From the NCBI GenBank assembly GCA_964446625.1, contig CAYUPH010000001.1, forward strand, positions 70,283 to 134,282: a DNA stretch of 64,000 bases. Reading direction: 5' to 3'. How positions within the stretch are numbered: the stretch's first letter is position 1; every line of letters begins with the position of its first letter. Both the position numbers and the translations under genes were made by a program. This document shows positions 1 to 64,000 of this stretch, one piece after another. Below the pieces are notes generated by a model. That model had not been told where the DNA came from and searched no databases. It was given only the letters and a program-made list of their open reading frames with translations. This DNA is from an uncultured Candidatus Saccharibacteria bacterium. GTDB taxonomy: Bacteria > Patescibacteriota > Minisyncoccia > Phycocordibacterales > CAIRYW01.

Positions 1-3000
1 ACTATTTGTGTTTTTATCTACATCTGTAAAAGTTAGCAGACTGTCCCGAGAACCAGATAAGGTTCCAACCAGATTCGCAGATGTTGTTGCTACAGTAGAT
101 GATGTGTTTGATCTATAGATATTAAATGTAATTGGTGAAACTCCAGCGTCTGAAGACACATGAACATCTATGTTTGCTTTTCCGTTTGGAGTAGCGGGGC
201 ACCACCCGGTTGCAGAAATAACAGGAGTTGCAACCGACGCTTTATCAGCTTGACAGCTTTTTATACTTGTACCCTTAGAACAAGACCAGTTCCAGTATAA
301 GTTATTAGAACTGCTCGTTACCGCGCTCGCTGTCGAGCCTGGAAGACACAAGTCAGCACTCGGTGTTGCCTCAAAGTTTCCTCCATTCGCATCTCCACAA
401 CCTGCTTCATTTAAATTAATTGAACAGCTTGCTTTTGATCCTGTACCGTCAGAGCGATTGTTACACTCCCAGTAGTGAACTGAAGAAGTATCGGCAGTCG
501 TTCCTTCCATAAAATATCCACTCTCGCACTCGTTCTCAACGGTTGAACACACAGCCGGTGCCCTAAAGTAGGGCGCTGAACAAACCGCTGTTTTATTTTG
601 TGAAATACACTGCCATCTATACCATCCTTCTGAGTTTGATTTTTTCTCAGTTGTAAAATCCACGGGAGCCCCAATAGAACAAAGTTGCTCTGGAGGAAAA
701 TCAGTTATAACTTTTCCTAGTCCCAATTGACGGCCGTCTGCAAATGGTCCACAAGAAGGATTAAGAGTTGGGGTTCCTGTCATTGTCGCGCTACACGAAA
801 CATCTTTTGATGAGTCAGATCCTTTACATTTCCATGTAAGATTTCTTGAGTTTGTAGGACTTGTAATTTCAACACCTCCGTGAGACGCACACAGCACTCC
901 GTCTGCGGTAAGGTTCGTACTCTGTGGTACATTTGTTTGCCCATCGAGAGTTCCACACTCCCCGTTAAATGTAACATCTGCTAAACATGTCACATCTTCA
1001 GAGGCAATTTCTCCCTTACATATCCAACTATACCGTCGAATTCCATTGACGAGAGTTGGTCCTACAAATGATGAAGCAAAAGAATTTGAACAAAGATTCG
1101 TGTCACTTGCTGACGGAACTGTAGTTCTATCACCGGCTCCCGCCCCACAAACACCAGCAAGACAGTTGAAGTCTGCTTTTATTACATTTGAAAGCGCGGA
1201 TTCGCTACCATCTTTTTCTGCAGTGACCGCATAGTAATAATCCTTTGGTCTTCCATCTGTTAAATGGTCAGTAAATGTGGTTCCTGTTTGATTCGATGAT
1301 ACTTTTGTTACTCCCGAAGCAGTTGTGCTAGTGAATGTTGTAGCTGATTTGTACACATTGTATGTAACTCCTTGCGTAACTGAGGCAGTCCAAGAAAGTG
1401 GTACATCAAGAAGACTACAACTTAGGTTACCCACAACAAGATTTGTGGGTGCATGTGGTTTTACTTTGAAATCTATGTACTGGAGTACATAGTTGTTGTA
1501 ACAACCATTTACATGATGCACAAAAAAGTAAAATCTATATTCACCAGGTTCATTTGGAACAGTAAATGTGCCAAGTTCTGCATTTGGTGTATCTCGACTA
1601 CACCCAGGTGTTGCACATTCACCACTTCCTGTAAGCCACGCAACATACGGCACAGAGGACAAAACTGAAGAGGTTTTACCTGAGTCAGAAATAATCTGTG
1701 CAATACCTAATCTACTCTCTGCTCCACTAAATGTTGAGTATGCGCTTGCGGGAATCACAAGAGCCTCTGCATCAGACTTTTTTAGAATATATCCTGCCGC
1801 ATTCCCTGATACAGCTGAGTTCGCACATGAACTATAGGTGTAGTATCCGTATACCGTAAATTGCTCACCCGGATTGAATTCTTGATTATCAGCAATTCCT
1901 GAAAAAGAAATACTTATTCCCGGATCCGGACACCTACTGTTTGTTAGGTTCCTACTTGAGAAAACAAGTGCACCCGCATCAGCTGTTTGAGTAAAAGTAA
2001 GGGACGCAACAAGTGCAAACACTGCAATAGCTCCAATTTTCAAAAATCTTTTTCTATTTTTCCAAAGAAGAGCGATCAGAATGATTGCAACCACAAGACT
2101 AAGAAGTCCAACGAGAGCTGCTTTTTTATAATAATTAAATTGAATTTTATCAAAGTCTGCTGATAATTTTGTGGTTTTTTCTGCAAGAACCTTTCCTTCA
2201 CTACTCACTACTTCAATTTTTGCAATAAGTGCCTTTGCGTCTTTTTCTGCTGAGAGTGTGACATATTTGAGCCCAGCATCATTTGCTTTGAGCGTCATAC
2301 TAGTTTCGCCAACTGTCCTTCCTATCTCGTTTTTTACAATAACTTTTACTTGGTGGTCGCCGTATACATTCTGGTTGTCTGTGCTTAAAATGTCACCAGG
2401 CACGCCTCCAACATCAAAACTTACATTTAAAACGTCACCTTTTTTTACGCTATTTTTGTTTGATGTAATTGCTCCCACCGTCGCAATGTCTCCTGATATT
2501 ACGTACCTAAAACTGTACGGACTTGATCGTGATACACCAGTTTCGTCAAGAAAATCAAGTCTTCCTTCGTATACACCAGGTGCGTAATCAAAGGTCGGCA
2601 AACTTACTCTTACCTCTTTTTTTTCTTTTGTCTTTAAAGAAACACCCCCTTCATTCGATTTAACATCTGTCCAATTTCCTTCTTTATCATTCGGATTCCA
2701 TTTTCTAACTCGCACTGACGGAGTAACACTTACTTCTTTTGTATCACTGTTTTCAATAGTAAGTAAGAGTTCAGCAGTTTTTGGATCTCGGTCTTTATAA
2801 ATCATTGGACCTTCAGTGAGTCCAGTTTTTTTACCATTTGAAAGAAGAATATAACCAGAGAGCATATTTACTGGACTCATTTGTCCAGTTACTACAACAT
2901 TCTTCTGGACTTCACCCGAAACCATCTTTCCTCCGTGGTATACAAGAAGATCCAAAGAAAGATTGTCTTTATATAGTGAACGAGGAAGCACAAACTCAAA

Positions 3001-3324
3001 CTCTCGTGTAAGTCCTGATTTTGGAGCAATAACGAACTCTCCAACAAGATCTTCTGAGTAAACAACACTCTTTTGTTTTTTTGCATTTTCATAGAGAATA
3101 TTCACTTTGAGCGTCATCTCTGTAGCCGTGCGGTCAGAAAAGTTTTCAATTTTTATAGAACCTTTTATATTCTCCCCAGCAACAAGGTTTTCTGGAACAG
3201 AAAGTTCTGAAACCTTAACAGAAGGAAACCAAACAAGTCGTTCACCTGCTTGCCCAAATGCAGGCACCACCGCAACAAAAGCTAGTGCAGTAGAGAAAAT
3301 GAGAGAACAAATTTTTTTAAACAT
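1..3324 (-). CDS. Large secreted Cys/Gly/Thr-rich cell-surface protein, partial (over 1100 aa; C-terminus beyond window start). N-terminal signal peptide MFKKICSLIFSTALAFVAVVPAFGQAG. An internal hydrophobic helix plus KNRKRF is followed in-frame by a second signal-peptide-like segment.
   Basis: Continuous minus-strand reading frame from the ATG at 3324 with no stop down to position 1. Not in the ORF track because no stop lies in the window. Hand-translated; a segment around 2030-2100 was checked codon by codon. All reported minus ORFs in this region lie in a different frame. Confidence 0.55.
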   Translation of the reverse strand, partial: MFKKICSLIFSTALAFVAVVPAFGQAGERLVWFPSVKVSELSVPENLVAGENIKGSIKIENFSDRTATEMTLKVNILYENAKKQKSVVYSEDLVGEFVIAPKSGLTREFEFVLPRSLYKDNLSLDLLVYHGGKMVSGEVQKNVVVTGQMSPVNMLSGYILLSNGKKTGLTEGPMIYKDRDPKTAELLLTIENSDTKEVSVTPSVRVRKWNPNDKEGNWTDVKSNEGGVSLKTKEKKEVRVSLPTFDYAPGVYEGRLDFLDETGVSRSSPYSFRYVISGDIATVGAITSNKNSVKKGDVLNVSFDVGGVPGDILSTDNQNVYGDHQVKVIVKNEIGRTVGETSMTLKANDAGLKYVTLSAEKDAKALIAKIEVVSSEGKVLAEKTTKLSADFDKIQFNYYKKAALVGLLSLVVAIILIALLWKNRKRFLKIGAIAVFALVASLTFTQTADAGALVFSSRNLTNSRCPDPGISISFSGIADNQEFNPGEQFTVYGYYTYSSCANSAVSGNAAGYILKKSDAEALVIPASAYSTFSGAESRLGIAQIISDSGKTSSVLSSVPYVAWLTGSGECATPGCSRDTPNAELGTFTVPNEPGEYRFYFFVHHVNGCYNNYVLQYIDFKVKPHAPTNLVVGNLSCSLLDVPLSWTASVTQGVTYNVYKSATTFTSTTASGVTKVSSNQTGTTFTDHLTDGRPKDYYYAVTAEKDGSESALSNVIKADFNCLAGVCGAGAGDRTTVPSASDTNLCSNSFASSFVGPTLVNGIRRYSWICKGEIASEDVTCLADVTFNGECGTLDGQTNVPQSTNLTADGVLCASHGGVEITSPTNSRNLTWKCKGSDSSKDVSCSATMTGTPTLNPSCGPFADGRQLGLGKVITDFPPEQLCSIGAPVDFTTEKKSNSEGWYRWQCISQNKTAVCSAPYFRAPAVCSTVENECESGYFMEGTTADTSSVHYWECNNRSDGTGSKASCSINLNEAGCGDANGGNFEATPSADLCLPGSTASAVTSSSNNLYWNWSCSKGTSIKSCQADKASVATPVISATGWCPATPNGKANIDVHVSSDAGVSPITFNIYRSNTSSTVATTSANLVGTLSGSRDSLLTFTDVDKNTNS

Positions 3325-3370
3325 ACGAATAATAGTTTTTATAATAATATTTTCTTAATTCTACCACCCT

Positions 3371-3398
3371 TTGACAAAATCGAGCAAAAGCGTATAAT
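3371..3398 (+). promoter_or_regulatory. Sigma-70-like promoter: TTGACA (3371-3376), 16-nt spacer, TATAAT (3393-3398), upstream of nusA.
   Basis: Exact consensus hexamers with canonical spacing, about 105 nt upstream of the nusA start. Confidence 0.5.
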
Positions 3399-3502
3399 GT
3401 GGATAACAGTCTAGAAATTCCGAAAAAGGTCTGCCGCGAGGCGGACTTTATTGTTTTCTGACTAAAACGGCTCGAAATTAAAGAAAATAACAAAAAAACA
3501 CC

Positions 3503-4741
3503 ATGTTTGACCTAAAAGTAATACATTCTGTCCTCTCTCAACTAGAAGAAGAGCGTGGAATCCCAAGACAAAAAGTAATCGAGGCTATAGAACTAGCTCT
3601 CGCAACAGCATATAAGAAGGAATACGGTAAAAGAGGCCAGATTGTACGGGCTACTTTTGACCCTGACACTGGAAAAACTGACTTCGTACAGGTAAAAGTT
3701 GTCGTAGACAACACTCAAGTTGTAATGGAGGACGAAGAAGTAGCTCCGGACGACGAGAGAATCAGATACAATGAAGAGCACCATATTCTTATAGATGACG
3801 CTAAAAAGATTAAAAAAGACGCTGCTCTCGACGACGAAATCGTATTTCCCCTTGAAAGTAAAGCTGATTTTGGCCGAATCGCTGCCCAAACAGCAAAGCA
3901 AGTAATCATTCAAAAGATTAGAGAAGCGGAAAAAGTCTCTGTTTTTGGAGAATACGGTGAAAAGGAAGGCACAATTGTCACAGGAAGCGTTCAGAGGATT
4001 GAGCGGGGAAACATCTTTTTTGACATGGGACGCGCCTCTGGAATCCTCCCCTACGAGGAGCAAATTCCTGGAGAAAGATACCGACAGGGAGAAAAAATTC
4101 GAATGTACCTCACAAAAGTAGAGGAAACTCCAAGAGGGGTCTTCCTCCGTCTCTCTAGGGCACATCCTAAATTCCTAGAGAAACTCTTTGAAAACGAAGT
4201 ACCTGAGCTTACAGCCGGAACTATCGAGATTAGAGCAATCGCAAGAGAAGCAGGGTCACGCTCAAAGGTTGCTGTGTACTCAAATGACACTCATATTGAC
4301 CCAATTGGTTCAATGGTAGGTCAGAGAGGAGTTCGTGTTTCAACTGTAATGAGCGAACTAGGAGGTGAGAAAATTGATATTATAGAGTGGTCAAATGACC
4401 CTGAAATCTTTGTTTCCGACTCTCTTTCACCTGCAAAAGTGGAATCAGTCGTCGTAGACAACACTGCAAACACTGCAACGGTTGAAGTTACTGAAGACCA
4501 GCAGTCGCTTGCCATTGGTAAAGGAGGACAAAATGTTCGTCTTGCAGCAAAACTTACTGGATACAAGATTGATATCAAATCAATCAAAGGAAACGGCGAA
4601 GCAGTAGAAGAAAAAGCTCCTGTAGCAAATGAGGTAGAAGATGATGACGAAGGCTACAGCGACCTTTCTTCAGTAAACCTAAGTGACGATACTCAAAACG
4701 AAGAGGAAACTACACCTGAAAATACAGAGGAAAACGCATAA
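3503..4741 (+). CDS. nusA: Transcription termination/antitermination factor NusA
   Basis: 412 aa with NusA N-terminal domain, S1 and tandem KH regions (e.g. IDPIGSMVGQRGVRV, AIGKGGQNVRLA) and an acidic C-terminal tail. Confidence 0.92.
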   Translation: MFDLKVIHSVLSQLEEERGIPRQKVIEAIELALATAYKKEYGKRGQIVRATFDPDTGKTDFVQVKVVVDNTQVVMEDEEVAPDDERIRYNEEHHILIDDAKKIKKDAALDDEIVFPLESKADFGRIAAQTAKQVIIQKIREAEKVSVFGEYGEKEGTIVTGSVQRIERGNIFFDMGRASGILPYEEQIPGERYRQGEKIRMYLTKVEETPRGVFLRLSRAHPKFLEKLFENEVPELTAGTIEIRAIAREAGSRSKVAVYSNDTHIDPIGSMVGQRGVRVSTVMSELGGEKIDIIEWSNDPEIFVSDSLSPAKVESVVVDNTANTATVEVTEDQQSLAIGKGGQNVRLAAKLTGYKIDIKSIKGNGEAVEEKAPVANEVEDDDEGYSDLSSVNLSDDTQNEEETTPENTEENA

Positions 4742-4766
4742 TTTATTAGTATTTAACAAAAAATCT

Positions 4767-5291
4767 ATGAATCTATGGCACGATATACCTGCTGGAGAAG
4801 CTGATGAGATCAATGTCATCATCGAAAATCCAAAAGGAAACAAGAACAAGTACGAAATTGATAAGAAAACAGGCCTTATTGCACTGGACCGGGTAATGCA
4901 CACATCTCAGGATTTTCCGTTTGACTACGGTTTTGTTCCGCAAACACTGTGGGAAGACGGAGACCCACTTGATGTTGTTGTTCTTACAACTTACCCCCTT
5001 CACCCTGGAGTGCTTGTTCGAGTGCGGCCAATTGCACGCATGGATATGAATGATAGTGGTGATGATGACGTAAAAATCATTGCCGTACCTTGTGAAGACC
5101 CAAGATGGGCAGATGTAAAAGACCTTGGAGACATAAACAAGCACACAGTAAAAGAATTTGAACACTACTTCCTTACTTACAAAAACCTTCAGAACAAGAA
5201 AGTTGAAGTAAATGGCTGGAGCGGAGCAGAAAAAGCAAAAGAAGCTTTCGAGAAAAGCCAAGCTCTCTACAAAGAAAAATTCCAAAAATAA
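4767..5291 (+). CDS. ppa: Inorganic pyrophosphatase
   Basis: MNLWHDIPAG...NPKGNKNKYEIDKKTG...DGDPLDVVVL is the family I PPase signature. Start placed at the ATG at 4767; the track ORF start at 4683 overlaps the nusA end. Confidence 0.9.
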   Translation: MNLWHDIPAGEADEINVIIENPKGNKNKYEIDKKTGLIALDRVMHTSQDFPFDYGFVPQTLWEDGDPLDVVVLTTYPLHPGVLVRVRPIARMDMNDSGDDDVKIIAVPCEDPRWADVKDLGDINKHTVKEFEHYFLTYKNLQNKKVEVNGWSGAEKAKEAFEKSQALYKEKFQK

Positions 5292-5307
5292 ATTACACCA
5301 CAGAAAA

Positions 5308-5336
5308 AAACGCCAAAACAAAGGCGTTTTTTTCTT
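5308..5336 (+). terminator. Rho-independent terminator after ppa
   Basis: Hairpin AACGCC-aaaacaa-AGGCGTT followed by a T7 run. Confidence 0.7.
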
Positions 5337-5453
5337 TTGCACCAAAATAGGTGAAAGATGTCTCGAAAAAAAGTATAATAGAGAGGTGTTTGAATACCTT
5401 TTCTACTATCAAACACTATTGTTCAAACACTATTGTTAGTTAACAAAAAAATA

Positions 5454-6197
5454 ATGAAAAACAAGTATATTATTCTTACATTACTCGCACTCCTTGCTTC
5501 CCCCGCACTTGCAGGTGCTGAAGAAGGAAAACAAGGACCTCGTAAGGAAATAAATGAGATGCGCGGAGAAATGCGAAAGGAAGTTAGTGAGAAAAAAGAT
5601 GAACTCAAAACTGACAGACAAGAAAAGAGACAGGAAATTAAAGACATGCGCGCGGCTTCTTCAACAAAGGAAGAAATTCGAGCACGAATTAAAACCTTAG
5701 AAGAAGAATGGAAAGAAAAGAAATCTCTTACAAAAGAAGAAATTCAAAAAAAGAGAGAAGAATTTAAAGCAAAAGCAAAGGAATTTCTCGCAAACTTCAA
5801 AGAAGGTAAAAAACAAAAGCTCGACGCGGCAAAAACTGAAAAAGTAAAAACTCAAATTTCTAAAGCGTTCGAAAGACTATCAGGAGTGATTAAAAATCTT
5901 GAAGCTTTTGATGCAAAAGTAGCAGGAGCGATAGAAAAGAAAAAAGCGAAAGGTTTAGACACGACAGAAAGTGAAAATAACCTAAGTGCAGCTCGAGACC
6001 TTCTCTCTGATGCAAAAGCAGATGTAGAAGCAGTTCAGACAGCACTAAATGAAGCTGTTGGAAGCGCTGAGGGAACTTCAAAAGAAGCGATTCGAGCGGC
6101 AGTAACAAAAGCAATTGAGTCAATCAAAAATACAAGAGAAGCATACAGAAAAGTAATCACTTCTCTACCGAAAGGAGATGACGACACTCAAAACTAA
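5454..6197 (+). CDS. Secreted K/E-rich coiled-coil protein (hypothetical)
   Basis: Signal peptide MKNKYIILTLLALLASPALAGA followed by a highly charged repetitive sequence. The track ORF starts at 5433; the internal Met at 5454 fits the signal peptide better. Confidence 0.55.
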   Translation: MKNKYIILTLLALLASPALAGAEEGKQGPRKEINEMRGEMRKEVSEKKDELKTDRQEKRQEIKDMRAASSTKEEIRARIKTLEEEWKEKKSLTKEEIQKKREEFKAKAKEFLANFKEGKKQKLDAAKTEKVKTQISKAFERLSGVIKNLEAFDAKVAGAIEKKKAKGLDTTESENNLSAARDLLSDAKADVEAVQTALNEAVGSAEGTSKEAIRAAVTKAIESIKNTREAYRKVITSLPKGDDDTQN

Positions 6198-6222
6198 ATT
6201 ATAAAAACAACAAATAAAGCAC

Positions 6223-6492
6223 ATGGATACATCAAACAATATGCCTCTACCTAGAAACCCTGACCTAGAAGGATCATTTGGTTCAAAAGTAGCAATCGTT
6301 ATTATCGTACTTATTGTTCTACTTGGTGGCGCATATTTCTTCATGACACGAAACAGCCAAAAAATGGACAATGTGCAAACTGAAGAGACAGTTACTTCCC
6401 CTTCTGGAGAAGAACTTCAAAGTGAACTTGATTCAAGTACAAATGTCTCAGTAGATGCAGAGCTTAGTAACATCGATAAGGAGTATAAATAA
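6223..6492 (+). CDS. Small single-pass membrane protein (hypothetical)
   Basis: 89 aa with TM segment VAIVIIVLIVLLGGAYFF, followed by a strong terminator. Confidence 0.45.
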   Translation: MDTSNNMPLPRNPDLEGSFGSKVAIVIIVLIVLLGGAYFFMTRNSQKMDNVQTEETVTSPSGEELQSELDSSTNVSVDAELSNIDKEYK

Positions 6493-6504
6493 ACAAAATA
6501 CTCT

Positions 6505-6542
6505 GCCTCCGCCGCTCCCGAAGGGAGCGGCGGAGTTTTTCT
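6505..6542 (+). terminator. Rho-independent terminator
   Basis: CTCCGCCGCTCCC-gaa-GGGAGCGGCGGAG followed by TTTTT. Confidence 0.8.
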
Positions 6543-6601
6543 TGTCTTTTTTCTTTTGGCGTGTAATATAGGGAAACATTTAATAAATACTAAAGTCACC
6601 A

Positions 6602-7591
6602 ATGATAAAGATTATAAAAAACGAAAAAGGGGCAGATTCGACACGCACACTAGAGGTTGAAATCGCGTGGGCAGCAGTCGAAAAAAGCAAGGAAAAAACT
6701 TTCGAGAGTCTAAAAAACACTTTTGAGCTTCCTGGCTTTCGAAAAGGAAAAGTGCCCGAAAAAATGATTCTAGAAAAAGTTGGCGAAGAGGCTCTCCTTG
6801 AAGAGTCCGCTCAAAACGCTATCGAAGATGTCTACGGCGACATTATGAAAGAAGCAAACATCTTTCCAGTTGCAATGCCTCGAGTTGTTATCAAAAAAAT
6901 CGAGAGTGGCTCTCCACTTCTTATTGAAATTCTTGTTGATGTATTTCCAGAAATCTCTATCGGAGACTGGAAGAAAAATGCTTCAAAAGTAAAAGTAGAA
7001 ACTCCAGAAGAAGTCACAGAAAAAGAAGTAGAAGATGTTGTCGCAGAAATTACACGAATGCGTGCCCCTGAAGGAGGAACCCTTACAGATGATTTCGTCA
7101 AAACTCTAGGAGATTTTAAAGATATTCAAGATTTTAAAGACAAGATAAAAGATAACCTTGCAAAAGAAAAGGAGCGAAAAGCAAAAGAGAAAACAAGACT
7201 TGCGAAACTAAAGGCTGTCACAGATGGAGCGAGTATTGAAGTACCGCACTCTTTTGTTGAAAACGAGCTGGAGCAAATGAAGCACGAGTTCTCTGTTGAC
7301 CTTGAACAAAGTGGAGAGAATTTTGAAAACTACAAAAAGCAGATTGGAAAAACAGATGCAGAGATTTTTGACCTTTGGCGACCAAAAGCAAAAGACCGAG
7401 TACTAAATGAACTTGTTCTCTCAGAAATTATTAAAACCGAAAAACTCACTGCTGACGCAGAAAAACAAAAGCACGAAGTAGAGCATTTAAAAGAGCACTA
7501 CCCAGACGCAACAGATGAAAAGCTAAACAATTTCGTTTCTGACTTACTAAAAAAAGAAGAAGCATTTAAACTTCTCGAAAGTCTCTCATAA
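6602..7591 (+). CDS. tig: Trigger factor, short form probably lacking the PPIase domain
   Basis: N-terminal ribosome-binding signature PGFRKGKVP; 329 aa, shorter than canonical 430-aa TF. Confidence 0.7.
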   Translation: MIKIIKNEKGADSTRTLEVEIAWAAVEKSKEKTFESLKNTFELPGFRKGKVPEKMILEKVGEEALLEESAQNAIEDVYGDIMKEANIFPVAMPRVVIKKIESGSPLLIEILVDVFPEISIGDWKKNASKVKVETPEEVTEKEVEDVVAEITRMRAPEGGTLTDDFVKTLGDFKDIQDFKDKIKDNLAKEKERKAKEKTRLAKLKAVTDGASIEVPHSFVENELEQMKHEFSVDLEQSGENFENYKKQIGKTDAEIFDLWRPKAKDRVLNELVLSEIIKTEKLTADAEKQKHEVEHLKEHYPDATDEKLNNFVSDLLKKEEAFKLLESLS

Positions 7592-7597
7592 TAAAAA

Positions 7598-7627
7598 AGC
7601 CCTCCGCTTTGCGGAGGGCTTTTTTAA
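7598..7627. terminator. Bidirectional intrinsic terminator between tig (+) and rsmE (-)
   Basis: AAAAAA-GCCCTCCGC-ttt-GCGGAGGGC-TTTTTT: palindrome flanked by an A-run and a T-run. Confidence 0.8.
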
Positions 7628-8319
7628 ATCCCTGCAAAAGCAAGTGCTGCAATTGCAGCAGTTTCGGCTCGAAGCGTAAGGGATCCAAGTGAAATAGTTT
7701 GAGTATTATATTTTTCAAAAATTTCTTTTTCTTTTTCACTCCACCCTCCTTCAGGCCCAATAAAAATTGAGAGCGTGCTTCCAAAATCAAAATCTTTTGC
7801 AGAAACTCCGTCCATGTCACAAATAATTATTTTTCTTTCTTCTTTACTTTCTTTTTCGAGTGCATCTTGAAGATTCGTACTTCCGCAAAGAACAGGCACA
7901 TCTCCTCGCCCTGATTGTTCACTTGCTTCCATTAAAATCTTTTCTATTCTCTCGGGATTTAAATTTTTCAGAAGGGTCCTTTCTGTGCAAAGGGGTACAA
8001 TTCGACTCACTCCTAGCTCTGTCGCTTTTTCAGAAACTAATTCAAAATTTTCTTTCTTTATAACTGACATGTAAAGTGTAATATCTTTAGAAAACTTTCT
8101 GACTTCTCTTTCTGCACCAATTTTGATTACCAAATCATCTTTTGTGATTCGAACTATCTCGGCTTCTTTTTCTGTTCCATCTCCATTAAAAATAATTATT
8201 CCCTCTCCGCTCCCAAGACGAAAAACATTTTTAATTTGGTGGATTATCCTTTCTTCAGTAATCCGCACTTCGGCACCACTGCCTATCTTTTCTTTTACAA
8301 AAAATCTATGTAGTCTCAT
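7624..8319 (-). CDS. rsmE: 16S rRNA (uracil1498-N3)-methyltransferase RsmE
   Basis: MRLHRFFV N-terminus and C-terminal GPEGGWSEKE motif typical of RsmE. Start chosen at the Met at 8319 immediately after the upstream gene's stop; the track start at 8352 is an alternative. Confidence 0.8.
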   Translation of the reverse strand: MRLHRFFVKEKIGSGAEVRITEERIIHQIKNVFRLGSGEGIIIFNGDGTEKEAEIVRITKDDLVIKIGAEREVRKFSKDITLYMSVIKKENFELVSEKATELGVSRIVPLCTERTLLKNLNPERIEKILMEASEQSGRGDVPVLCGSTNLQDALEKESKEERKIIICDMDGVSAKDFDFGSTLSIFIGPEGGWSEKEKEIFEKYNTQTISLGSLTLRAETAAIAALAFAGI

Positions 8320-8320
8320 A

Positions 8321-8824
8321 TTACACTCCAAAATTTCTAAAGAAGATTCCAACTATGTATGCAATCGACGCCGCTACCCCTCCAACAAATACGGTCTCTG
8401 CGCATGTGACAAAAATATTTTTGTGTGTAATCCGTCCTCTTGCGTATCCTGTAAAAAGAAACGCAAGAAATGTTCCAATAATAGAGTAAACAAATTGTTC
8501 AGTCTTACTAAGTCCAAGTGCAAGAGAAAAAATAAATGGTATGAGAGGTACAATCCCCACAATCACAAAAGCAAAGAAAGTAGTAAGCGCTGAGTAAATT
8601 GCAGTGTGGTGGTGCCTGTCATCTTCCTCAGACTTTTTTGCAAGAAAGTTTGATGCCGCCATAGAGAAGCCGTCTGCAAGCACATTCGAAATTCCGAGCA
8701 CAAGTACAACAAGTGGTGAAAGGTCCGCTCCATACACACCTCCAATAATTGCAAATGTAGTCACTACTCCATCAATTGCTCCGTACACTCCGTCTGGCAA
8801 ATACTTTTTTATTTTCTGCTTCAT
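8321..8824 (-). CDS. VIT1/CCC1 (DUF125) family iron/manganese transporter-like membrane protein
   Basis: YLPDGVYGAIDGVVTTFAIIGGV motif and multiple TM helices. Confidence 0.7.
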   Translation of the reverse strand: MKQKIKKYLPDGVYGAIDGVVTTFAIIGGVYGADLSPLVVLVLGISNVLADGFSMAASNFLAKKSEEDDRHHHTAIYSALTTFFAFVIVGIVPLIPFIFSLALGLSKTEQFVYSIIGTFLAFLFTGYARGRITHKNIFVTCAETVFVGGVAASIAYIVGIFFRNFGV

Positions 8825-8895
8825 GCTTCTATACTAGCATATTTAAAATCACTTGGACTGCTTTTAGTTTTAAATAAAAAATGTAATATATTCCT

Positions 8896-9684
8896 GTGAA
8901 ACGAGATGTAAAACAGTTCAAAAAGGAAGTGTGGAACTTCTACAAAAAAGCAGGTCGCAGGCTACCTTGGCGTGAAACGAAGGATCCATACCATATTCTA
9001 GTATCTGAAATCATGCTCCAGCAGACAGGAGTAAATCGCGTACTGCCAAAATACGAAGAGTTTCTTCAATCTTTCCCTACTGTCAGAGCTCTTGCTAACG
9101 CACCACTTACAGAAGTACTAGGGATATGGATAGGACTTGGATACAACCGAAGAGCAAAGTTTCTTTGGCAAGCAGCAAAAGTGATCACTGAAACAGTGGG
9201 TGAAACATTCCCAAGAACAATGAACGAACTGGTGAAACTGCCAGGAGTTGGTACATCAACTGCAGGGGCACTTCTCAATTTTTCTTTTGAAACAGCGCAT
9301 CCATTTATTGAGACAAACATACGAACAGTCTATATTCATCACTTTTGGAAAAATGCAAAAACAAAAGTCAGTGACAAAGACATACTTGCACTCGTTGAAG
9401 AAACACTCGATCGGAAAAATCCTCGTGAGTGGTTTTATGCGCTTTATGATTACGGCACACATCTCAAAAAAACACTCCATAGAGACCCTGCTCAAAAAAG
9501 TCGGCATTACAAAAAGCAGTCTACCTTCAAAGGTTCCTTTCGCGAGAAAAGAGCATTCATTTTAAAACTACTTATAAAAGAAAAAGTGGGTCAGAAAAAT
9601 CTGAAAAAACTTTTTGCAGAAAAATTTAAAAGTGAAGATTTCAGTGAAGTACTCACCTCCCTCAAAAAAGATTCTTTAGTTTAA
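8896..9684 (+). CDS. HhH-GPD superfamily DNA glycosylase (MutY/EndoIII-like, apparently lacking the Fe-S Cys cluster)
   Basis: LPWR..DPYHILVSEIMLQQT, helix-hairpin-helix LPGVG and the IETNIRTV region; no C-terminal Cys4 motif seen. Confidence 0.75.
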   Translation: MKRDVKQFKKEVWNFYKKAGRRLPWRETKDPYHILVSEIMLQQTGVNRVLPKYEEFLQSFPTVRALANAPLTEVLGIWIGLGYNRRAKFLWQAAKVITETVGETFPRTMNELVKLPGVGTSTAGALLNFSFETAHPFIETNIRTVYIHHFWKNAKTKVSDKDILALVEETLDRKNPREWFYALYDYGTHLKKTLHRDPAQKSRHYKKQSTFKGSFREKRAFILKLLIKEKVGQKNLKKLFAEKFKSEDFSEVLTSLKKDSLV

Positions 9685-9686
9685 AA

Positions 9687-10220
9687 TTATTTTTTCTTTT
9701 TTATAATTTTTTGATACTCACTTTCTGTCACCAAATCTTTTGGGTTTGTTCTATCAAGAAAAACAATTCCTTCTAGGTGATCAATTTCATGTTGAAAAAT
9801 TCGTGCCACAAAATCAACACACACAGCTTCACATTTCTCCCCTTTTCTGTTTGTATATGTAACAAGAATTTTTGTATATCGTGGGACTAGTCCTCGAATA
9901 CCTGGAATAGACAAACAACCCTCAAATTCTTTCTTCTGTTTTTTACCTAAGGGAATAAGTATTGGATTGATAACCACCTCTGGTTCCATCTTTGGAATTT
10001 TTTTGTATCTTTTGTTTGGCCTACTCCACACGATGCAAACGTGTTTTAAAACTCCGACTTGAGGCGCAGCTATGCCAACCCCATTTTTTTCTTTGCATGT
10101 TTGTATTAGTTCATCACAAAAGTTTTGAAACTTTTTTGATAGAATTTCTGCTCTTGAAACTTTCTTAGATTTTTGGCGGAGCACTTTGTTACCGAGCTCT
10201 ATAACCTTTAGCTTTTTCAT
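9687..10220 (-). CDS. def: Peptide deformylase
   Basis: Motifs GIAAPQVG, EGCLSIPG and HEIDHLEG. Confidence 0.93.
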   Translation of the reverse strand: MKKLKVIELGNKVLRQKSKKVSRAEILSKKFQNFCDELIQTCKEKNGVGIAAPQVGVLKHVCIVWSRPNKRYKKIPKMEPEVVINPILIPLGKKQKKEFEGCLSIPGIRGLVPRYTKILVTYTNRKGEKCEAVCVDFVARIFQHEIDHLEGIVFLDRTNPKDLVTESEYQKIIKKKK

Positions 10221-10404
10221 ATTGCTACACTACTCTTTTTTTACTTGGATTGCAAAATCGTTTTTTACAATTTATATTTGTACTATGCTCATTAAAATCC
10301 TTATTTGCTTGGGGGTTACAGTGGCACTGGTCTTTTTGCAAATCTGCTTAGCAATCATTTTTGCAAAAAAAATTATAAAAGCAGGTATTAGACATAGTCA
10401 GAGT

Positions 10405-11206
10405 TTACTCTGACTTTTTTTCTACACCATTCCACGAAAGTTCAAAAATCATTTTCATGAGTCCGTGAATCGTTTCATCTTCGATAATCACTCCTGTTAG
10501 TTTTTCTTTTCCAAGGTTTACAATGGAAACTTTTTTATCTCCATAAATAGTTACTTCAGCATTATAAGGAAAAGAACTTGCGGAGATGAATTTCATGATT
10601 GGAATAATTTCTTTCTTGTATCCTTCATATACTCTCTCCGTAAATGTCCTGTCACTTTCTTTATCTGGAATAATACCTCTTGTTGTTATTCCCTTTTGTT
10701 CTTTTGTCTTCCTATATTTTATAAAAAATTCTTGAGGCAGGATTGACTCTAAGCTTGAGGCATTAGCCCACGCAAGCATCTCGTATGGTTTTGACACATA
10801 TGTATGAGATTCGTAAATGTTTTTTATTCCCTCAATCCCTTCAAAATATGTAATCTTGGGTTTATCTGCAACACTAAAGAGGCCTTCAATATCAGGCAAT
10901 ATCCTTTGTGCAGATTCGATTTCATCTTGAATAAGCGACATCTTATCTTTTACATTGCGAACAAGTCTTGTTGGACTTTCAATCTGATAGAACTGCTTAT
11001 TTCTTTTTTCAATTTCATTGACCAGTCCCTTAACAGACATCTGCAGCAGTATCATATATACAGTACTTCGGTTTAATCCTGTATATTCCGCTACTTTAGA
11101 CGGATAAGCTCCCCCAAGCTCAAGTAGTGCCATATAGACTAATGACTCTTTGTCAGAAAGTCCTGATTTTTCGAGCTTTTTTAGCAGATTTTCATGTTGA
11201 ATCTTC
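10405..11206 (-). CDS. TrmB-family HTH transcriptional regulator (paralog 1)
   Basis: N-terminal winged HTH (ESLVYMALLELGGAYPSKVAEYTGLNRSTVY). Homologous to the ORFs at 32910 and 34352. Start chosen at Met 11206 (MKIQHENLL). Confidence 0.7.
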
Positions 11207-11331
11207 ATTGAAGTAAGTATATTACCCTCCTTCCTTTTGTCAATTTTTACTGACAAAATTATATATATAGGTAATAGTCCCTATTTTATAAGGTATATTT
11301 CATTTCAGTAGATATTAGTTAATCACATATA

Positions 11332-11769
11332 TTGACAATACTGTATGATTACTGTATGAAAATCAGTTCCTTACAAGAGTTAGTTGACTGGCTTCTATCA
11401 CTCGACCCAAATGGTCAGATTTGCTGGCCGTGCATGCTTCCCCACTATCAATATTATCTTGCGGAAAATGATAGTCCCGAAGCTTTAGCGGTCCAAAAGA
11501 TCCAAGCACTATCAGACCCAAAAGATGTAGAAGAACCAATGAAAACATTCCTACGGCTTTTAAATCAATTTATCTTGGTTGACCTTTCGATTGATAAAAA
11601 TAGGTTTAAAAAGGGTTCTCCACTTACTTTAAAAAGAGATGGCTTGGACTTTTCTTGGAAAGCATTTACCCACTGGATTATTGCTCAATTAGAGACCGTT
11701 ACTAATTCAGAGGTGGTGCTGGAAGAAAATTGGAGAAGCGCTGTTGATAGAAGCAAAATTCCATTCTGA
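11332..11769 (+). CDS. Hypothetical protein
   Basis: 145-aa ORF divergent from the TrmB gene; no recognisable motif. Confidence 0.35.
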   Translation: MTILYDYCMKISSLQELVDWLLSLDPNGQICWPCMLPHYQYYLAENDSPEALAVQKIQALSDPKDVEEPMKTFLRLLNQFILVDLSIDKNRFKKGSPLTLKRDGLDFSWKAFTHWIIAQLETVTNSEVVLEENWRSAVDRSKIPF

Positions 11770-11843
11770 AGTCAGATCTTATGAGTGCTACAGAGTGAAA
11801 AGCCGAAAACAGCTCGTTCATACACCAAAAGAGGAAAACCTAT

Positions 11844-12041
11844 ATGAAAATGACAATAATTGTTACTGAAACAGCAGGTGGCAAGACAACTGAGGATATA
11901 ACAGAGATAACACACATGGGAGCCATCGCCCTTATTTGCTGCGCTATGCTAAAAGTTATGAGATTGATGGACTGTGGGGAAGCGGGTATCACCTACTCAA
12001 AAAGGGAAGTACCCAGACCGGAAGAAGATAAAATCAGCTAA
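11844..12041 (+). CDS. Small hypothetical protein (65 aa)
   Basis: ORF preceded by an AGAGGAAAA RBS-like sequence and followed by a strong terminator. Confidence 0.3.
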   Translation: MKMTIIVTETAGGKTTEDITEITHMGAIALICCAMLKVMRLMDCGEAGITYSKREVPRPEEDKIS

Positions 12042-12057
12042 GCTCCTCAAAGTTAAC

Positions 12058-12095
12058 CCTGCCGGTTTCGCTTCGCGAAACCGGCATTTTTTATT
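12058..12095 (+). terminator. Rho-independent terminator
   Basis: GCCGGTTTCGC-ttc-GCGAAACCGGC followed by TTTTTT. Confidence 0.8.
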
Positions 12096-12140
12096 TCCTA
12101 GAAAAAACCCTATATATATGGTATTGTAGGGGCGTCGAAT

Positions 12141-12172
12141 CATTCTTAATTCACCAATCTTAATTCTTAAAT
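12141..12172. promoter_or_regulatory. Direct repeat TTCTTAATTC x2 (reverse complement of GAATTAAGAA) in the clpP upstream region; candidate operator
   Basis: The two copies of TTCTTAATTC are 5 nt apart, 10-40 nt upstream of the clpP start. The same decamer family recurs before the palindromic terminators at 31821, 33708 and 35141. Confidence 0.3.
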
Positions 12173-12179
12173 CCTTCCT

Positions 12180-12758
12180 ATGTCATATTTAATCCCAACA
12201 GTTATTGAAAAAACCACCTTTGGAGAGCGAGCCTACGATATTTACTCAAGGCTCCTCAAGGAAAACATCATTTTCCTTGGAGGCCCTATCGATGACGGAG
12301 TAGCAAACACTATCATCGCTCAACTTCTCTTTCTTCAGGCAGAAGACCCTAAAAAAGACATTACTCTCTATGTAAACTCACCCGGAGGTCATGTAACAGC
12401 AGGACTCGCAATTATCGACACTATGAACAACATTAAAAATGATGTTTCTACTGTATGTGTCGGTATTGCGGCGTCTATGGGAGCAGTAATCCTCTCTGCC
12501 GGTAAAAAAGGCAAGAGATTTGCCCTTCCAAACAGCGAAGTTATGATCCACCAGCCACTCGGAGGTGTAGAAGGTCAGGCAGCCGATATTGAGATTTCTG
12601 CCAAGCACATCCTCAAAATGCGCGATGTTCTAAACAAAATGCTTGCCAAAAACACGGGCCAAACCCTTTCTAAGATAGAAAAAGACGTAGACCGAGACTT
12701 CTTCATGTCAGCAGAAGAGTCGAAAAAGTACGGTCTTGTTGACAAAGTCCTTAACTAA
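12180..12758 (+). CDS. clpP: ATP-dependent Clp protease proteolytic subunit
   Basis: 192 aa; GIAASMGA active-site Ser region, HQPLGG His, canonical ClpP throughout. Confidence 0.95.
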
Positions 12759-12774
12759 AAAGAAAGCAAGAAAA

Positions 12775-12802
12775 AACCTCGGGAAACTGAGGTTTTTTCA
12801 TT
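12775..12802 (+). terminator. Rho-independent terminator after clpP
   Basis: AACCTCGGG-aaact-GAGGTT followed by TTTTTT. Confidence 0.75.
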
Positions 12803-13011
12803 GGTCTTTGCCCGCCTCGCTTTAAGCTTAATAATTGGACTTTAGCCGTATTTTACTGTATAGTGATTGCATTAACATTTAATTCAAAATCCCTTTTTCT
12901 GGACTTTAACGCCCTTCCGCGAAGACAATCTCTCGACCATCTATGACAAAATCTTCACAAAAAAATATTCAAAGAGCGCCAAATCAAGCAAAAGCGGATT
13001 AGTATTCGCAT

Positions 13012-14541
13012 ATGTCATTAAAAATAGTATTCATGCTTCTAGCGGCTGCTGGAGTTGTTGGTGCTGCTCTCGGATACTTCATTCGATACCTTGTTGCTCT
13101 CAGCAAAAAAGGTTCGATTGAGCAGAATCTAAAGCAAGCAATGCTCGATGCTCAGGAAGAAGCAAAGAAAATCACTCTGAGCGCTGAACACGAAGCAGCA
13201 GAAATTCTCAAAACAGCGCGCGAAGATATTCGTGAAAAAGAAGAGAAGATCAAAAAGACTGAAGACAGATTGGTTGCAAAAGAAGAGCTTCTCGACAAGA
13301 GACAGACTGATATCGACAAAGAGGTTGATTCTCTCAAACTAAAAATTGAGGAAATCAAACAGAAAAAAGAAAAAGTGGACGGCATGGAAGCGACCAAAAT
13401 CGCTGAGCTTCAGAAAATTGCAAAACTTTCAGAAGAAGAAGCGCGACAAAAGCTTCTCCTTGATATCGAAAGAAAATACGAAGAGGATCTTGTTGTTCGG
13501 ATGAAAAAGATGGACACAACAAACCTTGAGAAACTCGAAACAAGAGCAAAAGAAATCCTCACGACTTCAATCCAAAGATTTGCTAACTCTGTGAGCGCAG
13601 ATGTTTTCACTACATCAATCACAATTCCTAGTGACGAACTGAAAGGAAAGATTATTGGAAAAGAAGGCCGAAATATAAAGGCTTTTGAAAGAGAGACAGG
13701 GGTTGAGATTATTGTCGACGACACACCAGGAACCATTACAATCTCATGCCACGATCCAATCCGAAGACAAGTTGCACGACTTGCGCTCGAAAACCTTATC
13801 CTCGATGGACGAATCCAACCAGCAAAGATTGAAAAGGAAGTAGAAAAGGCAAAAACAGAAATCAACAAAATCATCAAAGAAAAAGGAGAGCAAGCAACAT
13901 ACGAAACAGGTGTGTTCAATCTTGATCCTCGAGTTGTTGCAATTCTTGGACGACTCTACTTTAGAACAAGCTACGGACAAAATGTTCTTCAACACTCTGT
14001 TGAAATGGCTCATGTAGCAGGAATGATCGCTCAAGAAATTGGTGCAAACGTTCAAGTATCCAAAGCTGGTGCACTCCTCCATGATATTGGAAAAGCACTC
14101 GACCACGAAGTACAAGGAACACACGTCGAAATCGGACGAAGAATTCTGCAGAAGTTCGGAGTAAGCGAAGAAGTCGTAAAAGCAATGCAAGCTCACCACG
14201 AAGAATATCCTTACGAAACTCTAGAGTCACGAATTGTGCAGTCTGCCGATGCGATTTCAGGAAGTCGTCCTGGAGCTCGCCGAGATAGTGTCGAAAACTA
14301 TTTGAAGCGACTAGGAGACCTTGAAGCAATTGCAAACGGATTCAAAGGAATCGACAAGAGCTATGCGCTCCAGGCAGGACGAGAAATCCGTGTATTTGTA
14401 ACCCCCTCAGAAATTTCTGATCTTGAAGCAGCAAATATTGCTAGAGAGATTGCTCTAAAGATAGAAGCTGAACTAAAGTATCCTGGAGAAATCAAAGTCA
14501 CAGTGATACGAGAAAACAGAATCGTAGAATACGCAAGATAA
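13012..14541 (+). CDS. rny: Ribonuclease Y
   Basis: N-terminal TM, coiled coil, KH domain (GKIIGKEGRNIKAFE) and HD domain (LLHDIGKAL). Confidence 0.93.
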   Translation: MSLKIVFMLLAAAGVVGAALGYFIRYLVALSKKGSIEQNLKQAMLDAQEEAKKITLSAEHEAAEILKTAREDIREKEEKIKKTEDRLVAKEELLDKRQTDIDKEVDSLKLKIEEIKQKKEKVDGMEATKIAELQKIAKLSEEEARQKLLLDIERKYEEDLVVRMKKMDTTNLEKLETRAKEILTTSIQRFANSVSADVFTTSITIPSDELKGKIIGKEGRNIKAFERETGVEIIVDDTPGTITISCHDPIRRQVARLALENLILDGRIQPAKIEKEVEKAKTEINKIIKEKGEQATYETGVFNLDPRVVAILGRLYFRTSYGQNVLQHSVEMAHVAGMIAQEIGANVQVSKAGALLHDIGKALDHEVQGTHVEIGRRILQKFGVSEEVVKAMQAHHEEYPYETLESRIVQSADAISGSRPGARRDSVENYLKRLGDLEAIANGFKGIDKSYALQAGREIRVFVTPSEISDLEAANIAREIALKIEAELKYPGEIKVTVIRENRIVEYAR

Positions 14542-14550
14542 AGACACAAA

Positions 14551-14580
14551 ATACCCGCCGAAAAGGCGGGTATTGCGTTA
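14551..14580. terminator. Hairpin after rny (weak terminator; T-run only on the opposite strand)
   Basis: ATACCCGCC-gaaaa-GGCGGGTAT. Confidence 0.4.
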
Positions 14581-14652
14581 CAGACACGAAAATATATAAT
14601 TGAAATGAAAGAGACTTTTGGTCGGATTTACAAGTTTTAAACACAAACCAAC

Positions 14653-14925
14653 ATGAATAAGCAAGGAATTGTAGAAGTGGTTCATGGGATTCTCGGAAAC
14701 ACAAAGGTGCAAGCCGAGGGCGTTGTGGATGCCATCCTTGATTCTATCGTTAAAACCCTTAAAAAAGGTGACGAAGTATCAATCGCTGGACTTGGAATTT
14801 TCTCTGTAAAGGCTCGAGCAGCTCGAACAGCACGAAACCCAAGAACTGGTGAAATGGTAAAGGTAGCTGCAACTAAAGTACCTAAATTTAGAGCAGCAAA
14901 AGCGCTAAAGGACGCCGTAAAATAG
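14653..14925 (+). CDS. hup: DNA-binding protein HU
   Basis: 90 aa with the RNPRTGEMV arm motif and GLGIFSV. Confidence 0.93.
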   Translation: MNKQGIVEVVHGILGNTKVQAEGVVDAILDSIVKTLKKGDEVSIAGLGIFSVKARAARTARNPRTGEMVKVAATKVPKFRAAKALKDAVK

Positions 14926-14935
14926 TTTTAAAAAA

Positions 14936-14972
14936 CAAAAAGCCGGGGCTTTGCCCCGGCTTTTTGTTTTCC
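14936..14972. terminator. Bidirectional intrinsic terminator
   Basis: AAAAA-AAGCCGGGGC-ttt-GCCCCGGCTT-TTTGTTTT. Confidence 0.8.
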
Positions 14973-14977
14973 TTCTA

Positions 14978-15175
14978 TTAAGCAGTTCTTTCTTCTCTCT
15001 GGAGAACACTGTCGAGTACACTCCGTAAAGCATCCCTTTGCTCAGCACTTAAATCAAAAGCTCCCATTCCGATAGACGAGTCTTCATCTACTGTTTCCGG
15101 CTCAACATTCAGGTTTTTATTTTCACAAAATTCCATAAGAACCAATATTTTATCATAAACAAAAAATCCGCTCAA
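14978..15175 (-). CDS. Small hypothetical protein (65 aa); doubtful
   Basis: ORF only; no motif. Confidence 0.2.
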   Translation of the reverse strand: MSGFFVYDKILVLMEFCENKNLNVEPETVDEDSSIGMGAFDLSAEQRDALRSVLDSVLQREERTA

Positions 15176-15204
15176 TCAGGCTTCGATTCTCTTACGCAAG
15201 TGGT

Positions 15205-15412
15205 TTACACTTGCTTACCCCACAAACAAAAAGGGGTCTCTGGCCCTTTTTGTGTTTGTGGGAGGTAGAGTAATCGGTCACAAGTTACTAAGTCTCTTCG
15301 GGTGAGTACACCCTGCGGGGACTAAGTACTTGCGACCCCGACTCGGCTGCAGTTTTTTGTTACACAAAAAACTGGCTTCGCGCCTCCGTCTTTCGATTCT
15401 CTCTACCTCGCT
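15205..15412 (-). ncRNA. Candidate structured ncRNA (element A) downstream of tRNA-Gly(TCC), with termini that mimic or complement the tRNA 3' end, plus a terminal hairpin (GGGCCAGAGACCCC core)
   Basis: Read on the minus strand, the 5' box GCGAGGTAGAGAGAATCGAAAGACGGAGGCG is complementary to the T-arm/acceptor 3' strand of the adjacent tRNA. The 3' end CCGATTACTCTACCTCCCA mimics that tRNA 3' end. The termini can pair (11 bp, 1 mismatch) and enclose internal hairpins. Homologous to element B at 23622-23795. Confidence 0.45.
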
Positions 15413-15457
15413 ACAAAATTTAGTCGTAAAATGTTCTACATTTTACTTGTAATTTTG

Positions 15458-15528
15458 TGCGGGTAGAGAGAATCGAACTCTCGTCTTCTGCTTGGAAGGC
15501 AGACATTCTACCACTAAACCATACCCGC
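15458..15528 (-). tRNA. tRNA-Gly (anticodon TCC), no encoded CCA
   Basis: Manual fold: acceptor GCGGGTA/TACCCGC, anticodon stem TCTGC/GCAGA, loop CTTCCAA, T-arm GAGAG-TTCGATT-CTCTC, discriminator A. Confidence 0.88.
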
Positions 15529-15592
15529 TTTTATGTGAGACATCCTAGCATCTTTTTTACGCTGAGGCAAATTTCTTTGATATAATTTCACT

Positions 15593-16684
15593 ATGGAACT
15601 ACTAAAGTCAGGAATTTCGGGAACACTCATTTTTGTTCTCTCTTTTCTTGGCTGGAATGTAGAGGAAACAAAAACTCCTCTCCCCGAAACTCCCCCTGGA
15701 AAACAAAAAACTGAAAAGATTATCGAAACACCTGTCTTGCCAAAAAAACAGATTCCACCTCAGCCAAAGACTCCAGAGAAACCGTGGGTAGTACCAACAA
15801 AAACACTTCAAACAGAAACCCAAACTCCAGAACCCTTTACTAGAGCAGAAGAGGTAAATAAAGAAACAAACAGTAATTCAAAAAAGTATGACAAAGAAGC
15901 AGTTGCAAATATTCTTTGCGGAGAAAGAATTGGAAGCCAAATCAAATACCACACAGGGAGCGCTGTTGCAATTTCAAATGAAGGAGTTCTGATTACAAAT
16001 GCACACGTAGCCGAGTATGTACTCCTCTCAGAATTTGGAGGTAGCGACTTCTTTTGTGAAGTGAGAGCCGGGTCCCCCGCTTCTCCTGCTTACAAGGCAA
16101 AAATGCTTTTTATGCCGTCTCTTTGGATAAATGCAAACAAAAATAATTTAAAATATGATTCGCTTTCAGGAACTGGTGAAAATGATTACGCTCTCATCTA
16201 CCTTTCAGAAAAAACAAAAAACTCTACTTCTTCTCTTCTTCCTACAGAAATTAACTTATCTGGAATAACTAAAAATCAAAATATCTTTATCTCTGCCTAC
16301 CCTGCTGGTTTTTCAAGTACAAATATTCTTCTGTCTTCTCTAAGCAAAGCAAATACAAATTCAAAAATAAAAAGCATATGGCCACTTGGTAGCGCAAGAA
16401 GTGCAGTTTTTGATACCGAGCCAACACTCCTTGCAGCGGGAGGTGCGTCAGGAGGAGGAATTTTTGCTGGCTCTCAGCTTATTGGAATCATTGGTGCGGT
16501 TGTTATAGATAAAGAAACAACAAAACCTGCTATACGAGGAATTTCTCTTGAGTATATTTCTAATCAAATTAAAAGCGAAAGCGACAAAGAACTTTCTGAA
16601 TTTCTAAAAAATCCAGAAAGCACTGCGGGTAAATTTAAGTCTGATTTTGAGAAGTATACAAAAACCCTTCTTACAAACCGATAG
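15593..16684 (+). CDS. Trypsin-like (S1/Trypsin_2) serine protease, membrane-anchored with Pro/Thr-rich linker
   Basis: N-terminal TM, TNAHV (His), DYALI (Asp) and GASGGG (Ser) triad context. Confidence 0.6.
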   Translation: MELLKSGISGTLIFVLSFLGWNVEETKTPLPETPPGKQKTEKIIETPVLPKKQIPPQPKTPEKPWVVPTKTLQTETQTPEPFTRAEEVNKETNSNSKKYDKEAVANILCGERIGSQIKYHTGSAVAISNEGVLITNAHVAEYVLLSEFGGSDFFCEVRAGSPASPAYKAKMLFMPSLWINANKNNLKYDSLSGTGENDYALIYLSEKTKNSTSSLLPTEINLSGITKNQNIFISAYPAGFSSTNILLSSLSKANTNSKIKSIWPLGSARSAVFDTEPTLLAAGGASGGGIFAGSQLIGIIGAVVIDKETTKPAIRGISLEYISNQIKSESDKELSEFLKNPESTAGKFKSDFEKYTKTLLTNR

Positions 16685-16982
16685 ATTTTTTTGCAAATTC
16701 ATTTGCAATTTTTATGGCCGTCTCAAAATTGTCTTCAGAAACTAAAGTGTTCCGCCTTATGTGTCCGCACTTCTCGCACTTTTGAACCACAAAAAAATCC
16801 TGCCTGTCTTTTTGAACCTCTATAGGAATCATCATTCCCCCGCAATCTTCTGCTCTGTCCCCAGGATCTACATCGACATGTTTTGAATACAAACAATTCG
16901 GACAATGGTTAGTAAAACCGTTGCCTTTTACCTTTTCTCCGCAATGTTCGCACACAAAATCTTCGACAGTTTTTTTGAACAT
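16671..16982 (-). CDS. RNHCP-domain zinc-ribbon protein
   Basis: CEHCGEK...FTNHCPNC...CEKCGH Cys pairs. Start set at MFKKTVEDF (16982) because the longer track ORF would run through the upstream terminator hairpin. Confidence 0.55.
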   Translation of the reverse strand: MFKKTVEDFVCEHCGEKVKGNGFTNHCPNCLYSKHVDVDPGDRAEDCGGMMIPIEVQKDRQDFFVVQKCEKCGHIRRNTLVSEDNFETAIKIANEFAKKSIGL

Positions 16983-17001
16983 GTAATAAAATATATCATA
17001 A

Positions 17002-17048
17002 GTAATAAAATCAAAAATGGGTCGCGCCGGTCCGAAGACCTGCGCGAC
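17002..17048 (-). terminator. GC-rich intrinsic terminator ending the GC-rich island gene
   Basis: On the minus strand, GGGTCGCGCAGGTCTTCGGACCGGCGCGACCC is followed by ATTTTTGATTTTATT. Confidence 0.65.
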
Positions 17049-17056
17049 CCATCGAG

Positions 17057-18142
17057 TCACACTTTCCTAATTGCGCTGCAGGGAAACCTATCGCCCTCCC
17101 TACTCACCTGGAGAGCAATCACTTCCCCCGGATCGAAGTTGGGCAACAACCCGAGATTAAGCAGCTTTTTACCGCTCTCATCCTGCGCTTGCTGGTGATG
17201 AATGAGGGTAACTTCCCCTCTAAATTCCCCGTCTTCAATGACAGCCATGCCGGCTCCACCCAGCCACGGAAAATTGTAGAAGATAACCCTCGCCTTCACG
17301 AAGCCAGCATTGCGGAGTTCCTCCGAAACCGGGTCGAAGACCCCAAAACGATCTGTCCCCCCTGTTAGGAGTCGGCCCCAGTCAGCCCGGATAGCTTTCG
17401 AGAAGGGAATTGTGGCGTTATTTGCCACCGCCCACTTCAGGACCGCATCACCGAAGTTCTTCACATAATCCACTGTCGGAAATGCGTTTTCGTCCCGGGT
17501 TGGAACCGCAAAGACTGCATGATGTCCGCTCTGGTAATACTGCCTTCTTGCAGTGCGACAAATGGCAGGGTTCGTTCTTGTCACTTGTCCCCAGTATGTT
17601 TCCTGGAGGGTAACAAAAACCTTTCCTGCACAACCGAGGACGGACACCTCGATGTGAACAAATCTACCGTCAGTGCGAATCAGCACAAACGCAAGGTCTT
17701 TTTGGACCCCGCTTTTGTGTGCCTGGGGAATTTGGATCCCCCTAACGTCTTCCGCCCACTGGAGAGGGACACCGTAGTCCCCGAGCCGCAAAGGGTCGAC
17801 CTCAAGCAATCGAGATTGACCTGACTTGAATGCCCCCCGAAGTAGTGAAACCCCGAGCTTGGGGTTTGCCTGAAATCTGAGGTTTATCCCCCTAACGTTG
17901 GGAACAGCAGACACCTCCGACCACATGGATGTGGCAGAAAATGAACAATCTGTAAGCGAAGCGTTCTGGTCGGGTGAGCGGTTGTCCACCGCGACCTCGA
18001 ATTCTCCAAAGTCAGGGTGCACCCACTTCATCACCTGGTGAGTGGTGGAGAGGGGCACCCAGTTCGTAGAAGTCTCGCAAGGGACAGGAGGTTCACCTGC
18101 ATCAAGTCCTGCTTTGACAAGCAGGTCGTAAAGGTTGGTCAT
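17057..18142 (-). CDS. Hypothetical protein in an anomalously GC-rich (about 55-58% GC) gene; probable horizontal acquisition
   Basis: 361-aa ORF from MTNLYDLLVKAGLD. GC of 60-nt samples is 52-58%, against 32-38% in the flanks. No family recognised. Confidence 0.55.
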   Translation of the reverse strand: MTNLYDLLVKAGLDAGEPPVPCETSTNWVPLSTTHQVMKWVHPDFGEFEVAVDNRSPDQNASLTDCSFSATSMWSEVSAVPNVRGINLRFQANPKLGVSLLRGAFKSGQSRLLEVDPLRLGDYGVPLQWAEDVRGIQIPQAHKSGVQKDLAFVLIRTDGRFVHIEVSVLGCAGKVFVTLQETYWGQVTRTNPAICRTARRQYYQSGHHAVFAVPTRDENAFPTVDYVKNFGDAVLKWAVANNATIPFSKAIRADWGRLLTGGTDRFGVFDPVSEELRNAGFVKARVIFYNFPWLGGAGMAVIEDGEFRGEVTLIHHQQAQDESGKKLLNLGLLPNFDPGEVIALQVSREGDRFPCSAIRKV

Positions 18143-18375
18143 AATAGCAAAAGTGTGTCGAAGAACAAAATGCCGTAGGTTACGGCAGGAGGTTTTGGTA
18201 CGCAACGGCGCCCTAGCTCTCACAATTCTTCTAGCTTCCAAGCTAGTTGAACTTTCTTTCCGCAACACGGTTGAAACTTTTATATTATAACATAGTTTAT
18301 ATAAAAATCAAGTACGATTATATTAGTGATTTTCAGTCTATAAAATATCTTAAATATTGTGCTATGCTTTTATTT

Positions 18376-20598
18376 ATGGATGAAAGCTACAATTCACAAA
18401 AAATAGAACAAAAAGTTTTAGAATTATGGAATACTGCCAACTTCTTCAATCAAACTCCTAGTAATTCAAAACCAAATATTGGACTCTTCCTGACTCCTCC
18501 AAACGCCAGTGGAGCCATGCATACGGGAAATGCTTTAATGATTGCTATTCAAGACATAATTGCTCGATATTATCGCTCGCAAGGTAGCCCAACAGTTTGG
18601 ATTCCAGGCACAGACCATGGTGGCTATGAAACAGAAATAACTTTCGAAAAAGAATTTGAAAAACAAGGTTTTAAAAAAGACACTTTTTCAAAAAGAGAAA
18701 TTTTTAACAAGATTCATGATTTTGTTCACAGTAATAACAAACTTATTTATAACCAAATAAAGAGATTGGGTGCAAGCGTAGATTGGACAAAGGTTCGTTT
18801 TACAATGGATGATGATTTTTCTAAAAAAACCCAAGATGTTTTTAAGAAAATGGTTTCTGAAAACCTCATATCAAAGAAAAATGTAATGAATCATTTTTGT
18901 CCTGTCTGTTCCACAACACTTTCTGATATAGAACTAAAAGAGCAAAAAGGCGCAAATCAATATTTTATTAAATTCGATTTGATGGATTCAGAAAACGAAC
19001 AAGTCACTTTACTAGTAAAAAGGCCTGAATTTCTTTTTTCTGTCTCAAAAGTACTCGTTCACCCAAGTGATTCTATACACTCCTATTTAATTGGAAAAAA
19101 ACTTAGGAACCCACTTACAAAAGAGGAGATTCAAGTTATAGAAAGTGAGAGAAAGCATGATCCAGATAACACCTCACCTCTCACGCCTTTTTGTGACTCA
19201 TTCGTGAAGTATGACTACGAATACGCGCTTATGCGAAACATTCCTGTTTTTGGAAAGAATTTAATTGACCTAAAAGGTAAAATGAATTTTAGGCACATTG
19301 GAGATAGTACCCAAATTGCCAGAGAAAAAGATTTAAGTATCTTAAAAGCGGAAGGAAGATTAGTAGATACTATCTTTTCAGAGAACGAAAATATTTTTGT
19401 GTGTAAAAAAGGTCACGAAACGGAAACTTACTTAACCATGACATGGATTTTAGACCTAGATCATCCAAATCGCTCCTTAAAAAAAGAAGCTCTTTTGGCA
19501 TTAGAAGAAAACCCTCTCAATGTGGTGCCTAGCTGGAGAAAGAGAGAGATTATAAAATATATAGATTTAATGCGCGCTTGGCCAATCGCTCGTCAAAATG
19601 TATGGGGGATCTCTATCCCTGTTTGGTACGATATATCTTCTCCCTCAGATTTTGAAGTTTGGTTTGAGGATAAAAACAGAGAAAAACACAATGGTAATCT
19701 TGAAGAGTTACTGCGTAAGTATTCTCTTTCCGAAATCTCAGAAGGTCTGGAGAAAATTTATACTTCTAAAGAGAATAATTGGGTTTTTGAAAAAGAAAAC
19801 GGAAAAGAATACTTACCAGAAACAGATGTTTTTGACACATGGTTTTCTTCAGTTTGGTGGGGAATTTTTGTTTTCGAAAATATTTCTTCGTTTACAAAAG
19901 ATGACTTTTACCCTGCCCAAACTACTGTAACTGGAAGCGATTTAATTAGATTGTCTATTTCCAGAAAAATTGTACTCGGTTACTACCTTACAAGGAAGAT
20001 TCCGTTTAGCAATATTTGCTTTAACCCAATCATCAATGGTCCTGATGGAAACAAAATGAGCAAGAGTTATGGAAATGTCATTCCTCTTGAATCTTACCTA
20101 GATAAATACGGCACTGATATTACCCGTCTTTCCCTTGTATCATATACACGTGAAGGTAAGGATTTTAGTATCGAGCTTGAAACTCTCCAAAACTACAGTA
20201 GGTTCATGGATATTCTATGGAAAATGGGTAAAATAGCTGATATTGCAAAGAAATTTGCGCCAAACTTTAATAAAGCAATTTGTGTAGATAAATATTGCAA
20301 AAAGGTTATGGAAGATACTGCAGCTCTCGAGGAAAATGTGGGGAATAAAATAAAAAGTTTCAATTTAGCATATGCCCAAGAACTGGTGACTGGTTTTGTG
20401 TTGGATTTAGAAGAGTTTGCTAATTCTATTCAGACAAGTTCCACAAAGGAAGAATATCTATCGGTTTTTAAGTATGTGTTTGAAAAATATTTATTCATTC
20501 TTCATCCCTTCGCCCCTTTTGTAACTGAATATATCTATAATTCTATATATACGAAAGAAACACCACTTGCTTTACAAGCGAAAGTGGAAGCTATTTAG
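18376..20598 (+). CDS. valS: Class I aminoacyl-tRNA synthetase, most likely valine--tRNA ligase (short form)
   Basis: PPNASGAMHTGNAL (HIGH-region variant most similar to the ValRS PPNVTGSLHMGHAL) and KMSKS (KMSKSYGNV). Start uncertain (18364 or 18376); the track N-terminus from 18247 is spurious. Confidence 0.65.
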   Translation: MDESYNSQKIEQKVLELWNTANFFNQTPSNSKPNIGLFLTPPNASGAMHTGNALMIAIQDIIARYYRSQGSPTVWIPGTDHGGYETEITFEKEFEKQGFKKDTFSKREIFNKIHDFVHSNNKLIYNQIKRLGASVDWTKVRFTMDDDFSKKTQDVFKKMVSENLISKKNVMNHFCPVCSTTLSDIELKEQKGANQYFIKFDLMDSENEQVTLLVKRPEFLFSVSKVLVHPSDSIHSYLIGKKLRNPLTKEEIQVIESERKHDPDNTSPLTPFCDSFVKYDYEYALMRNIPVFGKNLIDLKGKMNFRHIGDSTQIAREKDLSILKAEGRLVDTIFSENENIFVCKKGHETETYLTMTWILDLDHPNRSLKKEALLALEENPLNVVPSWRKREIIKYIDLMRAWPIARQNVWGISIPVWYDISSPSDFEVWFEDKNREKHNGNLEELLRKYSLSEISEGLEKIYTSKENNWVFEKENGKEYLPETDVFDTWFSSVWWGIFVFENISSFTKDDFYPAQTTVTGSDLIRLSISRKIVLGYYLTRKIPFSNICFNPIINGPDGNKMSKSYGNVIPLESYLDKYGTDITRLSLVSYTREGKDFSIELETLQNYSRFMDILWKMGKIADIAKKFAPNFNKAICVDKYCKKVMEDTAALEENVGNKIKSFNLAYAQELVTGFVLDLEEFANSIQTSSTKEEYLSVFKYVFEKYLFILHPFAPFVTEYIYNSIYTKETPLALQAKVEAI

Positions 20599-21890
20599 TT
20601 TCTTCTATCTTCATATAAAGCAAGAACTGAAAGATACGCATATAACATATGACTAGGAATATAATGCACCTTCTTGTAAGTCGCTGGCCCAAATGAAAGC
20701 CCTTCTACATCAAAATCAAAAATCGGACCTGCTCCATCACTTCTATATTCAGGCATTAAAAAGCTGTACTCCTGCTTTGATTCATGTCTTCTTCTTAAGA
20801 CTTCGGCACAGATTATTAGGGTCTTAAGAAAGTAAATCTCCCCCGCGGGCCGTCTTAGATCATTCATCACCGAATTTCTTGATTCGATTATTCTTCTATA
20901 TATATTAGACCTTTTTAGACCTCTTATATACCCCAGATCAATTTCTATATTACTAATTTCTTTTTCTATATTTTCTTTTTCTTTTTCCAGTTCTTTTCTA
21001 TTTTCTTGGAGAGCTCTATACTCAGACCCTAATTCTGTTGAAATAGCAAAATCAATTGAACTCAAATCAAATTCTCTATAGTACTGAAATGAATCAGTCC
21101 TCCTTAATGCGGCAACAAAAGTAAGGTTTTCACCTAGCATGCCCCCAACAACTTTTGAATCAATATTAATCTCACCCTTATATCCACCAAGAATCTTTCT
21201 AATATTATCTACAACAATTGCTTTTGCCTCTTCAAAGACTTTTCTACTCTCTTCTGCGTTATGGAAAAGCTCGGTATCAATTTTATCAGTTTGAAGTCTT
21301 TTGCTTTTAATTTCTGAAGTACAAAACTTTTCTTTTTCACCTGATGATAATCGACTTTGAAACTCATCTGCCTTTGTAAATAGAGACCCAAGCTTTTCTG
21401 CACTAATTGTATTTACATTTTCATGAGACGGCTTCTCTTTAATTTTTGCCAACTGATTTACCAAAAAGCATGCCGTTGCAAGATAATCTGATGGTTTAAT
21501 ATTTTGATCATCATATTCTGGAGAATCAAGAAATCCACCTTTCATCATCCAATTTTCAAAATATTTTATCGCAATCGAAACAATTGTTTGTTCTTTTTCA
21601 TTTAAATCCTCACCAGTCTCCGATCGTGTAACAAAGTTTCGAAGCAGATTACCCAAAGGGACCAATTCGCCAGGAAAAGCTTCGTCATTTTTTTTAAGAA
21701 AGTTAACAAAGGCGTCTACCCTCTCGACTGTCAATTCTTCAGAAAATAATTCCCCTACTTCCTCTTTAAGTGTATTCACCCCACCAGACAGATCTTCTAC
21801 AAAATGTCTCACAACCTTTAACCTTTCTTCTTTAGGAAGTTCATCTTTTGCAGCAATCAAAAAATCTTTAATATCTCGTTTTTCAAACAT
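20595..21890 (-). CDS. Hypothetical protein (431 aa), no recognisable domain
   Basis: Long ORF, AT-rich, in 4-nt overlap with the valS end. Confidence 0.5.
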   Translation of the reverse strand: MFEKRDIKDFLIAAKDELPKEERLKVVRHFVEDLSGGVNTLKEEVGELFSEELTVERVDAFVNFLKKNDEAFPGELVPLGNLLRNFVTRSETGEDLNEKEQTIVSIAIKYFENWMMKGGFLDSPEYDDQNIKPSDYLATACFLVNQLAKIKEKPSHENVNTISAEKLGSLFTKADEFQSRLSSGEKEKFCTSEIKSKRLQTDKIDTELFHNAEESRKVFEEAKAIVVDNIRKILGGYKGEINIDSKVVGGMLGENLTFVAALRRTDSFQYYREFDLSSIDFAISTELGSEYRALQENRKELEKEKENIEKEISNIEIDLGYIRGLKRSNIYRRIIESRNSVMNDLRRPAGEIYFLKTLIICAEVLRRRHESKQEYSFLMPEYRSDGAGPIFDFDVEGLSFGPATYKKVHYIPSHMLYAYLSVLALYEDRRN

Positions 21891-21921
21891 AAAAGGAATT
21901 ATATCATTCCTCTATACTATT

Positions 21922-22668
21922 TTATATTTTAACGGCTTCCACGAGCATAAAAAGTGGAATCTCTTTTCGAGCTTTGTCTTCAGCACTCTGCCTTGGGCCC
22001 TTCTGACTCTTTCGGTCTGAAATCCACTCTTCAAGTTTTGTCACCGCAAAACCTGCCTTAGACAAACTTTTTACATAACTTTGTAGTGGTCTATGAAAAG
22101 AAATTGTTTGAGCGCTTCCCTTCTTTCCTGGATTCATCACAATATCAAAAGTCCTTTCTGACATATAAGTCGCTACTTTTCGGTATTGCTTTCCTGTTTC
22201 TGCATCGAATCCCCAGTCGCTTTCTTTTGGAATTCTGAAAGCTGGGTGATTAAGGACAAACACAAACCTCCCTTTGTCTTTTAAGACGCGAGCAACCTCA
22301 GAAATAACCTTTTGCATGTCCTTTATATTTTGTAAGGCTAGTACACAGACAGCAACATCAAATTTCCCTGGAGGAAAAGGTAACTTTTCGGCTGATGAAA
22401 CTTTAAATAGTCCATCTTTGTTCCCCATTTTAGCAATTTCTACTAGCTCTGGAGATATATCTACCCCTGTTACACGTGAACCAGCTTTCAAAAAAGCAGC
22501 AGAAAAGAATCCTTGTCCGCATGCAAGGTCTAGTATTTCTTTACCCTTATCTGGTGAAACTACCCTAAGAAGATTAGGTAGAATCACAGTATTTTGATAC
22601 GAATTATCTCCTTCTACTAAGGTATCGTACCAAGTTGCTACCTTTCCCCAAGAAGTTGTTTTTTTCAC
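21922..22668 (-). CDS. Class I SAM-dependent methyltransferase
   Basis: Motif I ILDLACGQGFFS and the DVAVCVLALQN region (Methyltransf_11/25-like). Confidence 0.8.
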   Translation of the reverse strand: MKKTTSWGKVATWYDTLVEGDNSYQNTVILPNLLRVVSPDKGKEILDLACGQGFFSAAFLKAGSRVTGVDISPELVEIAKMGNKDGLFKVSSAEKLPFPPGKFDVAVCVLALQNIKDMQKVISEVARVLKDKGRFVFVLNHPAFRIPKESDWGFDAETGKQYRKVATYMSERTFDIVMNPGKKGSAQTISFHRPLQSYVKSLSKAGFAVTKLEEWISDRKSQKGPRQSAEDKARKEIPLFMLVEAVKI

Positions 22669-22748
22669 GTGAAACTATTGTAATTAGTAAATATATCCCT
22701 AAGGACTGTTACCACCGTAGCAAATGCAGATTTGCTACTGTATCCTGG

Positions 22749-22820
22749 TCGGAGTACTGGGATTCGAACCCAGACTGAACGCTCCCAAAGCGTTTATGCT
22801 AGCCGTTACACCATACTCCG
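22749..22820 (-). tRNA. tRNA-Pro (anticodon TGG); CCA appears genomically encoded (extends to 22746)
   Basis: Acceptor CGGAGTA/TACTCCG, anticodon stem AACGC/GCGTT, loop TTTGGGA, T-arm CTGGG-TTCGAAT-CCCAG, then ACCA. Confidence 0.85.
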
Positions 22821-22896
22821 ATTATTTTATTTTACCACTTCTAACGCACTCGTTTTGAACACAAATAAATATAACACAAAGAATACAAAAACAAAA

Positions 22897-23286
22897 TTAT
22901 TCAAAGATTATATTGGGTATATAAGTCACTTTTGCTTTTTTTGTGTTTTCATCTACAAGCACTGAACATACATCGATCTGCCAATCCTCCTTAACCTTGT
23001 ACTCGATCAGGAACATTTGAATAACTCTAGAAAGCTTAAGAAACTTTTCACGAGAAACATTCTCCTCTGGTCTAAACCAATCGCTTTCACGTGAAACCCT
23101 CACTAAGTTGTTACACGCAAATGTTTTTACCTCTACAAAATGCCATTTTCTTCCTTTCCGAGCAACTATATCTATTTCACCCGATTTTCTTAGAAAGTTT
23201 CTCGTGAAAACATTATACCCATGTTTCTTAAGAAACATAGTAGCAATATCTTCTCCTAATATTCCTATTTCGTTATGTTTTGCCAT
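22897..23286 (-). CDS. YraN/UPF0102 family endonuclease-like protein
   Basis: GEIDIVA...HFVEVK motifs. Start chosen at MAKHNEIG (23286). Confidence 0.7.
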   Translation of the reverse strand: MAKHNEIGILGEDIATMFLKKHGYNVFTRNFLRKSGEIDIVARKGRKWHFVEVKTFACNNLVRVSRESDWFRPEENVSREKFLKLSRVIQMFLIEYKVKEDWQIDVCSVLVDENTKKAKVTYIPNIIFE

Positions 23287-23621
23287 TTTAAATAGTAAAT
23301 AGTGTTTCTTGTGAAAACTTTTATGGCTAAAGTATAGCACAAACACTTAAGTGTTTCTTATGAAACATATTATTTAACTCTTTTTTACTTAAAATACTCT
23401 GTCTTTTAAAAAAAGACTTGTATTATATAGGTTTTATAGAAAATAGTGCTTTTAGACTTTACAAAAAGACAAAAGGACAGTAGGGGAGTTGTACACTTAT
23501 CCCCTTAGTTATCCACAGTTTTATAGAAAATCTATATTTTATGAGTGGAAAAGTTGGGATATTTGTCTTATATATTAGGGACAAATTAAGAAAAAATGCA
23601 TTAAAAGACATTACTTAATAA

Positions 23622-23648
23622 AAAACAGGGCTCTGACCCTGTTTTTTC
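23622..23648. terminator. Bidirectional intrinsic terminator (GGGTCAGAGCCC core) ending element B
   Basis: AAAACAGGGCTCTGACCCTGTTTTTT. Confidence 0.75.
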
Positions 23649-23795
23649 TTGTGCAGGTAAGGAGAATCGGCCACGGTTTATGGCTAAATTACTCGCGAAA
23701 CTCTAATTGTAGCTCATAACCCCGGCCCGGACTCAGCGACAAGCACTCGCCCTCCTCGTCTTGTGTACCGCCTCCGTCTTTCGATTCTTCTTACC
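23641..23795 (-). ncRNA. Candidate structured ncRNA (element B) downstream of tRNA-Gly(GCC); homolog of element A
   Basis: A 20-nt exact direct copy of the tRNA 3' end plus flank (TTGTGCAGGTAAGGAGAATCG) is at 23641-23660. An inverted copy (CGATTCTTCTTACCT) is at 23776-23795. It shares the box GAATCGAAAGACGGAGGCG with element A. The termini pair over 15 bp with 1 mismatch. Confidence 0.45.
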
Positions 23796-23844
23796 TAAAT
23801 TCAAAATATAGGCGCAAATTATACATAATTTGCTTTTTATTTTG

Positions 23845-23915
23845 TGCAGGTAAGGAGAATCGAACTCCTGTCTCATCCTTGGCAAGGACGTGTCCTACCA
23901 CTAAACGATACCTGC
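23845..23915 (-). tRNA. tRNA-Gly (anticodon GCC), no encoded CCA
   Basis: Acceptor GCAGGTA/TACCTGC, anticodon stem CGTCC/GGATG, loop TTGCCAA, T-arm AGGAG-TTCGATT-CTCCT. Confidence 0.88.
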
Positions 23916-23960
23916 TTGATTAACAATTAGTATTCTAGACTATTTGAGGGAAGATGACAA

Positions 23961-23992
23961 ACAAAAAACCTGCGGAAGTGCAGGTTTTTTGA
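23961..23992. terminator. Bidirectional intrinsic terminator downstream of tRNA-Arg
   Basis: AAAAAA-CCTGC-ggaagt-GCAGG-TTTTTT. Confidence 0.7.
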
Positions 23993-24137
23993 GCGAATAT
24001 GTGGTCCCAAATAATTTCCTCACCCATGTTCGGAAATTTTTGTGACCTCGGCTCGCTTGTTTATACTGAAGTAAAAACATAGCTCCGCCTTGCACAAGTC
24101 TCGTAAAATCCAAAGCAGTTTGGATTTTACTCGCTAG

Positions 24138-24209
24138 TGCACCCGTCAGGACTCGAACCTGAAATAACGGTTCCGAAGACCGGTGTGATATCCATTTCAC
24201 TACGGGTGC
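24138..24209 (-). tRNA. tRNA-Arg (anticodon TCG), no encoded CCA
   Basis: Acceptor GCACCCG/CGGGTGC, D-stem GTGA/TCAC, anticodon loop CTTCGGA, T-arm TCAGG-TTCGAGT-CCTGA. One C/T mismatch at the top of the anticodon stem. Confidence 0.8.
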
Positions 24210-24269
24210 AGTTTCTAAACTATACTAGAAAATTATGGGAAAATCAAAATCTATACTAGAATTTAGGTA

Positions 24270-25745
24270 ATGAAGAATTTTTTTAATATCCCAAAGGAAG
24301 TATTGGCTGTGGCCGAAAAACTCGAAAATGAGTCATTTGAAGCATACCTTATCGGAGGTTGTGTGCGAGACATGTTCCTTCAAAAGTCGCCAAAAGATTG
24401 GGATATTACAACAAATGCAACTCCAGAGGAGATTCAAAAGATTTTTCCGGACTCATTTTATGAAAACAGCTTTGGTACTGTTGGGGTAAAGGTAGATACG
24501 ACAGATGAGACCCTTCAAGTAATCGAGGTAACACCGTATAGAATAGAAGGGAAGTATACAAACAATAGACACCCAGACGAAGTCAGATTCAGTAAAAACC
24601 TGAGCGACGACCTAAAGAGAAGGGACTTTACAGTGAACGCACTAGCGCTTCGCGTACGCGGAGAGGAAATAGAAGTCGTAGATGAATTTGGAGGAAAAAG
24701 TGACTTACAGAAGGGTATTTTACGCACAGTAGGGCTTCCAAGCGCGCGATTCGAAGAAGATGGTCTTCGTATTTTGCGTGCTGTGCGCCTCTCAGCGCAA
24801 CTCCAGTTTGAAATAGACCCGGAGACAGAAATGGGAATTGTTGAGTGCGGACACTTGCTTCAGAACATTTCTGCAGAGCGAATACGAGATGAATTTGTAA
24901 AAATAATCATGTCAAAAGATCCGGAGAAGGGCATAAAAAGCCTTAGAAAGTTCGGTATTTTGAAATTTATCCTTCCTGAACTCGAAGAGGGAATTGGAGC
25001 TACACAAAACAAAGCGCATATGTACGATGTGTTCGAGCACCTTGTAAAAACTCTTGCATTTTCTGCCTCAAAAGAATTTCCTCTTGAAACTAGGCTCGCA
25101 GCGCTTCTTCACGACATAGGAAAGCCTGCGACACGCAGATTTTCGCCAGAGAAGAAAGAATATACTTTTTACGGTCATGAGGTAGTAGGGGCGAGAATGG
25201 CAAAAAAAATCCTCACGAGACTCAAATTTCCTCTTGGAGTAGTAGAAAGAGTAACCTCTCTTGTCCGCTGGCATATGTTTTTCTCTGATACAGAGACAAT
25301 TACTCTCTCTGCTGTCAGGAGGATGATTCAAAATGTAGGAAAGGACCAGATTTGGACCCTTATGGATGTGCGAGCATGTGACCGTATTGGAACAGGAAGG
25401 CCAAAAGAAGCTCCTTTTAGACTCAGAAAATACCATGCAATGATAGAAGAGGCGCTTCGAGATCCTGTGTCTGTTTCTCAACTCAAAGTGGACGGCAAAG
25501 ACTTAATGACAGTTCTTGGAACACCACCTGGAAAGCATATTGGGTATATACTACACGCTCTGCTAGAAGAAGTTCTGGACGATCCAAAGAAAAACACTAA
25601 AGAATACTTAGAAAATAGAGCTAAGGAACTATGTAAACTTCCTGAAAACGAACTAAAATTCCTCGGCGAGAAGGGGAAAGAGAAAAAAGAGGAAGAGGAT
25701 GAAAAACTTGTTGCTTCTATACGAAAAAGACACTTTGTAGAGTAA
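24270..25745 (+). CDS. cca: CCA-adding tRNA nucleotidyltransferase with HD domain
   Basis: Pol-beta motif GGCVRD, HD motif LLHDIGKPATR and a K/E-rich C-terminal extension. Confidence 0.88.
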   Translation: MKNFFNIPKEVLAVAEKLENESFEAYLIGGCVRDMFLQKSPKDWDITTNATPEEIQKIFPDSFYENSFGTVGVKVDTTDETLQVIEVTPYRIEGKYTNNRHPDEVRFSKNLSDDLKRRDFTVNALALRVRGEEIEVVDEFGGKSDLQKGILRTVGLPSARFEEDGLRILRAVRLSAQLQFEIDPETEMGIVECGHLLQNISAERIRDEFVKIIMSKDPEKGIKSLRKFGILKFILPELEEGIGATQNKAHMYDVFEHLVKTLAFSASKEFPLETRLAALLHDIGKPATRRFSPEKKEYTFYGHEVVGARMAKKILTRLKFPLGVVERVTSLVRWHMFFSDTETITLSAVRRMIQNVGKDQIWTLMDVRACDRIGTGRPKEAPFRLRKYHAMIEEALRDPVSVSQLKVDGKDLMTVLGTPPGKHIGYILHALLEEVLDDPKKNTKEYLENRAKELCKLPENELKFLGEKGKEKKEEEDEKLVASIRKRHFVE

Positions 25746-26182
25746 AAAATACTAAGGAGGGTAGGAAACACTATTTAAAAACTACCAGGCACACGAAAGG
25801 CCGCATCGCGCGGCAGGATTTTGGACTAATAAAAAATCCTGATGTTCTATGCTGTCTTCCCCGTGAAGATTGCATTTGGCTCGCGCTTTTGCGGCCTATT
25901 ACTTTGTCCTTATCATACAGTAAGGACCTTAAGAGTGGGTCTTTTGTTAAAGATCACTTTTGTACCGGAATGGTTATTCAATGTTCAAAAATTATAGTGC
26001 TTCGAAGCGAAGCTGTGAAAGTTTGTGAACTTGAAATACATCCGAAGACAAAAAAGTCTTCACAAATTTATCCCAAAAGAACTTTTGCTCCCACAAAGAG
26101 ACGAGTGGGACTGATAATATTTTACCGCGTATAAAAGACATGTAAAGGACAAACTGTGGATAACTAAATGTCCTTTATAAAT

Positions 26183-26950
26183 TTAAATCTGTATGTCGAG
26201 TACAATAGGACAATGGTCTGAGCCGAGTACCTTGTCTAAAATTTCTACATGTTCAATTTTGTTTTTAAGTTCGGGAGACACAAAAAAATAATCAATTCTC
26301 CAACCAACATTTCTCTCTCTAGCAAAAGTTTTCATATCCCAATATGAGTATTTCACAGTTTCAGGGTGGAGGTAGCGAAAGGTGTCTATGAAACCTTTTT
26401 TAGAAACTAAGTCGAGCCAATCCCGCTCTATACGAAGGAATCCTGTATTTTTCTCATTTTCCTTTGGACGAGCAAGATCAATCTCGTTGTGTGCAGTGTT
26501 GATGTCCCCACAGAAAATCACGTTTTTATACTTCTTGCGGAGTGTTTCACATTTTGCAAGAAACGCTTTGTAAAAGGCGAGTTTAAACTCTATGCGGTGC
26601 GGCCCACCTCCTCCGTTCGGAAAATAGCAGTTCAAAAGGACAAATTCTTTAAAGTAGAGAATTATAAGGCGGCCTTCTTGGTCGAGCTCTGGTTTACCAA
26701 GCCCAAACTCTACCTTTTCTGGAAGAACTTTTGTCCACACACCAACTCCACTCCAACCTTTTTTTAGTTTAGAACTTTCGAAGTACGAATAGAAGCCTTT
26801 TGGAGCAGTAAGCTCCTCGGGGATTTGAGTGATTTCTGCTTTGGTCTCCTGCACACAAAAAATGTCGGGAGAGTTTTTAAAAAACCATTCTGATGCACCT
26901 TTCTTGTGCCACGCACGAATACCGTTAATGTTCCATGAAACAATTTTCAT
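26183..26950 (-). CDS. xth: Exodeoxyribonuclease III / AP endonuclease
   Basis: MKIVSWNINGIRA, CVQETK and the GSDHCPIVLD C-terminal motif. Confidence 0.93.
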   Translation of the reverse strand: MKIVSWNINGIRAWHKKGASEWFFKNSPDIFCVQETKAEITQIPEELTAPKGFYSYFESSKLKKGWSGVGVWTKVLPEKVEFGLGKPELDQEGRLIILYFKEFVLLNCYFPNGGGGPHRIEFKLAFYKAFLAKCETLRKKYKNVIFCGDINTAHNEIDLARPKENEKNTGFLRIERDWLDLVSKKGFIDTFRYLHPETVKYSYWDMKTFARERNVGWRIDYFFVSPELKNKIEHVEILDKVLGSDHCPIVLDIQI

Positions 26951-27087
26951 TTGTACACATCATAGCACACTTGTGCATTTAAAAATTAGTTGTAGAATCC
27001 TATTTTGGATGAGCTCTAGTAAATTTCTTGGTTTGGTTTTATTCCCGATAGGGAAAACCGAGAATTTACTCCACCCCGCTTGTCCTT

Positions 27088-27447
27088 TTGAACATGAACA
27101 CGATGTTATTCAGGCTCCTCGCAGGAGCATTGGTCCAAGCACCTGGTTCTCAGCCACAAGTTACTCAGCAAATCGTTGAGGACTCTCAACTCTTCTCGGC
27201 AGCTTCAAATCCTCGTCTTGAAAACGATTTTGAAGCATGGCTCGAAACTGGAGATCACCCGGCCAAAAACATCTTTTTGAGTCTCACAACCGAGGTGTTC
27301 ACACCCACAGTCACTACACACGGTGCCAAAGTCAGGGTCACCATCACCCTTCAGAAAAAAAGCAAGCAGGTAACTGAGCAACGGTTCAGTGGTCAAGCCG
27401 GCGACAATTGGAAGGAAAAGCGCCCGGTCCTAGCGACCAAAGCATAA
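27088..27447 (+). CDS. Hypothetical protein in a moderately GC-enriched (about 50%) patch
   Basis: 119-aa ORF followed by a GC-rich terminator, adjacent to the recombinase gene. Confidence 0.35.
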   Translation: MNMNTMLFRLLAGALVQAPGSQPQVTQQIVEDSQLFSAASNPRLENDFEAWLETGDHPAKNIFLSLTTEVFTPTVTTHGAKVRVTITLQKKSKQVTEQRFSGQAGDNWKEKRPVLATKA

Positions 27448-27451
27448 CTAC

Positions 27452-27490
27452 GGTCGCGCAACCTCTTTGAGGAAGCGCGACTTTTTTAAT
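27452..27490 (+). terminator. Rho-independent terminator
   Basis: GTCGCGC-aacctctttgaggaa-GCGCGAC followed by TTTTTT. Confidence 0.6.
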
Positions 27491-27501
27491 TTCAAAAAAA
27501 A

Positions 27502-28416
27502 CTATTTTTTATGAAACTTTTTATGAATTTCTCTGAGGTGCTGGTCTGTGACGTGTGTATACACCTGTGTAGTTGCAATATTTGAGTGTCCTAGGAGCAT
27601 TTGTACCGAACGGAGATCAGCGCCGTTGCGAAGGAGGTCTGTTGCAAAACAGTGTCGAATCACGTGAGGGGTTACTTTTTTTGATACACCTGCGATAATT
27701 GCAAATCTTTTTACAAGACGCTCGACAGAGCGGGGAGTAAGGCCTGAACCCTCTTTTTCACCTTTTTCTTTTCCAAGCTTTACAAAAAGCTCTCCTCCTA
27801 AATCTTTGCGCAGTTTTAAATAATCCTTTACGCAGGCTTTTGCGTCATCAGAGAGAAAGACAACGCGCACTTTCCCCCCTTTTCCTCGAATCGAGATTTC
27901 GTCGCGAGAAAAGTCCTCGTCACGAGAAAGGGAACAAAGCTCTGAAACACGAAGCCCTGTTGAAAAAAGAAGCTCTAGAATTGCTTTGCCTCGAGCTTTT
28001 GCAAGAGGGTCTTTTTCTTTGTTTGGTGCGTCAAAAAGTCTGCGTAGCTCCTCGGGGGAAATGAGGTCAATTTGTCTTTCGGGAACTTTTGCAAGCTCTA
28101 TATTTTCTGCAGGGAGGGAAGTGATGCTTCGTTTTGCTAAAAACTTAAGAAAAGCACGGAGCGCGATAAGATAGTAATTTTGTGTTTTGCGCTTTAGCGT
28201 GTCTGTACTGTTTCTTTTACCAGCACTTTGACGATTGAGCCAGAGTCTGAACTCCCGGACAGTTTCAGGGGTTATATCCTTTGGGTTTGTGAGCTTGGTA
28301 TGGGTTAAAAAAACAGTCAGGTAGTGGTCATAATTCTCCACAGTCTTTAGACTGCGCCCTTTTTCTATCTCGATATGCTCCAAGAATTGTCGTTTTAGCT
28401 CGTCTAAGGTGTACAT
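27502..28416 (-). CDS. xerC: Tyrosine site-specific recombinase, XerC/XerD family
   Basis: C-terminal catalytic region with HVIRHCFAT, LLGHSNIATTQVYTHV (R..H..R..Y pattern). Start chosen at MYTLDELKRQF (28416); the longer track ORF adds a hydrophobic N-terminus of doubtful reality. Confidence 0.85.
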   Translation of the reverse strand: MYTLDELKRQFLEHIEIEKGRSLKTVENYDHYLTVFLTHTKLTNPKDITPETVREFRLWLNRQSAGKRNSTDTLKRKTQNYYLIALRAFLKFLAKRSITSLPAENIELAKVPERQIDLISPEELRRLFDAPNKEKDPLAKARGKAILELLFSTGLRVSELCSLSRDEDFSRDEISIRGKGGKVRVVFLSDDAKACVKDYLKLRKDLGGELFVKLGKEKGEKEGSGLTPRSVERLVKRFAIIAGVSKKVTPHVIRHCFATDLLRNGADLRSVQMLLGHSNIATTQVYTHVTDQHLREIHKKFHKK

Positions 28417-28516
28417 AAGGAAATTATACCATGTCGCACAATAAAGTGTGGGTCTATAGCTGGGGAAATAGGAAAAGCTTGCGTTTTTAGCCTTTTTGTG
28501 ATAGCATACTCCCACA

Positions 28517-28792
28517 ATGCTTACAAAAACCAAAAAGACAAAAATCATAAAAGATACACAGGTTCACGACAAAGATACTGGTTCTCCAGAAGTGCAGATT
28601 TCTATTCTTACAAAAAGAATTGATGAGCTTTCAAGTCACCTAAAAACACACAAAAAAGATAACCACTCAAGACGAGGTCTCCTTCAGCTTGTTGCAAACA
28701 GACAAAGTCACATGAAATATCTTCAAAAGAAAGATGCAAAAAGATACGCGTCTCTTATGAAGAAGCTTGATCTCAAAAAGAAAGCGGCGTAA
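28517..28792 (+). CDS. rpsO: 30S ribosomal protein S15
   Basis: [35 protein letters not shown] is canonical S15. Confidence 0.95.
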
Positions 28793-28886
28793 TACCCTGG
28801 TTTCACTTTTATTTTTATAATTTGTAAGCTTTTATAAGTTTTATTTTTTAATTTTGCAGGCACAGATGTGCCTGGCTAACCATTTT

Positions 28887-29519
28887 ATGTCAGTTATTAA
28901 ACACAAAGATCAAAGGGTAGGAGTTTTTATAGATACACAAAATCTCTACCATAGTGCAAAACACCTTTATAACGCAAGGGTAAATTTCGGAAATGTCGTT
29001 TCTGAAGCTCTCGCAGGGCGTCAGCTTATTCGAGCGATTGCGTATGTTATTACTACTGAAAGCGGGGAAGAGCGAGGTTTCTTCGACGCTCTCCGTGGTA
29101 TGGGTATTGAAACAAAAACAAAAAATCTTCAGATTTTCGCTGGAGGTGCAAAAAAGGCAGACTGGGACGTAGGACTTGCAGTTGATGCTATTAAAATTGC
29201 TCCAAAACTCGACGCAGTCATTATTGTCTCTGGAGACGGAGACTTCGCGCCACTTGTTGAGTACTTAAAGCTTAACCAAGGGTGCCAAGTAGAAGCTGTA
29301 TCGTTTGGAAAATCTTCTTCTTCTAAACTACGAGAAGTAGTAGACGACTTTATTGACCTTGACCAAGAACCTCAAAAATATTTACTCCTTCCTGGGGGAA
29401 ATAAGCCAGCTCCAAAAAGAGCTACGAAAGCAACCGGTTCTCCTGCAAACAGAAAACCTATTCAAAAAGGGAATCCTGGGGAACTTTCGCCTGATCTGAA
29501 GGCGATGCTAGGGGAGTAA
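28887..29519 (+). CDS. NYN/LabA-like (PIN-fold) domain protein, putative ribonuclease, between rpsO and pnp
   Basis: VGVFIDTQNL and IIVSGDGDF NYN-domain acidic motifs. Start chosen at MSVIKHKDQRVGVFID. Confidence 0.65.
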   Translation: MSVIKHKDQRVGVFIDTQNLYHSAKHLYNARVNFGNVVSEALAGRQLIRAIAYVITTESGEERGFFDALRGMGIETKTKNLQIFAGGAKKADWDVGLAVDAIKIAPKLDAVIIVSGDGDFAPLVEYLKLNQGCQVEAVSFGKSSSSKLREVVDDFIDLDQEPQKYLLLPGGNKPAPKRATKATGSPANRKPIQKGNPGELSPDLKAMLGE

Positions 29520-29535
29520 GAAGAGTGAAAAAGAG

Positions 29536-29582
29536 TTTGCCGCGCCCCTTTCTTTTGGAGGCGCGGCATTTCTTGTTTTATT
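29536..29582 (+). terminator. Intrinsic terminator/attenuator between the NYN gene and pnp
   Basis: TGCCGCGCC-cctttcttttgga-GGCGCGGCA followed by a T-rich run. Confidence 0.6.
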
Positions 29583-29599
29583 TTTCTTCGCCAAAGAGC

Positions 29600-29628
29600 T
29601 TGAGAAAAACGCGAAAATATTGTATATT
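29600..29628 (+). promoter_or_regulatory. Candidate pnp promoter: TTGAGA, 17-nt spacer, TG-n-TATATT extended -10
   Basis: Hexamers with canonical spacing, 90 nt upstream of the pnp ATG. Confidence 0.4.
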
Positions 29629-29718
29629 TTCGATATTAAAAGATGCAATTTCTACATATAGGTTTGAAGAGCACCTCTTCAAATTTAGATTGTGGAAATT
29701 GCTTAATAGATTTTAAGT

Positions 29719-31818
29719 ATGCATACAAAAGAATATTCTGTGGATGTAGCAGGTTTTCCTCTTACAGCCACATTTACTGACCTTGCTGATCAAGCGCACG
29801 GGTCTGTGATCCTCTCTTATAGAGACACAACACTCCTTGCAACAGCAGTCATGGGAAAGAAAGACAAGGATAGTGATTTCTTTCCTCTCACAGTTGACCT
29901 GGAAGAGCGGTTTTACGCGGCAGGAAAAATACTTGGTTCACAATTTATCCGACGAGAAGGAAGACCATCAGACGAAGCAATCCTCGCAGGGCGAGTTGTA
30001 GACCGAACCATTAGACCTCTTTTTGATCAGAGAATTCGAAGAGACATACAAGTAGTGGTAACAACTCTTTCTCTTGGAGACGCTGAACCTGACACACTTG
30101 GAGTTATTGCTGCCTCTCTTGCACTCTCGACTTCAAATATTCCATGGAACGGACCAGTCTCAGGAGTTCACATTGGAGAAATTGGAGGTAACCTCGTTGT
30201 TAATCCCTCTTTTGAAGATGTAAAAGCAAATCCATTTGTGTTTGATGTCACAGTCTGTGGTAAGGACGGAAACATCAACATGATTGAAACTGCAGGAAAA
30301 GAAATCTCAAACGAAAAGGCAGGGGCTGCGTTTGATAAAGCGGTAGAAGAAATTGAGAAAATCCAAGCATGGCAAAAGAAGATTATTTCTGAAATTGGAA
30401 AAACAAAAACTGTGTTTGAATTTGCAAAAGCTCCCGAAAAAATGGAAGCTCTCTTTGCAGAAAAAATTGAACCAAAGTTTTACGACGCAGTTTTCTCTGG
30501 TGCTGGAAAGGAGGGTGCAAACAAACTTATGGACGAGTGGGTTTCTGTTTTCTCTGAAGCTTACCCAGAAGACAAAGCATCATTTGCAGTAGAGTACTTT
30601 GAAGAGAAAGTAAATGACCTCATCCACAAAGAAGCAATCGAAAAAGGAAAGCGTCCTGACGGTAGAGGAGTAGACGAAGTAAGACCACTCTTTGCAAAAG
30701 CAGGTGGAATTTCAAAAGTGCTTCATGGATCTGGAATTTTCTACCGAGGAGGAACGCACGTATTTTCTGCTGTGACACTTGGTGCTCCTGGAGACGCACA
30801 AACAATTGAAACAATTAAAACAAGTGGAGACAAAAGATTTATGCACCACTACAACTTCCCACCGTATTCAACTGGAGAACCAGGACGAATGGGAGGACTT
30901 AATCGAAGAATGGTAGGGCACGGATACCTGGCAGAAAAATCTCTTGCGCAAGTTATCCCAGGTAAAGAACAGTTTCCTTACACTATCCGAGTTGTTTCAG
31001 AATCAACAGCGTCAAACGGAAGTACATCGATGGGATCAGTGTGTGCAGGTACAATTGCACTCATGGATGCAGGAGTTCCAATTAGCGCTCCAGTTGCAGG
31101 AATTGCTTCAGGGCTCATGATGGAAACACCAGAAAAGTATGCACTGATTACCGATATTCAAGGACCAGAGGACCACCACGGAGACATGGACTTCAAAGTT
31201 GCAGGAACACGAAAAGGAATCACAGGAATTCAGATGGATATTAAAGTAGATGGAATTCCAGTTAAGATTCTAAAAGAAGCTCTTCTTAAAGCAGAAAAAG
31301 CGCGACTTCAAATTCTAGATGTGATTGAAAAAGAAATCGGAGCACCTCGAGCTGATATTTCTCCACGAGCTCCAAAAATTCTTTCAACAAAAATCAAAGT
31401 TGATCAAATTGGACTTGTGATTGGTACAGGAGGAAAGACTATAAAAGAAATTATGGAGAAGACGGGTGCACAAATTGATATTGATGATGATGGAACAGTC
31501 TTCTTTACAGGAACAAACGGAAGCGCAGACGAAGCAAAGAAAATTGTCGAAGACATGACTCGAGAGATAAAAATGGGAGAGAGATTTGATGGAGTCATCA
31601 CAAAAGTAGTTGAGTTTGGCGCATTCGTAAAACTTGCAGGACAAACTGAAGGACTTGTACATGTGTCAGAAATCGCTCCATTTAGAGTTGATCGAGTAAC
31701 TGATTATCTACACGAAGGAGATACAGTACCCGTTGTTGTTAAAGGAGTTGATGAAAGAGGAAAGATTAGTCTTTCAATCAAGCAAGTTGCTCCGGAGATG
31801 TTTCAGAAGAAAGGGTAA
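29719..31818 (+). CDS. pnp: Polynucleotide phosphorylase
   Basis: 699 aa with two RNase PH domains, KH (GLVIGTGGKTIKEI) and S1 (GERFDGVITKVVEFGAFV). Confidence 0.95.
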   Translation: MHTKEYSVDVAGFPLTATFTDLADQAHGSVILSYRDTTLLATAVMGKKDKDSDFFPLTVDLEERFYAAGKILGSQFIRREGRPSDEAILAGRVVDRTIRPLFDQRIRRDIQVVVTTLSLGDAEPDTLGVIAASLALSTSNIPWNGPVSGVHIGEIGGNLVVNPSFEDVKANPFVFDVTVCGKDGNINMIETAGKEISNEKAGAAFDKAVEEIEKIQAWQKKIISEIGKTKTVFEFAKAPEKMEALFAEKIEPKFYDAVFSGAGKEGANKLMDEWVSVFSEAYPEDKASFAVEYFEEKVNDLIHKEAIEKGKRPDGRGVDEVRPLFAKAGGISKVLHGSGIFYRGGTHVFSAVTLGAPGDAQTIETIKTSGDKRFMHHYNFPPYSTGEPGRMGGLNRRMVGHGYLAEKSLAQVIPGKEQFPYTIRVVSESTASNGSTSMGSVCAGTIALMDAGVPISAPVAGIASGLMMETPEKYALITDIQGPEDHHGDMDFKVAGTRKGITGIQMDIKVDGIPVKILKEALLKAEKARLQILDVIEKEIGAPRADISPRAPKILSTKIKVDQIGLVIGTGGKTIKEIMEKTGAQIDIDDDGTVFFTGTNGSADEAKKIVEDMTREIKMGERFDGVITKVVEFGAFVKLAGQTEGLVHVSEIAPFRVDRVTDYLHEGDTVPVVVKGVDERGKISLSIKQVAPEMFQKKG

Positions 31819-31820
31819 GA

Positions 31821-31896
31821 TAGAATTACGATTTAGGAATTAAGAATTAAGAACCAAAGAAACACGCGGCACCCGGAGGGCGCCGCGTGTTTTGGT
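31821..31896 (+). repeat. Repeat-family copy 1: GATTTAGGAATTAAGAATTAAGAA followed by the palindromic terminator ACACGCGGCACCC-gga-GGGCGCCGCGTGT
   Basis: Acts as the pnp terminator. Near-identical palindromes at 33757 and 35158. Confidence 0.7.
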
Positions 31897-31942
31897 ATAT
31901 AAAAACCCCGCAGAACAAAATATTCTGCGGGCAAAAAGCACA

Positions 31943-32332
31943 CTAATGAAACACATACAGGGGATAAGAAGATGTCCAGACAAAGACCCAGATATGAGAT
32001 GAGGCCAAGGCTCGAAGATTCGAAGAGAGTGTGTGAATATTTACCGCGCCACCCGAATCTCCCAGATAAGACCTGCAAGCAATTTCAAAATCGTCAACCT
32101 CCTGATCTCTCCCAATGGCAAAGTAAAAAAACTCCACACGAAACTTGGACGGACCAATAGGTCCCGTGTGAAGAAACATTCTCTGCCACTGTCTTTTCCA
32201 TTTTTTGCACACCATACTTATCAATAGATAGCTAAAGAATTTCATTTTAATTTTAGCAAAGTTTAAGGAACACAAACCTACAAACCAACGACACTCGTCG
32301 CGAGTTTGAAAAGTTCCACTTGTTAAGCACAA
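31943..32332 (-). pseudogene. Possible remnant of a trypsin-like serine protease (C-terminal fragment with a C..GDSGG motif)
   Basis: The 129-aa ORF contains CRSYLGDSGGAV. It is overlapped by ORFs on the other strand; the region has mixed composition and no clean gene model. Confidence 0.25.
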
Positions 32333-32347
32333 GTGGGAAAGCTTATG

Positions 32348-32686
32348 TTACCAACCAGCACCACAGATACGCGGGGAAGAAGGACTAGGATTGTAAAATT
32401 CATACGTCCTCACAAAAGAATATCCTTTCAATTTTATTGAATTGATAATTTTCTCTTTTTTTTCTGTATCTCTCCACACAAGACGGAGAGTGCGGATCAG
32501 TTTTTTCAAATTATCTAGCTCCTTGATACGCCCAACAAAATACACCTTAATCGTAGTGGAATAATAAGGAGATGGAACACAATGAATAGTGAATTTATCA
32601 ATTCTTTTATATTCCATACCTCTAAACCAACCGGTGCAATACCGCCAGATAAACAAAATCAGGAAGAAAATTCTAAGTACGCCCAT
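32348..32686 (-). CDS. Small hypothetical membrane protein
   Basis: 112-aa ORF with an N-terminal TM; no motif. Confidence 0.3.
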   Translation of the reverse strand: MGVLRIFFLILFIWRYCTGWFRGMEYKRIDKFTIHCVPSPYYSTTIKVYFVGRIKELDNLKKLIRTLRLVWRDTEKKEKIINSIKLKGYSFVRTYEFYNPSPSSPRICGAGW

Positions 32687-32909
32687 AACACAAAAGGTGT
32701 CTCACCTTATCCAGATTGTTATGCCGGGATCGCATGTCAAAAAACAGGAAGTTCTTGAACTGTGAGTATTAAACAATGTAGATGAAGTATTGTCTATATT
32801 AGTTTACAATATAATTTATAAATATGTTCATAAATAAGAGTAAAATTGTTATTTATTAATATTGTGGAAAATAATTGACACAAAAGATAAAATTTGATAG
32901 GTTTAATTT

Positions 32910-33707
32910 ATGCAAAATAAAGAGGAAAATAGAGGCGGTAATTTTCAAAACGCTTTGAAAAATATAGGCTTAAACCAAAAAGAATCAGATGTATATTTTT
33001 CACTTCTCACAATTGGTTCCGGTACAGTGAGTGAAATTGCAAAAAAAGCTGGTATCAATAGGACAACGGGCTATGATATCCTCTCAAGCCTTTCAAACAA
33101 AGGACTTGTTGTTATTTCTGGCAAAGAACCAAAACAAGAATATAGGTGCGAAAATCCTGATAAGATTCTTAAATTTCTAAAACGAGATATCGAAAAAAGA
33201 CAAGAAGACTATCGATACGCAGAAATCATTTTACCTGAACTTAAATCAATATATAAAACAAAAGCTCGTCCGCAAGTAAAATTTTATGAAGGAAAAGAAG
33301 GTTTAGAAGAGGTATACGAGGACACCCTCACAGCAACAGAACCAATTCGAGCATACGCGACAGTTGATGATATGCATAATGCGCTGCCAAATTATTTTCC
33401 AAAATACTACAAAAGGAGAGCAAGCAAAGGGATTGCGATTAGGGCAATAATTCCAAAAACAGAAATAGGAGAAGAAAGAGGGGAAAAGGATAAGTTAGAA
33501 AAAAGAGAAACCGCTTTTGTACCGCCAGACAAGTATTACTTTTCTCCTGAAATAAATATCTATGACAATAAAGTCATGATCGCCTCGTGGAGGGAAAAGC
33601 TGGGAATCATTATTGAAAGTGAGGAGATTGCGGACGCAATGAAAAAAATATTTGAGTTGTCGTGGGATAGAGCAAAGGAGCTAGATAAAGAACTGAGAAA
33701 AAATTAG
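32910..33707 (+). CDS. TrmB-family HTH transcriptional regulator (paralog 2)
   Basis: Winged HTH ESDVYFSLLTIGSGTVSEIAKKAGINRTTGYDIL. About 65% identical to paralog 3. Confidence 0.75.
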   Translation: MQNKEENRGGNFQNALKNIGLNQKESDVYFSLLTIGSGTVSEIAKKAGINRTTGYDILSSLSNKGLVVISGKEPKQEYRCENPDKILKFLKRDIEKRQEDYRYAEIILPELKSIYKTKARPQVKFYEGKEGLEEVYEDTLTATEPIRAYATVDDMHNALPNYFPKYYKRRASKGIAIRAIIPKTEIGEERGEKDKLEKRETAFVPPDKYYFSPEINIYDNKVMIASWREKLGIIIESEEIADAMKKIFELSWDRAKELDKELRKN

Positions 33708-33793
33708 AATTAGGAATTATGGAGAGGGAATTAGGATTTAAGAATTAGGAATCAAAACAACACGCGGCGCCCTTTGGGCGCCGCGTGTTGTTG
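33708..33793 (+). repeat. Repeat-family copy 2: four GAATTAGGA(A/T)T decamers followed by the perfect palindrome AACAACACGCGGCGCCC-ttt-GGGCGCCGCGTGTTGTT (terminator)
   Basis: Direct sequence comparison with 31821-31896 and 35141-35198. Confidence 0.75.
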
Positions 33794-33805
33794 TATATAA
33801 AAAAA

Positions 33806-33842
33806 ATCCCCCACAAGACCGAAGTCTTGTGGGGGGAAGGAT
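33806..33842 (-). terminator. Convergent terminator for the minus-strand gene at 33843
   Basis: CCCCCCACAAGAC-ttcg-GTCTTGTGGGGG followed by a T8 run on the minus strand. Confidence 0.7.
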
Positions 33843-34151
33843 TTATACAGTGGATGAATCGGGGGTCTTGCCGAACCACTTCCAAATCTGATACCTTAAC
33901 AATTTGACCCACATAGCAAATAACAAAACTTTTTGAATTATAGACCTGAGCAGAATCAAATTATGGATTTTGAAATACTCCTCAGGGTCTTCACCCAAAA
34001 TTCTTGAGTGCACAATACCGATTGCAGCCAAGGCTGCATACAAAAAGAACCCGCCATAAAAGAAGCGATCAACCCATACAGGTTTCTTGATTGCAAACCT
34101 AATAGCTATAAAAGTTGCCAACGCGAAAAGAAATAGTATGAAGTGAGTCAT
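33843..34151 (-). CDS. Small hydrophobic membrane protein (hypothetical)
   Basis: 102-aa ORF with 2-3 TM helices, between the two TrmB paralogs. Confidence 0.45.
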   Translation of the reverse strand: MTHFILFLFALATFIAIRFAIKKPVWVDRFFYGGFFLYAALAAIGIVHSRILGEDPEEYFKIHNLILLRSIIQKVLLFAMWVKLLRYQIWKWFGKTPDSSTV

Positions 34152-34351
34152 GTGGTGTAGTTTGGTTTAGTTTCGTCAACGAGCAAGGTACCCATTGAAC
34201 TTTCTGTATTAAACAGCGATGTTTGCAATATGTATATAATTGTCAATATTAAACATACTAAAACATATTGATAAATAAGCACTAATTTAGTATTTATATA
34301 TATTTGTGTCTTTTTTTTGACACAAATACCCCTATTTGTTAGCATAAAAAC

Positions 34352-35152
34352 ATGAAGGAAAAAGAGAGAAATCAAAGCGGGACATTTCAAAACGCCTTTC
34401 AGAGACTAGGGCTGACAAGGAAGGAGTCTGATGTATATTTTGCCTTTTTATCCATGGGAGTTGGTAAAGTAAGTGATATAGCAAAGAAAGCGGGGATAAA
34501 TAGAACCAATGCCTATGACATACTAGCCAACCTCTCAAAGAAAGGACTTGTGAGTATTTCTGGTAAGGAACCTAAACAGGAGTACCGATGCGAAAATCCA
34601 GAAAGTTTTTTAAAATTTTTAAAAAACGAAGCAGAAAAAAAGCAGGAAGATTATAGATATGCCGAACTCTTGCTCCCAGAATTAAAATCATTGTATAAGA
34701 CAGGGACTAGACCTCAAGTTAAATTCTATGAAGGTATTGAGGGTTTGAAGCAGGTTTATGAAGATACTTTAACAGCGTCGGGACCATTTGTTGCTATGGC
34801 TTCATACGAAGATATGCACAAAACACTAGGAAGCTACTTCCCTCAATACTATCGTAGGAGAGCAGCAAAAGGTCTTTTCGTGCGCGGTATAGTTCCGAGT
34901 ACACCACTATCTGCAGAAAGAGAGAGAATGAATAAATTTGAAGCGCGTGAGCTCGCACAAGTACCAAAAGAACTCTTTGACATATCACCTGACATTGAGA
35001 TTTATGACAACAAAGTTATGATCGCATCCTGGAGAGAGAAACTGGGAATTATAATCGAAAGTGAGGAGATCGCCGATGCGATGAAAAAACTTTTTGAGCT
35101 TGCTTGGAAAGAGGCGAAAAGGTTGGATAAGGAATTGAGGAAAAAGAATTAG
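34352..35152 (+). CDS. TrmB-family HTH transcriptional regulator (paralog 3)
   Basis: Winged HTH. The C-terminal 40 aa are nearly identical to paralog 2. Confidence 0.75.
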   Translation: MKEKERNQSGTFQNAFQRLGLTRKESDVYFAFLSMGVGKVSDIAKKAGINRTNAYDILANLSKKGLVSISGKEPKQEYRCENPESFLKFLKNEAEKKQEDYRYAELLLPELKSLYKTGTRPQVKFYEGIEGLKQVYEDTLTASGPFVAMASYEDMHKTLGSYFPQYYRRRAAKGLFVRGIVPSTPLSAERERMNKFEARELAQVPKELFDISPDIEIYDNKVMIASWREKLGIIIESEEIADAMKKLFELAWKEAKRLDKELRKKN

Positions 35153-35198
35153 GAATCCAAACAACACGCGGCGCCCGAAGGGCGCCGCGTGTTTTATT
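35141..35198 (+). repeat. Repeat-family copy 3: AAGAATTAGGAATCCAAAC followed by the palindrome AACACGCGGCGCCC-gaa-GGGCGCCGCGTGTT (terminator)
   Basis: Sequence comparison with copies 1 and 2. Confidence 0.75.
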
Positions 35199-35290
35199 TG
35201 TAGGTCGATTATGGATTATTTGCTAAAATAAAGTGGCAGAGAAGAACGATAAACTCCTATATGCAGTAACACACCTTCTCATTATTTAAA

Positions 35291-36325
35291 ATGGATAGGG
35301 AAGAATTTTTAGAAAAAGCACGAAAAGCAAACGAGGAAATGGCGTCCAAAGCCAAGCTTTCTGATCTTGCAAATCCAAACTCTATTATTTATGGGCGTGA
35401 GGGATTAAAAACCGCACCGAGCGAAGTTCCAAAGTATGAAGCTCCAAAAGAAAGACCAACCGTTGATGCAGAAGGTCTCCCAATACTTGAACGAGTTCAC
35501 ACATTTGCAGAAGATATTCAGGACGCAGTAGCTGACAGAGGGCTCAGTATGAGTAAAATTGCTCTAGAAGAAGGAAAAGCCGCCGCGGAAAGACCAGAAG
35601 AAACAAAACCTCCTTTTCCTTGGAAAAAAGTTCTCATGTTTACACTCATTATTCTTTTTGTTTTAGCCGGGGGTGCAGCAGGAATTTACTCGTATTTAAA
35701 GAAAAAGGAAGAAGAAAAAAAGCTTACTCCTGTTCAGGTGGAACCTATAAGAAAAGAGTTTATAGAAGCACGCGAGTTTGCAGATGTTACACCAAGAAGA
35801 ATGGAAAAAAGATTTCTTCTTGAGGGAATTGAAAAAGAACTGGAAAAAAGCTCACGAATTGATTCGCTTCGAAGAATAAATCTAAAAGATGAAAATGGAG
35901 TGAATTTTGATTTGAAGACTTTACTTACATCACTTGAAGCAGAGCCACCTGAGGCTTTCCTTCGATCACTAAGCAGTACTTTTTATTTGTATATTTATCG
36001 AAGCACATCGTACCAGGAACCAGTGCTAATTCTCTTCTCTTCTAGTTTTGATGCGGCATACCCTGGAATGCTTGAGTGGGAAAGTTACTTACCTTTTGAT
36101 ATGGAAGGACTCTATGGCTTTCTTCCTAAGACAGCTACAACGACCGAAAGAGTTTTTAAAGACAGAATTATTGAAAACAAAGATGTGCGAGTGTTATATA
36201 ACGATGATGGGACATTTAAATTCTTTTATTCAATTGTAGAAAACAGAATGATTATATTTGCGCGGTCTCAAAGCGCATTTGAAGAGGTCTTGAAAAGAAT
36301 TCGTGAAGCCAAGCTTATACAATAA
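35291..36325 (+). CDS. Single-pass membrane protein (hypothetical)
   Basis: 344 aa with a central TM (VLMFTLIILFVLAGGAAGIYSYL); no domain recognised. Confidence 0.5.
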   Translation: MDREEFLEKARKANEEMASKAKLSDLANPNSIIYGREGLKTAPSEVPKYEAPKERPTVDAEGLPILERVHTFAEDIQDAVADRGLSMSKIALEEGKAAAERPEETKPPFPWKKVLMFTLIILFVLAGGAAGIYSYLKKKEEEKKLTPVQVEPIRKEFIEAREFADVTPRRMEKRFLLEGIEKELEKSSRIDSLRRINLKDENGVNFDLKTLLTSLEAEPPEAFLRSLSSTFYLYIYRSTSYQEPVLILFSSSFDAAYPGMLEWESYLPFDMEGLYGFLPKTATTTERVFKDRIIENKDVRVLYNDDGTFKFFYSIVENRMIIFARSQSAFEEVLKRIREAKLIQ

Positions 36326-36381
36326 GAATTTAATCTTTGCTGTGATATAATTTTTTTGTTAGAAGCTAACGGAAAAAATAT

Positions 36382-36738
36382 ATGGCAAAAGATACGAAAC
36401 TGCAGAAGGAAGTTCTTCAAAAGGAGCTAAGTGAGCTGGAAAATGAAATCAAAAATATTGCAAGCATTAACCCAAGCAATCCTCTCGACTGGGAACCTAA
36501 AGCACCTGATCTAAACAACAGTGAAGCTGACCGAAATGAAGTAGCAGACAGACTTGAAGGATTTAAAACAGACAACGCAATCGAAGAGCAACTCGAAATC
36601 AGAATCCAAGAAATTAGAGAAGCGCTTCAGAGTATTGAAGAAGGAACCTATGGAAAGTGTAGCGTTTGTGGAGAGGATATAGAGGAAGATAGACTTGAAG
36701 CAAATCCCGCAGCAAAGACTTGTAAAGCACACATGTAA
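36382..36738 (+). CDS. DksA/TraR-family C4 zinc-finger protein
   Basis: Coiled-coil N-terminus and C-terminal TYGKCSVCGEDIEEDRLEANPAAKTC. Confidence 0.7.
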   Translation: MAKDTKLQKEVLQKELSELENEIKNIASINPSNPLDWEPKAPDLNNSEADRNEVADRLEGFKTDNAIEEQLEIRIQEIREALQSIEEGTYGKCSVCGEDIEEDRLEANPAAKTCKAHM

Positions 36739-36743
36739 AAGAT

Positions 36744-38270
36744 ATGCCTGTTGCAAAAGTACACAGCGGACAGAGCGAACTACTAAATGCAACGATTGTT
36801 GATGTGGAAACAGACCTCGCGCGGGGTCTGTTTGCGTTTTCGGTTGTTGGACTTCCCGACAAAGCAGTAGAGGAAGCAAAGGACAGGGTCAGCGCTGCAA
36901 TAAAAAACACTGGTCTTGAATCACCAAAAGCAAGAAATCAAAAAGTTGTTATCTCACTTGCACCGGCTCACATTAAAAAAGAAGGGTCTCTTTTTGATCT
37001 TCCGATTGCACTTTCTTTTCTTCTTGCATCCGAGCAAATTGATTTTGATCCGAAAGGCAAAATCTTTTTGGGAGAACTAGCACTCGATGGAAGTTTGCGC
37101 AAAACGATCGGCGTGCTTCCAATAGTGCGAGAAGCTGCAAAGAGCGGATTTACAGAAATCTATGTCCCAGAGGATAACCTAGATGAGGCACTTCTAGTAG
37201 ATGGTCTCAATATTTTTGGAGTCAAAAACCTTCTTGAAGTTTGTGACCATCTTCAAAAGAAAACTTTACTTGAAAGGGGAGAGAAGAAAGGTTTAACAGA
37301 CAAACACATTACTCACGATATTGATTGGTCACACATTAAGGGACAAGAGTCTGCAAAAAGAGCACTCCTTATTGCTGCAGCAGGAGGCCACAATGTGCTT
37401 CTATGGGGACCTCCTGGAACAGGTAAGACAATGCTCTCGAAGGCTTTTACTTCGATTCTTCCTAACCTTTCATACGAAGACATGCTTGAAGCAACATCTA
37501 TCCACTCTGTTGCAGGACTTCTCGGAGAAAAGACTTGTATTGAAGAACCGCCTTTCCGTGCTCCTCATCACACATCTTCTCACGTTGCAATTGTTGGAGG
37601 AGGACAAAATATAAAACCAGGAGAAATTACTCTTGCACACAAGGGAGTTCTTTTTCTCGATGAGTTTCCTGAGTTTGACAGAAGAGTAGTAGAGTCTCTT
37701 CGTGAACCACTGGAGGAAAAAAGAATTAGGATTTCTAGATCAAAAGGAACCGCAAACTTTCCTGCCGATTTTATTTTAATAGCTGCAATGAATCCGTGCC
37801 CCTGCGGAAATTTTGGAGGCAAAAAACCGTGTGTTTGCTCAGCGCTTTCTCTGCAAAAGTATAGTCAGAAGATTTCTGGACCTATAATGGACAGAATTGA
37901 TATGTGGGTTGAAGTTTCTGATATTCCTTTTTCTGCACTAAACAAAGATGAGGGAGGTGTAGAAAGTAAAGAAGTAAAAGAAATCGTGAGTGCTTCGCGC
38001 CAAAAACAAAAAGAGAGATGTCTTTCCATGAAAATTGCAGGAAGCAAAAACAGTGATGTGAAAGGAAAAGATTTACTTCGTTATGCGCTCCCCGAACCAG
38101 ACGCGCTTGAACTCCTGGGGACTGTCGCTGAAAAAATGTCTCTTTCACCACGCGCATACCACAGAGTTTTGCGTCTTGCGAGAACCATCGCGGATTTAGA
38201 AGGAGAAAAAAATGTGAAGCAAAAGCATATTCTCGAAGCAGTTCAGTATAGGCAAAAGATAGAAAAATAA
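36744..38270 (+). CDS. comM: YifB/ComM Mg-chelatase-like AAA+ ATPase
   Basis: ChlI-like N-terminal domain, Walker A GPPGTGKT, Walker B LFLDEF and C-terminal ComM region. Confidence 0.9.
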   Translation: MPVAKVHSGQSELLNATIVDVETDLARGLFAFSVVGLPDKAVEEAKDRVSAAIKNTGLESPKARNQKVVISLAPAHIKKEGSLFDLPIALSFLLASEQIDFDPKGKIFLGELALDGSLRKTIGVLPIVREAAKSGFTEIYVPEDNLDEALLVDGLNIFGVKNLLEVCDHLQKKTLLERGEKKGLTDKHITHDIDWSHIKGQESAKRALLIAAAGGHNVLLWGPPGTGKTMLSKAFTSILPNLSYEDMLEATSIHSVAGLLGEKTCIEEPPFRAPHHTSSHVAIVGGGQNIKPGEITLAHKGVLFLDEFPEFDRRVVESLREPLEEKRIRISRSKGTANFPADFILIAAMNPCPCGNFGGKKPCVCSALSLQKYSQKISGPIMDRIDMWVEVSDIPFSALNKDEGGVESKEVKEIVSASRQKQKERCLSMKIAGSKNSDVKGKDLLRYALPEPDALELLGTVAEKMSLSPRAYHRVLRLARTIADLEGEKNVKQKHILEAVQYRQKIEK

Positions 38271-38300
38271 AATCCCTCGAGTGAGGGATTTTATTTTTCT
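38268..38300. terminator. Bidirectional terminator between comM and the M23 peptidase gene
   Basis: AAATCCCTC-gagt-GAGGGATTT followed by a T-run. Confidence 0.7.
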
Positions 38301-38313
38301 ATTTTTCTCTATC

Positions 38314-39327
38314 TTAAAATGGGTTCCATCCATACTTACCTCCAAGAATTTCAAAGTGTAAGTGTGATCCGGTTGAATTTCCACTAGAACCCATTGCCCC
38401 GATAACTTGACCTTGAGACACTGTCTCTCCTGCTTTTATTTGAATAGCACTTAGGTGACCATAGAGTGTTTGTAAGCCATTTGCGTGCTGGATTACAACA
38501 TAATTTCCGTATCCTCCGTTCCACCCTCCCATTTTTGCAACAAGAACCGTTCCTTTTGCTGCAGCATATACTGTTGTTCCCACCTTGTTTGCAATATCGA
38601 CAGCACTCTTCCTCTTTCCGTGATTTCCTTGAGTTCTTGTACCTGTTGTTGGTCGAACAAATACTCCTGTAGCATCTGAACCAATTACACCACCCTTTAC
38701 TCCTCCAGTTGTTTTCTTTGGAGTTGGAGCAGTTTCATTCATTTCACCGTCTGGAATAATGATTTCTTTTCCAACTGTTAACCCTCCTTCTCCAATGTCG
38801 TTAAATTGTCTAATTTCGTTTGCGTCTCCTCCGTATTTCTTTGCAATAGACTCTACCGTATCTCCCTTCTTTACAATATATTTTACTCCTGAGATAGGAA
38901 GAATAATAAGCTTGTCTCCTTTCTTAATTGATTTGCTGTTTTTTAGATCATTAGCCCAAAGGATTGTGCTTTGAGAAACACCAAACATTTCTGCAATCCC
39001 TGAAAGGGTATCTCCCTCACGCACTTCGTACACACTTACAGTGTCCGATGCGGGTTTTTCTTTGATTTCGAGAGCTGTCCCCGCAATTCCTCCAGTTGGT
39101 TCAAGAGCATCTCCCGAAATAATTGCTGCCTCAGGTGCTTTACTAGTTGGGTTTGGGTCAATATTTGGAACCGCCTCGAGGATTGGCATATTGTGGGCAC
39201 TAAGGATAACAGTACCGAATTGTGATTCCTCACTAGAACTGCCACTACTTAAAAAAGAAAACATTCCTGCTGATACAACGACAGGAATGAAGAATAGAAG
39301 ACCGAACACTGGTTTATAGTGTTTCAT
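38314..39327 (-). CDS. LysM-domain M23 family metallopeptidase (murein endopeptidase-like)
   Basis: Two LysM repeats (DTLSGIAEMFGVS..., DTVESIAKKYGGD...) and M23 motifs HANGLQTLYGH, GSSGNSTGSHLHFE. Start set at MKHYKPVFGLLFF (signal/TM); the track ORF extends to 39600. Confidence 0.85.
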   Translation of the reverse strand: MKHYKPVFGLLFFIPVVVSAGMFSFLSSGSSSEESQFGTVILSAHNMPILEAVPNIDPNPTSKAPEAAIISGDALEPTGGIAGTALEIKEKPASDTVSVYEVREGDTLSGIAEMFGVSQSTILWANDLKNSKSIKKGDKLIILPISGVKYIVKKGDTVESIAKKYGGDANEIRQFNDIGEGGLTVGKEIIIPDGEMNETAPTPKKTTGGVKGGVIGSDATGVFVRPTTGTRTQGNHGKRKSAVDIANKVGTTVYAAAKGTVLVAKMGGWNGGYGNYVVIQHANGLQTLYGHLSAIQIKAGETVSQGQVIGAMGSSGNSTGSHLHFEILGGKYGWNPF

Positions 39328-39648
39328 AGTAAAGAAAGAGATTCTAAAGAGGGGGGAAACCACCTCTCTTTCTTTCTTCTGAAGCTCAAGGAAAGCATCC
39401 GCCCTTGCCTTTGCAAGGACGCTTTCTCCTGACATATAAGCTGTTTTTACAGTCTCTTTGAGACTATTTCTGACACGTTTAGTTAATATAAGCCTTAAAT
39501 CAATAGTAATTCTTGAAAGGGAAATGCAGACAGATAGGGTATAGAGCAAGAATACAGAAGTACTACATATGATAACAGAGGAGGGGGTGCTGTCAAACAA
39601 AAAGTGTGGGCTAATTTTTTCTTCATTTTGTGGTATATTTGAGTAAAA

Positions 39649-41589
39649 ATGGAAGAAAAACAGCAGGAATATCTAAAAGGGCTAAACGAAATGCAAAAAA
39701 AAGCGGTTCTCCACACAAACGGACCGCTTCTTATTGTTGCAGGGGCAGGGGCAGGGAAGACAAAAACGATTACCCACAGGATTTTGCACCTAACAGAAAC
39801 AGGTATTTCTCCAGAAAAAATACTTGCAATCACTTTTACCAATAAAGCAGGGAGTGAGATGCGAGAGAGGGCTCGAAAGCTTCTTGCGGAAAAAGCGACG
39901 GTTCCCGCAGGTTTCCGTAGCGAGCCTTTTATTTCTACTTTTCACTCGCTTGGGGTTTACCTTATAAGGGAATTTAAAGAGATACTTGATTTACCTAGAA
40001 GTTTTACGATTTTTGACAAAAGCGACAGTCTAAAGGCAATAAAAGAAGCAACCGAGTCTGCTGGGTTCGATACAAAAATGGTTGAGCCTCGAAAAACTAT
40101 GGCGATAATTTCGCGAGAAAAAGCGGAAGGGAGGGATGCTCAGGACTTTGAAAATAGGGAGTTGAATTTTCTTGAAGAGGCAACACTCAAAATATGGAAA
40201 GAATATGACTACATCTTAAAAAAAGAGAAGGCTCTGGATTTTGATGATCTTCTACTTAAAACACTTTTTTTACTGCGAAAAGAAGAAGTACAAAACTTCT
40301 GCCATACAAAATGGAGTCATATACATATTGATGAGTACCAAGATACAAACAAAGTACAGTATGAGATAGCAAAAATCCTTGCAGGAAAAGAAAAAAATAT
40401 TGCAGTTGTAGGAGACATGGATCAGTCTATTTACAGTTGGCGAGGAGCTGATTTTAAAAACCTTTTACGCTTTGAAACTGATTACCCTGATGCAGAAGTG
40501 ATTCTCCTGGAAGAAAATTACCGCTCAACAAAAAATATTCTTGCTGTTGCAAATGACATTATTGCGAAAAACCGCGAAAGAAAAGAAAAAAATCTTTATA
40601 CAAAAAATCCTGACGGAGACCTCTTGTCCGTTGCTCTCGCATATGATGAAAAAGGGGAGGCTGATTATATTGCCCGAACAGTACGCATGCTTATAAGGCA
40701 AGATGTTACTCCCGATGAAATAGCAGTTCTCTATCGTGCCAACTTCCAATCGCGCGCACTTGAAGAAGCGTGTCTCTCGAGTGAAATTCCTTATGAACTT
40801 ATTGGAACAAAATTCTTTGAGCGAAAGGAAGTGAAGGATGTGCTTGCTTATATTAAATACGCTCTAAATAGAGAAAGCGTTTCGGAACTAAAAAGAGCAA
40901 TTTCTTTTCCAGGACGAGGAATCGGAAAAGTTGGTTTACTTAAAATTCTTGAAGGAAAAAGTGAGCTCCTCCCAAAATCGCAAAAACAAAGCTTTGATTC
41001 TTTTGTGAGGCTTCTTGATGAAATAAAAGAAAAAGCAGAAAATGACACAGTGAGCAACCTTATAAAATACACAATCGAAAGATCAGGTATAGAAAATGCA
41101 CTTCGTGAGGGTGGGGAAGAAGATTTGGAGAGACTTGAAAACGTAAGAGAGCTTGTTAGCATCGCTTCGTCATTTGATAACGTTGCAAAAGAAGAAGCTC
41201 TTCTTCGGTTTCTTGACCATACAGCACTCGCATCTGACCAAGATGAAATAAAAGAGAACACAAAAAAAATCCGCCTTATGACAATCCACGGTGCCAAAGG
41301 TCTAGAGTTTGATTATGTATTTATTACTGGCCTTGAAAAAAACCTTTTTCCTCACAAAAGGCTTGATGAAGAAGTGGTCACCACAGACGAGGAAGAAGAG
41401 GAAAGACGACTTTTCTATGTGGCGCTCACAAGGGCAAGAAAGAAAATTTACCTTACTCACACAATGACCCGAAAGATTTTTGGATCAACAGAATATAACG
41501 AACCTTCTGAGTTTCTTCGAGATATTGATAATGGGTTTCTCACTTCAGATGGAGATTCTGGGAGAGAAAAAATAATTTATTTAGACTAA
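39649..41589 (+). CDS. pcrA: ATP-dependent DNA helicase PcrA/UvrD family
   Basis: Walker A AGAGAGKTKTITHR, helicase motifs (DEYQDTN, VGDMDQSIYSWRGA, TIHGAKGLEFDYVF). Confidence 0.9.
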   Translation: MEEKQQEYLKGLNEMQKKAVLHTNGPLLIVAGAGAGKTKTITHRILHLTETGISPEKILAITFTNKAGSEMRERARKLLAEKATVPAGFRSEPFISTFHSLGVYLIREFKEILDLPRSFTIFDKSDSLKAIKEATESAGFDTKMVEPRKTMAIISREKAEGRDAQDFENRELNFLEEATLKIWKEYDYILKKEKALDFDDLLLKTLFLLRKEEVQNFCHTKWSHIHIDEYQDTNKVQYEIAKILAGKEKNIAVVGDMDQSIYSWRGADFKNLLRFETDYPDAEVILLEENYRSTKNILAVANDIIAKNRERKEKNLYTKNPDGDLLSVALAYDEKGEADYIARTVRMLIRQDVTPDEIAVLYRANFQSRALEEACLSSEIPYELIGTKFFERKEVKDVLAYIKYALNRESVSELKRAISFPGRGIGKVGLLKILEGKSELLPKSQKQSFDSFVRLLDEIKEKAENDTVSNLIKYTIERSGIENALREGGEEDLERLENVRELVSIASSFDNVAKEEALLRFLDHTALASDQDEIKENTKKIRLMTIHGAKGLEFDYVFITGLEKNLFPHKRLDEEVVTTDEEEEERRLFYVALTRARKKIYLTHTMTRKIFGSTEYNEPSEFLRDIDNGFLTSDGDSGREKIIYLD

Positions 41590-41591
41590 AA

Positions 41592-42368
41592 ATGCAAGCA
41601 AAAAAATCTCTTGGCCAAAACTTTCTTTCATCAAAAGCAATCGTTTCTCGCATTGCAGGATATGGCGACGTAAAGAAAGGTGAACTAGTAATAGAAATCG
41701 GACCAGGAAAAGGAATTCTTACCGCAGCACTTCTAGAGAAAGAAGCCGACGTAACAGTAATCGAAAAAGATGACAGACTTATTCCTCTTCTTACAGAAAA
41801 GTTTAAAGAATTTCCTCAGTTTAATATAATCCATGCCGATGTTCTTGAAACTGAGATTGAAAAAATTGTTGGAGAGAGAAAATACAAAGTTATAGCAAAT
41901 ATACCATACTATATAACAGGAGAAATTTTGCGAAGGTTTCTGGAAGCAAAACACAAACCTGAAACAATGGTTATTCTTGTTCAAAAAGAAGTAGCAGAGA
42001 GAATCGCTACAAGGGACGGGAAGGAAAGTATTTTGTCTCTTTCAGTTAAAGCGTTTGGCGAACCAAAGGTGTGTGAAAAAGTAAAAAAAGAAATGTTTTC
42101 TCCCGTGCCAAAAGTAGACTCTTCAGTACTAAAAATCGACAATATTTCTGGAAGTAATTTTAAAGATAAAACAGAAAGAGAGAAGTTTTTTACGCTTGTA
42201 AAAGCAGGCTTTCTCCACAAAAGAAAAGTGCTCGTAAAAAATCTCTCTGACGCAGGTTTTGAAAGAGAAAAAATTTTAGAGACTCTCCACTCTTTTGGTA
42301 AAAATGAAAAAGCGAGAGCTGAAGAGCTCCCACTTTCTTTCTGGCTAAAGCTTTTAGAGAAGATTTAA
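41592..42368 (+). CDS. rsmA: 16S rRNA (adenine1518/1519-N6)-dimethyltransferase
   Basis: SLGQNFL start, SAM motif IEIGPGKGILT, NIPY motif. Confidence 0.9.
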   Translation: MQAKKSLGQNFLSSKAIVSRIAGYGDVKKGELVIEIGPGKGILTAALLEKEADVTVIEKDDRLIPLLTEKFKEFPQFNIIHADVLETEIEKIVGERKYKVIANIPYYITGEILRRFLEAKHKPETMVILVQKEVAERIATRDGKESILSLSVKAFGEPKVCEKVKKEMFSPVPKVDSSVLKIDNISGSNFKDKTEREKFFTLVKAGFLHKRKVLVKNLSDAGFEREKILETLHSFGKNEKARAEELPLSFWLKLLEKI

Positions 42369-42833
42369 TTACTTGGATGTTCCGATTCCTCTTGGAGAAT
42401 CTATAATACTATCTGCGGTTGCAATTGTGACACAGACTTCATACACTTCAACTTCACAGTCCATACTTAAGTTATAGAAACCACCAATAGTATATGCTCC
42501 TGGGGTTAAATTATAATACTCTTGAAGCGTTGATATACCTGGTAAATACATGGTTTTTATTGTATTACCTGTAGTATAATCCTCGATTTCAAGATAAGTA
42601 CCTCCAGAACATGTACAAAAAAGCGTCGATGAAATCTTTCCTCCAAAAAAATCAATATTACCGACCCCAACACTTACTCCACCTCCTCCTACACTTACAC
42701 CTCCTACTCCAGGAACACTCACACCCGCACTAGGAATCGAAGGTGTACTAAGTTGCGCAGAAACCCTTGATGAAAAAAAGGATAATGTAATAAAGAAGAT
42801 TAAACTCCATCTAATTGTTTTTTTTATTACCAT
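42369..42833 (-). CDS. Small secreted Gly-rich protein (hypothetical)
   Basis: Signal peptide followed by G/V-rich repeats (VGGVSVGGGGVSVGVG). Confidence 0.45.
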   Translation of the reverse strand: MVIKKTIRWSLIFFITLSFFSSRVSAQLSTPSIPSAGVSVPGVGGVSVGGGGVSVGVGNIDFFGGKISSTLFCTCSGGTYLEIEDYTTGNTIKTMYLPGISTLQEYYNLTPGAYTIGGFYNLSMDCEVEVYEVCVTIATADSIIDSPRGIGTSK

Positions 42834-42836
42834 AAA

Positions 42837-43874
42837 TTACAACTCCATATTAACAATAAACTGGTTAGACACACCTCCTCCTGACCCAACCGAAACAGGG
42901 AAAGATATTTTCCCCTTAGCGTCTTCCCAGTGTATAGACTCTGATTGAGGAAGATCCTGAAGAGAAAAAATAATCACACCTTGGTTCGATTTTACCTCTA
43001 GTTCTGATCCAAATGGGGTATAAACAGCGTTATTTTTATCACTGAAGTTGTCCCCCTCTATATGAAGATCAGCTGTTTTACCCTTTCCTGTGACAGTTAC
43101 TTTATTTATTTTTGGAGGAATACTTGTAGCACTGCCAACAGAAATATTTCTATCACTCATTTTAACTGATTCACCTTTAGAATTTTTTATATGAACTGAG
43201 TAGACTCCCTCTTCAAGACTTGGGACAGTAACTTCGAGGGTATAAGGGGGTATGAATTTACTTGTCGCATCTTTTGTCCCAACAGTAATAGTATTTTTTT
43301 CTTCAAAACCAATGCCAAAAATATAGAAACTCTGTCCAATCTGCGAAGTGAGAGAAGATTGAGACACAGGAAGGATGGTGTTTTTTGGATAAGCTTTTTC
43401 AAGTCCACTTAAATCAGGGCTTGTAATGGGGGGTAGAGAAGGGGTACTCACAACCCGTCCTTCTAAAATGGAATTGATTTTTTCTCTTGTTCGAGGACCA
43501 AAATATCCACTCCCATAGAGATATCCTAAAGGAGACAAAATATCTGCGGCATATTTGTTTTGAAATTTTATAACGGCGGCTTTTGTTTTTTCGCCAAAGT
43601 AAATAGTTTCGAACCCAAGAGAGCCCGGACCAGGTGTACTAAGAGCAGTGTCCGGATCCTTATTGAGCACTTGTTGTAGAAACATTACATCCTCGCCTTC
43701 CATTCCGACAGTGAGATCACGCTGAAAAGCTGACTCAGCATGCGTGTTTGCAACCAAAAGAAATGAGAAAAAAGAAATAAAAAAGAAATTTTTCTTTACT
43801 ATATTCACAGGTTCATTGTACCACAGCAGGAATAATCTTGATATAATAAACAAATGGAAAAACCAAGCAAACAA
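42837..43874 (-). CDS. Secreted protein with peptidoglycan-binding domain (PG_binding_1-like) plus a beta-rich C-terminal region
   Basis: DLTVGMEGEDVMFLQQVLN...FGEKTKAAVIKFQNKY matches the PG-binding domain pattern. The true start is probably an internal GTG/ATG; the track start is used here. Confidence 0.55.
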   Translation of the reverse strand: MFAWFFHLFIISRLFLLWYNEPVNIVKKNFFFISFFSFLLVANTHAESAFQRDLTVGMEGEDVMFLQQVLNKDPDTALSTPGPGSLGFETIYFGEKTKAAVIKFQNKYAADILSPLGYLYGSGYFGPRTREKINSILEGRVVSTPSLPPITSPDLSGLEKAYPKNTILPVSQSSLTSQIGQSFYIFGIGFEEKNTITVGTKDATSKFIPPYTLEVTVPSLEEGVYSVHIKNSKGESVKMSDRNISVGSATSIPPKINKVTVTGKGKTADLHIEGDNFSDKNNAVYTPFGSELEVKSNQGVIIFSLQDLPQSESIHWEDAKGKISFPVSVGSGGGVSNQFIVNMEL

Positions 43875-44834
43875 GTGACTGCTGTTCTTATAATTTCGAT
43901 TTCAATTATTCTTGGTGCTCTTTTAATAAAATACAAACCTTTTTCCTCATTGACATTCACAAGTGAAAAATCTCCAGAAATCAAAGATCTCACTGTAGGT
44001 ACAGGGGCTCAAAATACAATAGAAATTGACTCAGATGAGGATGGTCTTAAAGATTGGGAAGAGATTTTATGGAAAAGTGATTCAAAAAACAAAGACTCAG
44101 ACAATGATGGAACTAATGACGGAGACGAAGTGAAACAGGGAAGGAATCCGATGATAAAAGGACCGAACGACAAAAACACAGAAGAAAGTGGTGAAGGATC
44201 ATTTTTAAAGACCGGAGGAAATGGAACATCTGAGGAAAACATTAGTCAAAAGTTTACAACTGCCTTTTTGTCTGATTTTACCTACCTAGAAAGCACTGGT
44301 AATTTGAATAATGAAACAAAAACACAGCTTATTCAAAAATTTACAGAGGGAGCCGATGGTGCTTTTCCTTTTAAAAAATATGACCTTTCTTCACTTTCTG
44401 TTGACTTAAATCCGACTCAAGAAGAGCTTAAGTTTTATGCCACAACCATTGCAACGCTTCAAACTAATACTTTAGTCTCTATATCAAAAAGCAGTCCGCT
44501 TATCGAGAGAGACTTAGATGTTATGGCAGATATTTATAAAAAATTAATGGAAGATTTTCTTGCCGTACAAAATGTACCATCAGTCCTGGCACCAGCGCAC
44601 CTACAGATAATAAATAATTACAGCGCATCAAGTGAAGCTTTCAGAGCTCTAAAAAGAGCAAAAGACGACCCTATTAAAGCAAGTTTAGCCATGAATGTTT
44701 ATAAGTCTCTCGGGGATCTTCACTATGCTCTCCTTCTTAAAATGGCAAAGTATTTTAACGAAAATGGTATAATTTTTAATGATGAAGAAATTGGGTCATA
44801 CTGGACAATTATACTGAATCAAGAATCGCAATGA
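43854..44834 (+). CDS. Membrane-anchored protein with Asp-rich calcium-binding-like repeats (DSDEDGLKD, DSDNDGTNDGDE); first gene of the T4SS-like operon
   Basis: N-terminal TM plus thrombospondin-type-3-like D-x-D-x-DG repeats. 4-nt overlap with the next gene. Confidence 0.5.
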   Translation: MEKPSKQVTAVLIISISIILGALLIKYKPFSSLTFTSEKSPEIKDLTVGTGAQNTIEIDSDEDGLKDWEEILWKSDSKNKDSDNDGTNDGDEVKQGRNPMIKGPNDKNTEESGEGSFLKTGGNGTSEENISQKFTTAFLSDFTYLESTGNLNNETKTQLIQKFTEGADGAFPFKKYDLSSLSVDLNPTQEELKFYATTIATLQTNTLVSISKSSPLIERDLDVMADIYKKLMEDFLAVQNVPSVLAPAHLQIINNYSASSEAFRALKRAKDDPIKASLAMNVYKSLGDLHYALLLKMAKYFNENGIIFNDEEIGSYWTIILNQESQ

Positions 44835-46165
44835 TTTTTACAAAAAACTCACAAAATAAAAAAAGAATAAGTTTGCTCATTCTGGTTGTTTTTATTTATG
44901 TAACTGGTTTCAGTACAGTATCTTATGCTCAAACATCAGGTACTGGTGGTCTCCAAGTACCTGGTGCAAGTACAATGACTGATACCTCCTCAAACTCTGG
45001 CACAGGATCAAATCAGCAAACCGGCACTACAGGTACTCAAAATACCACCTCTGGAACACAAGGCGCGGGAGGAACCAAAAAAACAAATGAAAGTTATCAA
45101 AATGCAGATGGTACATACAAAACCGCTCCTGAGGGAATAGGTCAACAGGAAGGTAGTGTTGGAAAAAATGTTGCAGCATCTGCGCTTTCTTGCTCTGTAT
45201 CTGCAATCTTAGGAAACCTTGTTTCTAGCACAATTGGAGCAGCCCTCAGTGAGCTAACAGGAATGCTCAGTGGATGGCTTACAGATGCGCTGGGAGGAAT
45301 TATAAATATTGAGGTAGTAAAGGAGGTACCTACTAAAGATAGAATCGTACGAAACAACACTGGACTTACAACCTCAAAAGAAACAGGAAATGGAAAAACA
45401 GGTAATATCCTTACAACTATACTAAATGGTATTGGTTCCGTATCTTGGGACTCGATTGGGTGGTGCCTAGGAATCGAAATTGTGCGATATATTTCTGACG
45501 CAACTGTATACTGGATTCAAAATGGATTTGAAGGAAAACCAATTTTTATCGATAACCCTGGTTCTTTTTTTGAGGGGTTGGCTGACCGAGAAGCTGGAAA
45601 CTTTATCAAAGAAATAGTTGATGGCTCAACAGGGATAAATGTGTGCGAACCATTTAAACTAGGGGTAGGGGTTGCTATCAATTACGCATACTCAAATAGT
45701 GGACGCGGAGGCAGACAAATTGGTTGTTCTCTTGACCAAATAAAAAATAACTATGATGCTTATATGCAAAACTGGAATGAGGGAGGGCTTATCGGACTTG
45801 CAGAAATTGCACAACCGGAAAACAACTTTTATGGTGCTTACGAACAAGCAGAAAATCAACTTATACTTCGAATTAATGCTCAAAAAGCAGTTGAAAAGCT
45901 AAAACAATCATGGAATAACGGATATAGAACATTTGAAAAATGTGATGAGAGTAAGAAAAGAGCAGATGGTTCGCAAGACCCCGCATATTGTAAAACTGTG
46001 ACTCCAGGTTCTCTAGCAAAGAAAGCAGTTGAATCTCGTACAATAGACTCTTCAACATTTAAAACCGTACTCGCAGATGAATTTGATGAGATTATTACTC
46101 AACTTGTTAACCAGCTCGTTCGAATTGCAGTAAACGAAATGTTTGATGCTGTAGAAGGTCAATAA
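44831..46165 (+). CDS. Secreted Thr/Gly-rich protein (hypothetical)
   Basis: Signal peptide and low-complexity TG-rich N-terminal third; no domain recognised. Confidence 0.5.
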   Translation: MIFTKNSQNKKRISLLILVVFIYVTGFSTVSYAQTSGTGGLQVPGASTMTDTSSNSGTGSNQQTGTTGTQNTTSGTQGAGGTKKTNESYQNADGTYKTAPEGIGQQEGSVGKNVAASALSCSVSAILGNLVSSTIGAALSELTGMLSGWLTDALGGIINIEVVKEVPTKDRIVRNNTGLTTSKETGNGKTGNILTTILNGIGSVSWDSIGWCLGIEIVRYISDATVYWIQNGFEGKPIFIDNPGSFFEGLADREAGNFIKEIVDGSTGINVCEPFKLGVGVAINYAYSNSGRGGRQIGCSLDQIKNNYDAYMQNWNEGGLIGLAEIAQPENNFYGAYEQAENQLILRINAQKAVEKLKQSWNNGYRTFEKCDESKKRADGSQDPAYCKTVTPGSLAKKAVESRTIDSSTFKTVLADEFDEIITQLVNQLVRIAVNEMFDAVEGQ

Positions 46166-46211
46166 GCCTTTTCAACTTATTTTTTATAATAAGTTTTGCT
46201 ATAATGAAATC

Positions 46212-48950
46212 GTGTTAAGGAAAACCTTAAAAAAAAGTTTAGTTTTCTCTATTATTATCGCCTGCTTTTGTGGAGCTTTTCCAAATTTGACCCATGCAAC
46301 TATGCAGTCTTTTTTGGTGAAGAAGGCGAATATAACAGTCAACGGAGTTACATATGACATACCACAGGATCCTTCTTGGATAAACCAAGCCATATTAGGT
46401 TGGAAATCTATTTTTTCTGACGCAGCTCAAGGCGTCGGAAATGATGTTGCAATTGGAATAACAACTGCGCTCCCAAAAGCATTGAGTGGTTTTATAACCC
46501 ACTTCTTTATCGATGGATTCTTTATGATCGCAACAGGTATCCTCATAATTTCCACTTTTCTTTTTAATATAATTTTCGAGATAACATTGGTGGACATGGG
46601 AGGACTATTGGGTCGTTTTACAGCAATTGGCGCAGTATGGAAACTTATGCGCGACTTAGGGAATGTAGTAATGATTTTTACACTTCTGTACTATTCCTTT
46701 TCTCTTATGCTTAATCTAGATGAGGGGGGAGTAAAAAGAGGAATTAGTAAACTTATTATTGTTGCAATGCTTATTAACTTCAGTATGTTTTTTACTAAAA
46801 GCATTATTGATGTAGGAAACATACTTGCTTTAGGATTTTATAACAAAATATCTATTTCAAATGAGAGTCAGTTTGAAAAGGAAAATAAAGTTTTGATTGA
46901 AAAACTAAGAGCAAATAATTTATTAGGCTACTTTGTCCAAGGATATTCTGCTGCGAAAAGAAGCGTAGGTCTAGCAAGTGCATTTCTTTCTGGTTTTAAT
47001 TTCCAAAAAATAAAAGCTAACCCTGGGAGTTTTTTTCAAAATGCCACGTCAGTTAGCTCTATCGATGTCACTCTAAACAATGTTCTAACGATACATATTA
47101 TAGGAACCTTGATGATGCTTTTTTTATCAATTGTTTTTCTTGCTGCAACTATTATCTTTATAAAAAGGTTTATAGTACTACTAGTACTCATAATTATTTC
47201 CCCTTTAGCTTTTATTGCGATGGTTTTACCACGGGGTATGGGTGAAGAAATGGGGGGGACTTTTTGGAAAAAACTAATCTCGGAAGCACTTGCGGCCCCG
47301 GTCTTTATGTTCATGATCTGGCTTGGATTTAAGATAATAACTGATGAGCAGTTTAAACTAGCTATTAAGTCTGATAATTATCCATTTCTTTCTCTCCCTG
47401 TTATCTTTTCATATACCATAGCAAACTTCATACTCGTCGGATCTCTTATTGCAAGCCAAAAAGTAGGAGCTTCAGGTGCAGAACAGGCTATAAATGTTTA
47501 TAAAGGTGTTAAGGGGTGGGTAGGACAAAATACTGTAGGCCGTGCCGCCTACCAAGTTCTAGAAAAAGGTGGGACTGCACATTGGTTGTATCAAACAAGA
47601 GCTGATGGTATTGGACGAAACATACCTTTTGTTGGAAAAGGAGTGCAGGCAATGACAAAGTTTGGTGCATCAAAAATCTTTGACACACTTCACCACACCG
47701 CATCCTCAAAGTTTGATAGCATTCCCTCTTTTGGTGATCATGGACATGGTGATCATGGACACGGTGATCATGGACATGAACCGGGAGGATTTGCAAAAAA
47801 AATCAGCGATGATGCTAAGAAAAAAATGGACTGGATAAATGAAAACAAAAATAATCCTAAAGAGTGGATAGGAACTCTTATGTTGAAGCAATATAAAGAA
47901 GGTAATAATAGTGATTATGACACAAAAGTAGTCGAAAGAGTCATTGAAACTATGAAGATAGAAGACCTTGCAGAAATGACACGTACTGTTGATTTAGAAA
48001 AGAAGGAATTAGAGGAAAAGGACAAGGAAGGAAAACTAGGCGCTAAAGAAAAAGAACGTCTTGCAGTTCTTCAAGGTTTTAGAGAGCTTATTGATCACCG
48101 TCTACCTGCCAATACAGCAGAGCAACTTCGTAGAAAAGTAGAAGGTCCAACACGAGTAAACCAAATTGAATTTGACAGACTAGCAAAAAATATATTCCAG
48201 AGAGATGCTCAGGGTAATCTGAATAGTAGCGGAAGAACAATGGAAGAGATTGTATCACTCCAGGCAGCCCTCAGAGAATTAAGAAAGAATCCGAATGCCA
48301 CTCCTACAGTAAAAATGGCAGATGGAACGGTAAAGACTTTTATCGGAGAAGTTGGTATAAGAGAAGCACAAAAGAAGATTGGAATAAATTACAAAGAAAA
48401 AAACATCTCCGCACTTCGCCAGTACTATTCTTCATTAAACGGAAAACAGAAAACAGGACTTACAGGTGAGTCTCTGATTAATAAGGCAGTTCTTGACTTA
48501 AATAACGATACTGATGTCTTTGAACAAATGCAAAGGGAAGCAAAACAAACAGGAAAGGAAAAAGAATCTATGGGGAGCGTAGGATTGAGTCATAAGAGAA
48601 ACTTCGAACTTTATAGTAAAATTAAGGAAAAACACGCCCAAAATCAGGATTATTCTACAGAGGAAAGTGAGCTTATTGAAAATCTTCGAGACAGAGGACT
48701 GCACATAGAAGGAGAGGGTGATCAAATGAGAGAACTAACTCCTGAAGAACTTCTAAAAAAATATGTTGCAGAGGAATACAATGACGGCTCAAAACTTGAG
48801 AAGTATTTCAAAAACAATGGAGCAAGATTTTACGGTGAGGAAAGTCCAGAAAGAGAAGTTGAACGAGTTAAAGAAATGTTTGCGGCACGCAGACAACCAC
48901 CAGCGGGAGGCGCTACCCCTCCTCCTCTCCCTGGAGGGCCTCGACCATAA
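46212..48950 (+). CDS. VirB6/TrbL-like polytopic inner-membrane protein with long C-terminal soluble extension (HGD repeats, Pro-rich tail)
   Basis: Signal peptide, at least 6 predicted TM helices in the first 420 aa, then a 490-aa hydrophilic domain. Gene context includes VirB3-like and VirB4. Confidence 0.5.
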   Translation: MLRKTLKKSLVFSIIIACFCGAFPNLTHATMQSFLVKKANITVNGVTYDIPQDPSWINQAILGWKSIFSDAAQGVGNDVAIGITTALPKALSGFITHFFIDGFFMIATGILIISTFLFNIIFEITLVDMGGLLGRFTAIGAVWKLMRDLGNVVMIFTLLYYSFSLMLNLDEGGVKRGISKLIIVAMLINFSMFFTKSIIDVGNILALGFYNKISISNESQFEKENKVLIEKLRANNLLGYFVQGYSAAKRSVGLASAFLSGFNFQKIKANPGSFFQNATSVSSIDVTLNNVLTIHIIGTLMMLFLSIVFLAATIIFIKRFIVLLVLIIISPLAFIAMVLPRGMGEEMGGTFWKKLISEALAAPVFMFMIWLGFKIITDEQFKLAIKSDNYPFLSLPVIFSYTIANFILVGSLIASQKVGASGAEQAINVYKGVKGWVGQNTVGRAAYQVLEKGGTAHWLYQTRADGIGRNIPFVGKGVQAMTKFGASKIFDTLHHTASSKFDSIPSFGDHGHGDHGHGDHGHEPGGFAKKISDDAKKKMDWINENKNNPKEWIGTLMLKQYKEGNNSDYDTKVVERVIETMKIEDLAEMTRTVDLEKKELEEKDKEGKLGAKEKERLAVLQGFRELIDHRLPANTAEQLRRKVEGPTRVNQIEFDRLAKNIFQRDAQGNLNSSGRTMEEIVSLQAALRELRKNPNATPTVKMADGTVKTFIGEVGIREAQKKIGINYKEKNISALRQYYSSLNGKQKTGLTGESLINKAVLDLNNDTDVFEQMQREAKQTGKEKESMGSVGLSHKRNFELYSKIKEKHAQNQDYSTEESELIENLRDRGLHIEGEGDQMRELTPEELLKKYVAEEYNDGSKLEKYFKNNGARFYGEESPEREVERVKEMFAARRQPPAGGATPPPLPGGPRP
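47733..47777 (+). repeat. Perfect 15-nt tandem repeat x3 (GGTGATCATGGACAT) encoding (GDHGH)3
   Basis: Direct reading of the sequence; lies within the VirB6-like ORF. Confidence 0.9.
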
Positions 48951-48974
48951 AACAAGTTGTTAAGAAATTACTAA

Positions 48975-49874
48975 ATGCAAAAATACTCAACTGATCAATA
49001 TAATAAAATCTTCTACAGTCTCCCAAAAGAGATTCAAGATATTGTTGTTGCGTACAGTACAACCGAAAAGTTGTACGAAATTGGTCAAACTCACAAACTC
49101 CATATAGACCAAATTGGCGTTATGAATGATGTCGCTTTTGATGTCATGATGGGAATTACTTCTACAAAAAACATGGTTGCTGAGCTTGCAAAAGAACTCC
49201 AAATCCCTGAGCTTGAAGCAAGTAAAATAGCGTTTGATGTGGATGAACAAATCTTTAAGCCAATTAAGGAAATAATGAAAAAGGTATACGGTGACGGGAG
49301 TCCAATGCGACCAAAGCCGAGCTACCAGTATGTTCACGAGGAGGATGAAAAAGACATAGAAACACATACTTCAAGGGCCAACCTTTTAAAAGAGATTGAA
49401 GCCCCTGAAGAAGCTCAAGTGAAAAAGATAGTATTAAACCCAGCTCCAGAAAAACAATCTATATCTCCACCAGAAAAGCCGGTAGCAGAAGAGACAAAGA
49501 AAACAGAGGACGGCTTACGGATGGATGAAACATTAAAACAAAAGAGAGAGAAACTACTCCAGTCCATTGCAGACAAGAAACTGAGCTCTATGACAGTAAT
49601 GAAAGCTGAAGAAGAAACACTTTCCGTCGCACCTCCTAGATTCATTCCTGCCTCTCCGGTTGTAAGTAAAGAAATTCCATCTCTTAGTCCAAAAATCGAC
49701 GAGAAAAATGCAGAAAAGCCAAAAAGAAAGATAATTGATCCATTCCTCAATCAAATACAGCAAAATAAAGTTACAGAAGATGTGGTAGAAAAAGACAATA
49801 AGACTCCTACGATCGAAGAAACCGCACAAAAGCAAGAAAAGATTATAGACCCTTACAGGGAACCAATCGAATAA
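48975..49874 (+). CDS. Hypothetical E/K-rich protein
   Basis: 299-aa ORF in operon context; no domain recognised. Confidence 0.45.
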   Translation: MQKYSTDQYNKIFYSLPKEIQDIVVAYSTTEKLYEIGQTHKLHIDQIGVMNDVAFDVMMGITSTKNMVAELAKELQIPELEASKIAFDVDEQIFKPIKEIMKKVYGDGSPMRPKPSYQYVHEEDEKDIETHTSRANLLKEIEAPEEAQVKKIVLNPAPEKQSISPPEKPVAEETKKTEDGLRMDETLKQKREKLLQSIADKKLSSMTVMKAEEETLSVAPPRFIPASPVVSKEIPSLSPKIDEKNAEKPKRKIIDPFLNQIQQNKVTEDVVEKDNKTPTIEETAQKQEKIIDPYREPIE

Positions 49875-49944
49875 AACAGACCGATTCCGGTCTGTTTTAT
49901 TTTTCTGTTTTCTTTTTTAGGATTATAATTAGTCTATATATTTT

Positions 49945-50445
49945 ATGCAGTACCAAGTTCCACAATTTATTGAAGTCGAGGATAAAATCTTTGGACCCCT
50001 TACCTTTAAACAATTTGCATATCTTGTAGGGGGCGGGGGGATTTCTTTTCTTGTTCACAGATTCATTGGTTTCCCTTTTTCAATACTTATTGCTCTCCCA
50101 ACTCTTGCTTTTGCACTCGCTATGGCATTTTACAGAGTGAACAATAAGCCTTTTATTGAAATTTTTGAAGCAGCAGTCAAATATACCCTTGGGAGCAAGC
50201 TCTATGTTTGGAAAAAACAAGAAAAAAGGGTAGCCCCCGAGGCAGCTGTTCAAATGCCTGGATCTAGTGTGTATGTTCCAAAACTCTCTGAGTCGAAACT
50301 TCGGGAACTTACATGGAACCTCGACATTAATGAGACGATTTATTCAAATGAAGAAAGACGAGAAAGGGATGAAAAGACTGGAAGGGAAGGACCTCTGAAT
50401 GCATTTAAAGGTCTTTCCTACGATTTAAATGAAAATATGAGATAA
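49945..50445 (+). CDS. PrgI/VirB3-like small membrane protein
   Basis: MQYQVPQFIEVEDKIFGPLTFKQFAYL followed by two TM helices then YRVNNKPFIEIFEAAVKY. Compare the PrgI pattern VP...K...LT.RQ...TM...Y.RDGLPFE. Lies immediately upstream of VirB4, as in Gram-positive T4SS. Confidence 0.55.
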   Translation: MQYQVPQFIEVEDKIFGPLTFKQFAYLVGGGGISFLVHRFIGFPFSILIALPTLAFALAMAFYRVNNKPFIEIFEAAVKYTLGSKLYVWKKQEKRVAPEAAVQMPGSSVYVPKLSESKLRELTWNLDINETIYSNEERRERDEKTGREGPLNAFKGLSYDLNENMR

Positions 50446-50452
50446 TAACTTT

Positions 50453-51091
50453 ATGAGTGATTCAAGAAGTTCTCAAGACTTTGTTCCAATAAAAGAAATT
50501 CGTGACGGAATAGTTGTCCTTAAAACAGGAGGGCTTCGTGGTGTTGTTATGACCTCTTCAATAAACTTTGCCCTCAAAAGTGCAGACGAACAAAACGCAA
50601 TTATCTACCAATTTCAAAACTTTCTAAACTCCCTTAACTTTTCAATTCAGATTCAAACACAATCCAGGCGACTTGATATCCGTCCATATATTGCGCTCCT
50701 CGAAAATGTTGAAAGGGAACAGAAAAATGATCTGCTCCGAATCCAAACAAGGGAGTATATCCAATTTATCAAGACATTCACCGACACAGTAAACATTATG
50801 ACGAAAACTTTCTTTGTTGTGGTGGAGTACACCCCAGCTATCCTTCAGACAAAAAAAGGGATTTCAGGTATGTTCTCAAAGAGTAATGACAAAACAAAAA
50901 AGGAGAGCTTTGAAGAAAACAGAACACAGCTTCTCCAGAGAATGGAAGTAGTTATCCAAGGACTTACACGAATGGGACTACGCAGTGTTCCACTTGGCAC
51001 CGAAGAACTTGTAGAGCTATATTACAAAATTATGAATCCAGGGGAAACAGAAAAACCAATTAATGTTGAAGCCGCAATGGCACTTAACTAA
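50453..51091 (+). CDS. VirB4-family N-terminal domain protein (separate ORF)
   Basis: DFVPIKEIRDGIVVLKTGGLRGVVMTSSINFALKSADEQNAIIYQFQNFLNSL resembles the N-terminus of Gram-positive VirB4 homologs. Ends 1 nt before the ATPase ORF. Confidence 0.55.
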   Translation: MSDSRSSQDFVPIKEIRDGIVVLKTGGLRGVVMTSSINFALKSADEQNAIIYQFQNFLNSLNFSIQIQTQSRRLDIRPYIALLENVEREQKNDLLRIQTREYIQFIKTFTDTVNIMTKTFFVVVEYTPAILQTKKGISGMFSKSNDKTKKESFEENRTQLLQRMEVVIQGLTRMGLRSVPLGTEELVELYYKIMNPGETEKPINVEAAMALN

Positions 51092-51092
51092 C

Positions 51093-52904
51093 ATGTCATT
51101 ACTTGATAAACTTTTAGGAAAAAAACAAGAAGAAGCCCAGCCTGTAACAGCTATCTTGCCTGAGGAAATTTACCAGGCAGGAGTCCTTGAGCTCAAAGAT
51201 GTCATTGCACCATCAGCCCTGAAGATTACACCTCGTGAAATTAACCTTGGTGACAAGATCGCTCGAACATTTTTTGTGATCTCGTACCCTCGCTTTCTTA
51301 CAGAAAGTTGGTTTGCTCCGATTGTAAACCTCGACAAAATTTTTGATGTTTCAGTATTCATTCACCCAATTGATACAGCACAAATCCTAAGACAATTTCA
51401 AAAAAAGGTTGCCGAAGTGCAAAGCCAGATTTCGGAAAGGGAATCCAAGGGACTTGTAAGGGACCCGATGCTCGACACCGCGTACCAAGACCTCGAAACA
51501 CTGCGAGACCAACTCCAGCAGGCACAAGAGAGACTTTTTGAAGTAGGGCTCTATATTACAATCTACTCAAACACAACAGAGGAGCTTGATAAAATCGAAT
51601 CTGAACTAAAATCAATCCTTGAATCAAAACTTGTTTACTTAAAACCAGCGCTCTTCCAACAAGAACAAGGTTTTAGAAGTGTCATGCCAATCGCAACAGA
51701 TGAGCTCGAAGTACACTCAAAATTAAACTCTTCTCCTCTTTCAAGCATCTTTCCTTTTATTTCATTTGACCTTACGAGTGATAAGGGAATACTTTTTGGT
51801 ATTAACAGACACAACTCCTCTCTAATTCTCTTTGACAGATTCTCACTAGAAAACTATAACTCAGTTACATTTGCGAAAGCCGGAGCAGGAAAAAGTTATT
51901 GTACAAAACTTGAAATACTCCGTTCACTTATGTTTGATACTGATGTGATTGTTATTGACCCAGAGAGGGAATACGAATATATGGCAGAATCAACGGGAGG
52001 TCGCTACTTTAATATCTCGCTTACTTCAGAGCACCATATCAACCCATTTGATCTTCCTACCCCTCGAGAAGACGAATCTCCAGCGGATGTTCTTCGATCG
52101 CACATTATTAACCTAGTAGGACTCTTCCGAATTATGCTTGGCGGACTCACACCTGAGGAAGATGCAATCATCGACCGCGCGATTACTGAAACCTATGCCC
52201 TCAAAGATATTTCTCCATCAAGTAAGTTTGACACTATCGAACCACCTCTTATGTCTGACTTTGAGCTCGTTCTTGCAGGTATGGAAGGAGGAGGATCGCT
52301 CGTTCAGAGACTTGAGAAATATACAAAGGGAACGTGGGCAGGATTCATTAACAGACCAACAAACGTTGATATCAATAAAAAGTTCGTAGTTTTCTCTCTT
52401 CGAGACATGGAAGATGAACTAAAGCCTGTTGCGATGTACATTGTGACTCATTACATCTGGAATGCTATTAGACAAAAACTAAAGAAGCGTCTTCTCGTGA
52501 TCGATGAGGCCTGGTGGATGATGAAAAGTGAGGATACTGCTTCCTTCCTTCTTGGACTTGCAAAACGAGGACGAAAATATTATCTTGCTCTTTCAACAAT
52601 TACACAAGACGTCGAAGACTTTCTTAAATCCCCTTATGGGCTTCCTATTATTACAAACTCATCTATCCAAATACTCCTTAAACAGTCGCCTTCTTCAATC
52701 GACATAATTCAACGTACTTTTAATCTCACTGATGAAGAAAAGTTTCTGCTTCTTGAGTCAGATGTAGGAGAGGGAATCTTTTTTGCAGGACTAAAACACG
52801 TTGCGATTAAAATTATTGCTTCCTATACCGAGGATCAAATCATTACATCAAATCCTGAGCAAGTTCTCGCAATCAGAGAGGCAAAAAGAAATAGCGAAAT
52901 ATAA
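51093..52904 (+). CDS. VirB4/TrbE/CagE-family type IV secretion ATPase (ATPase portion)
   Basis: Walker A FAKAGAGKSYCT, Walker B and DEAW motif LLVIDEAWWMM, family-typical length and context. Confidence 0.85.
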   Translation: MSLLDKLLGKKQEEAQPVTAILPEEIYQAGVLELKDVIAPSALKITPREINLGDKIARTFFVISYPRFLTESWFAPIVNLDKIFDVSVFIHPIDTAQILRQFQKKVAEVQSQISERESKGLVRDPMLDTAYQDLETLRDQLQQAQERLFEVGLYITIYSNTTEELDKIESELKSILESKLVYLKPALFQQEQGFRSVMPIATDELEVHSKLNSSPLSSIFPFISFDLTSDKGILFGINRHNSSLILFDRFSLENYNSVTFAKAGAGKSYCTKLEILRSLMFDTDVIVIDPEREYEYMAESTGGRYFNISLTSEHHINPFDLPTPREDESPADVLRSHIINLVGLFRIMLGGLTPEEDAIIDRAITETYALKDISPSSKFDTIEPPLMSDFELVLAGMEGGGSLVQRLEKYTKGTWAGFINRPTNVDINKKFVVFSLRDMEDELKPVAMYIVTHYIWNAIRQKLKKRLLVIDEAWWMMKSEDTASFLLGLAKRGRKYYLALSTITQDVEDFLKSPYGLPIITNSSIQILLKQSPSSIDIIQRTFNLTDEEKFLLLESDVGEGIFFAGLKHVAIKIIASYTEDQIITSNPEQVLAIREAKRNSEI

Positions 52905-52906
52905 AT

Positions 52907-53881
52907 ATGATTGCGTTTCTATGGAACTGGGTGGTGTGTCTTTTTGTTCCTTTTGCAGGAACAATAACTATTTTTGCTGAAGGAATTGTGGGAAAAGATA
53001 TAAATGGCAGAAAGATAAAAAGTCATTTGTTCCATATTCTTCTAGCATTTGTCTCTCTAGGGATTGATCTGCTCCTTCTTGGATACGGAGGAAATATCGT
53101 CCGGGCAATAGTTAAGATTTTAGGTCGTCCGTTTGCAAAAATAGGAGAAAAAACTGTTACTACAGCAGTTCAAACTTCTGTTAAAAGCACTTCACGTGTG
53201 GGAAGTCGTGCAACTGGGCGAATAACGGAAAGAAAACTTGCTCAAGAAAGCGAAAAAGTTGCTCAGGAAGCTATCGAATCTACAACTAGGCAAATCCAAA
53301 ATGAAAGTGAACATGGTTTTAAAGAGTTTAAAAAAAATGAACAAGCCCGAATTTCAGAAAAAGAGAAAATAGATCTCTCTAGTATGAAAGAAAACATTGA
53401 GAAAGCTCGACAAGACAATCTCGATGACTCGAATTCGCAATCAGAATTTGGTACCATATCAGAAGATCTGTTTAGTAGCGCAAAGGAAGAATCTAAATTT
53501 GCATCCAAACTCGAAAAAGCAATAGAAAGAGATCCTTCGCTAAAGAATGTAGCTGCAAAAAAGGTTACGCAAAATATTCCTGAGATGTCGAAAGTATTTG
53601 ATCAAAAAAAGGACCCGAGTAAGAGAGAAAAAATGAAAGAAAAGATCTTGTCACAAGTGCTACAAGAACAAGATGTAAATGTTGCTTTTGAAAAACTTGC
53701 CCAAAAAATTCGACATAACCCGCGCTCTCTAAAAAAACTAGAAATGATGATTTTAAAATTACCCCCTTCAGACCTAGTAAAGAAAGATGACCTAAAAAAA
53801 ATTGTCACATCCTTAATAGAAGGTTCAACTCCGGAGGTTAACACTTCTACAAAAAACACCGAAAACAATGCACGAAAGTGA
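52907..53881 (+). CDS. Membrane protein with coiled-coil cytoplasmic/periplasmic domain (hypothetical T4SS-like component)
   Basis: Two N-terminal TM helices then a charged coiled-coil region; in the operon. Confidence 0.45.
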   Translation: MIAFLWNWVVCLFVPFAGTITIFAEGIVGKDINGRKIKSHLFHILLAFVSLGIDLLLLGYGGNIVRAIVKILGRPFAKIGEKTVTTAVQTSVKSTSRVGSRATGRITERKLAQESEKVAQEAIESTTRQIQNESEHGFKEFKKNEQARISEKEKIDLSSMKENIEKARQDNLDDSNSQSEFGTISEDLFSSAKEESKFASKLEKAIERDPSLKNVAAKKVTQNIPEMSKVFDQKKDPSKREKMKEKILSQVLQEQDVNVAFEKLAQKIRHNPRSLKKLEMMILKLPPSDLVKKDDLKKIVTSLIEGSTPEVNTSTKNTENNARK

Positions 53882-53919
53882 GAGGAAAGTACTTGTACAC
53901 CATGCTATAATATATACCA

Positions 53920-54954
53920 ATGAAAAAGTTTTATTTTTCACTAATTATTATAATATGTTTTATTGCAGCTTTTTTCTCCTTTAAAGCTTTGGGTCAGGGT
54001 ACACTTTCTATACCCGCACAAATTAATGGACTAGAAGAACAAATCTCACTAAAAGTAAGTCCTCAAGTACCTGAACCTGGAAAGCCTGTAGTTCTTACAG
54101 TAAATGCTTATGGAACAGATATATCGAAAGCAAAAATTACATGGAAAACTGATGGAAAGGTAGTATTAGGGCCAGGAGTAGCAACCTCCTTAACCTTAAC
54201 TATGGGCACAATTGGTGAGGCTGTTACTGTAGAAGTGATCGTTGAACCTTTTAATGGACCAGCTGTAAACAAAAAAGTCACCCTCATACCTGGCGAGGTT
54301 GATTTAATCTGGGAGGCAGAGGGATACAATCCACCATTTTATAAGGGGAAGATCTTTTATGGTCCTGAGAAAAATGTAAAAGTGGTTGCAATTCCAAATA
54401 TATATGATACTTCTGGCAAAAAAGTGAACCCTCTAAATCTGGACTTTAAATGGAGTAAAAATAATGAGATAGAAGGCAGCGTCTCTGGTGCTGGAAAAAA
54501 CTACTGGCCTTTTAAAGGGTGGATATTACTCAAGAGTATCGAAGTTGGAGTTACTGTAGGAAGTGAAGGAAAAGTAAGAGGGCAAAGTAGCTTTAACCTA
54601 CCATCTTTCTTTCCAGAGGTAAGAATGTATGAAAATAGTGGAATTTATGGAATTCTTTTTAATAGATCGCTTTTAGGTACATCAGAACTTAAGGATACTG
54701 AACAAACAGTTGAAGTGTACCCATTTAGTTTTGGAATCCAAAACCGCACTGACCCCGCTTTTCGTGTAACTTGGCAGATGAATAGAAAAAATATTTTTTC
54801 AACAGAAGGTAAATCAAAAATTACAGTAAGAAATACTGAGAATGAAAGTGGGGAAGCAGAACTAGGTGTGAAAGCGCAGAATATAAATTACACATTTGAT
54901 GAAAGTGCAGGAAGATTCACACTAAAGTTTAGCAAAAAGGATTTTGAATTTTAA
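53920..54954 (+). CDS. Secreted beta-rich protein (hypothetical)
   Basis: Signal peptide; no domain recognised. Confidence 0.5.
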   Translation: MKKFYFSLIIIICFIAAFFSFKALGQGTLSIPAQINGLEEQISLKVSPQVPEPGKPVVLTVNAYGTDISKAKITWKTDGKVVLGPGVATSLTLTMGTIGEAVTVEVIVEPFNGPAVNKKVTLIPGEVDLIWEAEGYNPPFYKGKIFYGPEKNVKVVAIPNIYDTSGKKVNPLNLDFKWSKNNEIEGSVSGAGKNYWPFKGWILLKSIEVGVTVGSEGKVRGQSSFNLPSFFPEVRMYENSGIYGILFNRSLLGTSELKDTEQTVEVYPFSFGIQNRTDPAFRVTWQMNRKNIFSTEGKSKITVRNTENESGEAELGVKAQNINYTFDESAGRFTLKFSKKDFEF

Positions 54955-55892
54955 TGGATAATATAATTAAAAAGTCCGTAATCATTATTACATTTTTATT
55001 GGTTTTAGTGATTCCTTTTTTTTCACACGCCTATGTCCCCCTTGTCCAAGTAGACGGCCTAACAACGAACCTTGACTCCAATAACCCAAACCTCATCAGT
55101 GAATACTTGCTTGGGCTTTATAAGTTTGGGGTAGGGCTCGCAGCAGCTATTGCTATAGTCCTCATTATTATTGGAGGATTTCAGTATGCCACAACAGACG
55201 CTATCGGAGGGAAGGAGGATGGAAAGGAGAGAATAAGAAATGCTATTGGAGGACTCCTTCTTGCTTTGTTTTCTTTTTTAATTCTTAACACAATTGATCC
55301 AAGACTGACGAGTGTGGATTTTAATGTCGGAGAAGTGGAGGTGGAAACATCCTCGGTTCTTTCTATTGCTATTGGGTTGCGCAGTGATGCAGATATGCAG
55401 TATGCAGGAGACGGGGGAGAGCTTCCTTCTCCAAATATGGACTTTGATGTTGTTAATCATTTAGATTTAAGTTCAAGTGGTACCGCAGGAAACTATCGTA
55501 GCACTTGGTATAATAAAAATGAAAAAGGAGCGGATAAATGGACAATAAAGGGGCAAACCTCTACTGGAATCCCACTAAGATTTGCAGACGCAAACACAGT
55601 TGGTGTTGCTGCAGTTGACCCAAATATTATTCCATACGGAAGCGTTATTTTGGTAGGATCGGGTGCAAATAGAAGAGTGTATGTTGCTGGAGATACAGGG
55701 TCTGCCGTAGTTAATAGAACCGCATCTGGACGAACTGTACCTGTCATAGATTTTTATAGTCAAGGACAGGTAGGTAGAGAATACGATAATTTCAGTGTCA
55801 TTCCTTATACTGGAGGAAACTTCCAGTCTCTATCGGGAGAAAACAAAGCAGCTGTTATAGAGAATATTCGTTCAACATATTTAAGTCACTAA
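54954..55892 (+). CDS. VirB2/TrbC-like pilin-type N-terminal membrane module fused to a 3D-domain (MltA-like) cell-wall hydrolase domain
   Basis: Signal peptide plus two hydrophobic helices separated by the short loop DAIGGKEDGKERIRN. The C-terminus has AVDPNIIPYGSV...VAGDTGSAV...VIDFY, the three-Asp pattern of 3D domains. Confidence 0.5.
   Translation: MDNIIKKSVIIITFLLVLVIPFFSHAYVPLVQVDGLTTNLDSNNPNLISEYLLGLYKFGVGLAAAIAIVLIIIGGFQYATTDAIGGKEDGKERIRNAIGGLLLALFSFLILNTIDPRLTSVDFNVGEVEVETSSVLSIAIGLRSDADMQYAGDGGELPSPNMDFDVVNHLDLSSSGTAGNYRSTWYNKNEKGADKWTIKGQTSTGIPLRFADANTVGVAAVDPNIIPYGSVILVGSGANRRVYVAGDTGSAVVNRTASGRTVPVIDFYSQGQVGREYDNFSVIPYTGGNFQSLSGENKAAVIENIRSTYLSH
55037..55324 (+). repeat. 288-nt direct repeat, copy 1 (1 mismatch to copy 2 at 55961-56248), encoding the shared pilin-like module
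   Basis: Direct sequence comparison of the two segments. Confidence 0.9.
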
Positions 55893-56770
55893 TGAAAAAG
55901 CAAATATTTAAATTTTTATTTTTTGTCACTTTTTTTCCACTTATTTGCTTCGGCTACACCCCCCTTGTCCAAGTAGACGGCCTAACAACGAACCTTGATT
56001 CCAATAACCCAAACCTCATCAGTGAATACTTGCTTGGGCTTTATAAGTTTGGGGTAGGGCTCGCAGCAGCTATTGCTATAGTCCTCATTATTATTGGAGG
56101 ATTTCAGTATGCCACAACAGACGCTATCGGAGGGAAGGAGGATGGAAAGGAGAGAATAAGAAATGCTATTGGAGGACTCCTTCTTGCTTTGTTTTCTTTT
56201 TTAATTCTTAACACAATTGATCCAAGACTGACGAGTGTGGATTTTAATTTAGGAAACGCTGTTAAGGTTGATACAGATAGTGTGCTCGATATATTGCAAG
56301 ACCCAAACTTTATAGAGGAAGATAATTACTCAATTCCAGGAGTCACACCCGTAGAACCCGCTGGTGCGATTGGAGAAAAAACTAATATACCTGCGGGTAT
56401 TCGAGTTGATAGTCAAGGAAAACAAGTTGATATCACTATGAAATCCAGCTTAGAGCGCCTAAACCAGGAATTAGGAAAAAACAACATCGGATGGGCTGTC
56501 ACAGAGGCTTACCCACCAAGTAGGCAACACAAGGCGCCATGTCACCAAACTGGAACTTGCATTGATGCGAACTTCCGAAGTACTGATGCAAGTCCTGAGA
56601 ACGTAAAGAAATTTCTTCAGAGCGCGAGCACAGCAGGACTTCGAGCGGTCTATGAAGTTCAGTCTGAAAGTGAAAGAACCAGATTTGTAAACGCGGGTGT
56701 TCCAGCGGAAAGCATAGTGAACCTTGGAAGTTGGATCACTGCTCCACACTTTTCTGTTTATAGTAATTAA
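55892..56770 (+). CDS. Paralog of the previous gene: same pilin-like N-terminal module fused to an M15 (VanY/LAS)-like peptidase domain
   Basis: N-terminal about 96 aa identical to the upstream paralog. The C-terminus has CHQTGTCIDANF (H..G..D) and a terminal APHF, resembling LAS metallopeptidase motifs. Confidence 0.45.
   Translation: MKKQIFKFLFFVTFFPLICFGYTPLVQVDGLTTNLDSNNPNLISEYLLGLYKFGVGLAAAIAIVLIIIGGFQYATTDAIGGKEDGKERIRNAIGGLLLALFSFLILNTIDPRLTSVDFNLGNAVKVDTDSVLDILQDPNFIEEDNYSIPGVTPVEPAGAIGEKTNIPAGIRVDSQGKQVDITMKSSLERLNQELGKNNIGWAVTEAYPPSRQHKAPCHQTGTCIDANFRSTDASPENVKKFLQSASTAGLRAVYEVQSESERTRFVNAGVPAESIVNLGSWITAPHFSVYSN
55961..56248 (+). repeat. 288-nt direct repeat, copy 2
   Basis: Direct sequence comparison with 55037-55324. 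Confidence 0.9.
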
Positions 56771-56794
56771 TTATTTTTGAGGTAAAATATAGCT

Positions 56795-58186
56795 ATGCTT
56801 AAGAAAGTAGTTATCGCGCTCGAAATTCTTTTGGTAATTATTCTTCTTTGGGTTGGGTACGCTTTCTTCAAATTTAAAACAAACCCAAAAAATGAAACTT
56901 TTGTTGAAACAGCCAGCAACATTTTTCCTTTTGGTGATTTTGGATCGTCTCCAGATTTAAAACTTGGAAGTGGGGGTGGCGCAGTAGGCGACACGACACC
57001 TTCTCCAGATTCTACATTAGACGGAAACACTACAGATGATCCAAGCCTTAATACCCCTAGCGTAATTCCTAGACTGCGCCAAATTACCACTGTCCCTACA
57101 GCTGGTTCAATCATTGTTCCAAGAGAGAAAGAAATCATTAAAGACGGTAAAAAGACAAAAATTACAGAGTATTTTATTCGTTATACAGACCGTGCCACAG
57201 GACATGTGAGTGAAACTAAAACAGATTCCTTGTCAGTAGAAAAAATTTCTAATACAACTATTCCAAAAGTATATGAGGCTTACTATACATTCGGAGGTGA
57301 CGGATTTCTAGCAAGACTCCTTGATGACGATGGAGAAACTATAAAAACTTACTTTGTTTCTCTCGTAAAAAACACAGGCACTTCAACAGACCCAGCAAAT
57401 ATTCTTTCCCCTAAAGAATCGAGCATCTCATTTCTACCGAACAACCTCAGAGAAGTGTCACTTTCTCCTGACAGACTTTCACTTCTATCCCTTTCATATG
57501 GAGGAAGTGGGGGAGTAATTGAAGCAGGAAGTGTCACAGGAAAAAATAAAAAAACAGTTTATAATGGCGAACTTAGAGAATGGCTCATTGAATGGGTTGA
57601 CGCGGGACGCGCAATTCTTACAACAAAACCTTCTGGATACGTTGTAGGGTATTCTTACTTCCTTAATATGGTAAGTGGAGGATTTGATAAGATTACTGGG
57701 GGAATTTTAGGCCTTACAATACACGCTGCACCAAACACACAATTTATACTCGTTGGAGAAGGTGGAAACACACAAAACCTGTCAGTTTATTCCACGAAGG
57801 ATAGATCGCTGCGAGTAACTGGACTTAAAACACTCCCTGAAAAATGTACTTTTGCAAAAAAAGAAAAAAATACAGCGTATTGTCTTGTTCCTTTCATTCT
57901 TCCAGAAGGTGTATACCCTGACAGTTGGTATAAAGGGGACATCACGTTTTCTGATACCCTTTGGAAAATTAATCTCGAAAACGGTGAAACAAAACTAGTA
58001 GCAAACTTTAGATACCCATACAACCAAGAAATAGATGGAGTAAACCCAGAAGTTGCCTCTAATGATGCGTATATAACGTTTATAAACAAAAAAGATCTTA
58101 CTCTCTGGGGTTACACCATAGAAGAGCAAGTTGCTGCAACTACAACAAAAAGCACCGCTTCTTCTACAGCGGTGCTTCCTCGATAA
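56795..58186 (+). CDS. Membrane-anchored periplasmic/extracellular protein (hypothetical); last gene of the operon
   Basis: N-terminal TM and a 440-aa hydrophilic domain; no motif. Its 3' end overlaps jag convergently by 23 nt. Confidence 0.5.
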   Translation: MLKKVVIALEILLVIILLWVGYAFFKFKTNPKNETFVETASNIFPFGDFGSSPDLKLGSGGGAVGDTTPSPDSTLDGNTTDDPSLNTPSVIPRLRQITTVPTAGSIIVPREKEIIKDGKKTKITEYFIRYTDRATGHVSETKTDSLSVEKISNTTIPKVYEAYYTFGGDGFLARLLDDDGETIKTYFVSLVKNTGTSTDPANILSPKESSISFLPNNLREVSLSPDRLSLLSLSYGGSGGVIEAGSVTGKNKKTVYNGELREWLIEWVDAGRAILTTKPSGYVVGYSYFLNMVSGGFDKITGGILGLTIHAAPNTQFILVGEGGNTQNLSVYSTKDRSLRVTGLKTLPEKCTFAKKEKNTAYCLVPFILPEGVYPDSWYKGDITFSDTLWKINLENGETKLVANFRYPYNQEIDGVNPEVASNDAYITFINKKDLTLWGYTIEEQVAATTTKSTASSTAVLPR

Positions 58187-58631
58187 CTTTTTTGTATTTC
58201 ACTACAACCCTCCTGTCTTTTCCCTCTCCAATAGAGTCGGTTTCTATATCACTTAGACCTTCAAGGGCAGTATGAATTACCATTCGCTCATACGAGCTCA
58301 TCGGCTCCATTTCAACATCCATCTTAAAGCTCCTTGCTCTCTCTGCAAGAATGCGCGCTTTAGAAATAATAACTGCATCTCTCTTAGCCTTTTGTCCATT
58401 TACATCAAAACTAATCCTTTGCTCCTCACCAATCTCTTTCCCAAGAATCTTTTTTAAAAGGGTAGAAAGTGCATCAAACCTTTCGCCGTCTCGGCCCAAA
58501 AATCCTCTTTCATCGAGAGTTTGTATCGATATTAGAACTCCGTGGTCTGTGGCCTCTACTTCAACACTCTCAGGTTGTAGTAGAACCTTTGCAAAAAATT
58601 CATTAACAATAGATTTAACTTTCTCTTCCAT
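58164..58631 (-). CDS. jag: Jag/KhpB-type R3H RNA-binding protein
   Basis: KH-like and R3H motifs (ERMVIHTAL), canonical position downstream of yidC. Confidence 0.8.
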   Translation of the reverse strand: MEEKVKSIVNEFFAKVLLQPESVEVEATDHGVLISIQTLDERGFLGRDGERFDALSTLLKKILGKEIGEEQRISFDVNGQKAKRDAVIISKARILAERARSFKMDVEMEPMSSYERMVIHTALEGLSDIETDSIGEGKDRRVVVKYKKVIEEAPL

Positions 58632-58671
58632 ACCTTTACATCTTATCGATGAAAAAGGTTATGTCAACTTT

Positions 58672-59379
58672 CTATTCCTTTCGGATGTTTCTTTTAACGT
58701 ATATTTCTTGGAAAGTCATGAAAACGTTACGGACAGACCAATAAAGGGGGAGAGCACTAGGAAGAGTCACACCAATAAACCCAATAAGAATAGGGAAAAC
58801 ATACTTCATCTGGATTCCCATAGAATGCGAAAAGTTTTCACTAAATGAGCTTTCTGCTGTAGGTTTTTTTGTTTTAGGTGCTGCAATCTGAGCCTGCACA
58901 AACTGGGTAACTCCTGCAATAACAGCCATTACAAGGCTTTTCTCGCTTATATCAAGTAAACCAAGGAAATGCATCGAGACGGTTTCTGGCACCTTTACAA
59001 AAGAGTAGAGAAGTTCGGTATGAATTGTAGGTAGCCCTCCTCGAAGGAAAACGAAGTAGAGGGCAAAAATGATTGGAAACTGGATAAGCATAAGGAAAAT
59101 CATCGAAATAGGGTTAATCTTATGCCTTTTATAAAGCTCCATCATATGAAGTGCCTGCTCCTGTCTATCTGGATACTTTTCTTTTAGTGCCTTTAGTTCT
59201 GGATCAATCTGTTTTAGTTTGATTTGGCTTCGAATTGCATTCTTTGAGATACCAAAGAGGATAAAACTAACTATTATGGTTAATGTAACAACGGCAATAC
59301 CCGCGTCTCCACCTGGAATAACTCCAATTAGATACACTAGCGCATTGTAAAGGGGATCATAAAATAATGTGTGAAACAT
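58672..59379 (-). CDS. yidC: Membrane protein insertase YidC (short form)
   Basis: Conserved YidC core TM helices with the PLYW..V motif region; position after rnpA. Confidence 0.88.
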   Translation of the reverse strand: MFHTLFYDPLYNALVYLIGVIPGGDAGIAVVTLTIIVSFILFGISKNAIRSQIKLKQIDPELKALKEKYPDRQEQALHMMELYKRHKINPISMIFLMLIQFPIIFALYFVFLRGGLPTIHTELLYSFVKVPETVSMHFLGLLDISEKSLVMAVIAGVTQFVQAQIAAPKTKKPTAESSFSENFSHSMGIQMKYVFPILIGFIGVTLPSALPLYWSVRNVFMTFQEIYVKRNIRKE

Positions 59380-59409
59380 AGGGTAATTATACTATTTTTT
59401 AATATGCTC

Positions 59410-59733
59410 TCAAAGAGAAATTTTTGTAATTTCACCAAGCAAAAGAGTACTAAACTCTGAAAAATCCTTGTTTTTAAGCTCTTTCCGAAGAATTATAAGA
59501 ATAGAGCAGGCTGGTAGGGAACTCATGTTCGTGCGGAGAATCTCCTTTACCCACCTTTTATACTTATTTCGGCAAACCGCCCTTGGAAAGTCTTTTTTTG
59601 GAACAGAAATAGCGAATTTCTTTGTTTTAGGGCTATTTACATAGATAAAAGAGAAAAAAGGCGAGTGTATTTTTCGCCCTTTTTCAACAATTTCCTGGAT
59701 TTGGTTCCTATTTAGCCGGCCCGTTTTAGGCAT
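59410..59733 (-). CDS. rnpA: Ribonuclease P protein component
   Basis: 107-aa basic protein with the RNR-like motif (FAISVPKK...RNKYKRWVKE), immediately downstream of rpmH. Confidence 0.8.
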   Translation of the reverse strand: MPKTGRLNRNQIQEIVEKGRKIHSPFFSFIYVNSPKTKKFAISVPKKDFPRAVCRNKYKRWVKEILRTNMSSLPACSILIILRKELKNKDFSEFSTLLLGEITKISL

Positions 59734-59751
59734 ACACCAGGTTTTTAAGCT

Positions 59752-59889
59752 TTAAACAGTAGAAAGTCGTTTTCGACCCTTTCGAAGTCGGTTCTGAAGT
59801 GTTCTTGCACCATTTCGCATCTTCTTTCGTGCAAGAAAACCATGAGTTTTCGCTCGTTTTTTCTTTTTTGGGTTATATGTCTGTGACAT
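59752..59889 (-). CDS. rpmH: 50S ribosomal protein L34
   Basis: MSQTYNPKKKKRAKTHGFLARKKMRNGARTLQNRLRKGRKRLSTV is canonical L34. Start at Met 59889; the longer track ORF is spurious. Confidence 0.9.
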   Translation of the reverse strand: MSQTYNPKKKKRAKTHGFLARKKMRNGARTLQNRLRKGRKRLSTV

Positions 59890-59959
59890 GAAGAAAATAT
59901 AGCATATTTTTTCCATTTGACAAATAAGGAGGAAAATAGGGGTGAAATCAGGACTAATC

Positions 59960-59985
59960 CACTTTTCCACAACTTATCAACATAC
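59960..59985. promoter_or_regulatory. Two near-consensus DnaA boxes (TTTTCCACA, TTATCAACA) in the rpmH/dnaA divergent intergenic region
   Basis: Each differs by 1 nt from TTATCCACA; positions 59963-59971 and 59974-59982. Confidence 0.5.
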
Positions 59986-60039
59986 TTATAAACCTTACGC
60001 AAGTTTTTTTGAAAATGAAAGGCTTTATAATTTACTGCA

Positions 60040-61380
60040 ATGGAAAAAGATTTCTTATGGAAAAAAGTTTTAGGTGAGATGGAAATTATGCTTTCGAAAG
60101 CTAACTTCTCTACATGGTTTAAAGATACTTTTATTTTAAAAATTGATGATGGGGTAGTACACCTTGGAGTACCGAGTGCGTTCGTAAAGGATTGGCTCGC
60201 AAGCAAGTACCATAAATCTATTCTGAAAGCTCTTCGAGACGCTGATGAAGCAATCAGATCCCTTGAATACAACATTGTAAAAGACGAGCAAAGAAGAAAG
60301 GTAGAGGAGAATAATCGAAAACAAGAGTTTTTAGGTAGAGAACTGCCTCTTGGGGACCTTTACATAAACAAAGATGACAACCTAAACCCAAGATATACCT
60401 TTGAAAGTTTTGTTGTGGGCCCCTTCAATGAACTCGCGCATGCCGCGGCGCAAGCTGTTATTAAAAAACCTGCGACATATAACCCTCTTTTCTTTTACGG
60501 AGACACCGGGAGAGGGAAAACCCACCTTATTCAAGCTATTGGAAACCATATAAAGCAAAATTTTCCGGACAAAAAGGTGTTTTATATTCCGTCAGAAAAA
60601 TTCTATCAAGACTGTACTTCATCAATTCAAGAGGGGAAAGTAAACTCTTTTAAGGATAAATATCGAAAATATGATGTTATTATCATGGACGATATCCAGT
60701 TTCTCGCAAAGAAAGAACGAACTCAGGAAGAGCTCTTTCACCTCTTTAACAACTTGTATGAGAGCGGAAAACAAATTGTCTTTTCATCAGACCAGCACCC
60801 AAACTACATGCAAGATATTGAAGATAGGCTCAAATCACGTTTTGTCTCTGGAATGATTGTTGATATTCCTCCTCCAGACTACGAATCGAGAGCTGCGATT
60901 ATAAAAACAAAGCTAAATCAGCGAGGATTTCGCATTAATGATGAAGTAATAGACTTTCTAGCCAGCAATCTAGAAGGGAGCATCAGAGAGCTTGAAGGTG
61001 TACTGAATGCAATTGTTTGCCAAACAGAGCTTAGAGGGAAAGAGCTCGATCTCTCTGAGGTAAAACACCTCATAAAAGACACAGCAAAACCAGTTAAAAA
61101 CATCTCTGTAAAAGATGTGGTGCGTGTAATTGCTAAATTCTACGACATCGACGAAACCGAAATTGTCGACAAAAGCCGAAAGAAAGAAGTTGTAAAGCCT
61201 CGACAAATTGCCATGTATCTCCTTCGAGAAGACTTTAATATCTCGTACCCATCAATAGGACAAAAGCTTGGGGGAAGGGACCATACTACCGTTATTCACT
61301 CATGCGAGAAAATAAAGAACGATATTAAAAATAATAACCAACTAAACCAGGAGCTGACACAAATCAGGTCAATGTTGTAA
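60040..61380 (+). CDS. dnaA: Chromosomal replication initiator DnaA
   Basis: 446 aa with AAA+ Walker A GDTGRGKTHL, Walker B IIMDDIQF and the C-terminal DNA-binding HTH (HTTVIHSCEKI). Confidence 0.95.
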   Translation: MEKDFLWKKVLGEMEIMLSKANFSTWFKDTFILKIDDGVVHLGVPSAFVKDWLASKYHKSILKALRDADEAIRSLEYNIVKDEQRRKVEENNRKQEFLGRELPLGDLYINKDDNLNPRYTFESFVVGPFNELAHAAAQAVIKKPATYNPLFFYGDTGRGKTHLIQAIGNHIKQNFPDKKVFYIPSEKFYQDCTSSIQEGKVNSFKDKYRKYDVIIMDDIQFLAKKERTQEELFHLFNNLYESGKQIVFSSDQHPNYMQDIEDRLKSRFVSGMIVDIPPPDYESRAAIIKTKLNQRGFRINDEVIDFLASNLEGSIRELEGVLNAIVCQTELRGKELDLSEVKHLIKDTAKPVKNISVKDVVRVIAKFYDIDETEIVDKSRKKEVVKPRQIAMYLLREDFNISYPSIGQKLGGRDHTTVIHSCEKIKNDIKNNNQLNQELTQIRSML

Positions 61381-61614
61381 ACACTGTGTAAAACCTGTTG
61401 AAAAGTATCTTATAAACCCTTAAAAATATCTGGAAAACTAGAAAAGAAATCCACAAAAGAAAAGTTATTCACAAAGTGTAAAAAAATCTACCCAACAAAA
61501 CTAAAGCAGGGAGCAGTAAGATAACCTTAAAAAATAACCTTAAATCAAGATTTCCACATATCCACAGAGCTTTATTAATACAATATATTTAATTAATAAA
61601 ATAATAATAAATAC
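61381..61614. promoter_or_regulatory. Probable oriC: DnaA boxes TTATTCACA (61465-61473), ATTTCCACA and ATATCCACA (61550-61566) followed by a 43-nt AT-rich unwinding element (61571-61613)
   Basis: Box matches within 1-2 nt of consensus plus a near-pure AT tract immediately upstream of dnaN. Confidence 0.65.
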
Positions 61615-62712
61615 ATGACAACTGAAATATCGAGAGAGAAGTTCATAGAAGGTATTGGGAAAGCAGAGAAGATTTCTGGGAAGCATGTTTCACTCCCTAT
61701 TCTCTCTAGTGTGCTTATGCAGGTAAAAAAGAATGAGGTTGTTTTTGTCTCTACAAACCTTGATGTTGGTATTGAAGTACAAATCCCAGCAAAAGGAGAA
61801 GATGAGTATTCTTTTGTAATTAAGCCTGAACCCGTGAAGTCTTTCCTACTTGGAGCAAAGGGTCAAAATGTGTCTTTAGAAAAACGAGAAAATGTTCTTG
61901 AGATGAGAGTGGGAGACAATGTTGCTACGGTTAAAATTGAGTCTCCTGAAGAGTTTCCAACAATCCCAAGGGTATCAGAAGGGAAAGAGTGGTTTATTGC
62001 GTCTAAAGACCTTACAAAAGGAATTAAAGCGGTACTCTGGAGTGCTTCAACTTCAACAATAAAGCCTGAGATTGGAAGTGTGTATATTTATCAAAATGAA
62101 GAGGATGTTGTGTTTGTTGCAACAGACTCTTTTCGTCTTGCAGAGAAGAAGATAAAAGCAAAAAAAGCAAAGGATTTTGAACCACTTCTTATTCCGACAA
62201 AAAATGCATCTGAAATAATAAAAATTCTTGATGGGGTGAGCTCGGAAGTGAAAGTTATTTCAAGTAAGAATCAGATCTCATTTGAAGCAGAAGGAACCTA
62301 CCTTACTTCGCGTCTTGTTGATGGAAACTTTCCTGACTACAAGCAAATTATTCCTAAAGAATTTAATACGGAAGCAAGGATCTTAAAGGAAGACTTGTCT
62401 TCTGTTCTCCGAACAGCAGCGGTTTTTTCGGATTCATTTCATCAGGCGACACTTACGTTTATCCCAAAGGATAAGAGTTTGGAGGTGAAAACACGAAGTA
62501 ATGAGGTCGGGGAAAGTGTATGTAAAATAAAAGGTTCACTTGAAGGAAACGTGCTTTCGATGAATTTTAATCACAGGTATTTGGCGGATCCGCTTCAGTC
62601 TATTGAAGGAGAAGGGGTGCTTATAAGTGCTGTTTCAGAAAGTAAACCACTTATTATAAAAAATAGTGGCGGGAGTGATTTTCTTTACTTAGTGATGCCT
62701 ATGAATCGCTAA
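61615..62712 (+). CDS. dnaN: DNA polymerase III beta sliding clamp
   Basis: 365 aa with three-domain clamp architecture and conserved C-terminal LVMPMN. Confidence 0.92.
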   Translation: MTTEISREKFIEGIGKAEKISGKHVSLPILSSVLMQVKKNEVVFVSTNLDVGIEVQIPAKGEDEYSFVIKPEPVKSFLLGAKGQNVSLEKRENVLEMRVGDNVATVKIESPEEFPTIPRVSEGKEWFIASKDLTKGIKAVLWSASTSTIKPEIGSVYIYQNEEDVVFVATDSFRLAEKKIKAKKAKDFEPLLIPTKNASEIIKILDGVSSEVKVISSKNQISFEAEGTYLTSRLVDGNFPDYKQIIPKEFNTEARILKEDLSSVLRTAAVFSDSFHQATLTFIPKDKSLEVKTRSNEVGESVCKIKGSLEGNVLSMNFNHRYLADPLQSIEGEGVLISAVSESKPLIIKNSGGSDFLYLVMPMNR

Positions 62713-62713
62713 A

Positions 62714-62968
62714 ATGAATTTTCTTGGTGATTTTCTCGAGAAGTTTAAGAACATACGAGATCCAAAAAAAGATAGAGAATGTGTCTCAGAAGTTGTCACA
62801 GAAGTTCTAGGTGTTCCTGTTTCAGAAAAAGAAATTCAGATAAAAGACAAGGAGATAATCTTATCTCTTTCTCCAATTTTAAAAAACGAAGTTTTTCTTC
62901 GCAAAAATGAAATACTAAAAAAGTTACAGGAAAAGTTTCCAACTCTTCCTGTAACTCATATACGGTAG
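62714..62968 (+). CDS. Small hypothetical protein downstream of dnaN (possible DUF721-like by position only)
   Basis: 84-aa ORF starting 1 nt after dnaN; no motif recognised. Confidence 0.35.
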   Translation: MNFLGDFLEKFKNIRDPKKDRECVSEVVTEVLGVPVSEKEIQIKDKEIILSLSPILKNEVFLRKNEILKKLQEKFPTLPVTHIR

Positions 62969-64000
62969 CTATTTTTCGTGAGTAAAAGTTGTCGAGAATT
63001 GAGCGACATTTCCAGCGGAATCTGTAACGGAAGCTGTTACTGTGTTTATTCCTACTTCTATGTTTGGATTATTTCCTGTAATTCTTGTTGAAAAGTCACC
63101 GCTACTTTCTGATTTTACGTAGGTTCCGTTTATAAAGTAGTCTACTTTTGAGATTTTTTTGTCCGATACTATTTTTACTTCAAAAGAAATACTTCTTGAA
63201 CCCTTAAAGACTTCTCCGTTTTCAGGAGACGTAAAGCTACCGCGGATTGTTGACCCACCGGATGTGCCTGGAATTATATCCGTCGTTGTTGTGCTTTGGA
63301 GACCTGCCCATTTTTGAACAGAGTACTCCCAGTGGGAAAACTGTGGATCACTATAAGGGTTTGTAGTGCCGCCTCCAAGAGGATTTTCTTTGTTGATAAA
63401 GTAAAGAATCGAGTGGGGTATTCCTGATGAGTCTTGGTAAACTCCTCGGATCGCTGGAGGAACGGAATCAAGGGGAGAAAGTTCAGGTTTCGCAAACTTT
63501 TCATCAGGAAGCTCTTTGAGGACTTCATTAAAGAATGCGTGCCACATAGGAGCTACTATGTAACCCGCCACTTTCTTATCAATAGGACTATTGTCGTTAT
63601 TTCCCGACCAAGCCCCAATCGTAACTTGTGGAGTGTAGCCAACAACCCATGTATCTCTATAGTTGTTTGTTGTACCAGTTTTAGCAGCAACATCTCTTCC
63701 TGCATAGTAAAGTGAGCCATGGCTTCCGAAAACTGGCGCCCTTGCAGTGTCGTCACTTAATATACTTGAGATCGTGAGAGCCACATTTCTATCAAGGACT
63801 CTTGTTTTCTTTTCTTCCCATTCTTCAAGTACTTTTCCGCTCTTATCTTCCACTTTTAGAATGCCTGTTACAGGAACCTTCTCTCCTTCATTTGAAAAGA
63901 CACTATACGCACCTACCATATCAAGAAGAGTTACTTCTCCACCTCCAAGTACGAGTGAAAGACCGTATCTTTTAGGGTCTGTAATTGTTGTGATTCCCAT
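62969..64000 (-). CDS. Penicillin-binding protein 1A-family (transpeptidase C-terminal part plus C-terminal extension), partial; N-terminus beyond window end
   Basis: KTGTTNNYRDTWVVGY (KTG motif) and surrounding PBP transpeptidase-domain sequence. The reading frame continues past 64000, so the Met at the edge is internal. Confidence 0.8.
   Translation of the reverse strand: MGITTITDPKRYGLSLVLGGGEVTLLDMVGAYSVFSNEGEKVPVTGILKVEDKSGKVLEEWEEKKTRVLDRNVALTISSILSDDTARAPVFGSHGSLYYAGRDVAAKTGTTNNYRDTWVVGYTPQVTIGAWSGNNDNSPIDKKVAGYIVAPMWHAFFNEVLKELPDEKFAKPELSPLDSVPPAIRGVYQDSSGIPHSILYFINKENPLGGGTTNPYSDPQFSHWEYSVQKWAGLQSTTTTDIIPGTSGGSTIRGSFTSPENGEVFKGSRSISFEVKIVSDKKISKVDYFINGTYVKSESSGDFSTRITGNNPNIEVGINTVTASVTDSAGNVAQFSTTFTHEK

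What the first reader, a model, noticed from the sequence alone, without database searches (positions are those of the whole stretch)
43854..58186. Compact 13-gene T4SS-like operon with no relaxase or coupling protein in view
Thirteen co-directional genes with 1-4 nt overlaps or very short gaps encode the recognisable core of a Gram-positive-style type IV secretion apparatus. These are a VirB6/TrbL-like polytopic protein (46212), a PrgI/VirB3-like protein (49945), a VirB4 ATPase (50453 and 51093) and two pilin-type modules (54954, 55892). There are at least six secreted or membrane proteins with no recognisable family (43854, 44831, 48975, 52907, 53920, 56795). Two genes on the opposite strand immediately upstream carry a PG-binding domain and Gly-rich repeats. 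No VirD4, relaxase or oriT-like sequence is present in the window. This argues for a non-conjugative use (host attachment or effector delivery, or DNA uptake) like that described for T4SS-like loci in episymbiotic Patescibacteria; the unknown components may be lineage-specific parts of that machine.
Basis: partly seen in the sequence, partly recalled or inferred. Interest (0 to 1): 0.8.

Follow-up and report, generated by a model that had tools for sequence, protein, structure and literature searches.

The report
Patescibacterial chromosomal type IV secretion locus
This is the conserved, origin-proximal, relaxase-free type IV secretion gene cluster that ultrasmall Patescibacteria (here a Paceibacteria/Parcubacteria genome) carry on their chromosome. 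The system was already described in 2023-2025, but here its two "pilin" genes are fused to cell-wall-cutting domains.

Summary

Both pilin modules score just under the PF18895 cut-off, while orthologues pass. One is fused to a 3D domain, the other to a Hedgehog/DD-peptidase (M15-like) fold.

No relaxase or coupling protein lies in the window or within 10 kb of VirB4 in 80 related genomes. The order UvrD-KsgA-...-VirB6-PrgI-TrsD-VirB4-...-YidC-DnaA-DnaN is conserved across Paceibacteria, with VirB4 at 77-85% identity. This argues for a vertically inherited core machine, not an ICE.

What may be new:
- A VirB2-like module carries highly variable C-terminal domains (27 clusters among 40 proteins), a few recognisably wall-active.
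- The two copies here share 270 nt with one mismatch.

Overall: a new member of a known kind, of moderate interest.

The parts
43854..44834 (+). g1, 326 aa: N-terminal membrane anchor, Ca-binding TSP3-like repeats, and a C-terminal domain of unknown family
   Evidence: One TM-like segment. TSP3_bac scores 24.3 bits, just under the cut-off. Found in 20 of 38 full related loci at the same position. The family profile finds nothing informative in PDB apart from the repeat.
44831..46165 (+). g2, 444 aa: signal/anchor sequence, Thr/Gly/Ser-rich linker, and a conserved Cys-containing extracytoplasmic domain of unknown family
   Evidence: Found in 26 of 38 related loci. Family alignment A10 has invariant W228, P237, P392, G393 and conserved Cys. 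No Pfam or PDB match.
46212..48950 (+). g3, 912 aa: extended VirB6/TrbL-like polytopic membrane protein (signal sequence plus about 6 TM helices, residues ~90-430) with a ~480-aa charged C-terminal tail
48975..49874 (+). g4, 299 aa: soluble, highly charged protein with a conserved ~100-aa N-terminal domain; unknown family
   Evidence: No TM segment and 33% charged residues. Only the N-terminal ~100 residues are conserved in relatives.
49869..49902 (+). Terminator-like hairpin (15-bp stem followed by a T-run) between g4 and prgI. It may split the cluster into two transcription units or attenuate read-through.
   Evidence: folding energy -18.1 kcal/mol. Not conserved in relatives (3 weak candidates in 65 loci).
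49945..50445 (+). g5, 166 aa: PrgI/VirB3-like membrane protein
   Evidence: Pfam PrgI 38.4 bits against a cut-off of 27. Present in 38 of 38 related loci.
50453..51091 (+). g6, 212 aa: TrsD/TraC-like protein, i.e. the VirB4 N-terminal domain encoded as a separate gene
   Evidence: NCBIfam VirB4_plasma 41 bits, TrsD 31 bits and CD1110 positions 2-118. Precomputed PF26593 TraC-like hit. Aligns to the N-terminus of an unsplit Clostridium VirB4. The split is conserved: 75 separate ORFs with a median of 215 aa.
51093..52904 (+). g7, 603 aa: VirB4 ATPase core with Walker A (AKAGAGKS) and Walker B (LLVIDEAW)
   Evidence: NCBIfam conju_CD1110 366.6 bits against a cut-off of 325, covering profile positions 185-732. 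P-loop_TraG 90 bits. 76-85% identical to the best 80 loci kept from more than 590 related genome stretches. Homologue alignments begin at the 51093 ATG rather than at 51063.
52907..53881 (+). g8, 324 aa: small polytopic membrane protein (2 TM helices) with a long charged tail; a variable accessory gene
   Evidence: No sequence homologues among relatives. In most related loci an ORF of about 110-360 aa, nearly always with 1-4 TM-like segments, occupies the same position; the gene is absent in about 19 loci.
53920..54954 (+). g9, 344 aa: anchored or secreted protein with three Ig-like repeats (recurring W-x-x-N/D-G motif)
   Evidence: Ig_3 weak hit. The family profile hits phage T4 Hoc, an Ig-like protein, at E 8e-4. 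Present in 38 of 38 related loci.
54954..55892 (+). g10, 312 aa: signal peptide, VirB2-like two-helix pilin module (aa ~27-118), linker, and a C-terminal 3D (MltA/YuiC-type) domain
   Evidence: T4SS_pilin 22.5 bits (below the cut-off of 26.6) and 3D 27.8 bits (above the cut-off of 23.8). Three hydrophobic segments.
55892..56770 (+). g11, 292 aa: signal peptide, the same VirB2-like module (aa ~22-113), linker, and a C-terminal Hedgehog/DD-peptidase (LAS, M15-like) domain (aa ~160-292)
   Evidence: T4SS_pilin 23.7 bits. AF2 pLDDT 83, with the helical hairpin 41-109 and the C-domain above 95. Foldseek top hits are the Hedgehog N-domain and LdcB/VanY-like carboxypeptidases, probability 0.92-1.0. 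Invariant E205, H213, D225, E255 and H286 in 52 homologues.
55042..55311 (+). 270-nt segment encoding the mature pilin module of g10. It is repeated at 55965-56234 in g11 with a single mismatch, and similarity drops to random on both sides.
   Evidence: The same arrangement appears in independent ENA assemblies.
56795..58186 (+). g12, 463 aa: N-terminal membrane anchor, low-complexity linker, and a ~370-aa domain that is probably beta-propeller-like
   Evidence: Present in 38 of 38 related loci. Only weak propeller hints: TolB at E 0.036, and PD40, DPPIV_N and DUF5050 in one orthologue each.
42369..43799 (-). Two divergently transcribed secreted proteins: PG_binding_1+TIG (likely true start near 43799) and a 154-aa Gly-rich protein. 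They may be associated with the machine through the cell wall.
   Evidence: The PG_binding/TIG gene is found at the same position in 9-10 related loci.

Best explanation
What it is. This is the chromosomal, vertically inherited type IV secretion system of a Paceibacteria (Patescibacteria/CPR) bacterium. It descends from the monoderm (MPF_FATA, CD1110-like) conjugation machinery but is no longer coupled to DNA-processing genes.

Shown here:
- Membrane platform: an extended VirB6 (g3), PrgI/VirB3 (g5), and a VirB4 ATPase split into a TrsD-like N-domain (g6) and an ATPase core (g7).
- Two proteins (g10, g11) that share the same VirB2-like helical-hairpin module. Their extracytoplasmic C-termini are peptidoglycan-enzyme-like: a 3D/MltA-type domain in g10 and a LAS/M15-type domain in g11.
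- Lineage-specific envelope proteins conserved in all close relatives: g9 with Ig-like repeats and g12, which is probably a propeller.
- A fixed position between ksgA and yidC-rnpA-dnaA.

Inferred mechanism:
1. VirB4/TrsD, docked by VirB3 on a VirB6 channel, extracts the VirB2-like modules from the membrane.
2. It assembles them into a short pilus or conduit.
3. The C-terminal hydrolase domains are thereby displayed outside the cell. There they open the epibiont's own wall, taking the place of a VirB1-type hydrolase, which is not encoded as a stand-alone T4SS gene in this cluster. They may also act on the host's wall at the contact site.
4. The Ig-like and propeller proteins form or stabilise the extracellular part.
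5. The machine serves host contact and macromolecule exchange needed for epibiotic growth, not conjugation.
For: Family assignments.
- PrgI and VirB4 exceed the curated cut-offs.
- TrsD is the VirB4 N-domain.
- The pilin hairpin is predicted with pLDDT above 90, and 37 of 44 related pilin-module proteins hit PF18895.
- g11's C-domain has the LAS fold plus an invariant His/Asp/His/Glu set.
- g10's 3D domain is above the Pfam cut-off.

Lineage and context.
- The nearest non-CPR VirB4s are Firmicute or actinobacterial CD1110-type proteins at 26-34% identity. In conjugative-type Firmicute loci they lie in the order VirD4-VirB6-PrgI-VirB4-hydrolase.
- More than 590 related genome stretches were found. 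The best 80 are all Patescibacteria/Parcubacteria-type or unclassified MAGs with VirB4 76-85% identical.
- Gene order from UvrD-KsgA to YidC-DnaA-DnaN is conserved in the 38 loci with full flanks.
- VirB4 (median 79%) is more conserved than DnaA (60%) in the same genomes.
- GC content does not differ from the flanks.

No conjugation genes.
- No relaxase or T4CP domain was found in the window.
- None was found in about 16 kb of extra contig sequence.
- VirD4 tblastn found nothing in the window or the 80 loci.

Literature.
- The T4SS genes and the pilin array are essential for epibiotic growth of Southlakia epibionticum, while comEC is dispensable (PMC10633639, PMC12857230).
- The TrsD+VirB4, PrgI, VirB6 and VirB2 repertoire, its proximity to dnaA/ksgA/rnpA, and the lack of relaxase are described phylum-wide (PMC12102498).
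- Tubular structures proposed to be T4SS pili were seen at a Patescibacteria-host interface (bioRxiv 10.64898/2026.06.21.733656).
Against: - Function is inferred by homology to a different class (Saccharimonadia). Nothing in the sequence shows what, if anything, is transported.
- The window's own pilin modules score below the PF18895 cut-off, and a helical hairpin is a generic fold.
- A filament whose every subunit carries a 150-200-aa domain is unprecedented for VirB2.
- Some members of the g11 family lie away from any VirB4, next to miaA; one sits beside a serine-recombinase/Prim-Pol element.
- No VirB8-like component was identified.
- A coupling protein could be encoded elsewhere in the genome; PMC12102498 finds VirD4-like genes in most Patescibacteria genomes.
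- The LAS-fold match is weak by E-value (1e-2), and no HMM recognises the domain.
- If the host is an archaeon, as for the one cultured Paceibacteria member, the hydrolase domains could only act on the bacterium's own wall.
Confidence: 0.8

Rival explanations
1. An ordinary integrated conjugative element or conjugation system, whose relaxase, coupling protein and oriT simply lie outside the window.
For: The core is homologous to Firmicute conjugative T4SSs. Only about 80 kb of the genome could be inspected. VirD4-like genes are common elsewhere in Patescibacteria genomes (PMC12102498). A tyrosine recombinase and a tRNA cluster lie 16-21 kb upstream of the cluster.
Against: - The locus lies between housekeeping genes in the same order in dozens of species.
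- VirB4 is more conserved than DnaA.
- GC content shows no shift.
- No relaxase or T4CP lies in the window, and no VirD4 lies within 10 kb of VirB4 in 80 relatives.
- Only 109 relaxases were found in 3,035 genomes (PMC12102498).
Confidence: 0.04
2. A DNA-uptake machine (ComB-like or Ced-like) that imports host DNA, either as a nucleotide source or for recombination.
For: - ComB of Helicobacter is a T4SS that lacks VirD4 and relaxase (established knowledge).
- NCBIfam gives a weak CedB (archaeal DNA importer) hit on VirB4.
- A ComM-like Mg-chelatase ATPase and UvrD lie just upstream.
- In class ABY1 the T4SS genes sit beside comF, recG and radA (PMC12102498).
- Patescibacteria lack nucleotide synthesis.
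Against: In S. epibionticum, competence depends on T4P and ComEC. Deleting comEC is tolerated, whereas the T4SS is essential (PMC10633639, PMC12857230). UvrD and KsgA adjacency is explained equally well by the origin-proximal housekeeping context. The CedB hit covers only the P-loop region.
Confidence: 0.12
3. The VirB2-like modules are only membrane anchors. Under this view g10 and g11 are membrane-tethered autolysins that open the cell's own wall for machine assembly or growth (a VirB1/PrgK-type role), and no pilus is made.
For: - Monoderm T4SSs normally lack pili and carry a membrane-anchored multi-domain hydrolase next to virB4.
- Here glycan-cleaving-type and peptide-cleaving-type domains are supplied by g10 and g11, and the cluster has no stand-alone VirB1.
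- Some family members are encoded away from any VirB4.
- The window's modules score below the pilin family cut-off.
Against: - The N-terminal module belongs to the same family as the small essential pilins of S. epibionticum and the Mbov_0395 pilin-like conjugal proteins.
- The extreme variability of the C-termini (27 clusters among 40 proteins), set against a 79%-conserved VirB4, fits an outward-facing, host-interacting role better than housekeeping wall remodelling.
- Tubular structures have been seen at a host interface (bioRxiv 10.64898/2026.06.21.733656).
Confidence: 0.3

Closest known systems
Patescibacteria-clade T4SS as surveyed by Quinonero-Coronel et al. 2025 (PMC12102498), Paceibacteria-type locus
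   Same: - TrsD-like gene next to a short VirB4.
- PrgI/VirB3, VirB6 and PF18895 VirB2-like genes.
- No relaxase or T4CP nearby.
- Neighbours dnaA, dnaN, rnpA and ksgA.
- Monoderm (MPF_FATA) ancestry.
   Different: That survey treats VirB2 homologues as small pilins and reports at most 54% identity within arrays. Here the two modules are about 99.6% identical at the DNA level over 270 nt, and each is fused to a different enzyme-like domain. As far as I read it, the survey's main text does not describe such fusions.
Southlakia epibionticum ML1 T4SS, SEML1_0006-0019 (Wang et al. 2023, PMC10633639)
   Same: A Gram-positive-like T4SS with pilin genes inside the cluster. It has no recognisable coupling protein or relaxase in the cluster and is chromosomal. 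It is the only member with functional data (essential in Tn-seq).
   Different: It belongs to class Saccharimonadia. It has six small, sequence-divergent pilins, and separate peptidase and lysozyme genes downstream of virB4 instead of pilin-enzyme fusions. The proteins g1, g2, g9 and g12 seen here are Paceibacteria-specific as far as tested.
Firmicute CD1110/CD1112/CD1115-type conjugative T4SS (e.g. Clostridium botulinum pCDC3875, locus L081)
   Same: The core order VirB6-PrgI-(x)-VirB4-cell-wall hydrolase, and the best non-CPR VirB4 matches at about 26-34% identity.
   Different: These loci have VirD4 immediately upstream, a MOBP relaxase on most of the replicons, an unsplit ~800-aa VirB4, a short (~260-aa) VirB6, no pilin, and a large stand-alone SLT or NlpC/P60 hydrolase.
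pGO1 TrsD/TrsE (MPF_FATA subclass with a separate VirB4-N-terminal-like protein)
   Same: A separate small protein homologous to the VirB4 N-terminus, encoded beside the ATPase (NCBIfam TrsD hit; PMC12102498).
   Different: pGO1 is a conjugative staphylococcal plasmid with a relaxase and a coupling protein. The TrsD score here (31 bits) is far below the subfamily cut-off of 200.
Pontibacillus sp. ALD_SL1 898-kb plasmid locus (L082)
   Same: T4SS_pilin gene (47 bits), extended TrbL-like 779-aa protein, VirB3-like protein, a 274-aa ORF, a short 621-aa VirB4 (33% identical over 95% of the query), then a large DD-metalloendopeptidase. No VirD4 is annotated within 9 kb.
   Different: It is in a Bacillota genome, and the pilin is small and unfused. 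There are no homologues of g1, g2, g9 or g12. Its function is unknown.
Helicobacter pylori ComB DNA-uptake T4SS
   Same: A T4SS that works without relaxase or VirD4, offered as a functional analogy for a non-conjugative use (established knowledge).
   Different: It is a diderm MPF_T-type system with VirB7, VirB9 and VirB10, and it has no close sequence relationship to this locus.

Membership tests
Type IV secretion system (VirB4-defined superfamily) | A VirB4-family ATPase with intact Walker A and Walker B motifs | tested here: met
   NCBIfam conju_CD1110 366.6 bits against a cut-off of 325; P-loop_TraG 90 bits. AKAGAGKS and LLVIDEAW can be read in the translation.
Monoderm (MPF_FATA-type) T4SS | A VirB3/PrgI-like protein next to VirB4 | tested here: met
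   Pfam PrgI 38.4 bits against a cut-off of 27. The gene ends 7 nt before the TrsD-like gene.
Monoderm (MPF_FATA-type) T4SS | A VirB6/TrbL-like polytopic channel protein | tested here: met
Monoderm (MPF_FATA-type) T4SS | A VirB8-like (NTF2-fold) bitopic protein | not tested
   No Pfam or PDB sequence signal in any ORF. PMC12102498 also fails to find VirB8 in most classes.
Monoderm (MPF_FATA-type) T4SS | A cell-wall hydrolase (VirB1 role) and no outer-membrane core (VirB7/9/10) | tested here: met
   The 3D domain and the LAS-fold domain sit on g10 and g11. No VirB9 or VirB10 family hit was found in any ORF.
Conjugative element (ICE or plasmid) | A relaxase and a type IV coupling protein (VirD4/TcpA) associated with the T4SS | tested here: not met
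   No such domain in any window ORF scanned or in the called genes of about 16 kb of extra contig. VirD4 tblastn found nothing in the window or 80 related loci. The rest of the genome could not be searched.
Conjugative element (ICE or plasmid) | Mobile context: an integrase at the border, atypical composition, patchy distribution | tested here: not met
   Flanked by ksgA/uvrD and jag/yidC/rnpA/dnaA. GC is 36-40%, like the flanks. Synteny holds in the 38 full-flank loci.
Patescibacteria-clade T4SS (PMC12102498) | VirB4 belongs to the Patescibacteria clade; TrsD-like gene adjacent; origin-proximal housekeeping neighbours | tested here: met
   The best 80 genomic matches are all Patescibacteria/Parcubacteria-type or unclassified MAGs at 76-85% identity, against at most 34% for any plasmid VirB4. 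No phylogenetic tree was built.
PF18895 T4SS_pilin (VirB2-like) | Score at or above the Pfam gathering threshold; signal peptide plus a two-helix hydrophobic hairpin | tested here: inconclusive
   The window proteins score 22.5 and 23.7 bits against a cut-off of 26.6. 37 of 44 related pilin-module proteins match the family, the best at E 9e-10. Most database homologues carry PF18895. AF2 predicts the helical hairpin 41-109 with pLDDT above 90. No filament has been shown.
Peptidase M15 / LAS (Hedgehog/DD-peptidase fold) zinc peptidases | The fold, plus H-x6-D and a distal His as zinc ligands with a catalytic acid | tested here: inconclusive
   No Pfam, NCBIfam or PDB sequence hit. Foldseek's top hits are the Hedgehog N-domain and LdcB/VanY-like enzymes at probability 0.92-1.0 but E of only 1e-2. 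H218-x6-D225 and H286 are present. E205, H213, D225, E255 and H286 are invariant in 52 sequences, whereas H218 is not invariant. Activity is untested.
3D domain (MltA/YuiC-type lytic transglycosylase-like) | Pfam 3D at or above the gathering threshold | tested here: met
   27.8 bits against a cut-off of 23.8, but only profile positions 3-42 of 72 are matched. YuiC appears only at E 0.5 in the PDB sequence search.

The most novel reading that the evidence does not exclude
In Paceibacteria the VirB2-like 'pilin' may be a conserved trafficking or polymerisation module that carries interchangeable C-terminal domains. A few of these are recognisably cell-wall-active (LAS/M15-like, VanY, 3D, NlpC/P60, YkuD); most are unknown.

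Supporting observations:
- Among 40 such proteins at the same locus position there are 27 unrelated C-terminal types.
- The g11-type domain is found essentially only as such a fusion, across about 640 sequence clusters.
- In this genome two copies share a 270-nt module with one mismatch, as if kept identical by gene conversion so that C-termini can be swapped.

The T4SS would then be a pilus that displays or delivers polymorphic enzymes to breach the envelope at the host contact site. This would be a polymorphic-effector logic not described for any T4SS pilin.
Probability: 0.25. Interest if true: 0.7.

Novelty: new member of a known kind. Interest (0 to 1): 0.4.

Why it matters
The locus is one more example of the machine thought to underlie the obligate epibiotic life of a very large, mostly uncultured bacterial radiation. 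Finding it confirms current knowledge but does not extend it.

The extra value is in the details:
- The 912-aa protein can now be called VirB6 on fold evidence.
- The split VirB4 is a fixed feature, not a frameshift.
- VirB4 is under stronger constraint than DnaA.
- The proteins annotated as pilins in this class are two-domain proteins. Their outward-facing halves vary enormously, and a few resemble wall-cutting enzymes.

If those fusions are built into a filament, they would suggest how a wall-less-conduit machine gets through two cell walls. They would also give concrete, testable enzymes for a system whose substrate is unknown.

Tried and rejected
- The PDB sequence search with the g11 C-domain gave nothing. 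With the g10 C-domain, YuiC appeared only at E 0.5.
- The g3 family profile against PDB sequences returned only coiled-coil noise from the charged tail.
- Foldseek with the g3 model was nearly uninformative: a single R388 T4SS chain (8rtd_L) at probability 0.87 and E 0.39. I could not confirm which subunit that chain is.
- Family profiles and per-member Pfam scans for g1, g2 and g12 gave no assignment beyond TSP3 repeats and faint propeller hints.
- I considered that the split VirB4 was a frameshift or assembly error. I rejected this because 75 relatives have the same separate ORF and several independent assemblies agree.
- I considered that the duplicated pilin module was an assembly artefact. 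I rejected this because the order A-R-B-R-C is the only path through the repeat and it recurs in independent assemblies.
- I tested whether the internal terminator-like hairpin is a conserved feature. It is not.
- Rfam found only the four tRNAs.
- The promoter consensus scan was no better than shuffled sequence.
- I considered that the g11-type family is strictly linked to T4SS loci. I rejected this for a divergent subgroup that lies next to miaA.

Full report
**Observation**

The stated interval holds 12 co-directional ORFs, not 13. They overlap by 1-4 nt or are separated by 1-70 nt. The largest gap (49875-49944) contains a 15-bp-stem terminator-like hairpin at 49869-49902. That hairpin is specific to this genome, with only 3 weak candidates in 65 relatives. 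The cluster may therefore be read as g1-g4 plus prgI-g12.

Composition does not differ from the flanks. The flanks are housekeeping genes. Upstream lie an M23/LysM peptidase, UvrD/PcrA and KsgA. Downstream lie Jag (R3H), YidC, RnpA, DnaA and DnaN. The rest of the window encodes NusA, pyrophosphatase, trigger factor, ClpP, RNase Y, a class I aminoacyl-tRNA synthetase, PNPase, CCA-adding enzyme, a XerC/D-like recombinase, a ComM-like ATPase and three TrmB-type regulators.

**Component assignments**

- **PrgI/VirB3 (49945):** passes the Pfam cut-off.
- **VirB4 core (51093-52904):** passes the NCBIfam CD1110 equivalog cut-off, 366.6 against 325 bits.
- **VirB4 N-domain (50453-51091):** matches profile positions 2-118 of the CD1110 model, and also TrsD and VirB4 models. 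It carries a precomputed TraC-like Pfam hit. It aligns to the N-terminus of an unsplit Clostridium VirB4. Together the two ORFs make one VirB4. The split is the fixed state in relatives: 75 TrsD-like ORFs with a median of 215 aa and 79 VirB4 ORFs with a median of 607 aa.
- **Pilin-type genes (54954, 55892):** both score just below the PF18895 cut-off, but 37 of 44 related pilin-module proteins match the family. The AlphaFold2 model of g11 predicts a confident two-helix hairpin.
- **g10 C-terminus:** a 3D domain above the Pfam cut-off.
- **g11 C-terminus:** no HMM or PDB sequence match. The model (pLDDT above 95) is closest to Hedgehog N-domains and LdcB/VanY-like carboxypeptidases. 52 homologues keep E205, H213, D225, E255 and H286 invariant, with an H-x6-D arrangement.
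- **The remaining proteins:** g9 has three Ig-like repeats. g12 is a membrane-anchored, probably propeller-like protein on weak evidence. g1 has Ca-binding TSP3-like repeats. g2, g4 and g8 remain unassigned.

**Relatives**

A scan of one genome per species with VirB4 found more than 590 related stretches. The best 80 loci are 76-85% identical, and all are Patescibacteria/Parcubacteria-type or unclassified MAGs, including Taylor-, Zambryski-, Kaiser- and Nomurabacteria.

In the 38 loci with full 10-kb flanks, the counts were:

| Gene | Loci with a match (of 38) |
|---|---|
| PrgI, TrsD, VirB4, g9, g12 | 38 |
| g3, YidC, DnaA, DnaN | 37 |
| KsgA | 32 |

The gene order matches the window. Within the same genome pairs, VirB4 is more conserved (median 79%) than DnaA (60%), UvrD (52%) or DnaN (40%). 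This points to strong purifying selection.

The best VirB4 matches outside the radiation are Firmicute and actinobacterial plasmid genes at 26-34% identity. In the Firmicute conjugative-type loci examined, the order is VirD4-VirB6-PrgI-VirB4-hydrolase, with an unsplit VirB4 and, on most replicons, a MOBP relaxase. None of g1, g2, g9 or g12 has a homologue there.

**Conjugation genes**

No relaxase or coupling-protein domain occurs in any scanned ORF of the window. None occurs among the called genes of about 16 kb of additional contig sequence. Four Firmicute VirD4 proteins find nothing by tblastn in the window or the 80 related loci. The rest of the genome could not be examined, and absence of an oriT cannot be shown with these tools.

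**Comparison with the literature**

The finding reproduces a published picture.
- Wang et al. 2023 (PMC10633639) showed that a Gram-positive-like T4SS is essential for epibiotic growth of Southlakia epibionticum. It has in-cluster pilins and no recognisable coupling or relaxase proteins.
- Quinonero-Coronel et al. 2025 (PMC12102498) surveyed 3,035 genomes. They described the monophyletic Patescibacteria VirB4 clade nested in MPF_FATA, the abundant TrsD partner, PrgI, VirB6, PF18895 VirB2 arrays, the scarcity of relaxases, and the proximity to dnaA, dnaN, rnpA, rpmH and ksgA, especially in Paceibacteria.
- A 2025 review (PMC12857230) lists these systems as a new T4SS type.

This locus is a new member of it.

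**What may go beyond the literature**

I found no mention of the following in those papers' main texts.
- At the syntenic position, 40 of 55 pilin-module ORFs in related genomes carry C-terminal extensions of 100 aa or more (median 176 aa). These fall into 27 unrelated clusters.
- The few extensions recognisable to Pfam are wall-active domains: YkuD, Peptidase_M15_3, VanY, NlpC/P60 and 3D.
- The g11-type domain has 641 clusters among 1.84 billion representatives. Of 196 retrieved proteins with the domain, 183 also have the pilin module. Nearly all the rest are fragments.
- In this genome, the two modules share 270 nt with a single mismatch and sharp boundaries. The published maximum within arrays is 54% amino-acid identity. 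Paralogues in other genomes are 59-80% identical.

This pattern resembles conserved-module, variable-tip proteins.

Against a strict link to the T4SS, two divergent family members lie next to miaA with no VirB4 within the sequence available (7 kb of flank for one, a 3.4-kb contig for the other). One of them sits beside a serine recombinase and a Prim-Pol gene.

**Mechanism**

Shown: the parts list, the topology predictions, the conservation and the non-mobile context.

Inferred:
1. VirB4/TrsD on a VirB3-VirB6 platform extracts the VirB2-like modules from the membrane and assembles them.
2. The appended 3D and LAS domains end up outside the membrane. There they provide the VirB1-type wall opening that no stand-alone T4SS hydrolase in this cluster supplies, and possibly attack the host wall.
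3. g9 and g12 build the extracellular part.
4. The system supports host contact and exchange rather than conjugation.

The main alternative for the fusions is that they are simply membrane-tethered autolysins and no pilus forms. A DNA-uptake role cannot be excluded, but the S. epibionticum comEC result argues against it.

**Verdict**

The system is already known. Interest is moderate, because the pilin-enzyme fusions and the fold-level VirB6 call add testable detail.

Noticed in passing
window 55042-55311 and 55965-56234: A 270-nt segment encoding the mature VirB2-like module is repeated with one mismatch. The signal peptides upstream and the enzyme-like domains downstream are unrelated. This suggests recent gene conversion or module duplication.
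   Followed up: yes
L001-L080, the gene between the g9 and g12 homologues: 40 of 55 pilin-module ORFs in related Paceibacteria carry C-terminal extensions of 100 aa or more. They fall into 27 unrelated clusters, a few recognisable as YkuD, M15_3, VanY, NlpC/P60 or 3D.
   Followed up: partly
L091 7001-7879 and L092 915-1829: Divergent members of the pilin-LAS fusion family lie next to miaA rather than next to VirB4. In L091 the gene sits directly beside a serine recombinase and a Prim-Pol/AAA_25 gene, which looks like an integrated element.
   Followed up: no
L082 (Pontibacillus sp. ALD_SL1 plasmid NZ_CP062975.1, 351801-361354): A Bacillota locus with the same unusual layout: T4SS_pilin, extended TrbL-like protein, VirB3-like protein, a 274-aa ORF, a short VirB4, and a DD-metalloendopeptidase. 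No VirD4 is annotated nearby and flagellar genes are adjacent. It is a possible non-CPR counterpart.
   Followed up: partly
window 49869-49902: A strong terminator-like hairpin (-18 kcal/mol) lies inside the cluster, between g4 and prgI. It is absent from relatives.
   Followed up: yes
L089 1-9822 (same contig, reaching window 1-3324 on the minus strand) and L090 17724-19448: Type IV pilus/T2SS-like genes (PilB/T2SSE, PilC/T2SSF, an N-methyl pilin) and a 1451-aa ORF with no Pfam hit lie just upstream of the window start. The 1451-aa ORF runs into the window. A second T2SSE ATPase lies about 6.6 kb past dnaN.
   Followed up: no
window 51093-52904 compared with 60040-61380, across L001-L080: VirB4 (median 79% identity) is clearly more conserved than DnaA (60%), UvrD (52%), YidC (45%) or DnaN (40%) in the same genome pairs.
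   Followed up: partly
window 22000-28600: The cumulative GC-skew minimum falls near 22-24 kb, at a cluster of three tRNA genes. A XerC/D-like tyrosine recombinase lies nearby (27502-28548, minus strand). The minimum is not at dnaA (60 kb), so taking dnaA as the origin may be approximate.
   Followed up: no
window 10405-11256 (-), 32910-33707 (+), 34352-35152 (+): Three paralogous TrmB-family transcriptional regulators occur in a 25-kb stretch of a very small genome.
   Followed up: no
window 36382-38270: A DksA/TraR-type zinc-finger protein is followed directly by a ComM-like (Mg-chelatase/ChlI) ATPase, 5.6 kb upstream of the T4SS cluster. ComM is linked to transformation in other bacteria.
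   Followed up: no
window 15593-16684, 17057-18268 (-), 20595-21890 (-), 35291-36325: Four ORFs of 344-431 aa have no Pfam match at E of 1e-5 or better. They were not examined further.
   Followed up: no

Follow-up and report, generated by a model that had tools for sequence, protein, structure and literature searches.

Two adjacent open reading frames that together resemble a single VirB4 ATPase, found in a 64,000-nucleotide stretch of bacterial DNA (hereinafter, the window), are very probably two distinct genes, trsD and virB4, both functional and transcribed together, that belong to a chromosomal T4SS of Patescibacteria, in which one VirB4 is split at a linker and the TrsD protein acts in trans. 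The split itself is already known: it is the standard, published arrangement of trsD and virB4 in Patescibacteria and in Gram-positive plasmids of the pGO1/pSK41 type, it occurs in hundreds of species, and the window is one more instance of it that adds nothing unusual. The original prediction for this locus listed a genuinely split VirB4 with its N-terminal part supplied in trans next to a programmed +1 frameshift, a recent inactivating mutation and an assembly indel; the comparison of relatives described below supports the first of these options and refutes the other three.

The two reading frames and their junction

The features of the locus to which we refer throughout are the following.

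49945..50445, + strand: small membrane protein similar to PrgI / VirB3, 166 aa; its gene opens the conserved PrgI-TrsD-VirB4 triplet (Pfam PF12666)
50453..51091, + strand: ORF1, 212 aa, TrsD-like, homologous to the ~180 residues at the N-terminus of VirB4 but encoded as a separate protein (NCBIfam, homologues, Foldseek)
51089..51095, + strand: TAA-c-ATG junction, that is, the trsD stop, a 1-nt spacer and the virB4 start (sequence)
51093..52904, + strand: ORF2, VirB4-family T4SS ATPase without the TrsD-equivalent N-terminal region, 603 aa (conju_CD1110, P-loop_TraG)
51873-51896, + strand: Walker A motif of ORF2, AKAGAGKS, aa 261-268 (intact)
52497-52517, + strand: Walker B/DEAW motif of ORF2, VIDEAWW, aa 469-475 (intact)
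52907..58186, + strand: downstream cluster of ORFs of 324 aa, 344 aa, 312 aa (T4SS_pilin-like plus 3D domain), 292 aa (T4SS_pilin-like) and 463 aa (ORF coordinates, Pfam)

ORF1 (50453-51091) encodes 212 aa and ends with a TAA stop codon at 51089-51091, and ORF2 runs from the ATG at 51093 to 52904, encoding 603 aa plus the stop. The 1-nt gap and the +1 offset that had drawn attention to this locus are real: the sole spacer base between the two frames is the c at 51092, and ORF2 lies one base out of frame relative to ORF1. It had likewise been noticed correctly that the frame of ORF2 is open back to at least 51063, where there is an in-frame ATG; the frame actually reads open to 51036, so that the overlap of 51036-51091 offers 56 nt of open ORF2 frame ahead of the TAA. 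We also weighed whether ORF2 truly starts at the ATG at 51063 and rejected this, given that the relatives align from residue 1 of the protein that starts at 51093 and that, in these relatives, the upstream frame usually closes within a few codons.

ORF2 is a short VirB4 ATPase. Residues 32-570 align with positions 185-732 of the 752 positions of the VirB4 model conju_CD1110 (NF045971; E 2.5e-109) with a score of 366.6 bits, over the 325-bit cut-off, and the Pfam P-loop_TraG model is matched as well (E 1.4e-25, 90.3 bits versus a cut-off of 25.8). The coordinates, the Walker A and Walker B motifs and the DEAW signature were all as originally described, and the length alone had to be corrected, from 604 to 603 aa. 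The protein does not have the architecture of a full-length VirB4: it begins at model position ~185, and the missing part is encoded by ORF1, residues 8-123 of which match positions 2-118 of the same NCBIfam model (E 2.6e-07). Thus, with ORF1 covering positions 2-118 and ORF2 starting from ~185, the two halves are complementary rather than redundant.

ORF1 is a TrsD-like protein

The resemblance of ORF1 to the N-terminal domain of VirB4, which was claimed from the outset, was borne out by matches to the N-termini of three VirB4 models, with E-values from 5.6e-11 to 2.5e-06; besides conju_CD1110, these are VirB4_plasma (E 5.6e-11) and TIGR00929 (E 2.5e-06). Like the TrsD/TraD proteins, ORF1 is a stand-alone protein in the range of ~200-230 aa that is homologous to the N-terminal portion of VirB4, and its gene lies between a VirB3-like gene and virB4, directly upstream of the latter. 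The NCBIfam TrsD/TraD model NF041427 matched ORF1 with an E-value of 1.7e-07 and a score of 31.2 bits, which is far under the curated 200-bit cut-off, and the hhalign comparison of the ORF1 family with the single TrsD sequence of pSK41 was weak (E 0.015, probability 2.9%). Taken together, these two results indicate that ORF1 is TrsD-like, a remote homologue that falls outside the narrow staphylococcal/enterococcal subfamily, and, the hhalign match being weak, the link between ORF1 and TrsD is drawn from the NCBIfam HMM match, synteny and the literature.

Structural comparison pointed in the same direction. The AlphaFold model of ORF1 is of moderate confidence (pLDDT 71.8), and when this model was compared with the PDB using Foldseek, the best 14 matches were all chains of the R388 TrwK/VirB4, with modest scores (probability up to 0.99, E 4e-3 to 6e-2, TM 0.33-0.47). 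When PDB sequences were searched with a profile of the ORF1 alignment, nothing matched at E 10 or better. The precomputed Pfam annotation of the ORF1 family is PF26593, 'TraC-like'; despite this annotation, a local Pfam scan of ORF1 gave no match even at E 10.

In Patescibacteria, TrsD has been reported to be the most abundant T4SS component, usually adjoining virB4, with 2,272 homologues, of which 1,664 have virB4 as a neighbour; in S. epibionticum ML1, trsD is an essential gene (Quinonero-Coronel et al. 2025, Microb Genom, PMC12102498). The same work described TrsD as remotely homologous to the N-terminal part of VirB4, assigned no function to it, and does not state outright that the accompanying VirB4 is without the TrsD-equivalent region. 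That ORF1 is a Patescibacteria TrsD homologue in the sense of that study, which defines such homologues by the CONJScan MPF_FATA TrsD HMM profile, is suggested by its equivalent genomic context and by the taxonomy of its relatives.

The split is conserved across relatives

A search of ORF1 against ~5.8 billion proteins retrieved over 7,800 homologues. Of these, the top 120, with 63-100% identity, are all 194-233 aa long, come from metagenome-assembled genomes of Patescibacteria/Paceibacteria and share the C-terminal end, which is located a few residues past a conserved NPG[DE]xEKP motif. When each GTDB species was represented by one genome, a scan revealed a relative in at least 561 species, and we analysed the best 80 loci, 77 of which had usable downstream sequence, scanning for the ORF1 end from the ORF1 start. 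In all 77 of these species-level loci, with ORF1 identity of 58-75%, ORF1 terminates at 202-220 aa, shortly past the NPG[DE]xEKP motif, and is followed by a separate ORF2, so that the comparison of orthologs that had been proposed as a check found no continuous orthologue among the 77 species. The identity of ORF2 in these loci is 65-87% (76-87% where no contig end truncates the locus), and in most of them the tblastn alignment of ORF2 begins at residue 1.

The geometry of the junction, by contrast with the split itself, varies. The gap between ORF1 and ORF2 ranges from -4 to +599 nt, being 9 nt or less in 48 of the 77 loci and exactly 1 nt in ten, and the relative frame of ORF2 is +1 in 34 loci, +2 in 25 and the same frame, behind the stop, in the remaining 18. 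In eight loci, the gap accommodates a complete extra gene that encodes either a 23S-rRNA-IVS four-helix-bundle protein (PF05635) or, in locus L062, a GIY-YIG nuclease, which implies that the junction is a true intergenic region.

These observations bear directly on the possibility that a programmed +1 ribosomal frameshift in the 51036-51091 overlap yields one full-length VirB4. A +1 shift anywhere within the open 56-nt stretch upstream of the TAA would indeed fuse the two frames, and fused full-length relatives exist. However, with only 34 of the 77 relatives in the +1 frame, with gaps of up to 599 nt and with another gene in between in eight loci, frames and gaps are so variable that a programmed frameshift cannot work; furthermore, going upstream from the trsD stop, the ORF2 frame of many relatives is already closed after 4-8 nt, and ORF2 has a conserved ATG and N-terminus of its own. 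The search for slippery or shifty motifs that had been suggested for the overlap detected no X XXY YYZ heptamer, no CUU-stop type site and no long homopolymer there; the only run is an A5 at 51051, which simply encodes the conserved EKP. We regard a programmed frameshift at this junction as exceedingly improbable.

Close strains and selection

Errors of assembly or sequencing could also have produced the junction through an indel at 51060-51095, a possibility for which the geometry of a 1-nt gap, and nothing more, would speak. Near-identical proteins are encoded in two Logan assemblies of separate sequencing runs (SRR32414319 and SRR30862795), which represent the close strains L081 and L082, the DNA of which differs from the window in 3-5.5% of the bases. 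In both independently assembled strains, the stop, the 1-nt spacer and the ATG are retained, with the junction reading TAA-g-ATG, that is, with a g in place of the c; the junction contains no long homopolymer, and the same 1-nt gap is present in ten other species. An indel thus has almost no probability left.

A recent frameshift mutation that turned virB4 into a pseudogene within a decayed system is a further explanation to consider, and a split in an essential ATPase is, to be sure, a common signature of pseudogenes. The split, however, falls at the same point in all 77 species, at 58-75% identity of ORF1, and the catalytic motifs are all intact. Moreover, the codons of ORF1 that differ between the window and the close strains include 26 synonymous differences and a single non-synonymous one, and all 99 differences between the ORF2 sequences of the window and L081 are synonymous, so that, as judged by these substitution patterns, both halves are under very strong purifying selection. 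Recent inactivation can accordingly be set aside with near certainty, and the reading of ORF1 and ORF2 as two functional genes is the one that we pursue below.

Fused relatives and the position of the break

Among representatives of clusters at 50% identity, there were 2,212 matches to ORF1 at E 1e-3 or better, and the best 150 were inspected for length. All but two of these (148) are not full-length proteins: 106 are 260 aa or shorter and 42 are 261-443 aa long; the six of the 42 longer representatives that were read consist of the TrsD domain and a disordered tail rich in P, A, Q and T. The two full-length fusions are P0232 (797 aa) and P0256 (898 aa), and both are colinear with the gene pair in the window. 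In P0232, ORF1 matches residues 5-214 and ORF2 matches 225-793, leaving a linker of ~10 residues; in P0256, the matches are to 13-212 and 321-892, with a disordered linker of ~108 residues. This colinearity indicates that the break is located within a flexible linker between domains, a type of site at which gene fission and fusion are tolerated. The genomic context of P0232 is like that of the window, with PrgI encoded upstream and dnaA-dnaN nearby. The existence of the fused forms also means that the split is not obligatory.

The same data can be weighed against a different view of ORF1, namely, that TrsD is an independent paralogue derived from a duplicated N-terminal region of VirB4 that has acquired an unrelated role of its own and is not the missing piece of VirB4. 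The long P/A/Q/T-rich disordered tails on many homologues would be in keeping with such a separate role. Against it, ORF2 has no region that matches TrsD, starting at position ~185 of the VirB4 model where ORF1 covers 2-118, so the two are complementary; the fused relatives are exactly colinear; and the two genes are adjacent in every locus with downstream sequence. We therefore consider an independent paralogue very unlikely and retain the interpretation of TrsD as the detached N-terminal part of VirB4.

The operon and a possible mechanism

The gene directly upstream of ORF1 (49945..50445) encodes a PrgI domain (PF12666, E 1.9e-09, 38.4 bits versus the 27-bit cut-off), and a PrgI gene is also located upstream in the close strains L081 and L082 and in L084, a relative with a fused VirB4. 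Among the genes of the downstream cluster, the matches to the Pfam T4SS_pilin domain are weak, below the gathering score, and the 3D domain of the 312-aa ORF scores 27.8 bits versus a cut-off of 23.8; the roles of these genes beyond the Pfam matches are putative. The successive junctions in this operon are 7, 1 and 2 nt, followed by 1-nt overlaps, several of the downstream gaps or overlaps being no longer than 2 nt. The TAA-c-ATG sequence between ORF1 and ORF2 is, then, an ordinary compact operon junction, and, because this tightness is common to all the junctions in the operon and the offset is free to differ from one relative to another, the 1-nt gap and the +1 offset are without meaning, incidental results of operon compaction. 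The dnaA gene is found at 60040 of the window, and the T4SS locus is chromosomal and close to dnaA-dnaN, in agreement with the report that the T4SS of Patescibacteria are often located near the replication origin (PMC12102498).

Very probably, trsD and virB4 are co-transcribed within this compact operon, with ORF2 being translated from its own ATG at 51093. Initiation at this codon would probably be independent of a Shine-Dalgarno site, or else would involve re-initiation by ribosomes that terminate at the TAA one base upstream, since the genome appears not to use Shine-Dalgarno sites: a well-placed one is lacking in all 16 of the window's genes that were checked. Most likely, TrsD would supply in trans the N-terminal subdomain that full-length VirB4 carries in cis. 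VirB3 is described as the membrane anchor of VirB4, and fusions of it to the N-terminus of VirB4 occur in some cases (PMC12102498); from the published statement on anchoring and from the colinearity of the pair with full-length VirB4, we infer that TrsD may dock the ATPase onto the membrane anchor, PrgI/VirB3, that is encoded directly upstream.

Two implications follow from the correspondence between the gene pair and a full-length VirB4. Adjacent trsD and short virB4 genes in Patescibacteria should be neither flagged as frameshifted pseudogenes nor merged in genome annotation. In addition, TrsD and the short VirB4 being, together, a full-length VirB4 cut at the linker, it can be hypothesized, in a testable form that is implicit in the published work, that TrsD is a VirB3-docking module.

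Comparison with known systems

Genes that are expressed through a programmed +1 frameshift, such as prfB, which encodes RF2, are similar to the locus described here in that the second of their two ORFs is in the +1 frame, and this likeness is one of superficial geometry only. In contrast to such genes, the pair in the window lacks a conserved frame relation, a shifty site and an internal Shine-Dalgarno sequence, and the downstream ORF has a conserved start of its own.

Another comparison is with the full-length VirB4 of Gram-positive bacteria, represented by conju_CD1110, for which TrwK of R388 is the structural reference. ORF1 and ORF2 jointly cover the VirB4 model in a colinear fashion, and the fold of ORF1 matches TrwK best; the difference is that the window encodes two polypeptides, with the break at the linker after the NPG[DE]xEKP motif.

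The staphylococcal plasmids pGO1 and pSK41 (MPF_FATA, pGO1 subclass) have the same gene order as the window, with a small protein encoded upstream of a short VirB4. In pSK41 (NC_005024), a small gene in the TrsC/VirB3 position is followed by trsD (227 aa, annotated as a member of the TrsD/TraD family), a 14-nt gap and the gene for TrsE/VirB4 (672 aa). Residue 1 of ORF2 aligns with residue 3 of the pSK41 TrsE (E 2e-30), so, the alignment extending to the first residues, the split in pSK41 is at the equivalent position. The differences are that the sequence similarity is very remote and that pSK41, which encodes a relaxase and a coupling protein, is a conjugative plasmid; the locus in the window, in contrast, is chromosomal and located near the origin. 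The equivalent split in Patescibacteria and in the pGO1/pSK41 plasmids might go back to a single ancient fission that both inherited from a shared MPF_FATA ancestor, in which case the rare 797-898-aa proteins of Patescibacteria would be secondary re-fusions and a free TrsD could be functionally important; we consider this scenario unlikely. If it were correct, the free TrsD could act, for example, as a dissociable adaptor, with its stoichiometry or disordered tail regulating the docking of the VirB4 hexamer onto PrgI/VirB3, and such docking would take place in a T4SS that epibiotic growth on the host has been shown to require (Wang et al. 2023, Cell, PMC10633639).

The closest known counterpart is the TrsD-VirB4 T4SS of Patescibacteria itself. 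The window is like these systems in the PrgI-TrsD-VirB4 gene order, in the chromosomal location of the locus near dnaA-dnaN and in the presence of pilin-like genes; its closest relatives are metagenome-assembled genomes of Patescibacteria/Paceibacteria, and we see no substantive difference between the locus described here and the systems reported from this group.

Additional genes and hairpins at the trsD-virB4 junction

Among the 77 relatives with usable species-level loci at this junction, eight have a trsD-virB4 spacer that is occupied exactly by a small additional gene. Except in L062, where the product is a GIY-YIG nuclease, this gene encodes a four-helix-bundle protein of the PF05635 '23S rRNA intervening-sequence' type (E-values down to 4e-43). 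The spacer genes, in each relative's own coordinates, are:

L004, 4741-5112, PF05635
L005, 2154-2525, PF05635
L009, 4674-5018, PF05635
L015, 4668-5030, PF05635
L059, 4351-4752, PF05635
L065, 4677-5081, PF05635
L006, 4798-5052, PF05635, degraded
L062, 4785-5078, GIY-YIG nuclease

For no fewer than four of these eight loci (L004, L006, L009 and L065), inverted repeats of 26-33 nt lie on both sides of the spacer gene, and the gene together with its repeats resembles an IVS-type mobile insertion at an operon junction. Five long-spacer relatives have a perfect hairpin of 14-25 nt that spans the trsD stop codon, against a median chance reverse-complement match of 5 nt in the short-gap loci:

L004, approximately 4612-4660, hairpin across the trsD stop
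L006, L065, L066 and L079, at the stop codon, hairpin across the trsD stop

The hairpin arms co-vary with the 3' end of the trsD gene of the same species; conceivably, these structures are terminators, RNase III sites or insertion footprints.

In more distant lineages, many TrsD homologues (cluster representatives P0173, P0178, P0157, P0226, P0149 and P0142) carry a low-complexity C-terminal tail of 100-230 residues, rich in P, A, Q and T, located past the conserved YNPEE motif. A comparable stretch is present in the fused TrsD-VirB4 protein P0256, where it forms an internal linker. L033 (DATGWK010000001.1), labelled 'Candidatus Nanoarchaeia archaeon', also carries a trsD-virB4 pair that is typical of Patescibacteria (61% and 81% identity); this MAG contig has probably been mis-binned or mislabelled.

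Translation starts and genomic setting

None of the 16 window genes checked (starts 43854, 46212, 53920, 60040 and 12 others) has a well-placed Shine-Dalgarno motif. Because TATAAT is located just 7-10 nt upstream of several of these start codons, the sequence suggests that mRNAs in this genome are leaderless or have a very short leader. Four tRNA genes on the minus strand (15458-24209; Rfam RF00005, 60-76 bits) are unrelated to the trsD-virB4 finding.

Further features of the window are:

54954-55892, ORF, weak T4SS_pilin (PF18895) match under the gathering score; also a 3D domain above the cut-off
55892-56770, neighbouring ORF, weak T4SS_pilin match, likewise under the gathering score
60040-62712, dnaA and dnaN, approximately 2 kb beyond the downstream end of the T4SS cluster

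Judging from these matches, the two neighbouring ORFs may encode VirB2-like pilins of the cluster. Given the proximity of dnaA-dnaN, the cluster is chromosomal and adjoins the replication origin, as is also the case in L084, a relative with a fused VirB4, and as has been published for Patescibacteria, in which the T4SS is often close to the origin.

Follow-up and report, generated by a model that had tools for sequence, protein, structure and literature searches.

Among Gram-positive T4SSs, PrgK of pCF10, TraG of pIP501, CwlT of ICEBs1 and Orf14 of Tn916 have been described as membrane-anchored VirB1-like hydrolases (PMC12857230; PMC12102498). In the Patescibacteria, the published VirB2-like pilin arrays are diversified, with a mean amino acid identity of 25% and a maximum of 54% (Quinonero-Coronel et al. 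2025, PMC12102498), and that 2025 survey concluded that a VirB1 hydrolase is missing from most genomes that have VirB2-like pilins (PMC12102498). A cultured Saccharibacterium cannot grow as an epibiont without its T4SS and pilin genes (Wang et al. 2023, PMC10633639), and neither a relaxase nor a coupling protein was recognised in that organism (PMC10633639).

The window, by which we mean the whole 64-kb stretch of DNA that was analysed, comes from an uncultured, ultra-small Patescibacteria bacterium with a Paceibacteria/Parcubacteria-like genome and contains a co-directional T4SS cluster (Table 1) with the gene order PrgI, split VirB4, two ORFs, gene A and gene B. Genes A and B each join a VirB2-like pilin module to a different putative wall-cutting domain, and we think that they are probably VirB1-equivalent peptidoglycan hydrolases of a chromosomal monoderm-type T4SS, with docking modules homogenised by gene conversion. 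The stop and start codons of the upstream ORF and gene A, and of gene A and gene B, overlap as TAATG at 54952-54956 and 55890-55894, respectively. Residues 3-167 of the product of the ORF preceding the VirB4-like ATPase gene match N-terminal positions of the NCBIfam VirB4 models. The position one or two ORFs downstream of VirB4 is conserved in all related loci that reach VirB4 (L004, L005, L007, L008 and L011). Several of the unassigned genes also have positional counterparts: a 962-aa ORF upstream of PrgI in L004 stands where the window has its 912-aa ORF, ORFs of 335-339 aa are found at the position of the 344-aa secreted protein in the five loci just named, and ORFs of 396-452 aa at that of the 463-aa ORF in L008, L010 and L011. 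The position of the 324-aa ORF is taken by an ORF of 115-199 aa in four of six relatives, and in L007 the ORF there is on the opposite strand. Scanning of the neighbouring genes revealed neither a relaxase nor a T4CP.

Table 1. Features of the T4SS cluster and of the two pilin-hydrolase genes, in window coordinates.
Feature	Position	Strand	Evidence or remark
912-aa ORF, first of the co-directional cluster	46212..48950	+	No Pfam or NCBIfam match
299-aa ORF	48975..49874	+	Identical gene in L001-L003; L004 has a 353-aa ORF here
PrgI-family (VirB3-like) T4SS component	49945..50445	+	PF12666, 38.4 bits (cut-off 27)
Separate ORF, VirB4 N-terminal (TraC-like) domain	50453..51091	+	NCBIfam VirB4 models; PF26593 in relatives
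VirB4-like T4SS ATPase	51063..52904	+	NF045971 conju_CD1110, 366.7 bits (cut-off 325); PF19044, 90 bits
324-aa ORF	52907..53881	+	No Pfam or NCBIfam match
344-aa secreted protein	53920..54954	+	Weak Ig-like match; stop overlaps gene A start (TAATG)
Gene A (312 aa): signal peptide, VirB2-like pilin module, ~55-aa linker, 3D (YuiC/MltA-type) domain	54954..55892	+	
Gene A signal peptide, aa 1-26	54954..55031	+	Predicted cleavage after SHA; not in gene B
Repeat copy 1, mature pilin module (N-terminal segment, TM1, K/R-rich loop, TM2)	55037..55325	+	PF18895, aa 52-113
Gene A 3D domain, ~aa 179-290	55488..55823	+	PF06725; invariant D222, D247, D266
Gene B (292 aa): signal peptide, same pilin module, ~45-aa linker, LAS-fold zinc peptidase domain	55892..56770	+	
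Gene B signal peptide, aa 1-21	55892..55954	+	Not in gene A
Repeat copy 2, mature pilin module	55960..56248	+	AF2 helices 42-75, 79-109, pLDDT 90-96
Gene B LAS (Hedgehog/DD-peptidase fold) domain, aa 160-292	56369..56767	+	E205, H213, H218, D225, E255, H286
463-aa ORF, last of the cluster	56795..58186	+	No Pfam or NCBIfam match

The N-terminal parts of both proteins have the VirB2/TrbC pilin topology that a sequence-only reading of this DNA had proposed, namely a signal peptide and, after it, two hydrophobic helices with a short, positively charged loop between them. The signal peptides are not shared (MDNIIKKSVIIITFLLVLVIPFFSHA and MKKQIFKFLFFVTFFPLICFG), the loop is TDAIGGKEDGKERIRN, and besides the two confidently modelled helices of the module the AF2 model of gene B has a helix at residues 2-19. 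Matches to PF18895 cover model positions 9-70 of 71 in both proteins and, at 22.5 bits for gene A (E 1.2e-4) and 23.7 bits for gene B (E 5.1e-5), do not reach the gathering threshold of 26.6 bits. The expected TrbC/VirB2 family assignment thus fell short for the two proteins themselves and stood at the level of the family, through transitive homology to PF18895 and PF04956: at E<=1, PF18895 is matched by all 48 full-length gene B homologues (best E 3.4e-12) and TrbC/VirB2 PF04956 by 12 of the 48. An HMM of the module found 13,759 representatives, and 131 of the best 150 match PF18895 at E<=0.001 (best E 1.8e-25). The closest members of this family mostly carry long C-terminal extensions, including SLT, 3D, YkuD, Amidase_2, NlpC/P60 and M15_3 domains, so that the module is indeed joined to other domains in relatives, as the sequence-only reading had suggested looking for. 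The N-terminus of the mature module, Y-x-P-L, is strictly conserved, and dN/dS in the module is low. The signal peptide and two-helix hairpin are features held in common with VirB2/TrbC pilins, PF18895 and the VirB2-like arrays of Patescibacteria, which are, like genes A and B, tandem paralogues near virB4 and dnaA in the same phylum. Classical pilins are ~70-130 aa long, whereas the gene A and B proteins additionally carry enzymes of 180-200 aa. An ORF at 6205-6489 of the window (HMM E 0.0085) was considered as a stand-alone pilin and dropped, having no PF18895 match.

The tail of gene A is a 3D domain of the MltA/YuiC-like type, as had been proposed. It exceeds the PF06725 gathering threshold of 23.8 bits both within the whole protein (27.8 bits) and on its own (29.4 bits), four homologues score 26.8-30.1 bits, and all five members of the gene A family have D222 (AVDP), D247 (GDTG) and D266 (IDFY). 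These three aspartates, with the motifs G-V-A-A-V-D-P...A-G-D-T-G...I-D-F-Y, are shared with the YuiC/MltA 3D lytic transglycosylases (PF06725; PDB 4wlk, 4wjt), from which gene A differs in its fusion to a pilin module and in an insertion between the second and third Asp, because of which Pfam aligns only positions 3-42 of 72 in PF06725. The gene A family profile aligns with residues 247-314 of a Monoglobus 3D protein (hhalign 97%, E 1e-10), and the same region of that protein matches YuiC 4wlk/4wjt at E 1.5e-9; for PDB sequences, direct phmmer and the family profile gave only noise over the catalytic tail. The AF2 model of gene A, built from a five-sequence alignment, is poor (mean pLDDT 49), and the assignment of the 3D fold, for which a double-psi beta-barrel would be expected, is therefore one made from sequence.

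The gene B tail has the Hedgehog/DD-peptidase fold. The sequence-only reading was right about an LAS-type metallopeptidase domain, although the motif that it gave, H-x3-G-x2-D, is in fact H-x2-G-x3-D (H218-x6-D225). With H286 this makes up the predicted zinc triad, and E255 and H213 are the predicted catalytic residues. In all 48 gene B homologues H213, D225, E255 and H286 are invariant; H218 is kept throughout the 10 closest sequences and is Q in a few of the 48. A profile alignment places H213, H218 and D225 on H135, H141 and D148 of ShhN, and E255/H286 are paired with ShhN E177/H183 by motif comparison only. The suggested Peptidase_M15 match did not materialise: Pfam lists no Peptidase_M15, VanY or HH_signal match for gene B itself, and none is in the top 25, by number of matches, of the 54 families that the 48 homologues hit (E<=1). 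A direct search of PDB sequences with gene B gave only noise for the catalytic tail, and the family profile gave a borderline match to ShhN (E 0.03). We therefore regard gene B as a divergent family of the LAS clan for which there is no existing model. This clan (MEROPS clan MD) includes the zinc peptidases VanX, VanY, LdcB, MepA and the phage L-Ala-D-Glu peptidases as well as the Hedgehog N-domain; the gene B family differs from known LAS peptidases in having ~30 residues from the catalytic Glu to the last His, and in a conserved C-H-x2-G-T-C motif.

The likely role of the two proteins can be described as follows. Each would be exported by its own signal peptide, and the VirB2-like hairpin would then insert into the membrane with its K/R-rich loop in the cytoplasm, as the positive-inside rule predicts, an orientation that would leave the C-terminus outside the membrane on a flexible linker of ~45-55 aa. 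There, the YuiC/MltA-type 3D domain of gene A should cut glycan strands and the LAS zinc peptidase of gene B peptide stems or cross-links, in a wall that may be the cell's own or that of a host, and it is presumably through the VirB2-like module that both enzymes are docked at the T4SS. Genes A and B resemble those for PrgK, TraG, CwlT and Orf14 in being encoded in a T4SS operon near virB4 and in having an N-terminal membrane anchor and, on the predicted topology, an extracytoplasmic catalytic domain. The glycan-cleaving and peptide-cleaving activities combined in those hydrolases would here be divided between separate polypeptides, a pair that mirrors the glycosidase-plus-peptidase combination of PrgK, TraG and CwlT. 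Unlike the anchors of the Gram-positive proteins, that of genes A and B is a VirB2-like pilin hairpin behind a cleavable signal peptide, and the catalytic domains are 3D and divergent LAS rather than SLT, muramidase, CHAP, NlpC/P60 or LytM, to none of which the tails show homology. Because the tails are 3D and LAS, the relation to VirB1-like hydrolases is one of functional analogy and not of family membership. On the evidence of the domains and the operon context, the earlier idea of a matched pair of wall-cutting enzymes tethered at the secretion site in the manner of VirB1 appears sound overall.

Such a matched pair of hydrolases is not obligatory, since a second pilin-hydrolase is missing within 4 kb in about 22 of 32 species-representative pilin-LAS loci. 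Predicted glycosidases and peptidases are often paired among these fusions. At the position orthologous to gene A, L010 and L031 encode an SLT domain (40.7 and 51.8 bits). The tail of the partner gene in L005 has no recognisable domain in Pfam or the PDB; a resemblance to CHAP, seen by eye, was set aside for want of support from either database.

The two modules are encoded by a direct repeat of 289 nt with an offset of 923 nt, and the copies differ only by C/T at 55076/55999. A chance origin is excluded, because all other direct repeats within 53000-59000 are of <=28 nt, with 76-85% identity. The repeat and its single mismatch are as the sequence-only reading had described them, although its limits of 55037-55324 and 55961-56248 each deviate by one base at one end; its statement that the shared segment encodes the signal peptide proved wrong, as identity begins two codons past the predicted cleavage site. 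The segment ends ~10 aa beyond the second hydrophobic helix. Near-identity of the modules is the result of repeated gene conversion between abutting paralogues under strong purifying selection, in agreement with the gene conversion suspected earlier, and the modules of L004 and L008 are closer within each genome than between orthologues. The signal peptides and tails of these two loci are orthologous (dS 0.47-0.96), so both gene types predate the L004/L008 split, and the module dS between orthologues is 0.66, compared with 0.27 between the paralogues of L008 and 0.07 between those of L004 (a 19-codon fragment). Module identity in five genomes is 94-98.6% within a genome versus 45-57% between distant genomes, and the same tandem architecture with a homogenised module (90-100% nucleotide identity) is present in at least six other genomes. 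The bacterial genes tufA and tufB are duplicates kept alike by gene conversion. As in that type of concerted evolution, the paralogues A and B of one genome are kept alike and orthologues drift apart, but here only one module of each gene is affected and the tails are non-homologous. With modules 96-98% identical in protein in the window, L008 and L005, this module-restricted concerted evolution in a pilin array is the reverse of what has been reported for other Patescibacterial arrays, namely diversification. For GC-biased conversion there is no more than a hint (GC3 37-38% in the module, 26-33% in the tails). Exchange of signal peptides and tails between lineages was also considered and not retained, the signal being weak (z 2.7-4.4 on low-complexity peptides).

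It is formally conceivable, but highly improbable, that the modules are nearly identical because a duplication or domain shuffle took place very recently, and in this genome alone, with no ongoing conversion. Such an event would also leave a single mismatch in 289 nt, and the unrelated tails mean that domain shuffling happened at some point; we rejected a one-off event on account of the homogenised pairs in other genomes and of the L004 and L008 gene types, which are older than their split and yet have lower module dS between paralogues than between orthologues. We give almost no credence to the duplication being an assembly artefact, or to the module being a generic signal-anchor on housekeeping wall enzymes unrelated to the T4SS. 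Every available assembly is short-read, with breaks inside the repeat in several relatives, but three contigs from different ENA assemblies of different samples (L001-L003) have the locus in 100% identical form, and two of these contigs span both copies. A single base distinguishes the copies, four different unique sequences flank them, and because a unique segment, 'tail A + signal peptide B', separates them, the tandem path is the only one that uses all segments. Pairs in relatives have diverged to an intermediate 90-96% identity, beyond what any assembler would create, and an artefact was rejected on the identical assemblies, the one-base difference and this divergence. A generic anchor would accord with PF18895 scores below threshold in both window proteins, but not with the strong family-level matches to PF18895 and TrbC, nor with a site just downstream of VirB4 that is kept in all loci reaching VirB4.

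There is a modest chance that the fusions are genuine pilus or conduit subunits, whose identical modules co-polymerise into an epibiont filament that bores through the wall of the host and not through its own. Genes A and B would then be 'evolved pilins', bringing complementary wall-cutting enzymes to a filament or conduit, and the family of 13,759 representatives would be a delivery scaffold for wall-active domains, a proposal that we find rather unlikely. Within 4 kb, both in the window and in nearly all related loci, every VirB2-like module is one fused to a hydrolase, and because no short stand-alone pilin was seen within 4 kb of the related loci except in L034, the fusions may themselves be pilins and not mere anchors; stand-alone pilins could, however, be encoded outside the 64-kb window. 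Favourable to pilus subunits are the very large module family with its mostly extended closest members, and the essential T4SS and pilin genes of a cultured Saccharibacterium in which no relaxase or coupling protein was recognised (PMC10633639), together with the lack of a relaxase or T4CP among the neighbours scanned here. The conserved Y-x-P-L N-terminus and low dN/dS suggest a role for the module beyond spanning the membrane. Judging from the structures of F- and T-pili, we would expect a globular domain of 180-200 aa on every subunit to hinder VirB2-type helical packing. The modules of L037, L041 and L043 are only ~70% identical, so the modules need not be identical and, by extension, need not strictly co-polymerise. 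Evolved VgrG3 of Vibrio cholerae is a precedent for a specialised effector fused to a structural secretion component; like genes A and B it carries a wall-degrading domain, there on a structural subunit, and the module of genes A and B is a candidate for a filament subunit.

As probable hydrolases of the VirB1-equivalent kind, genes A and B offer a concrete candidate for what has been missing as VirB1 in Patescibacteria, with wall-cutting domains fused to a VirB2-like module in a set of Paceibacteria-type genomes, and such fusion could explain the apparent lack of the usual wall-opening enzyme in these T4SSs. They also provide a testable idea of how a relaxase-less Patescibacteria T4SS crosses a wall, whether its own or the host's, and gene B brings to light a divergent, Hedgehog-like family of LAS peptidases that is captured by no Pfam model. 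The contigs of several relatives end inside the repeat. Because the 289-nt repeat breaks short-read contigs at this locus, such pairs are probably under-counted in MAG surveys.

The two adjacent genes, gene A and gene B, encode a common pilin-like module followed by different tails, and compared base by base at an offset of 923 nt they agree at all but one of 289 consecutive nucleotides (C/T at 55076/55999). The remaining direct repeats in 53000-59000 are all imperfect and at most 28 nt long, and the 289-nt repeat is therefore far beyond chance. Outside it the genes align poorly or not at all on either side, with two different signal peptides 5' and two unrelated tails 3' of the copies. Identity begins two codons past the predicted signal-peptidase site (SHA/YV in gene A, CFG/YT in gene B) and ends about 10 residues past the second hydrophobic helix. 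A sequence-only reading had recognized the near-identical repeat and its one mismatch, with each copy one base off at one end; its inclusion of the signal peptide in the shared segment has to be corrected, as the repeat covers the mature module only. Stop/start overlaps (TAATG) at the junctions of a 344-aa gene with gene A and of gene A with gene B indicate that translation of the pair is probably coupled to that of the 344-aa gene, which lies upstream.

The module aligns with the T4SS_pilin family PF18895 over positions 9-70 of the 71-position model (E values of 1e-4 and 5e-5), the scores of the two window proteins, 22.5 and 23.7 bits, just missing the gathering score of 26.6 bits; a second, weak match is to NF045849, a pilin-like conjugal transfer family of NCBIfam. 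Of the 48 full-length gene B homologues, every one matches PF18895 and 12 match TrbC/VirB2 (both at E<=1), in line with the VirB2/TrbC-like pilin module originally proposed. A 98-aa module query against 1.84 billion cluster representatives retrieved 13,759 proteins at E<=1e-3, and PF18895 was found at E<=0.001 in 131 of the best 150. The predicted T4SS_pilin assignment is secure at the family level. AlphaFold2, with a 48-sequence alignment, predicted a hairpin of helices 42-75 and 79-109 (pLDDT 90-96) after a signal helix. The inter-helix loop (GGKEDGKERIRN) is K/R-rich, so that by the positive-inside rule it would be cytoplasmic and the C-terminus outside. Some module-bearing representatives, P0092 (618 aa), P0094 (612 aa), P0106 (891 aa), P0096, P0140 and P0149, have three to four pilin modules per polypeptide, which reflects either concatenation of pilins or the fusion of gene calls.

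The tail of gene A is a predicted 3D domain, as previously called. The PF06725 score is 27.8 bits with the entire protein and 29.4 bits with only the tail (cut-off 23.8), each of its four homologues exceeds the cut-off singly, and the three aspartates after which the domain is named (D222, D247 and D266) do not vary. The annotated 3D-domain protein of Monoglobus, a tblastn match, matches Bacillus subtilis YuiC structures (E 1.5e-9), and the gene A family profile aligns with the same region of it (hhalign probability 97%, E 1e-10). AlphaFold2 gave no usable model of gene A (pLDDT 49). The tail of gene B has no match in Pfam or NCBIfam and is modelled at pLDDT 93-98, with ShhN and LdcB as top Foldseek matches. 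Its family profile matches ShhN sequences at E 0.03, H213, H218 and D225 aligning with Shh H135, H141 and D148, and motif comparison (YE..HFSV/YES..HCSV) equates E255 and H286 with Shh E177 and H183; E205, H213, D225, E255 and H286 are invariant across all 48 sequences. The fold ranking, profile alignment and invariant residues thus agree with the earlier LAS-type call and identify a probable LAS zinc peptidase, divergent and with its predicted active site intact, in a family without a curated model. A conserved cysteine pair, C217 and C223, flanks the zinc-binding histidine (consensus C-H-x2-G-T-C), and many homologues have an additional Cys-rich linker motif (upstream G-C-x2-C) that is absent from the window protein; this suggests possible disulfides or a second metal site.

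Both genes lie in a co-directional type IV secretion system (T4SS) cluster, beyond which are jag-yidC-rnpA on the opposite strand and then dnaA. Neither a relaxase nor a coupling protein appeared among the neighbours that were scanned. A chromosomal monoderm-type T4SS beside dnaA has been published for Patescibacteria (PMC12102498), and the window cluster matches it; related loci are labelled Patescibacteria, Paceibacterota, Zambryskibacteria, Wolfebacteria and Moraniibacteria. VirB4 is split into two ORFs with a 29-nt overlap, and the identical split in loci L004, L005, L007 and L011 of relatives indicates a conserved feature and not a frameshift error. Just upstream of the cluster are three further proteins: one contains TIG and PG_binding_1 domains, one matches the bacterial TSP3 repeat weakly, and one, a 444-aa ORF, has no match; all three could be part of the same envelope or host-interaction region.

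Coordinates of features in the window and, where a locus is named, in related loci
Feature	Position	Strand	Length	Remarks
Upstream proteins	42837-43874 (-), 43854-46165			three proteins
T4SS cluster	46212-58186			co-directional
Cluster gene 1			912 aa
Cluster gene 2			299 aa
Cluster gene 3				PrgI/VirB3-like; PF12666, 38.4 bits
Cluster gene 4	50453-51091		212 aa	VirB4 N-domain (TraC-like), separate ORF
Cluster gene 5	51063-52904		613 aa	VirB4 ATPase; NF045971, 366.7 bits (cut-off 325)
Cluster genes 6 and 7				two ORFs without assigned function
Cluster gene 8 (gene A)	54954-55892		312 aa	co-directional with gene B
Signal peptide A	54954-55031
Module A	55035-55325			repeat copy 55037-55325
Cluster gene 9 (gene B)	55892-56770		292 aa	co-directional with gene A
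Signal peptide B	55892-55954
Module B	55958-56248			repeat copy 55960-56248
Cluster gene 10			463 aa
ORF	59752-59970	-		at relatives' rpmH position
ORF	61615-62712	+		at relatives' dnaN position
L034 stand-alone pilins	4733-5095, 5135-5476		121, 114 aa	PF18895, ~38 bits
L005 partner of pilin-3D	8980-9966			200-aa tail

The pilin-LAS architecture of gene B is common (82 matches in a 90%-clustered collection, about 50 of them full-length; 32 loci among GTDB species representatives) and the pilin-3D architecture of gene A is rare (four homologues). The site just downstream of VirB4, with one or two ORFs between, is conserved where contigs permit. Pilin-LAS stands alone at about 22 of those 32 loci; a subset of genomes has a second pilin-fusion gene 5' of it. 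This is pilin-3D in L008/L012 and in the genome of L004 and L013, pilin-SLT in L010 and L031 (PF01464, 40.7 and 51.8 bits), a lysozyme-like fusion in L037 and L043 (weak SLT_3, 19-20 bits, under the 27-bit cut-off) and a fusion whose tail has no assigned domain in L041 and L039; a gene of ~180 aa intervenes in L037, L041 and L043. Judged by these domains, the recurring pair is a predicted glycan-cleaving member and a predicted LAS peptidase. The 150 closest representatives bearing the module include 116 of more than 220 aa, with recognized tails of the SLT (8), gene B LAS (10), 3D (2), YkuD-type (2), Amidase_2, NlpC/P60, Peptidase_M15_3 and Amidase_5 kinds. The module is thus fused to other domains in relatives, which the sequence-only reading had proposed to check, and the variety of wall-active tails makes such fusion a general theme. 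In L005 the gene after pilin-3D encodes a pilin whose tail lacks an assigned domain; this tail contains conserved Cys and His residues, has no match in Pfam or PDB, and may be another, unrecognized wall-active domain. Two short stand-alone T4SS pilins lie directly 3' of pilin-LAS in L034 (Wolfebacteria), the only one of the 43 loci with adjacent plain pilins.

That the duplication is an assembly artefact is poorly supported. The exact gene A protein occurs on three contigs from different ENA assemblies, each matching the window at 100% identity throughout the part compared; two contigs traverse both copies and the third (a k141 assembly) ends 237 nt into gene B, within the repeat. The copies differ at one base and are separated by a unique segment, tail A plus signal peptide B. 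More decisively, this tandem pair recurs in other species with intermediate degrees of divergence, which no assembler would make. The observation of the repeat is thereby confirmed. A recent one-off duplication is also poorly supported: in the sister genomes L004 and L008, signal peptides and tails of the A type and of the B type are orthologues (dS 0.47-0.96), and the duplication is therefore older than their split. Orthologous modules of these genomes nevertheless differ by dS 0.66, versus 0.27 for the two modules within L008 and 0.07 for the L004 fragment (19 codons) and its own paralogue. Paralogous modules closer than orthologous ones are the signature of post-speciation gene conversion. 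Within-genome module nucleotide identity is 98.6% in the window (about 290 nt; 99.7% inside the 289-nt repeat), 98.6% in L031 (281 nt), 96.6% in L010 (177 nt, then contig start), 95.2% in L005 (293 nt), 90.1% in L008 (345 nt; 94% in the module proper), and, up to contig ends, 98% in L004 (58 nt) and 100% in L007 (88 nt), versus 45-57% between distant genomes (dS >1.4). Module dN/dS of 0.03-0.11 in older pairs denotes strong purifying selection. Where a gene separates the pair (L037, L041, L043) the modules are only ~70% identical, so identity follows adjacency and conversion and not strict functional need; of the explanations offered earlier, gene conversion stands and selection for identical anchors is tempered.

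Overall, with the corrections noted, the original interpretation is supported. Each protein would be exported, cleaved and then held in the membrane by its VirB2-like hairpin, a generic anchor being a poorly supported reading of the module. A linker of ~45-55 aa, disordered in the gene B model (pLDDT below 50), would give the catalytic domain access to the wall, where a lytic transglycosylase of the YuiC/MltA type, together with a LAS peptidase, would open the glycan and peptide dimensions of peptidoglycan, as PrgK, TraG and CwlT do for Gram-positive conjugation systems (PMC12857230). The VirB2-like module would plausibly direct both enzymes to the T4SS channel. The pair is a variant of both monoderm T4SS wall hydrolases and VirB2-like pilins. 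The main alternative, that the proteins are themselves pilus subunits displaying enzymes towards a host cell, is in our judgment unlikely. It would fit the lack of any stand-alone pilin within 4 kb at almost every locus, L034 excepted, and the essential, relaxase-less T4SS of cultured Saccharibacteria (PMC10633639); however, steric considerations disfavor it and short pilins are possibly encoded elsewhere in the genome. Most Patescibacteria with VirB2 have no recognizable VirB1, the usual T4SS wall hydrolase, a published puzzle (PMC12102498) for which wall hydrolases tethered by pilin modules would account. None of the papers that our literature search retrieved mentions pilin-hydrolase fusions or homogenized pilin modules; pilin arrays in a 2025 survey have at most 54% amino acid identity (PMC12102498).

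Short-read contigs from the window genome and relatives end within, or start just past, the module repeat of the second gene (L003 at 7177, L004 at 9079, L007 at 9089, and the start of L013), L004 and L013 being two contigs of one assembly broken exactly there; tandem pilin-fusion pairs are therefore probably under-detected in metagenome-assembled genomes. Window gene A has a signal peptide resembling those of the L004/L008 B genes (z about 2.7), and that of gene B resembles those of their A genes (z 3.0-4.4), which, in a comparison of low-complexity peptides, weakly hints that flanks may have been swapped by recombination inside the shared module. Third-position GC is 37-38% in the window modules, 26-33% in the tails and 30-32% in the signal peptides, and the module is the GC-richest gene part also in L008 and L031 but not in L005; GC-biased gene conversion could explain this, as could codon-usage or amino-acid effects.
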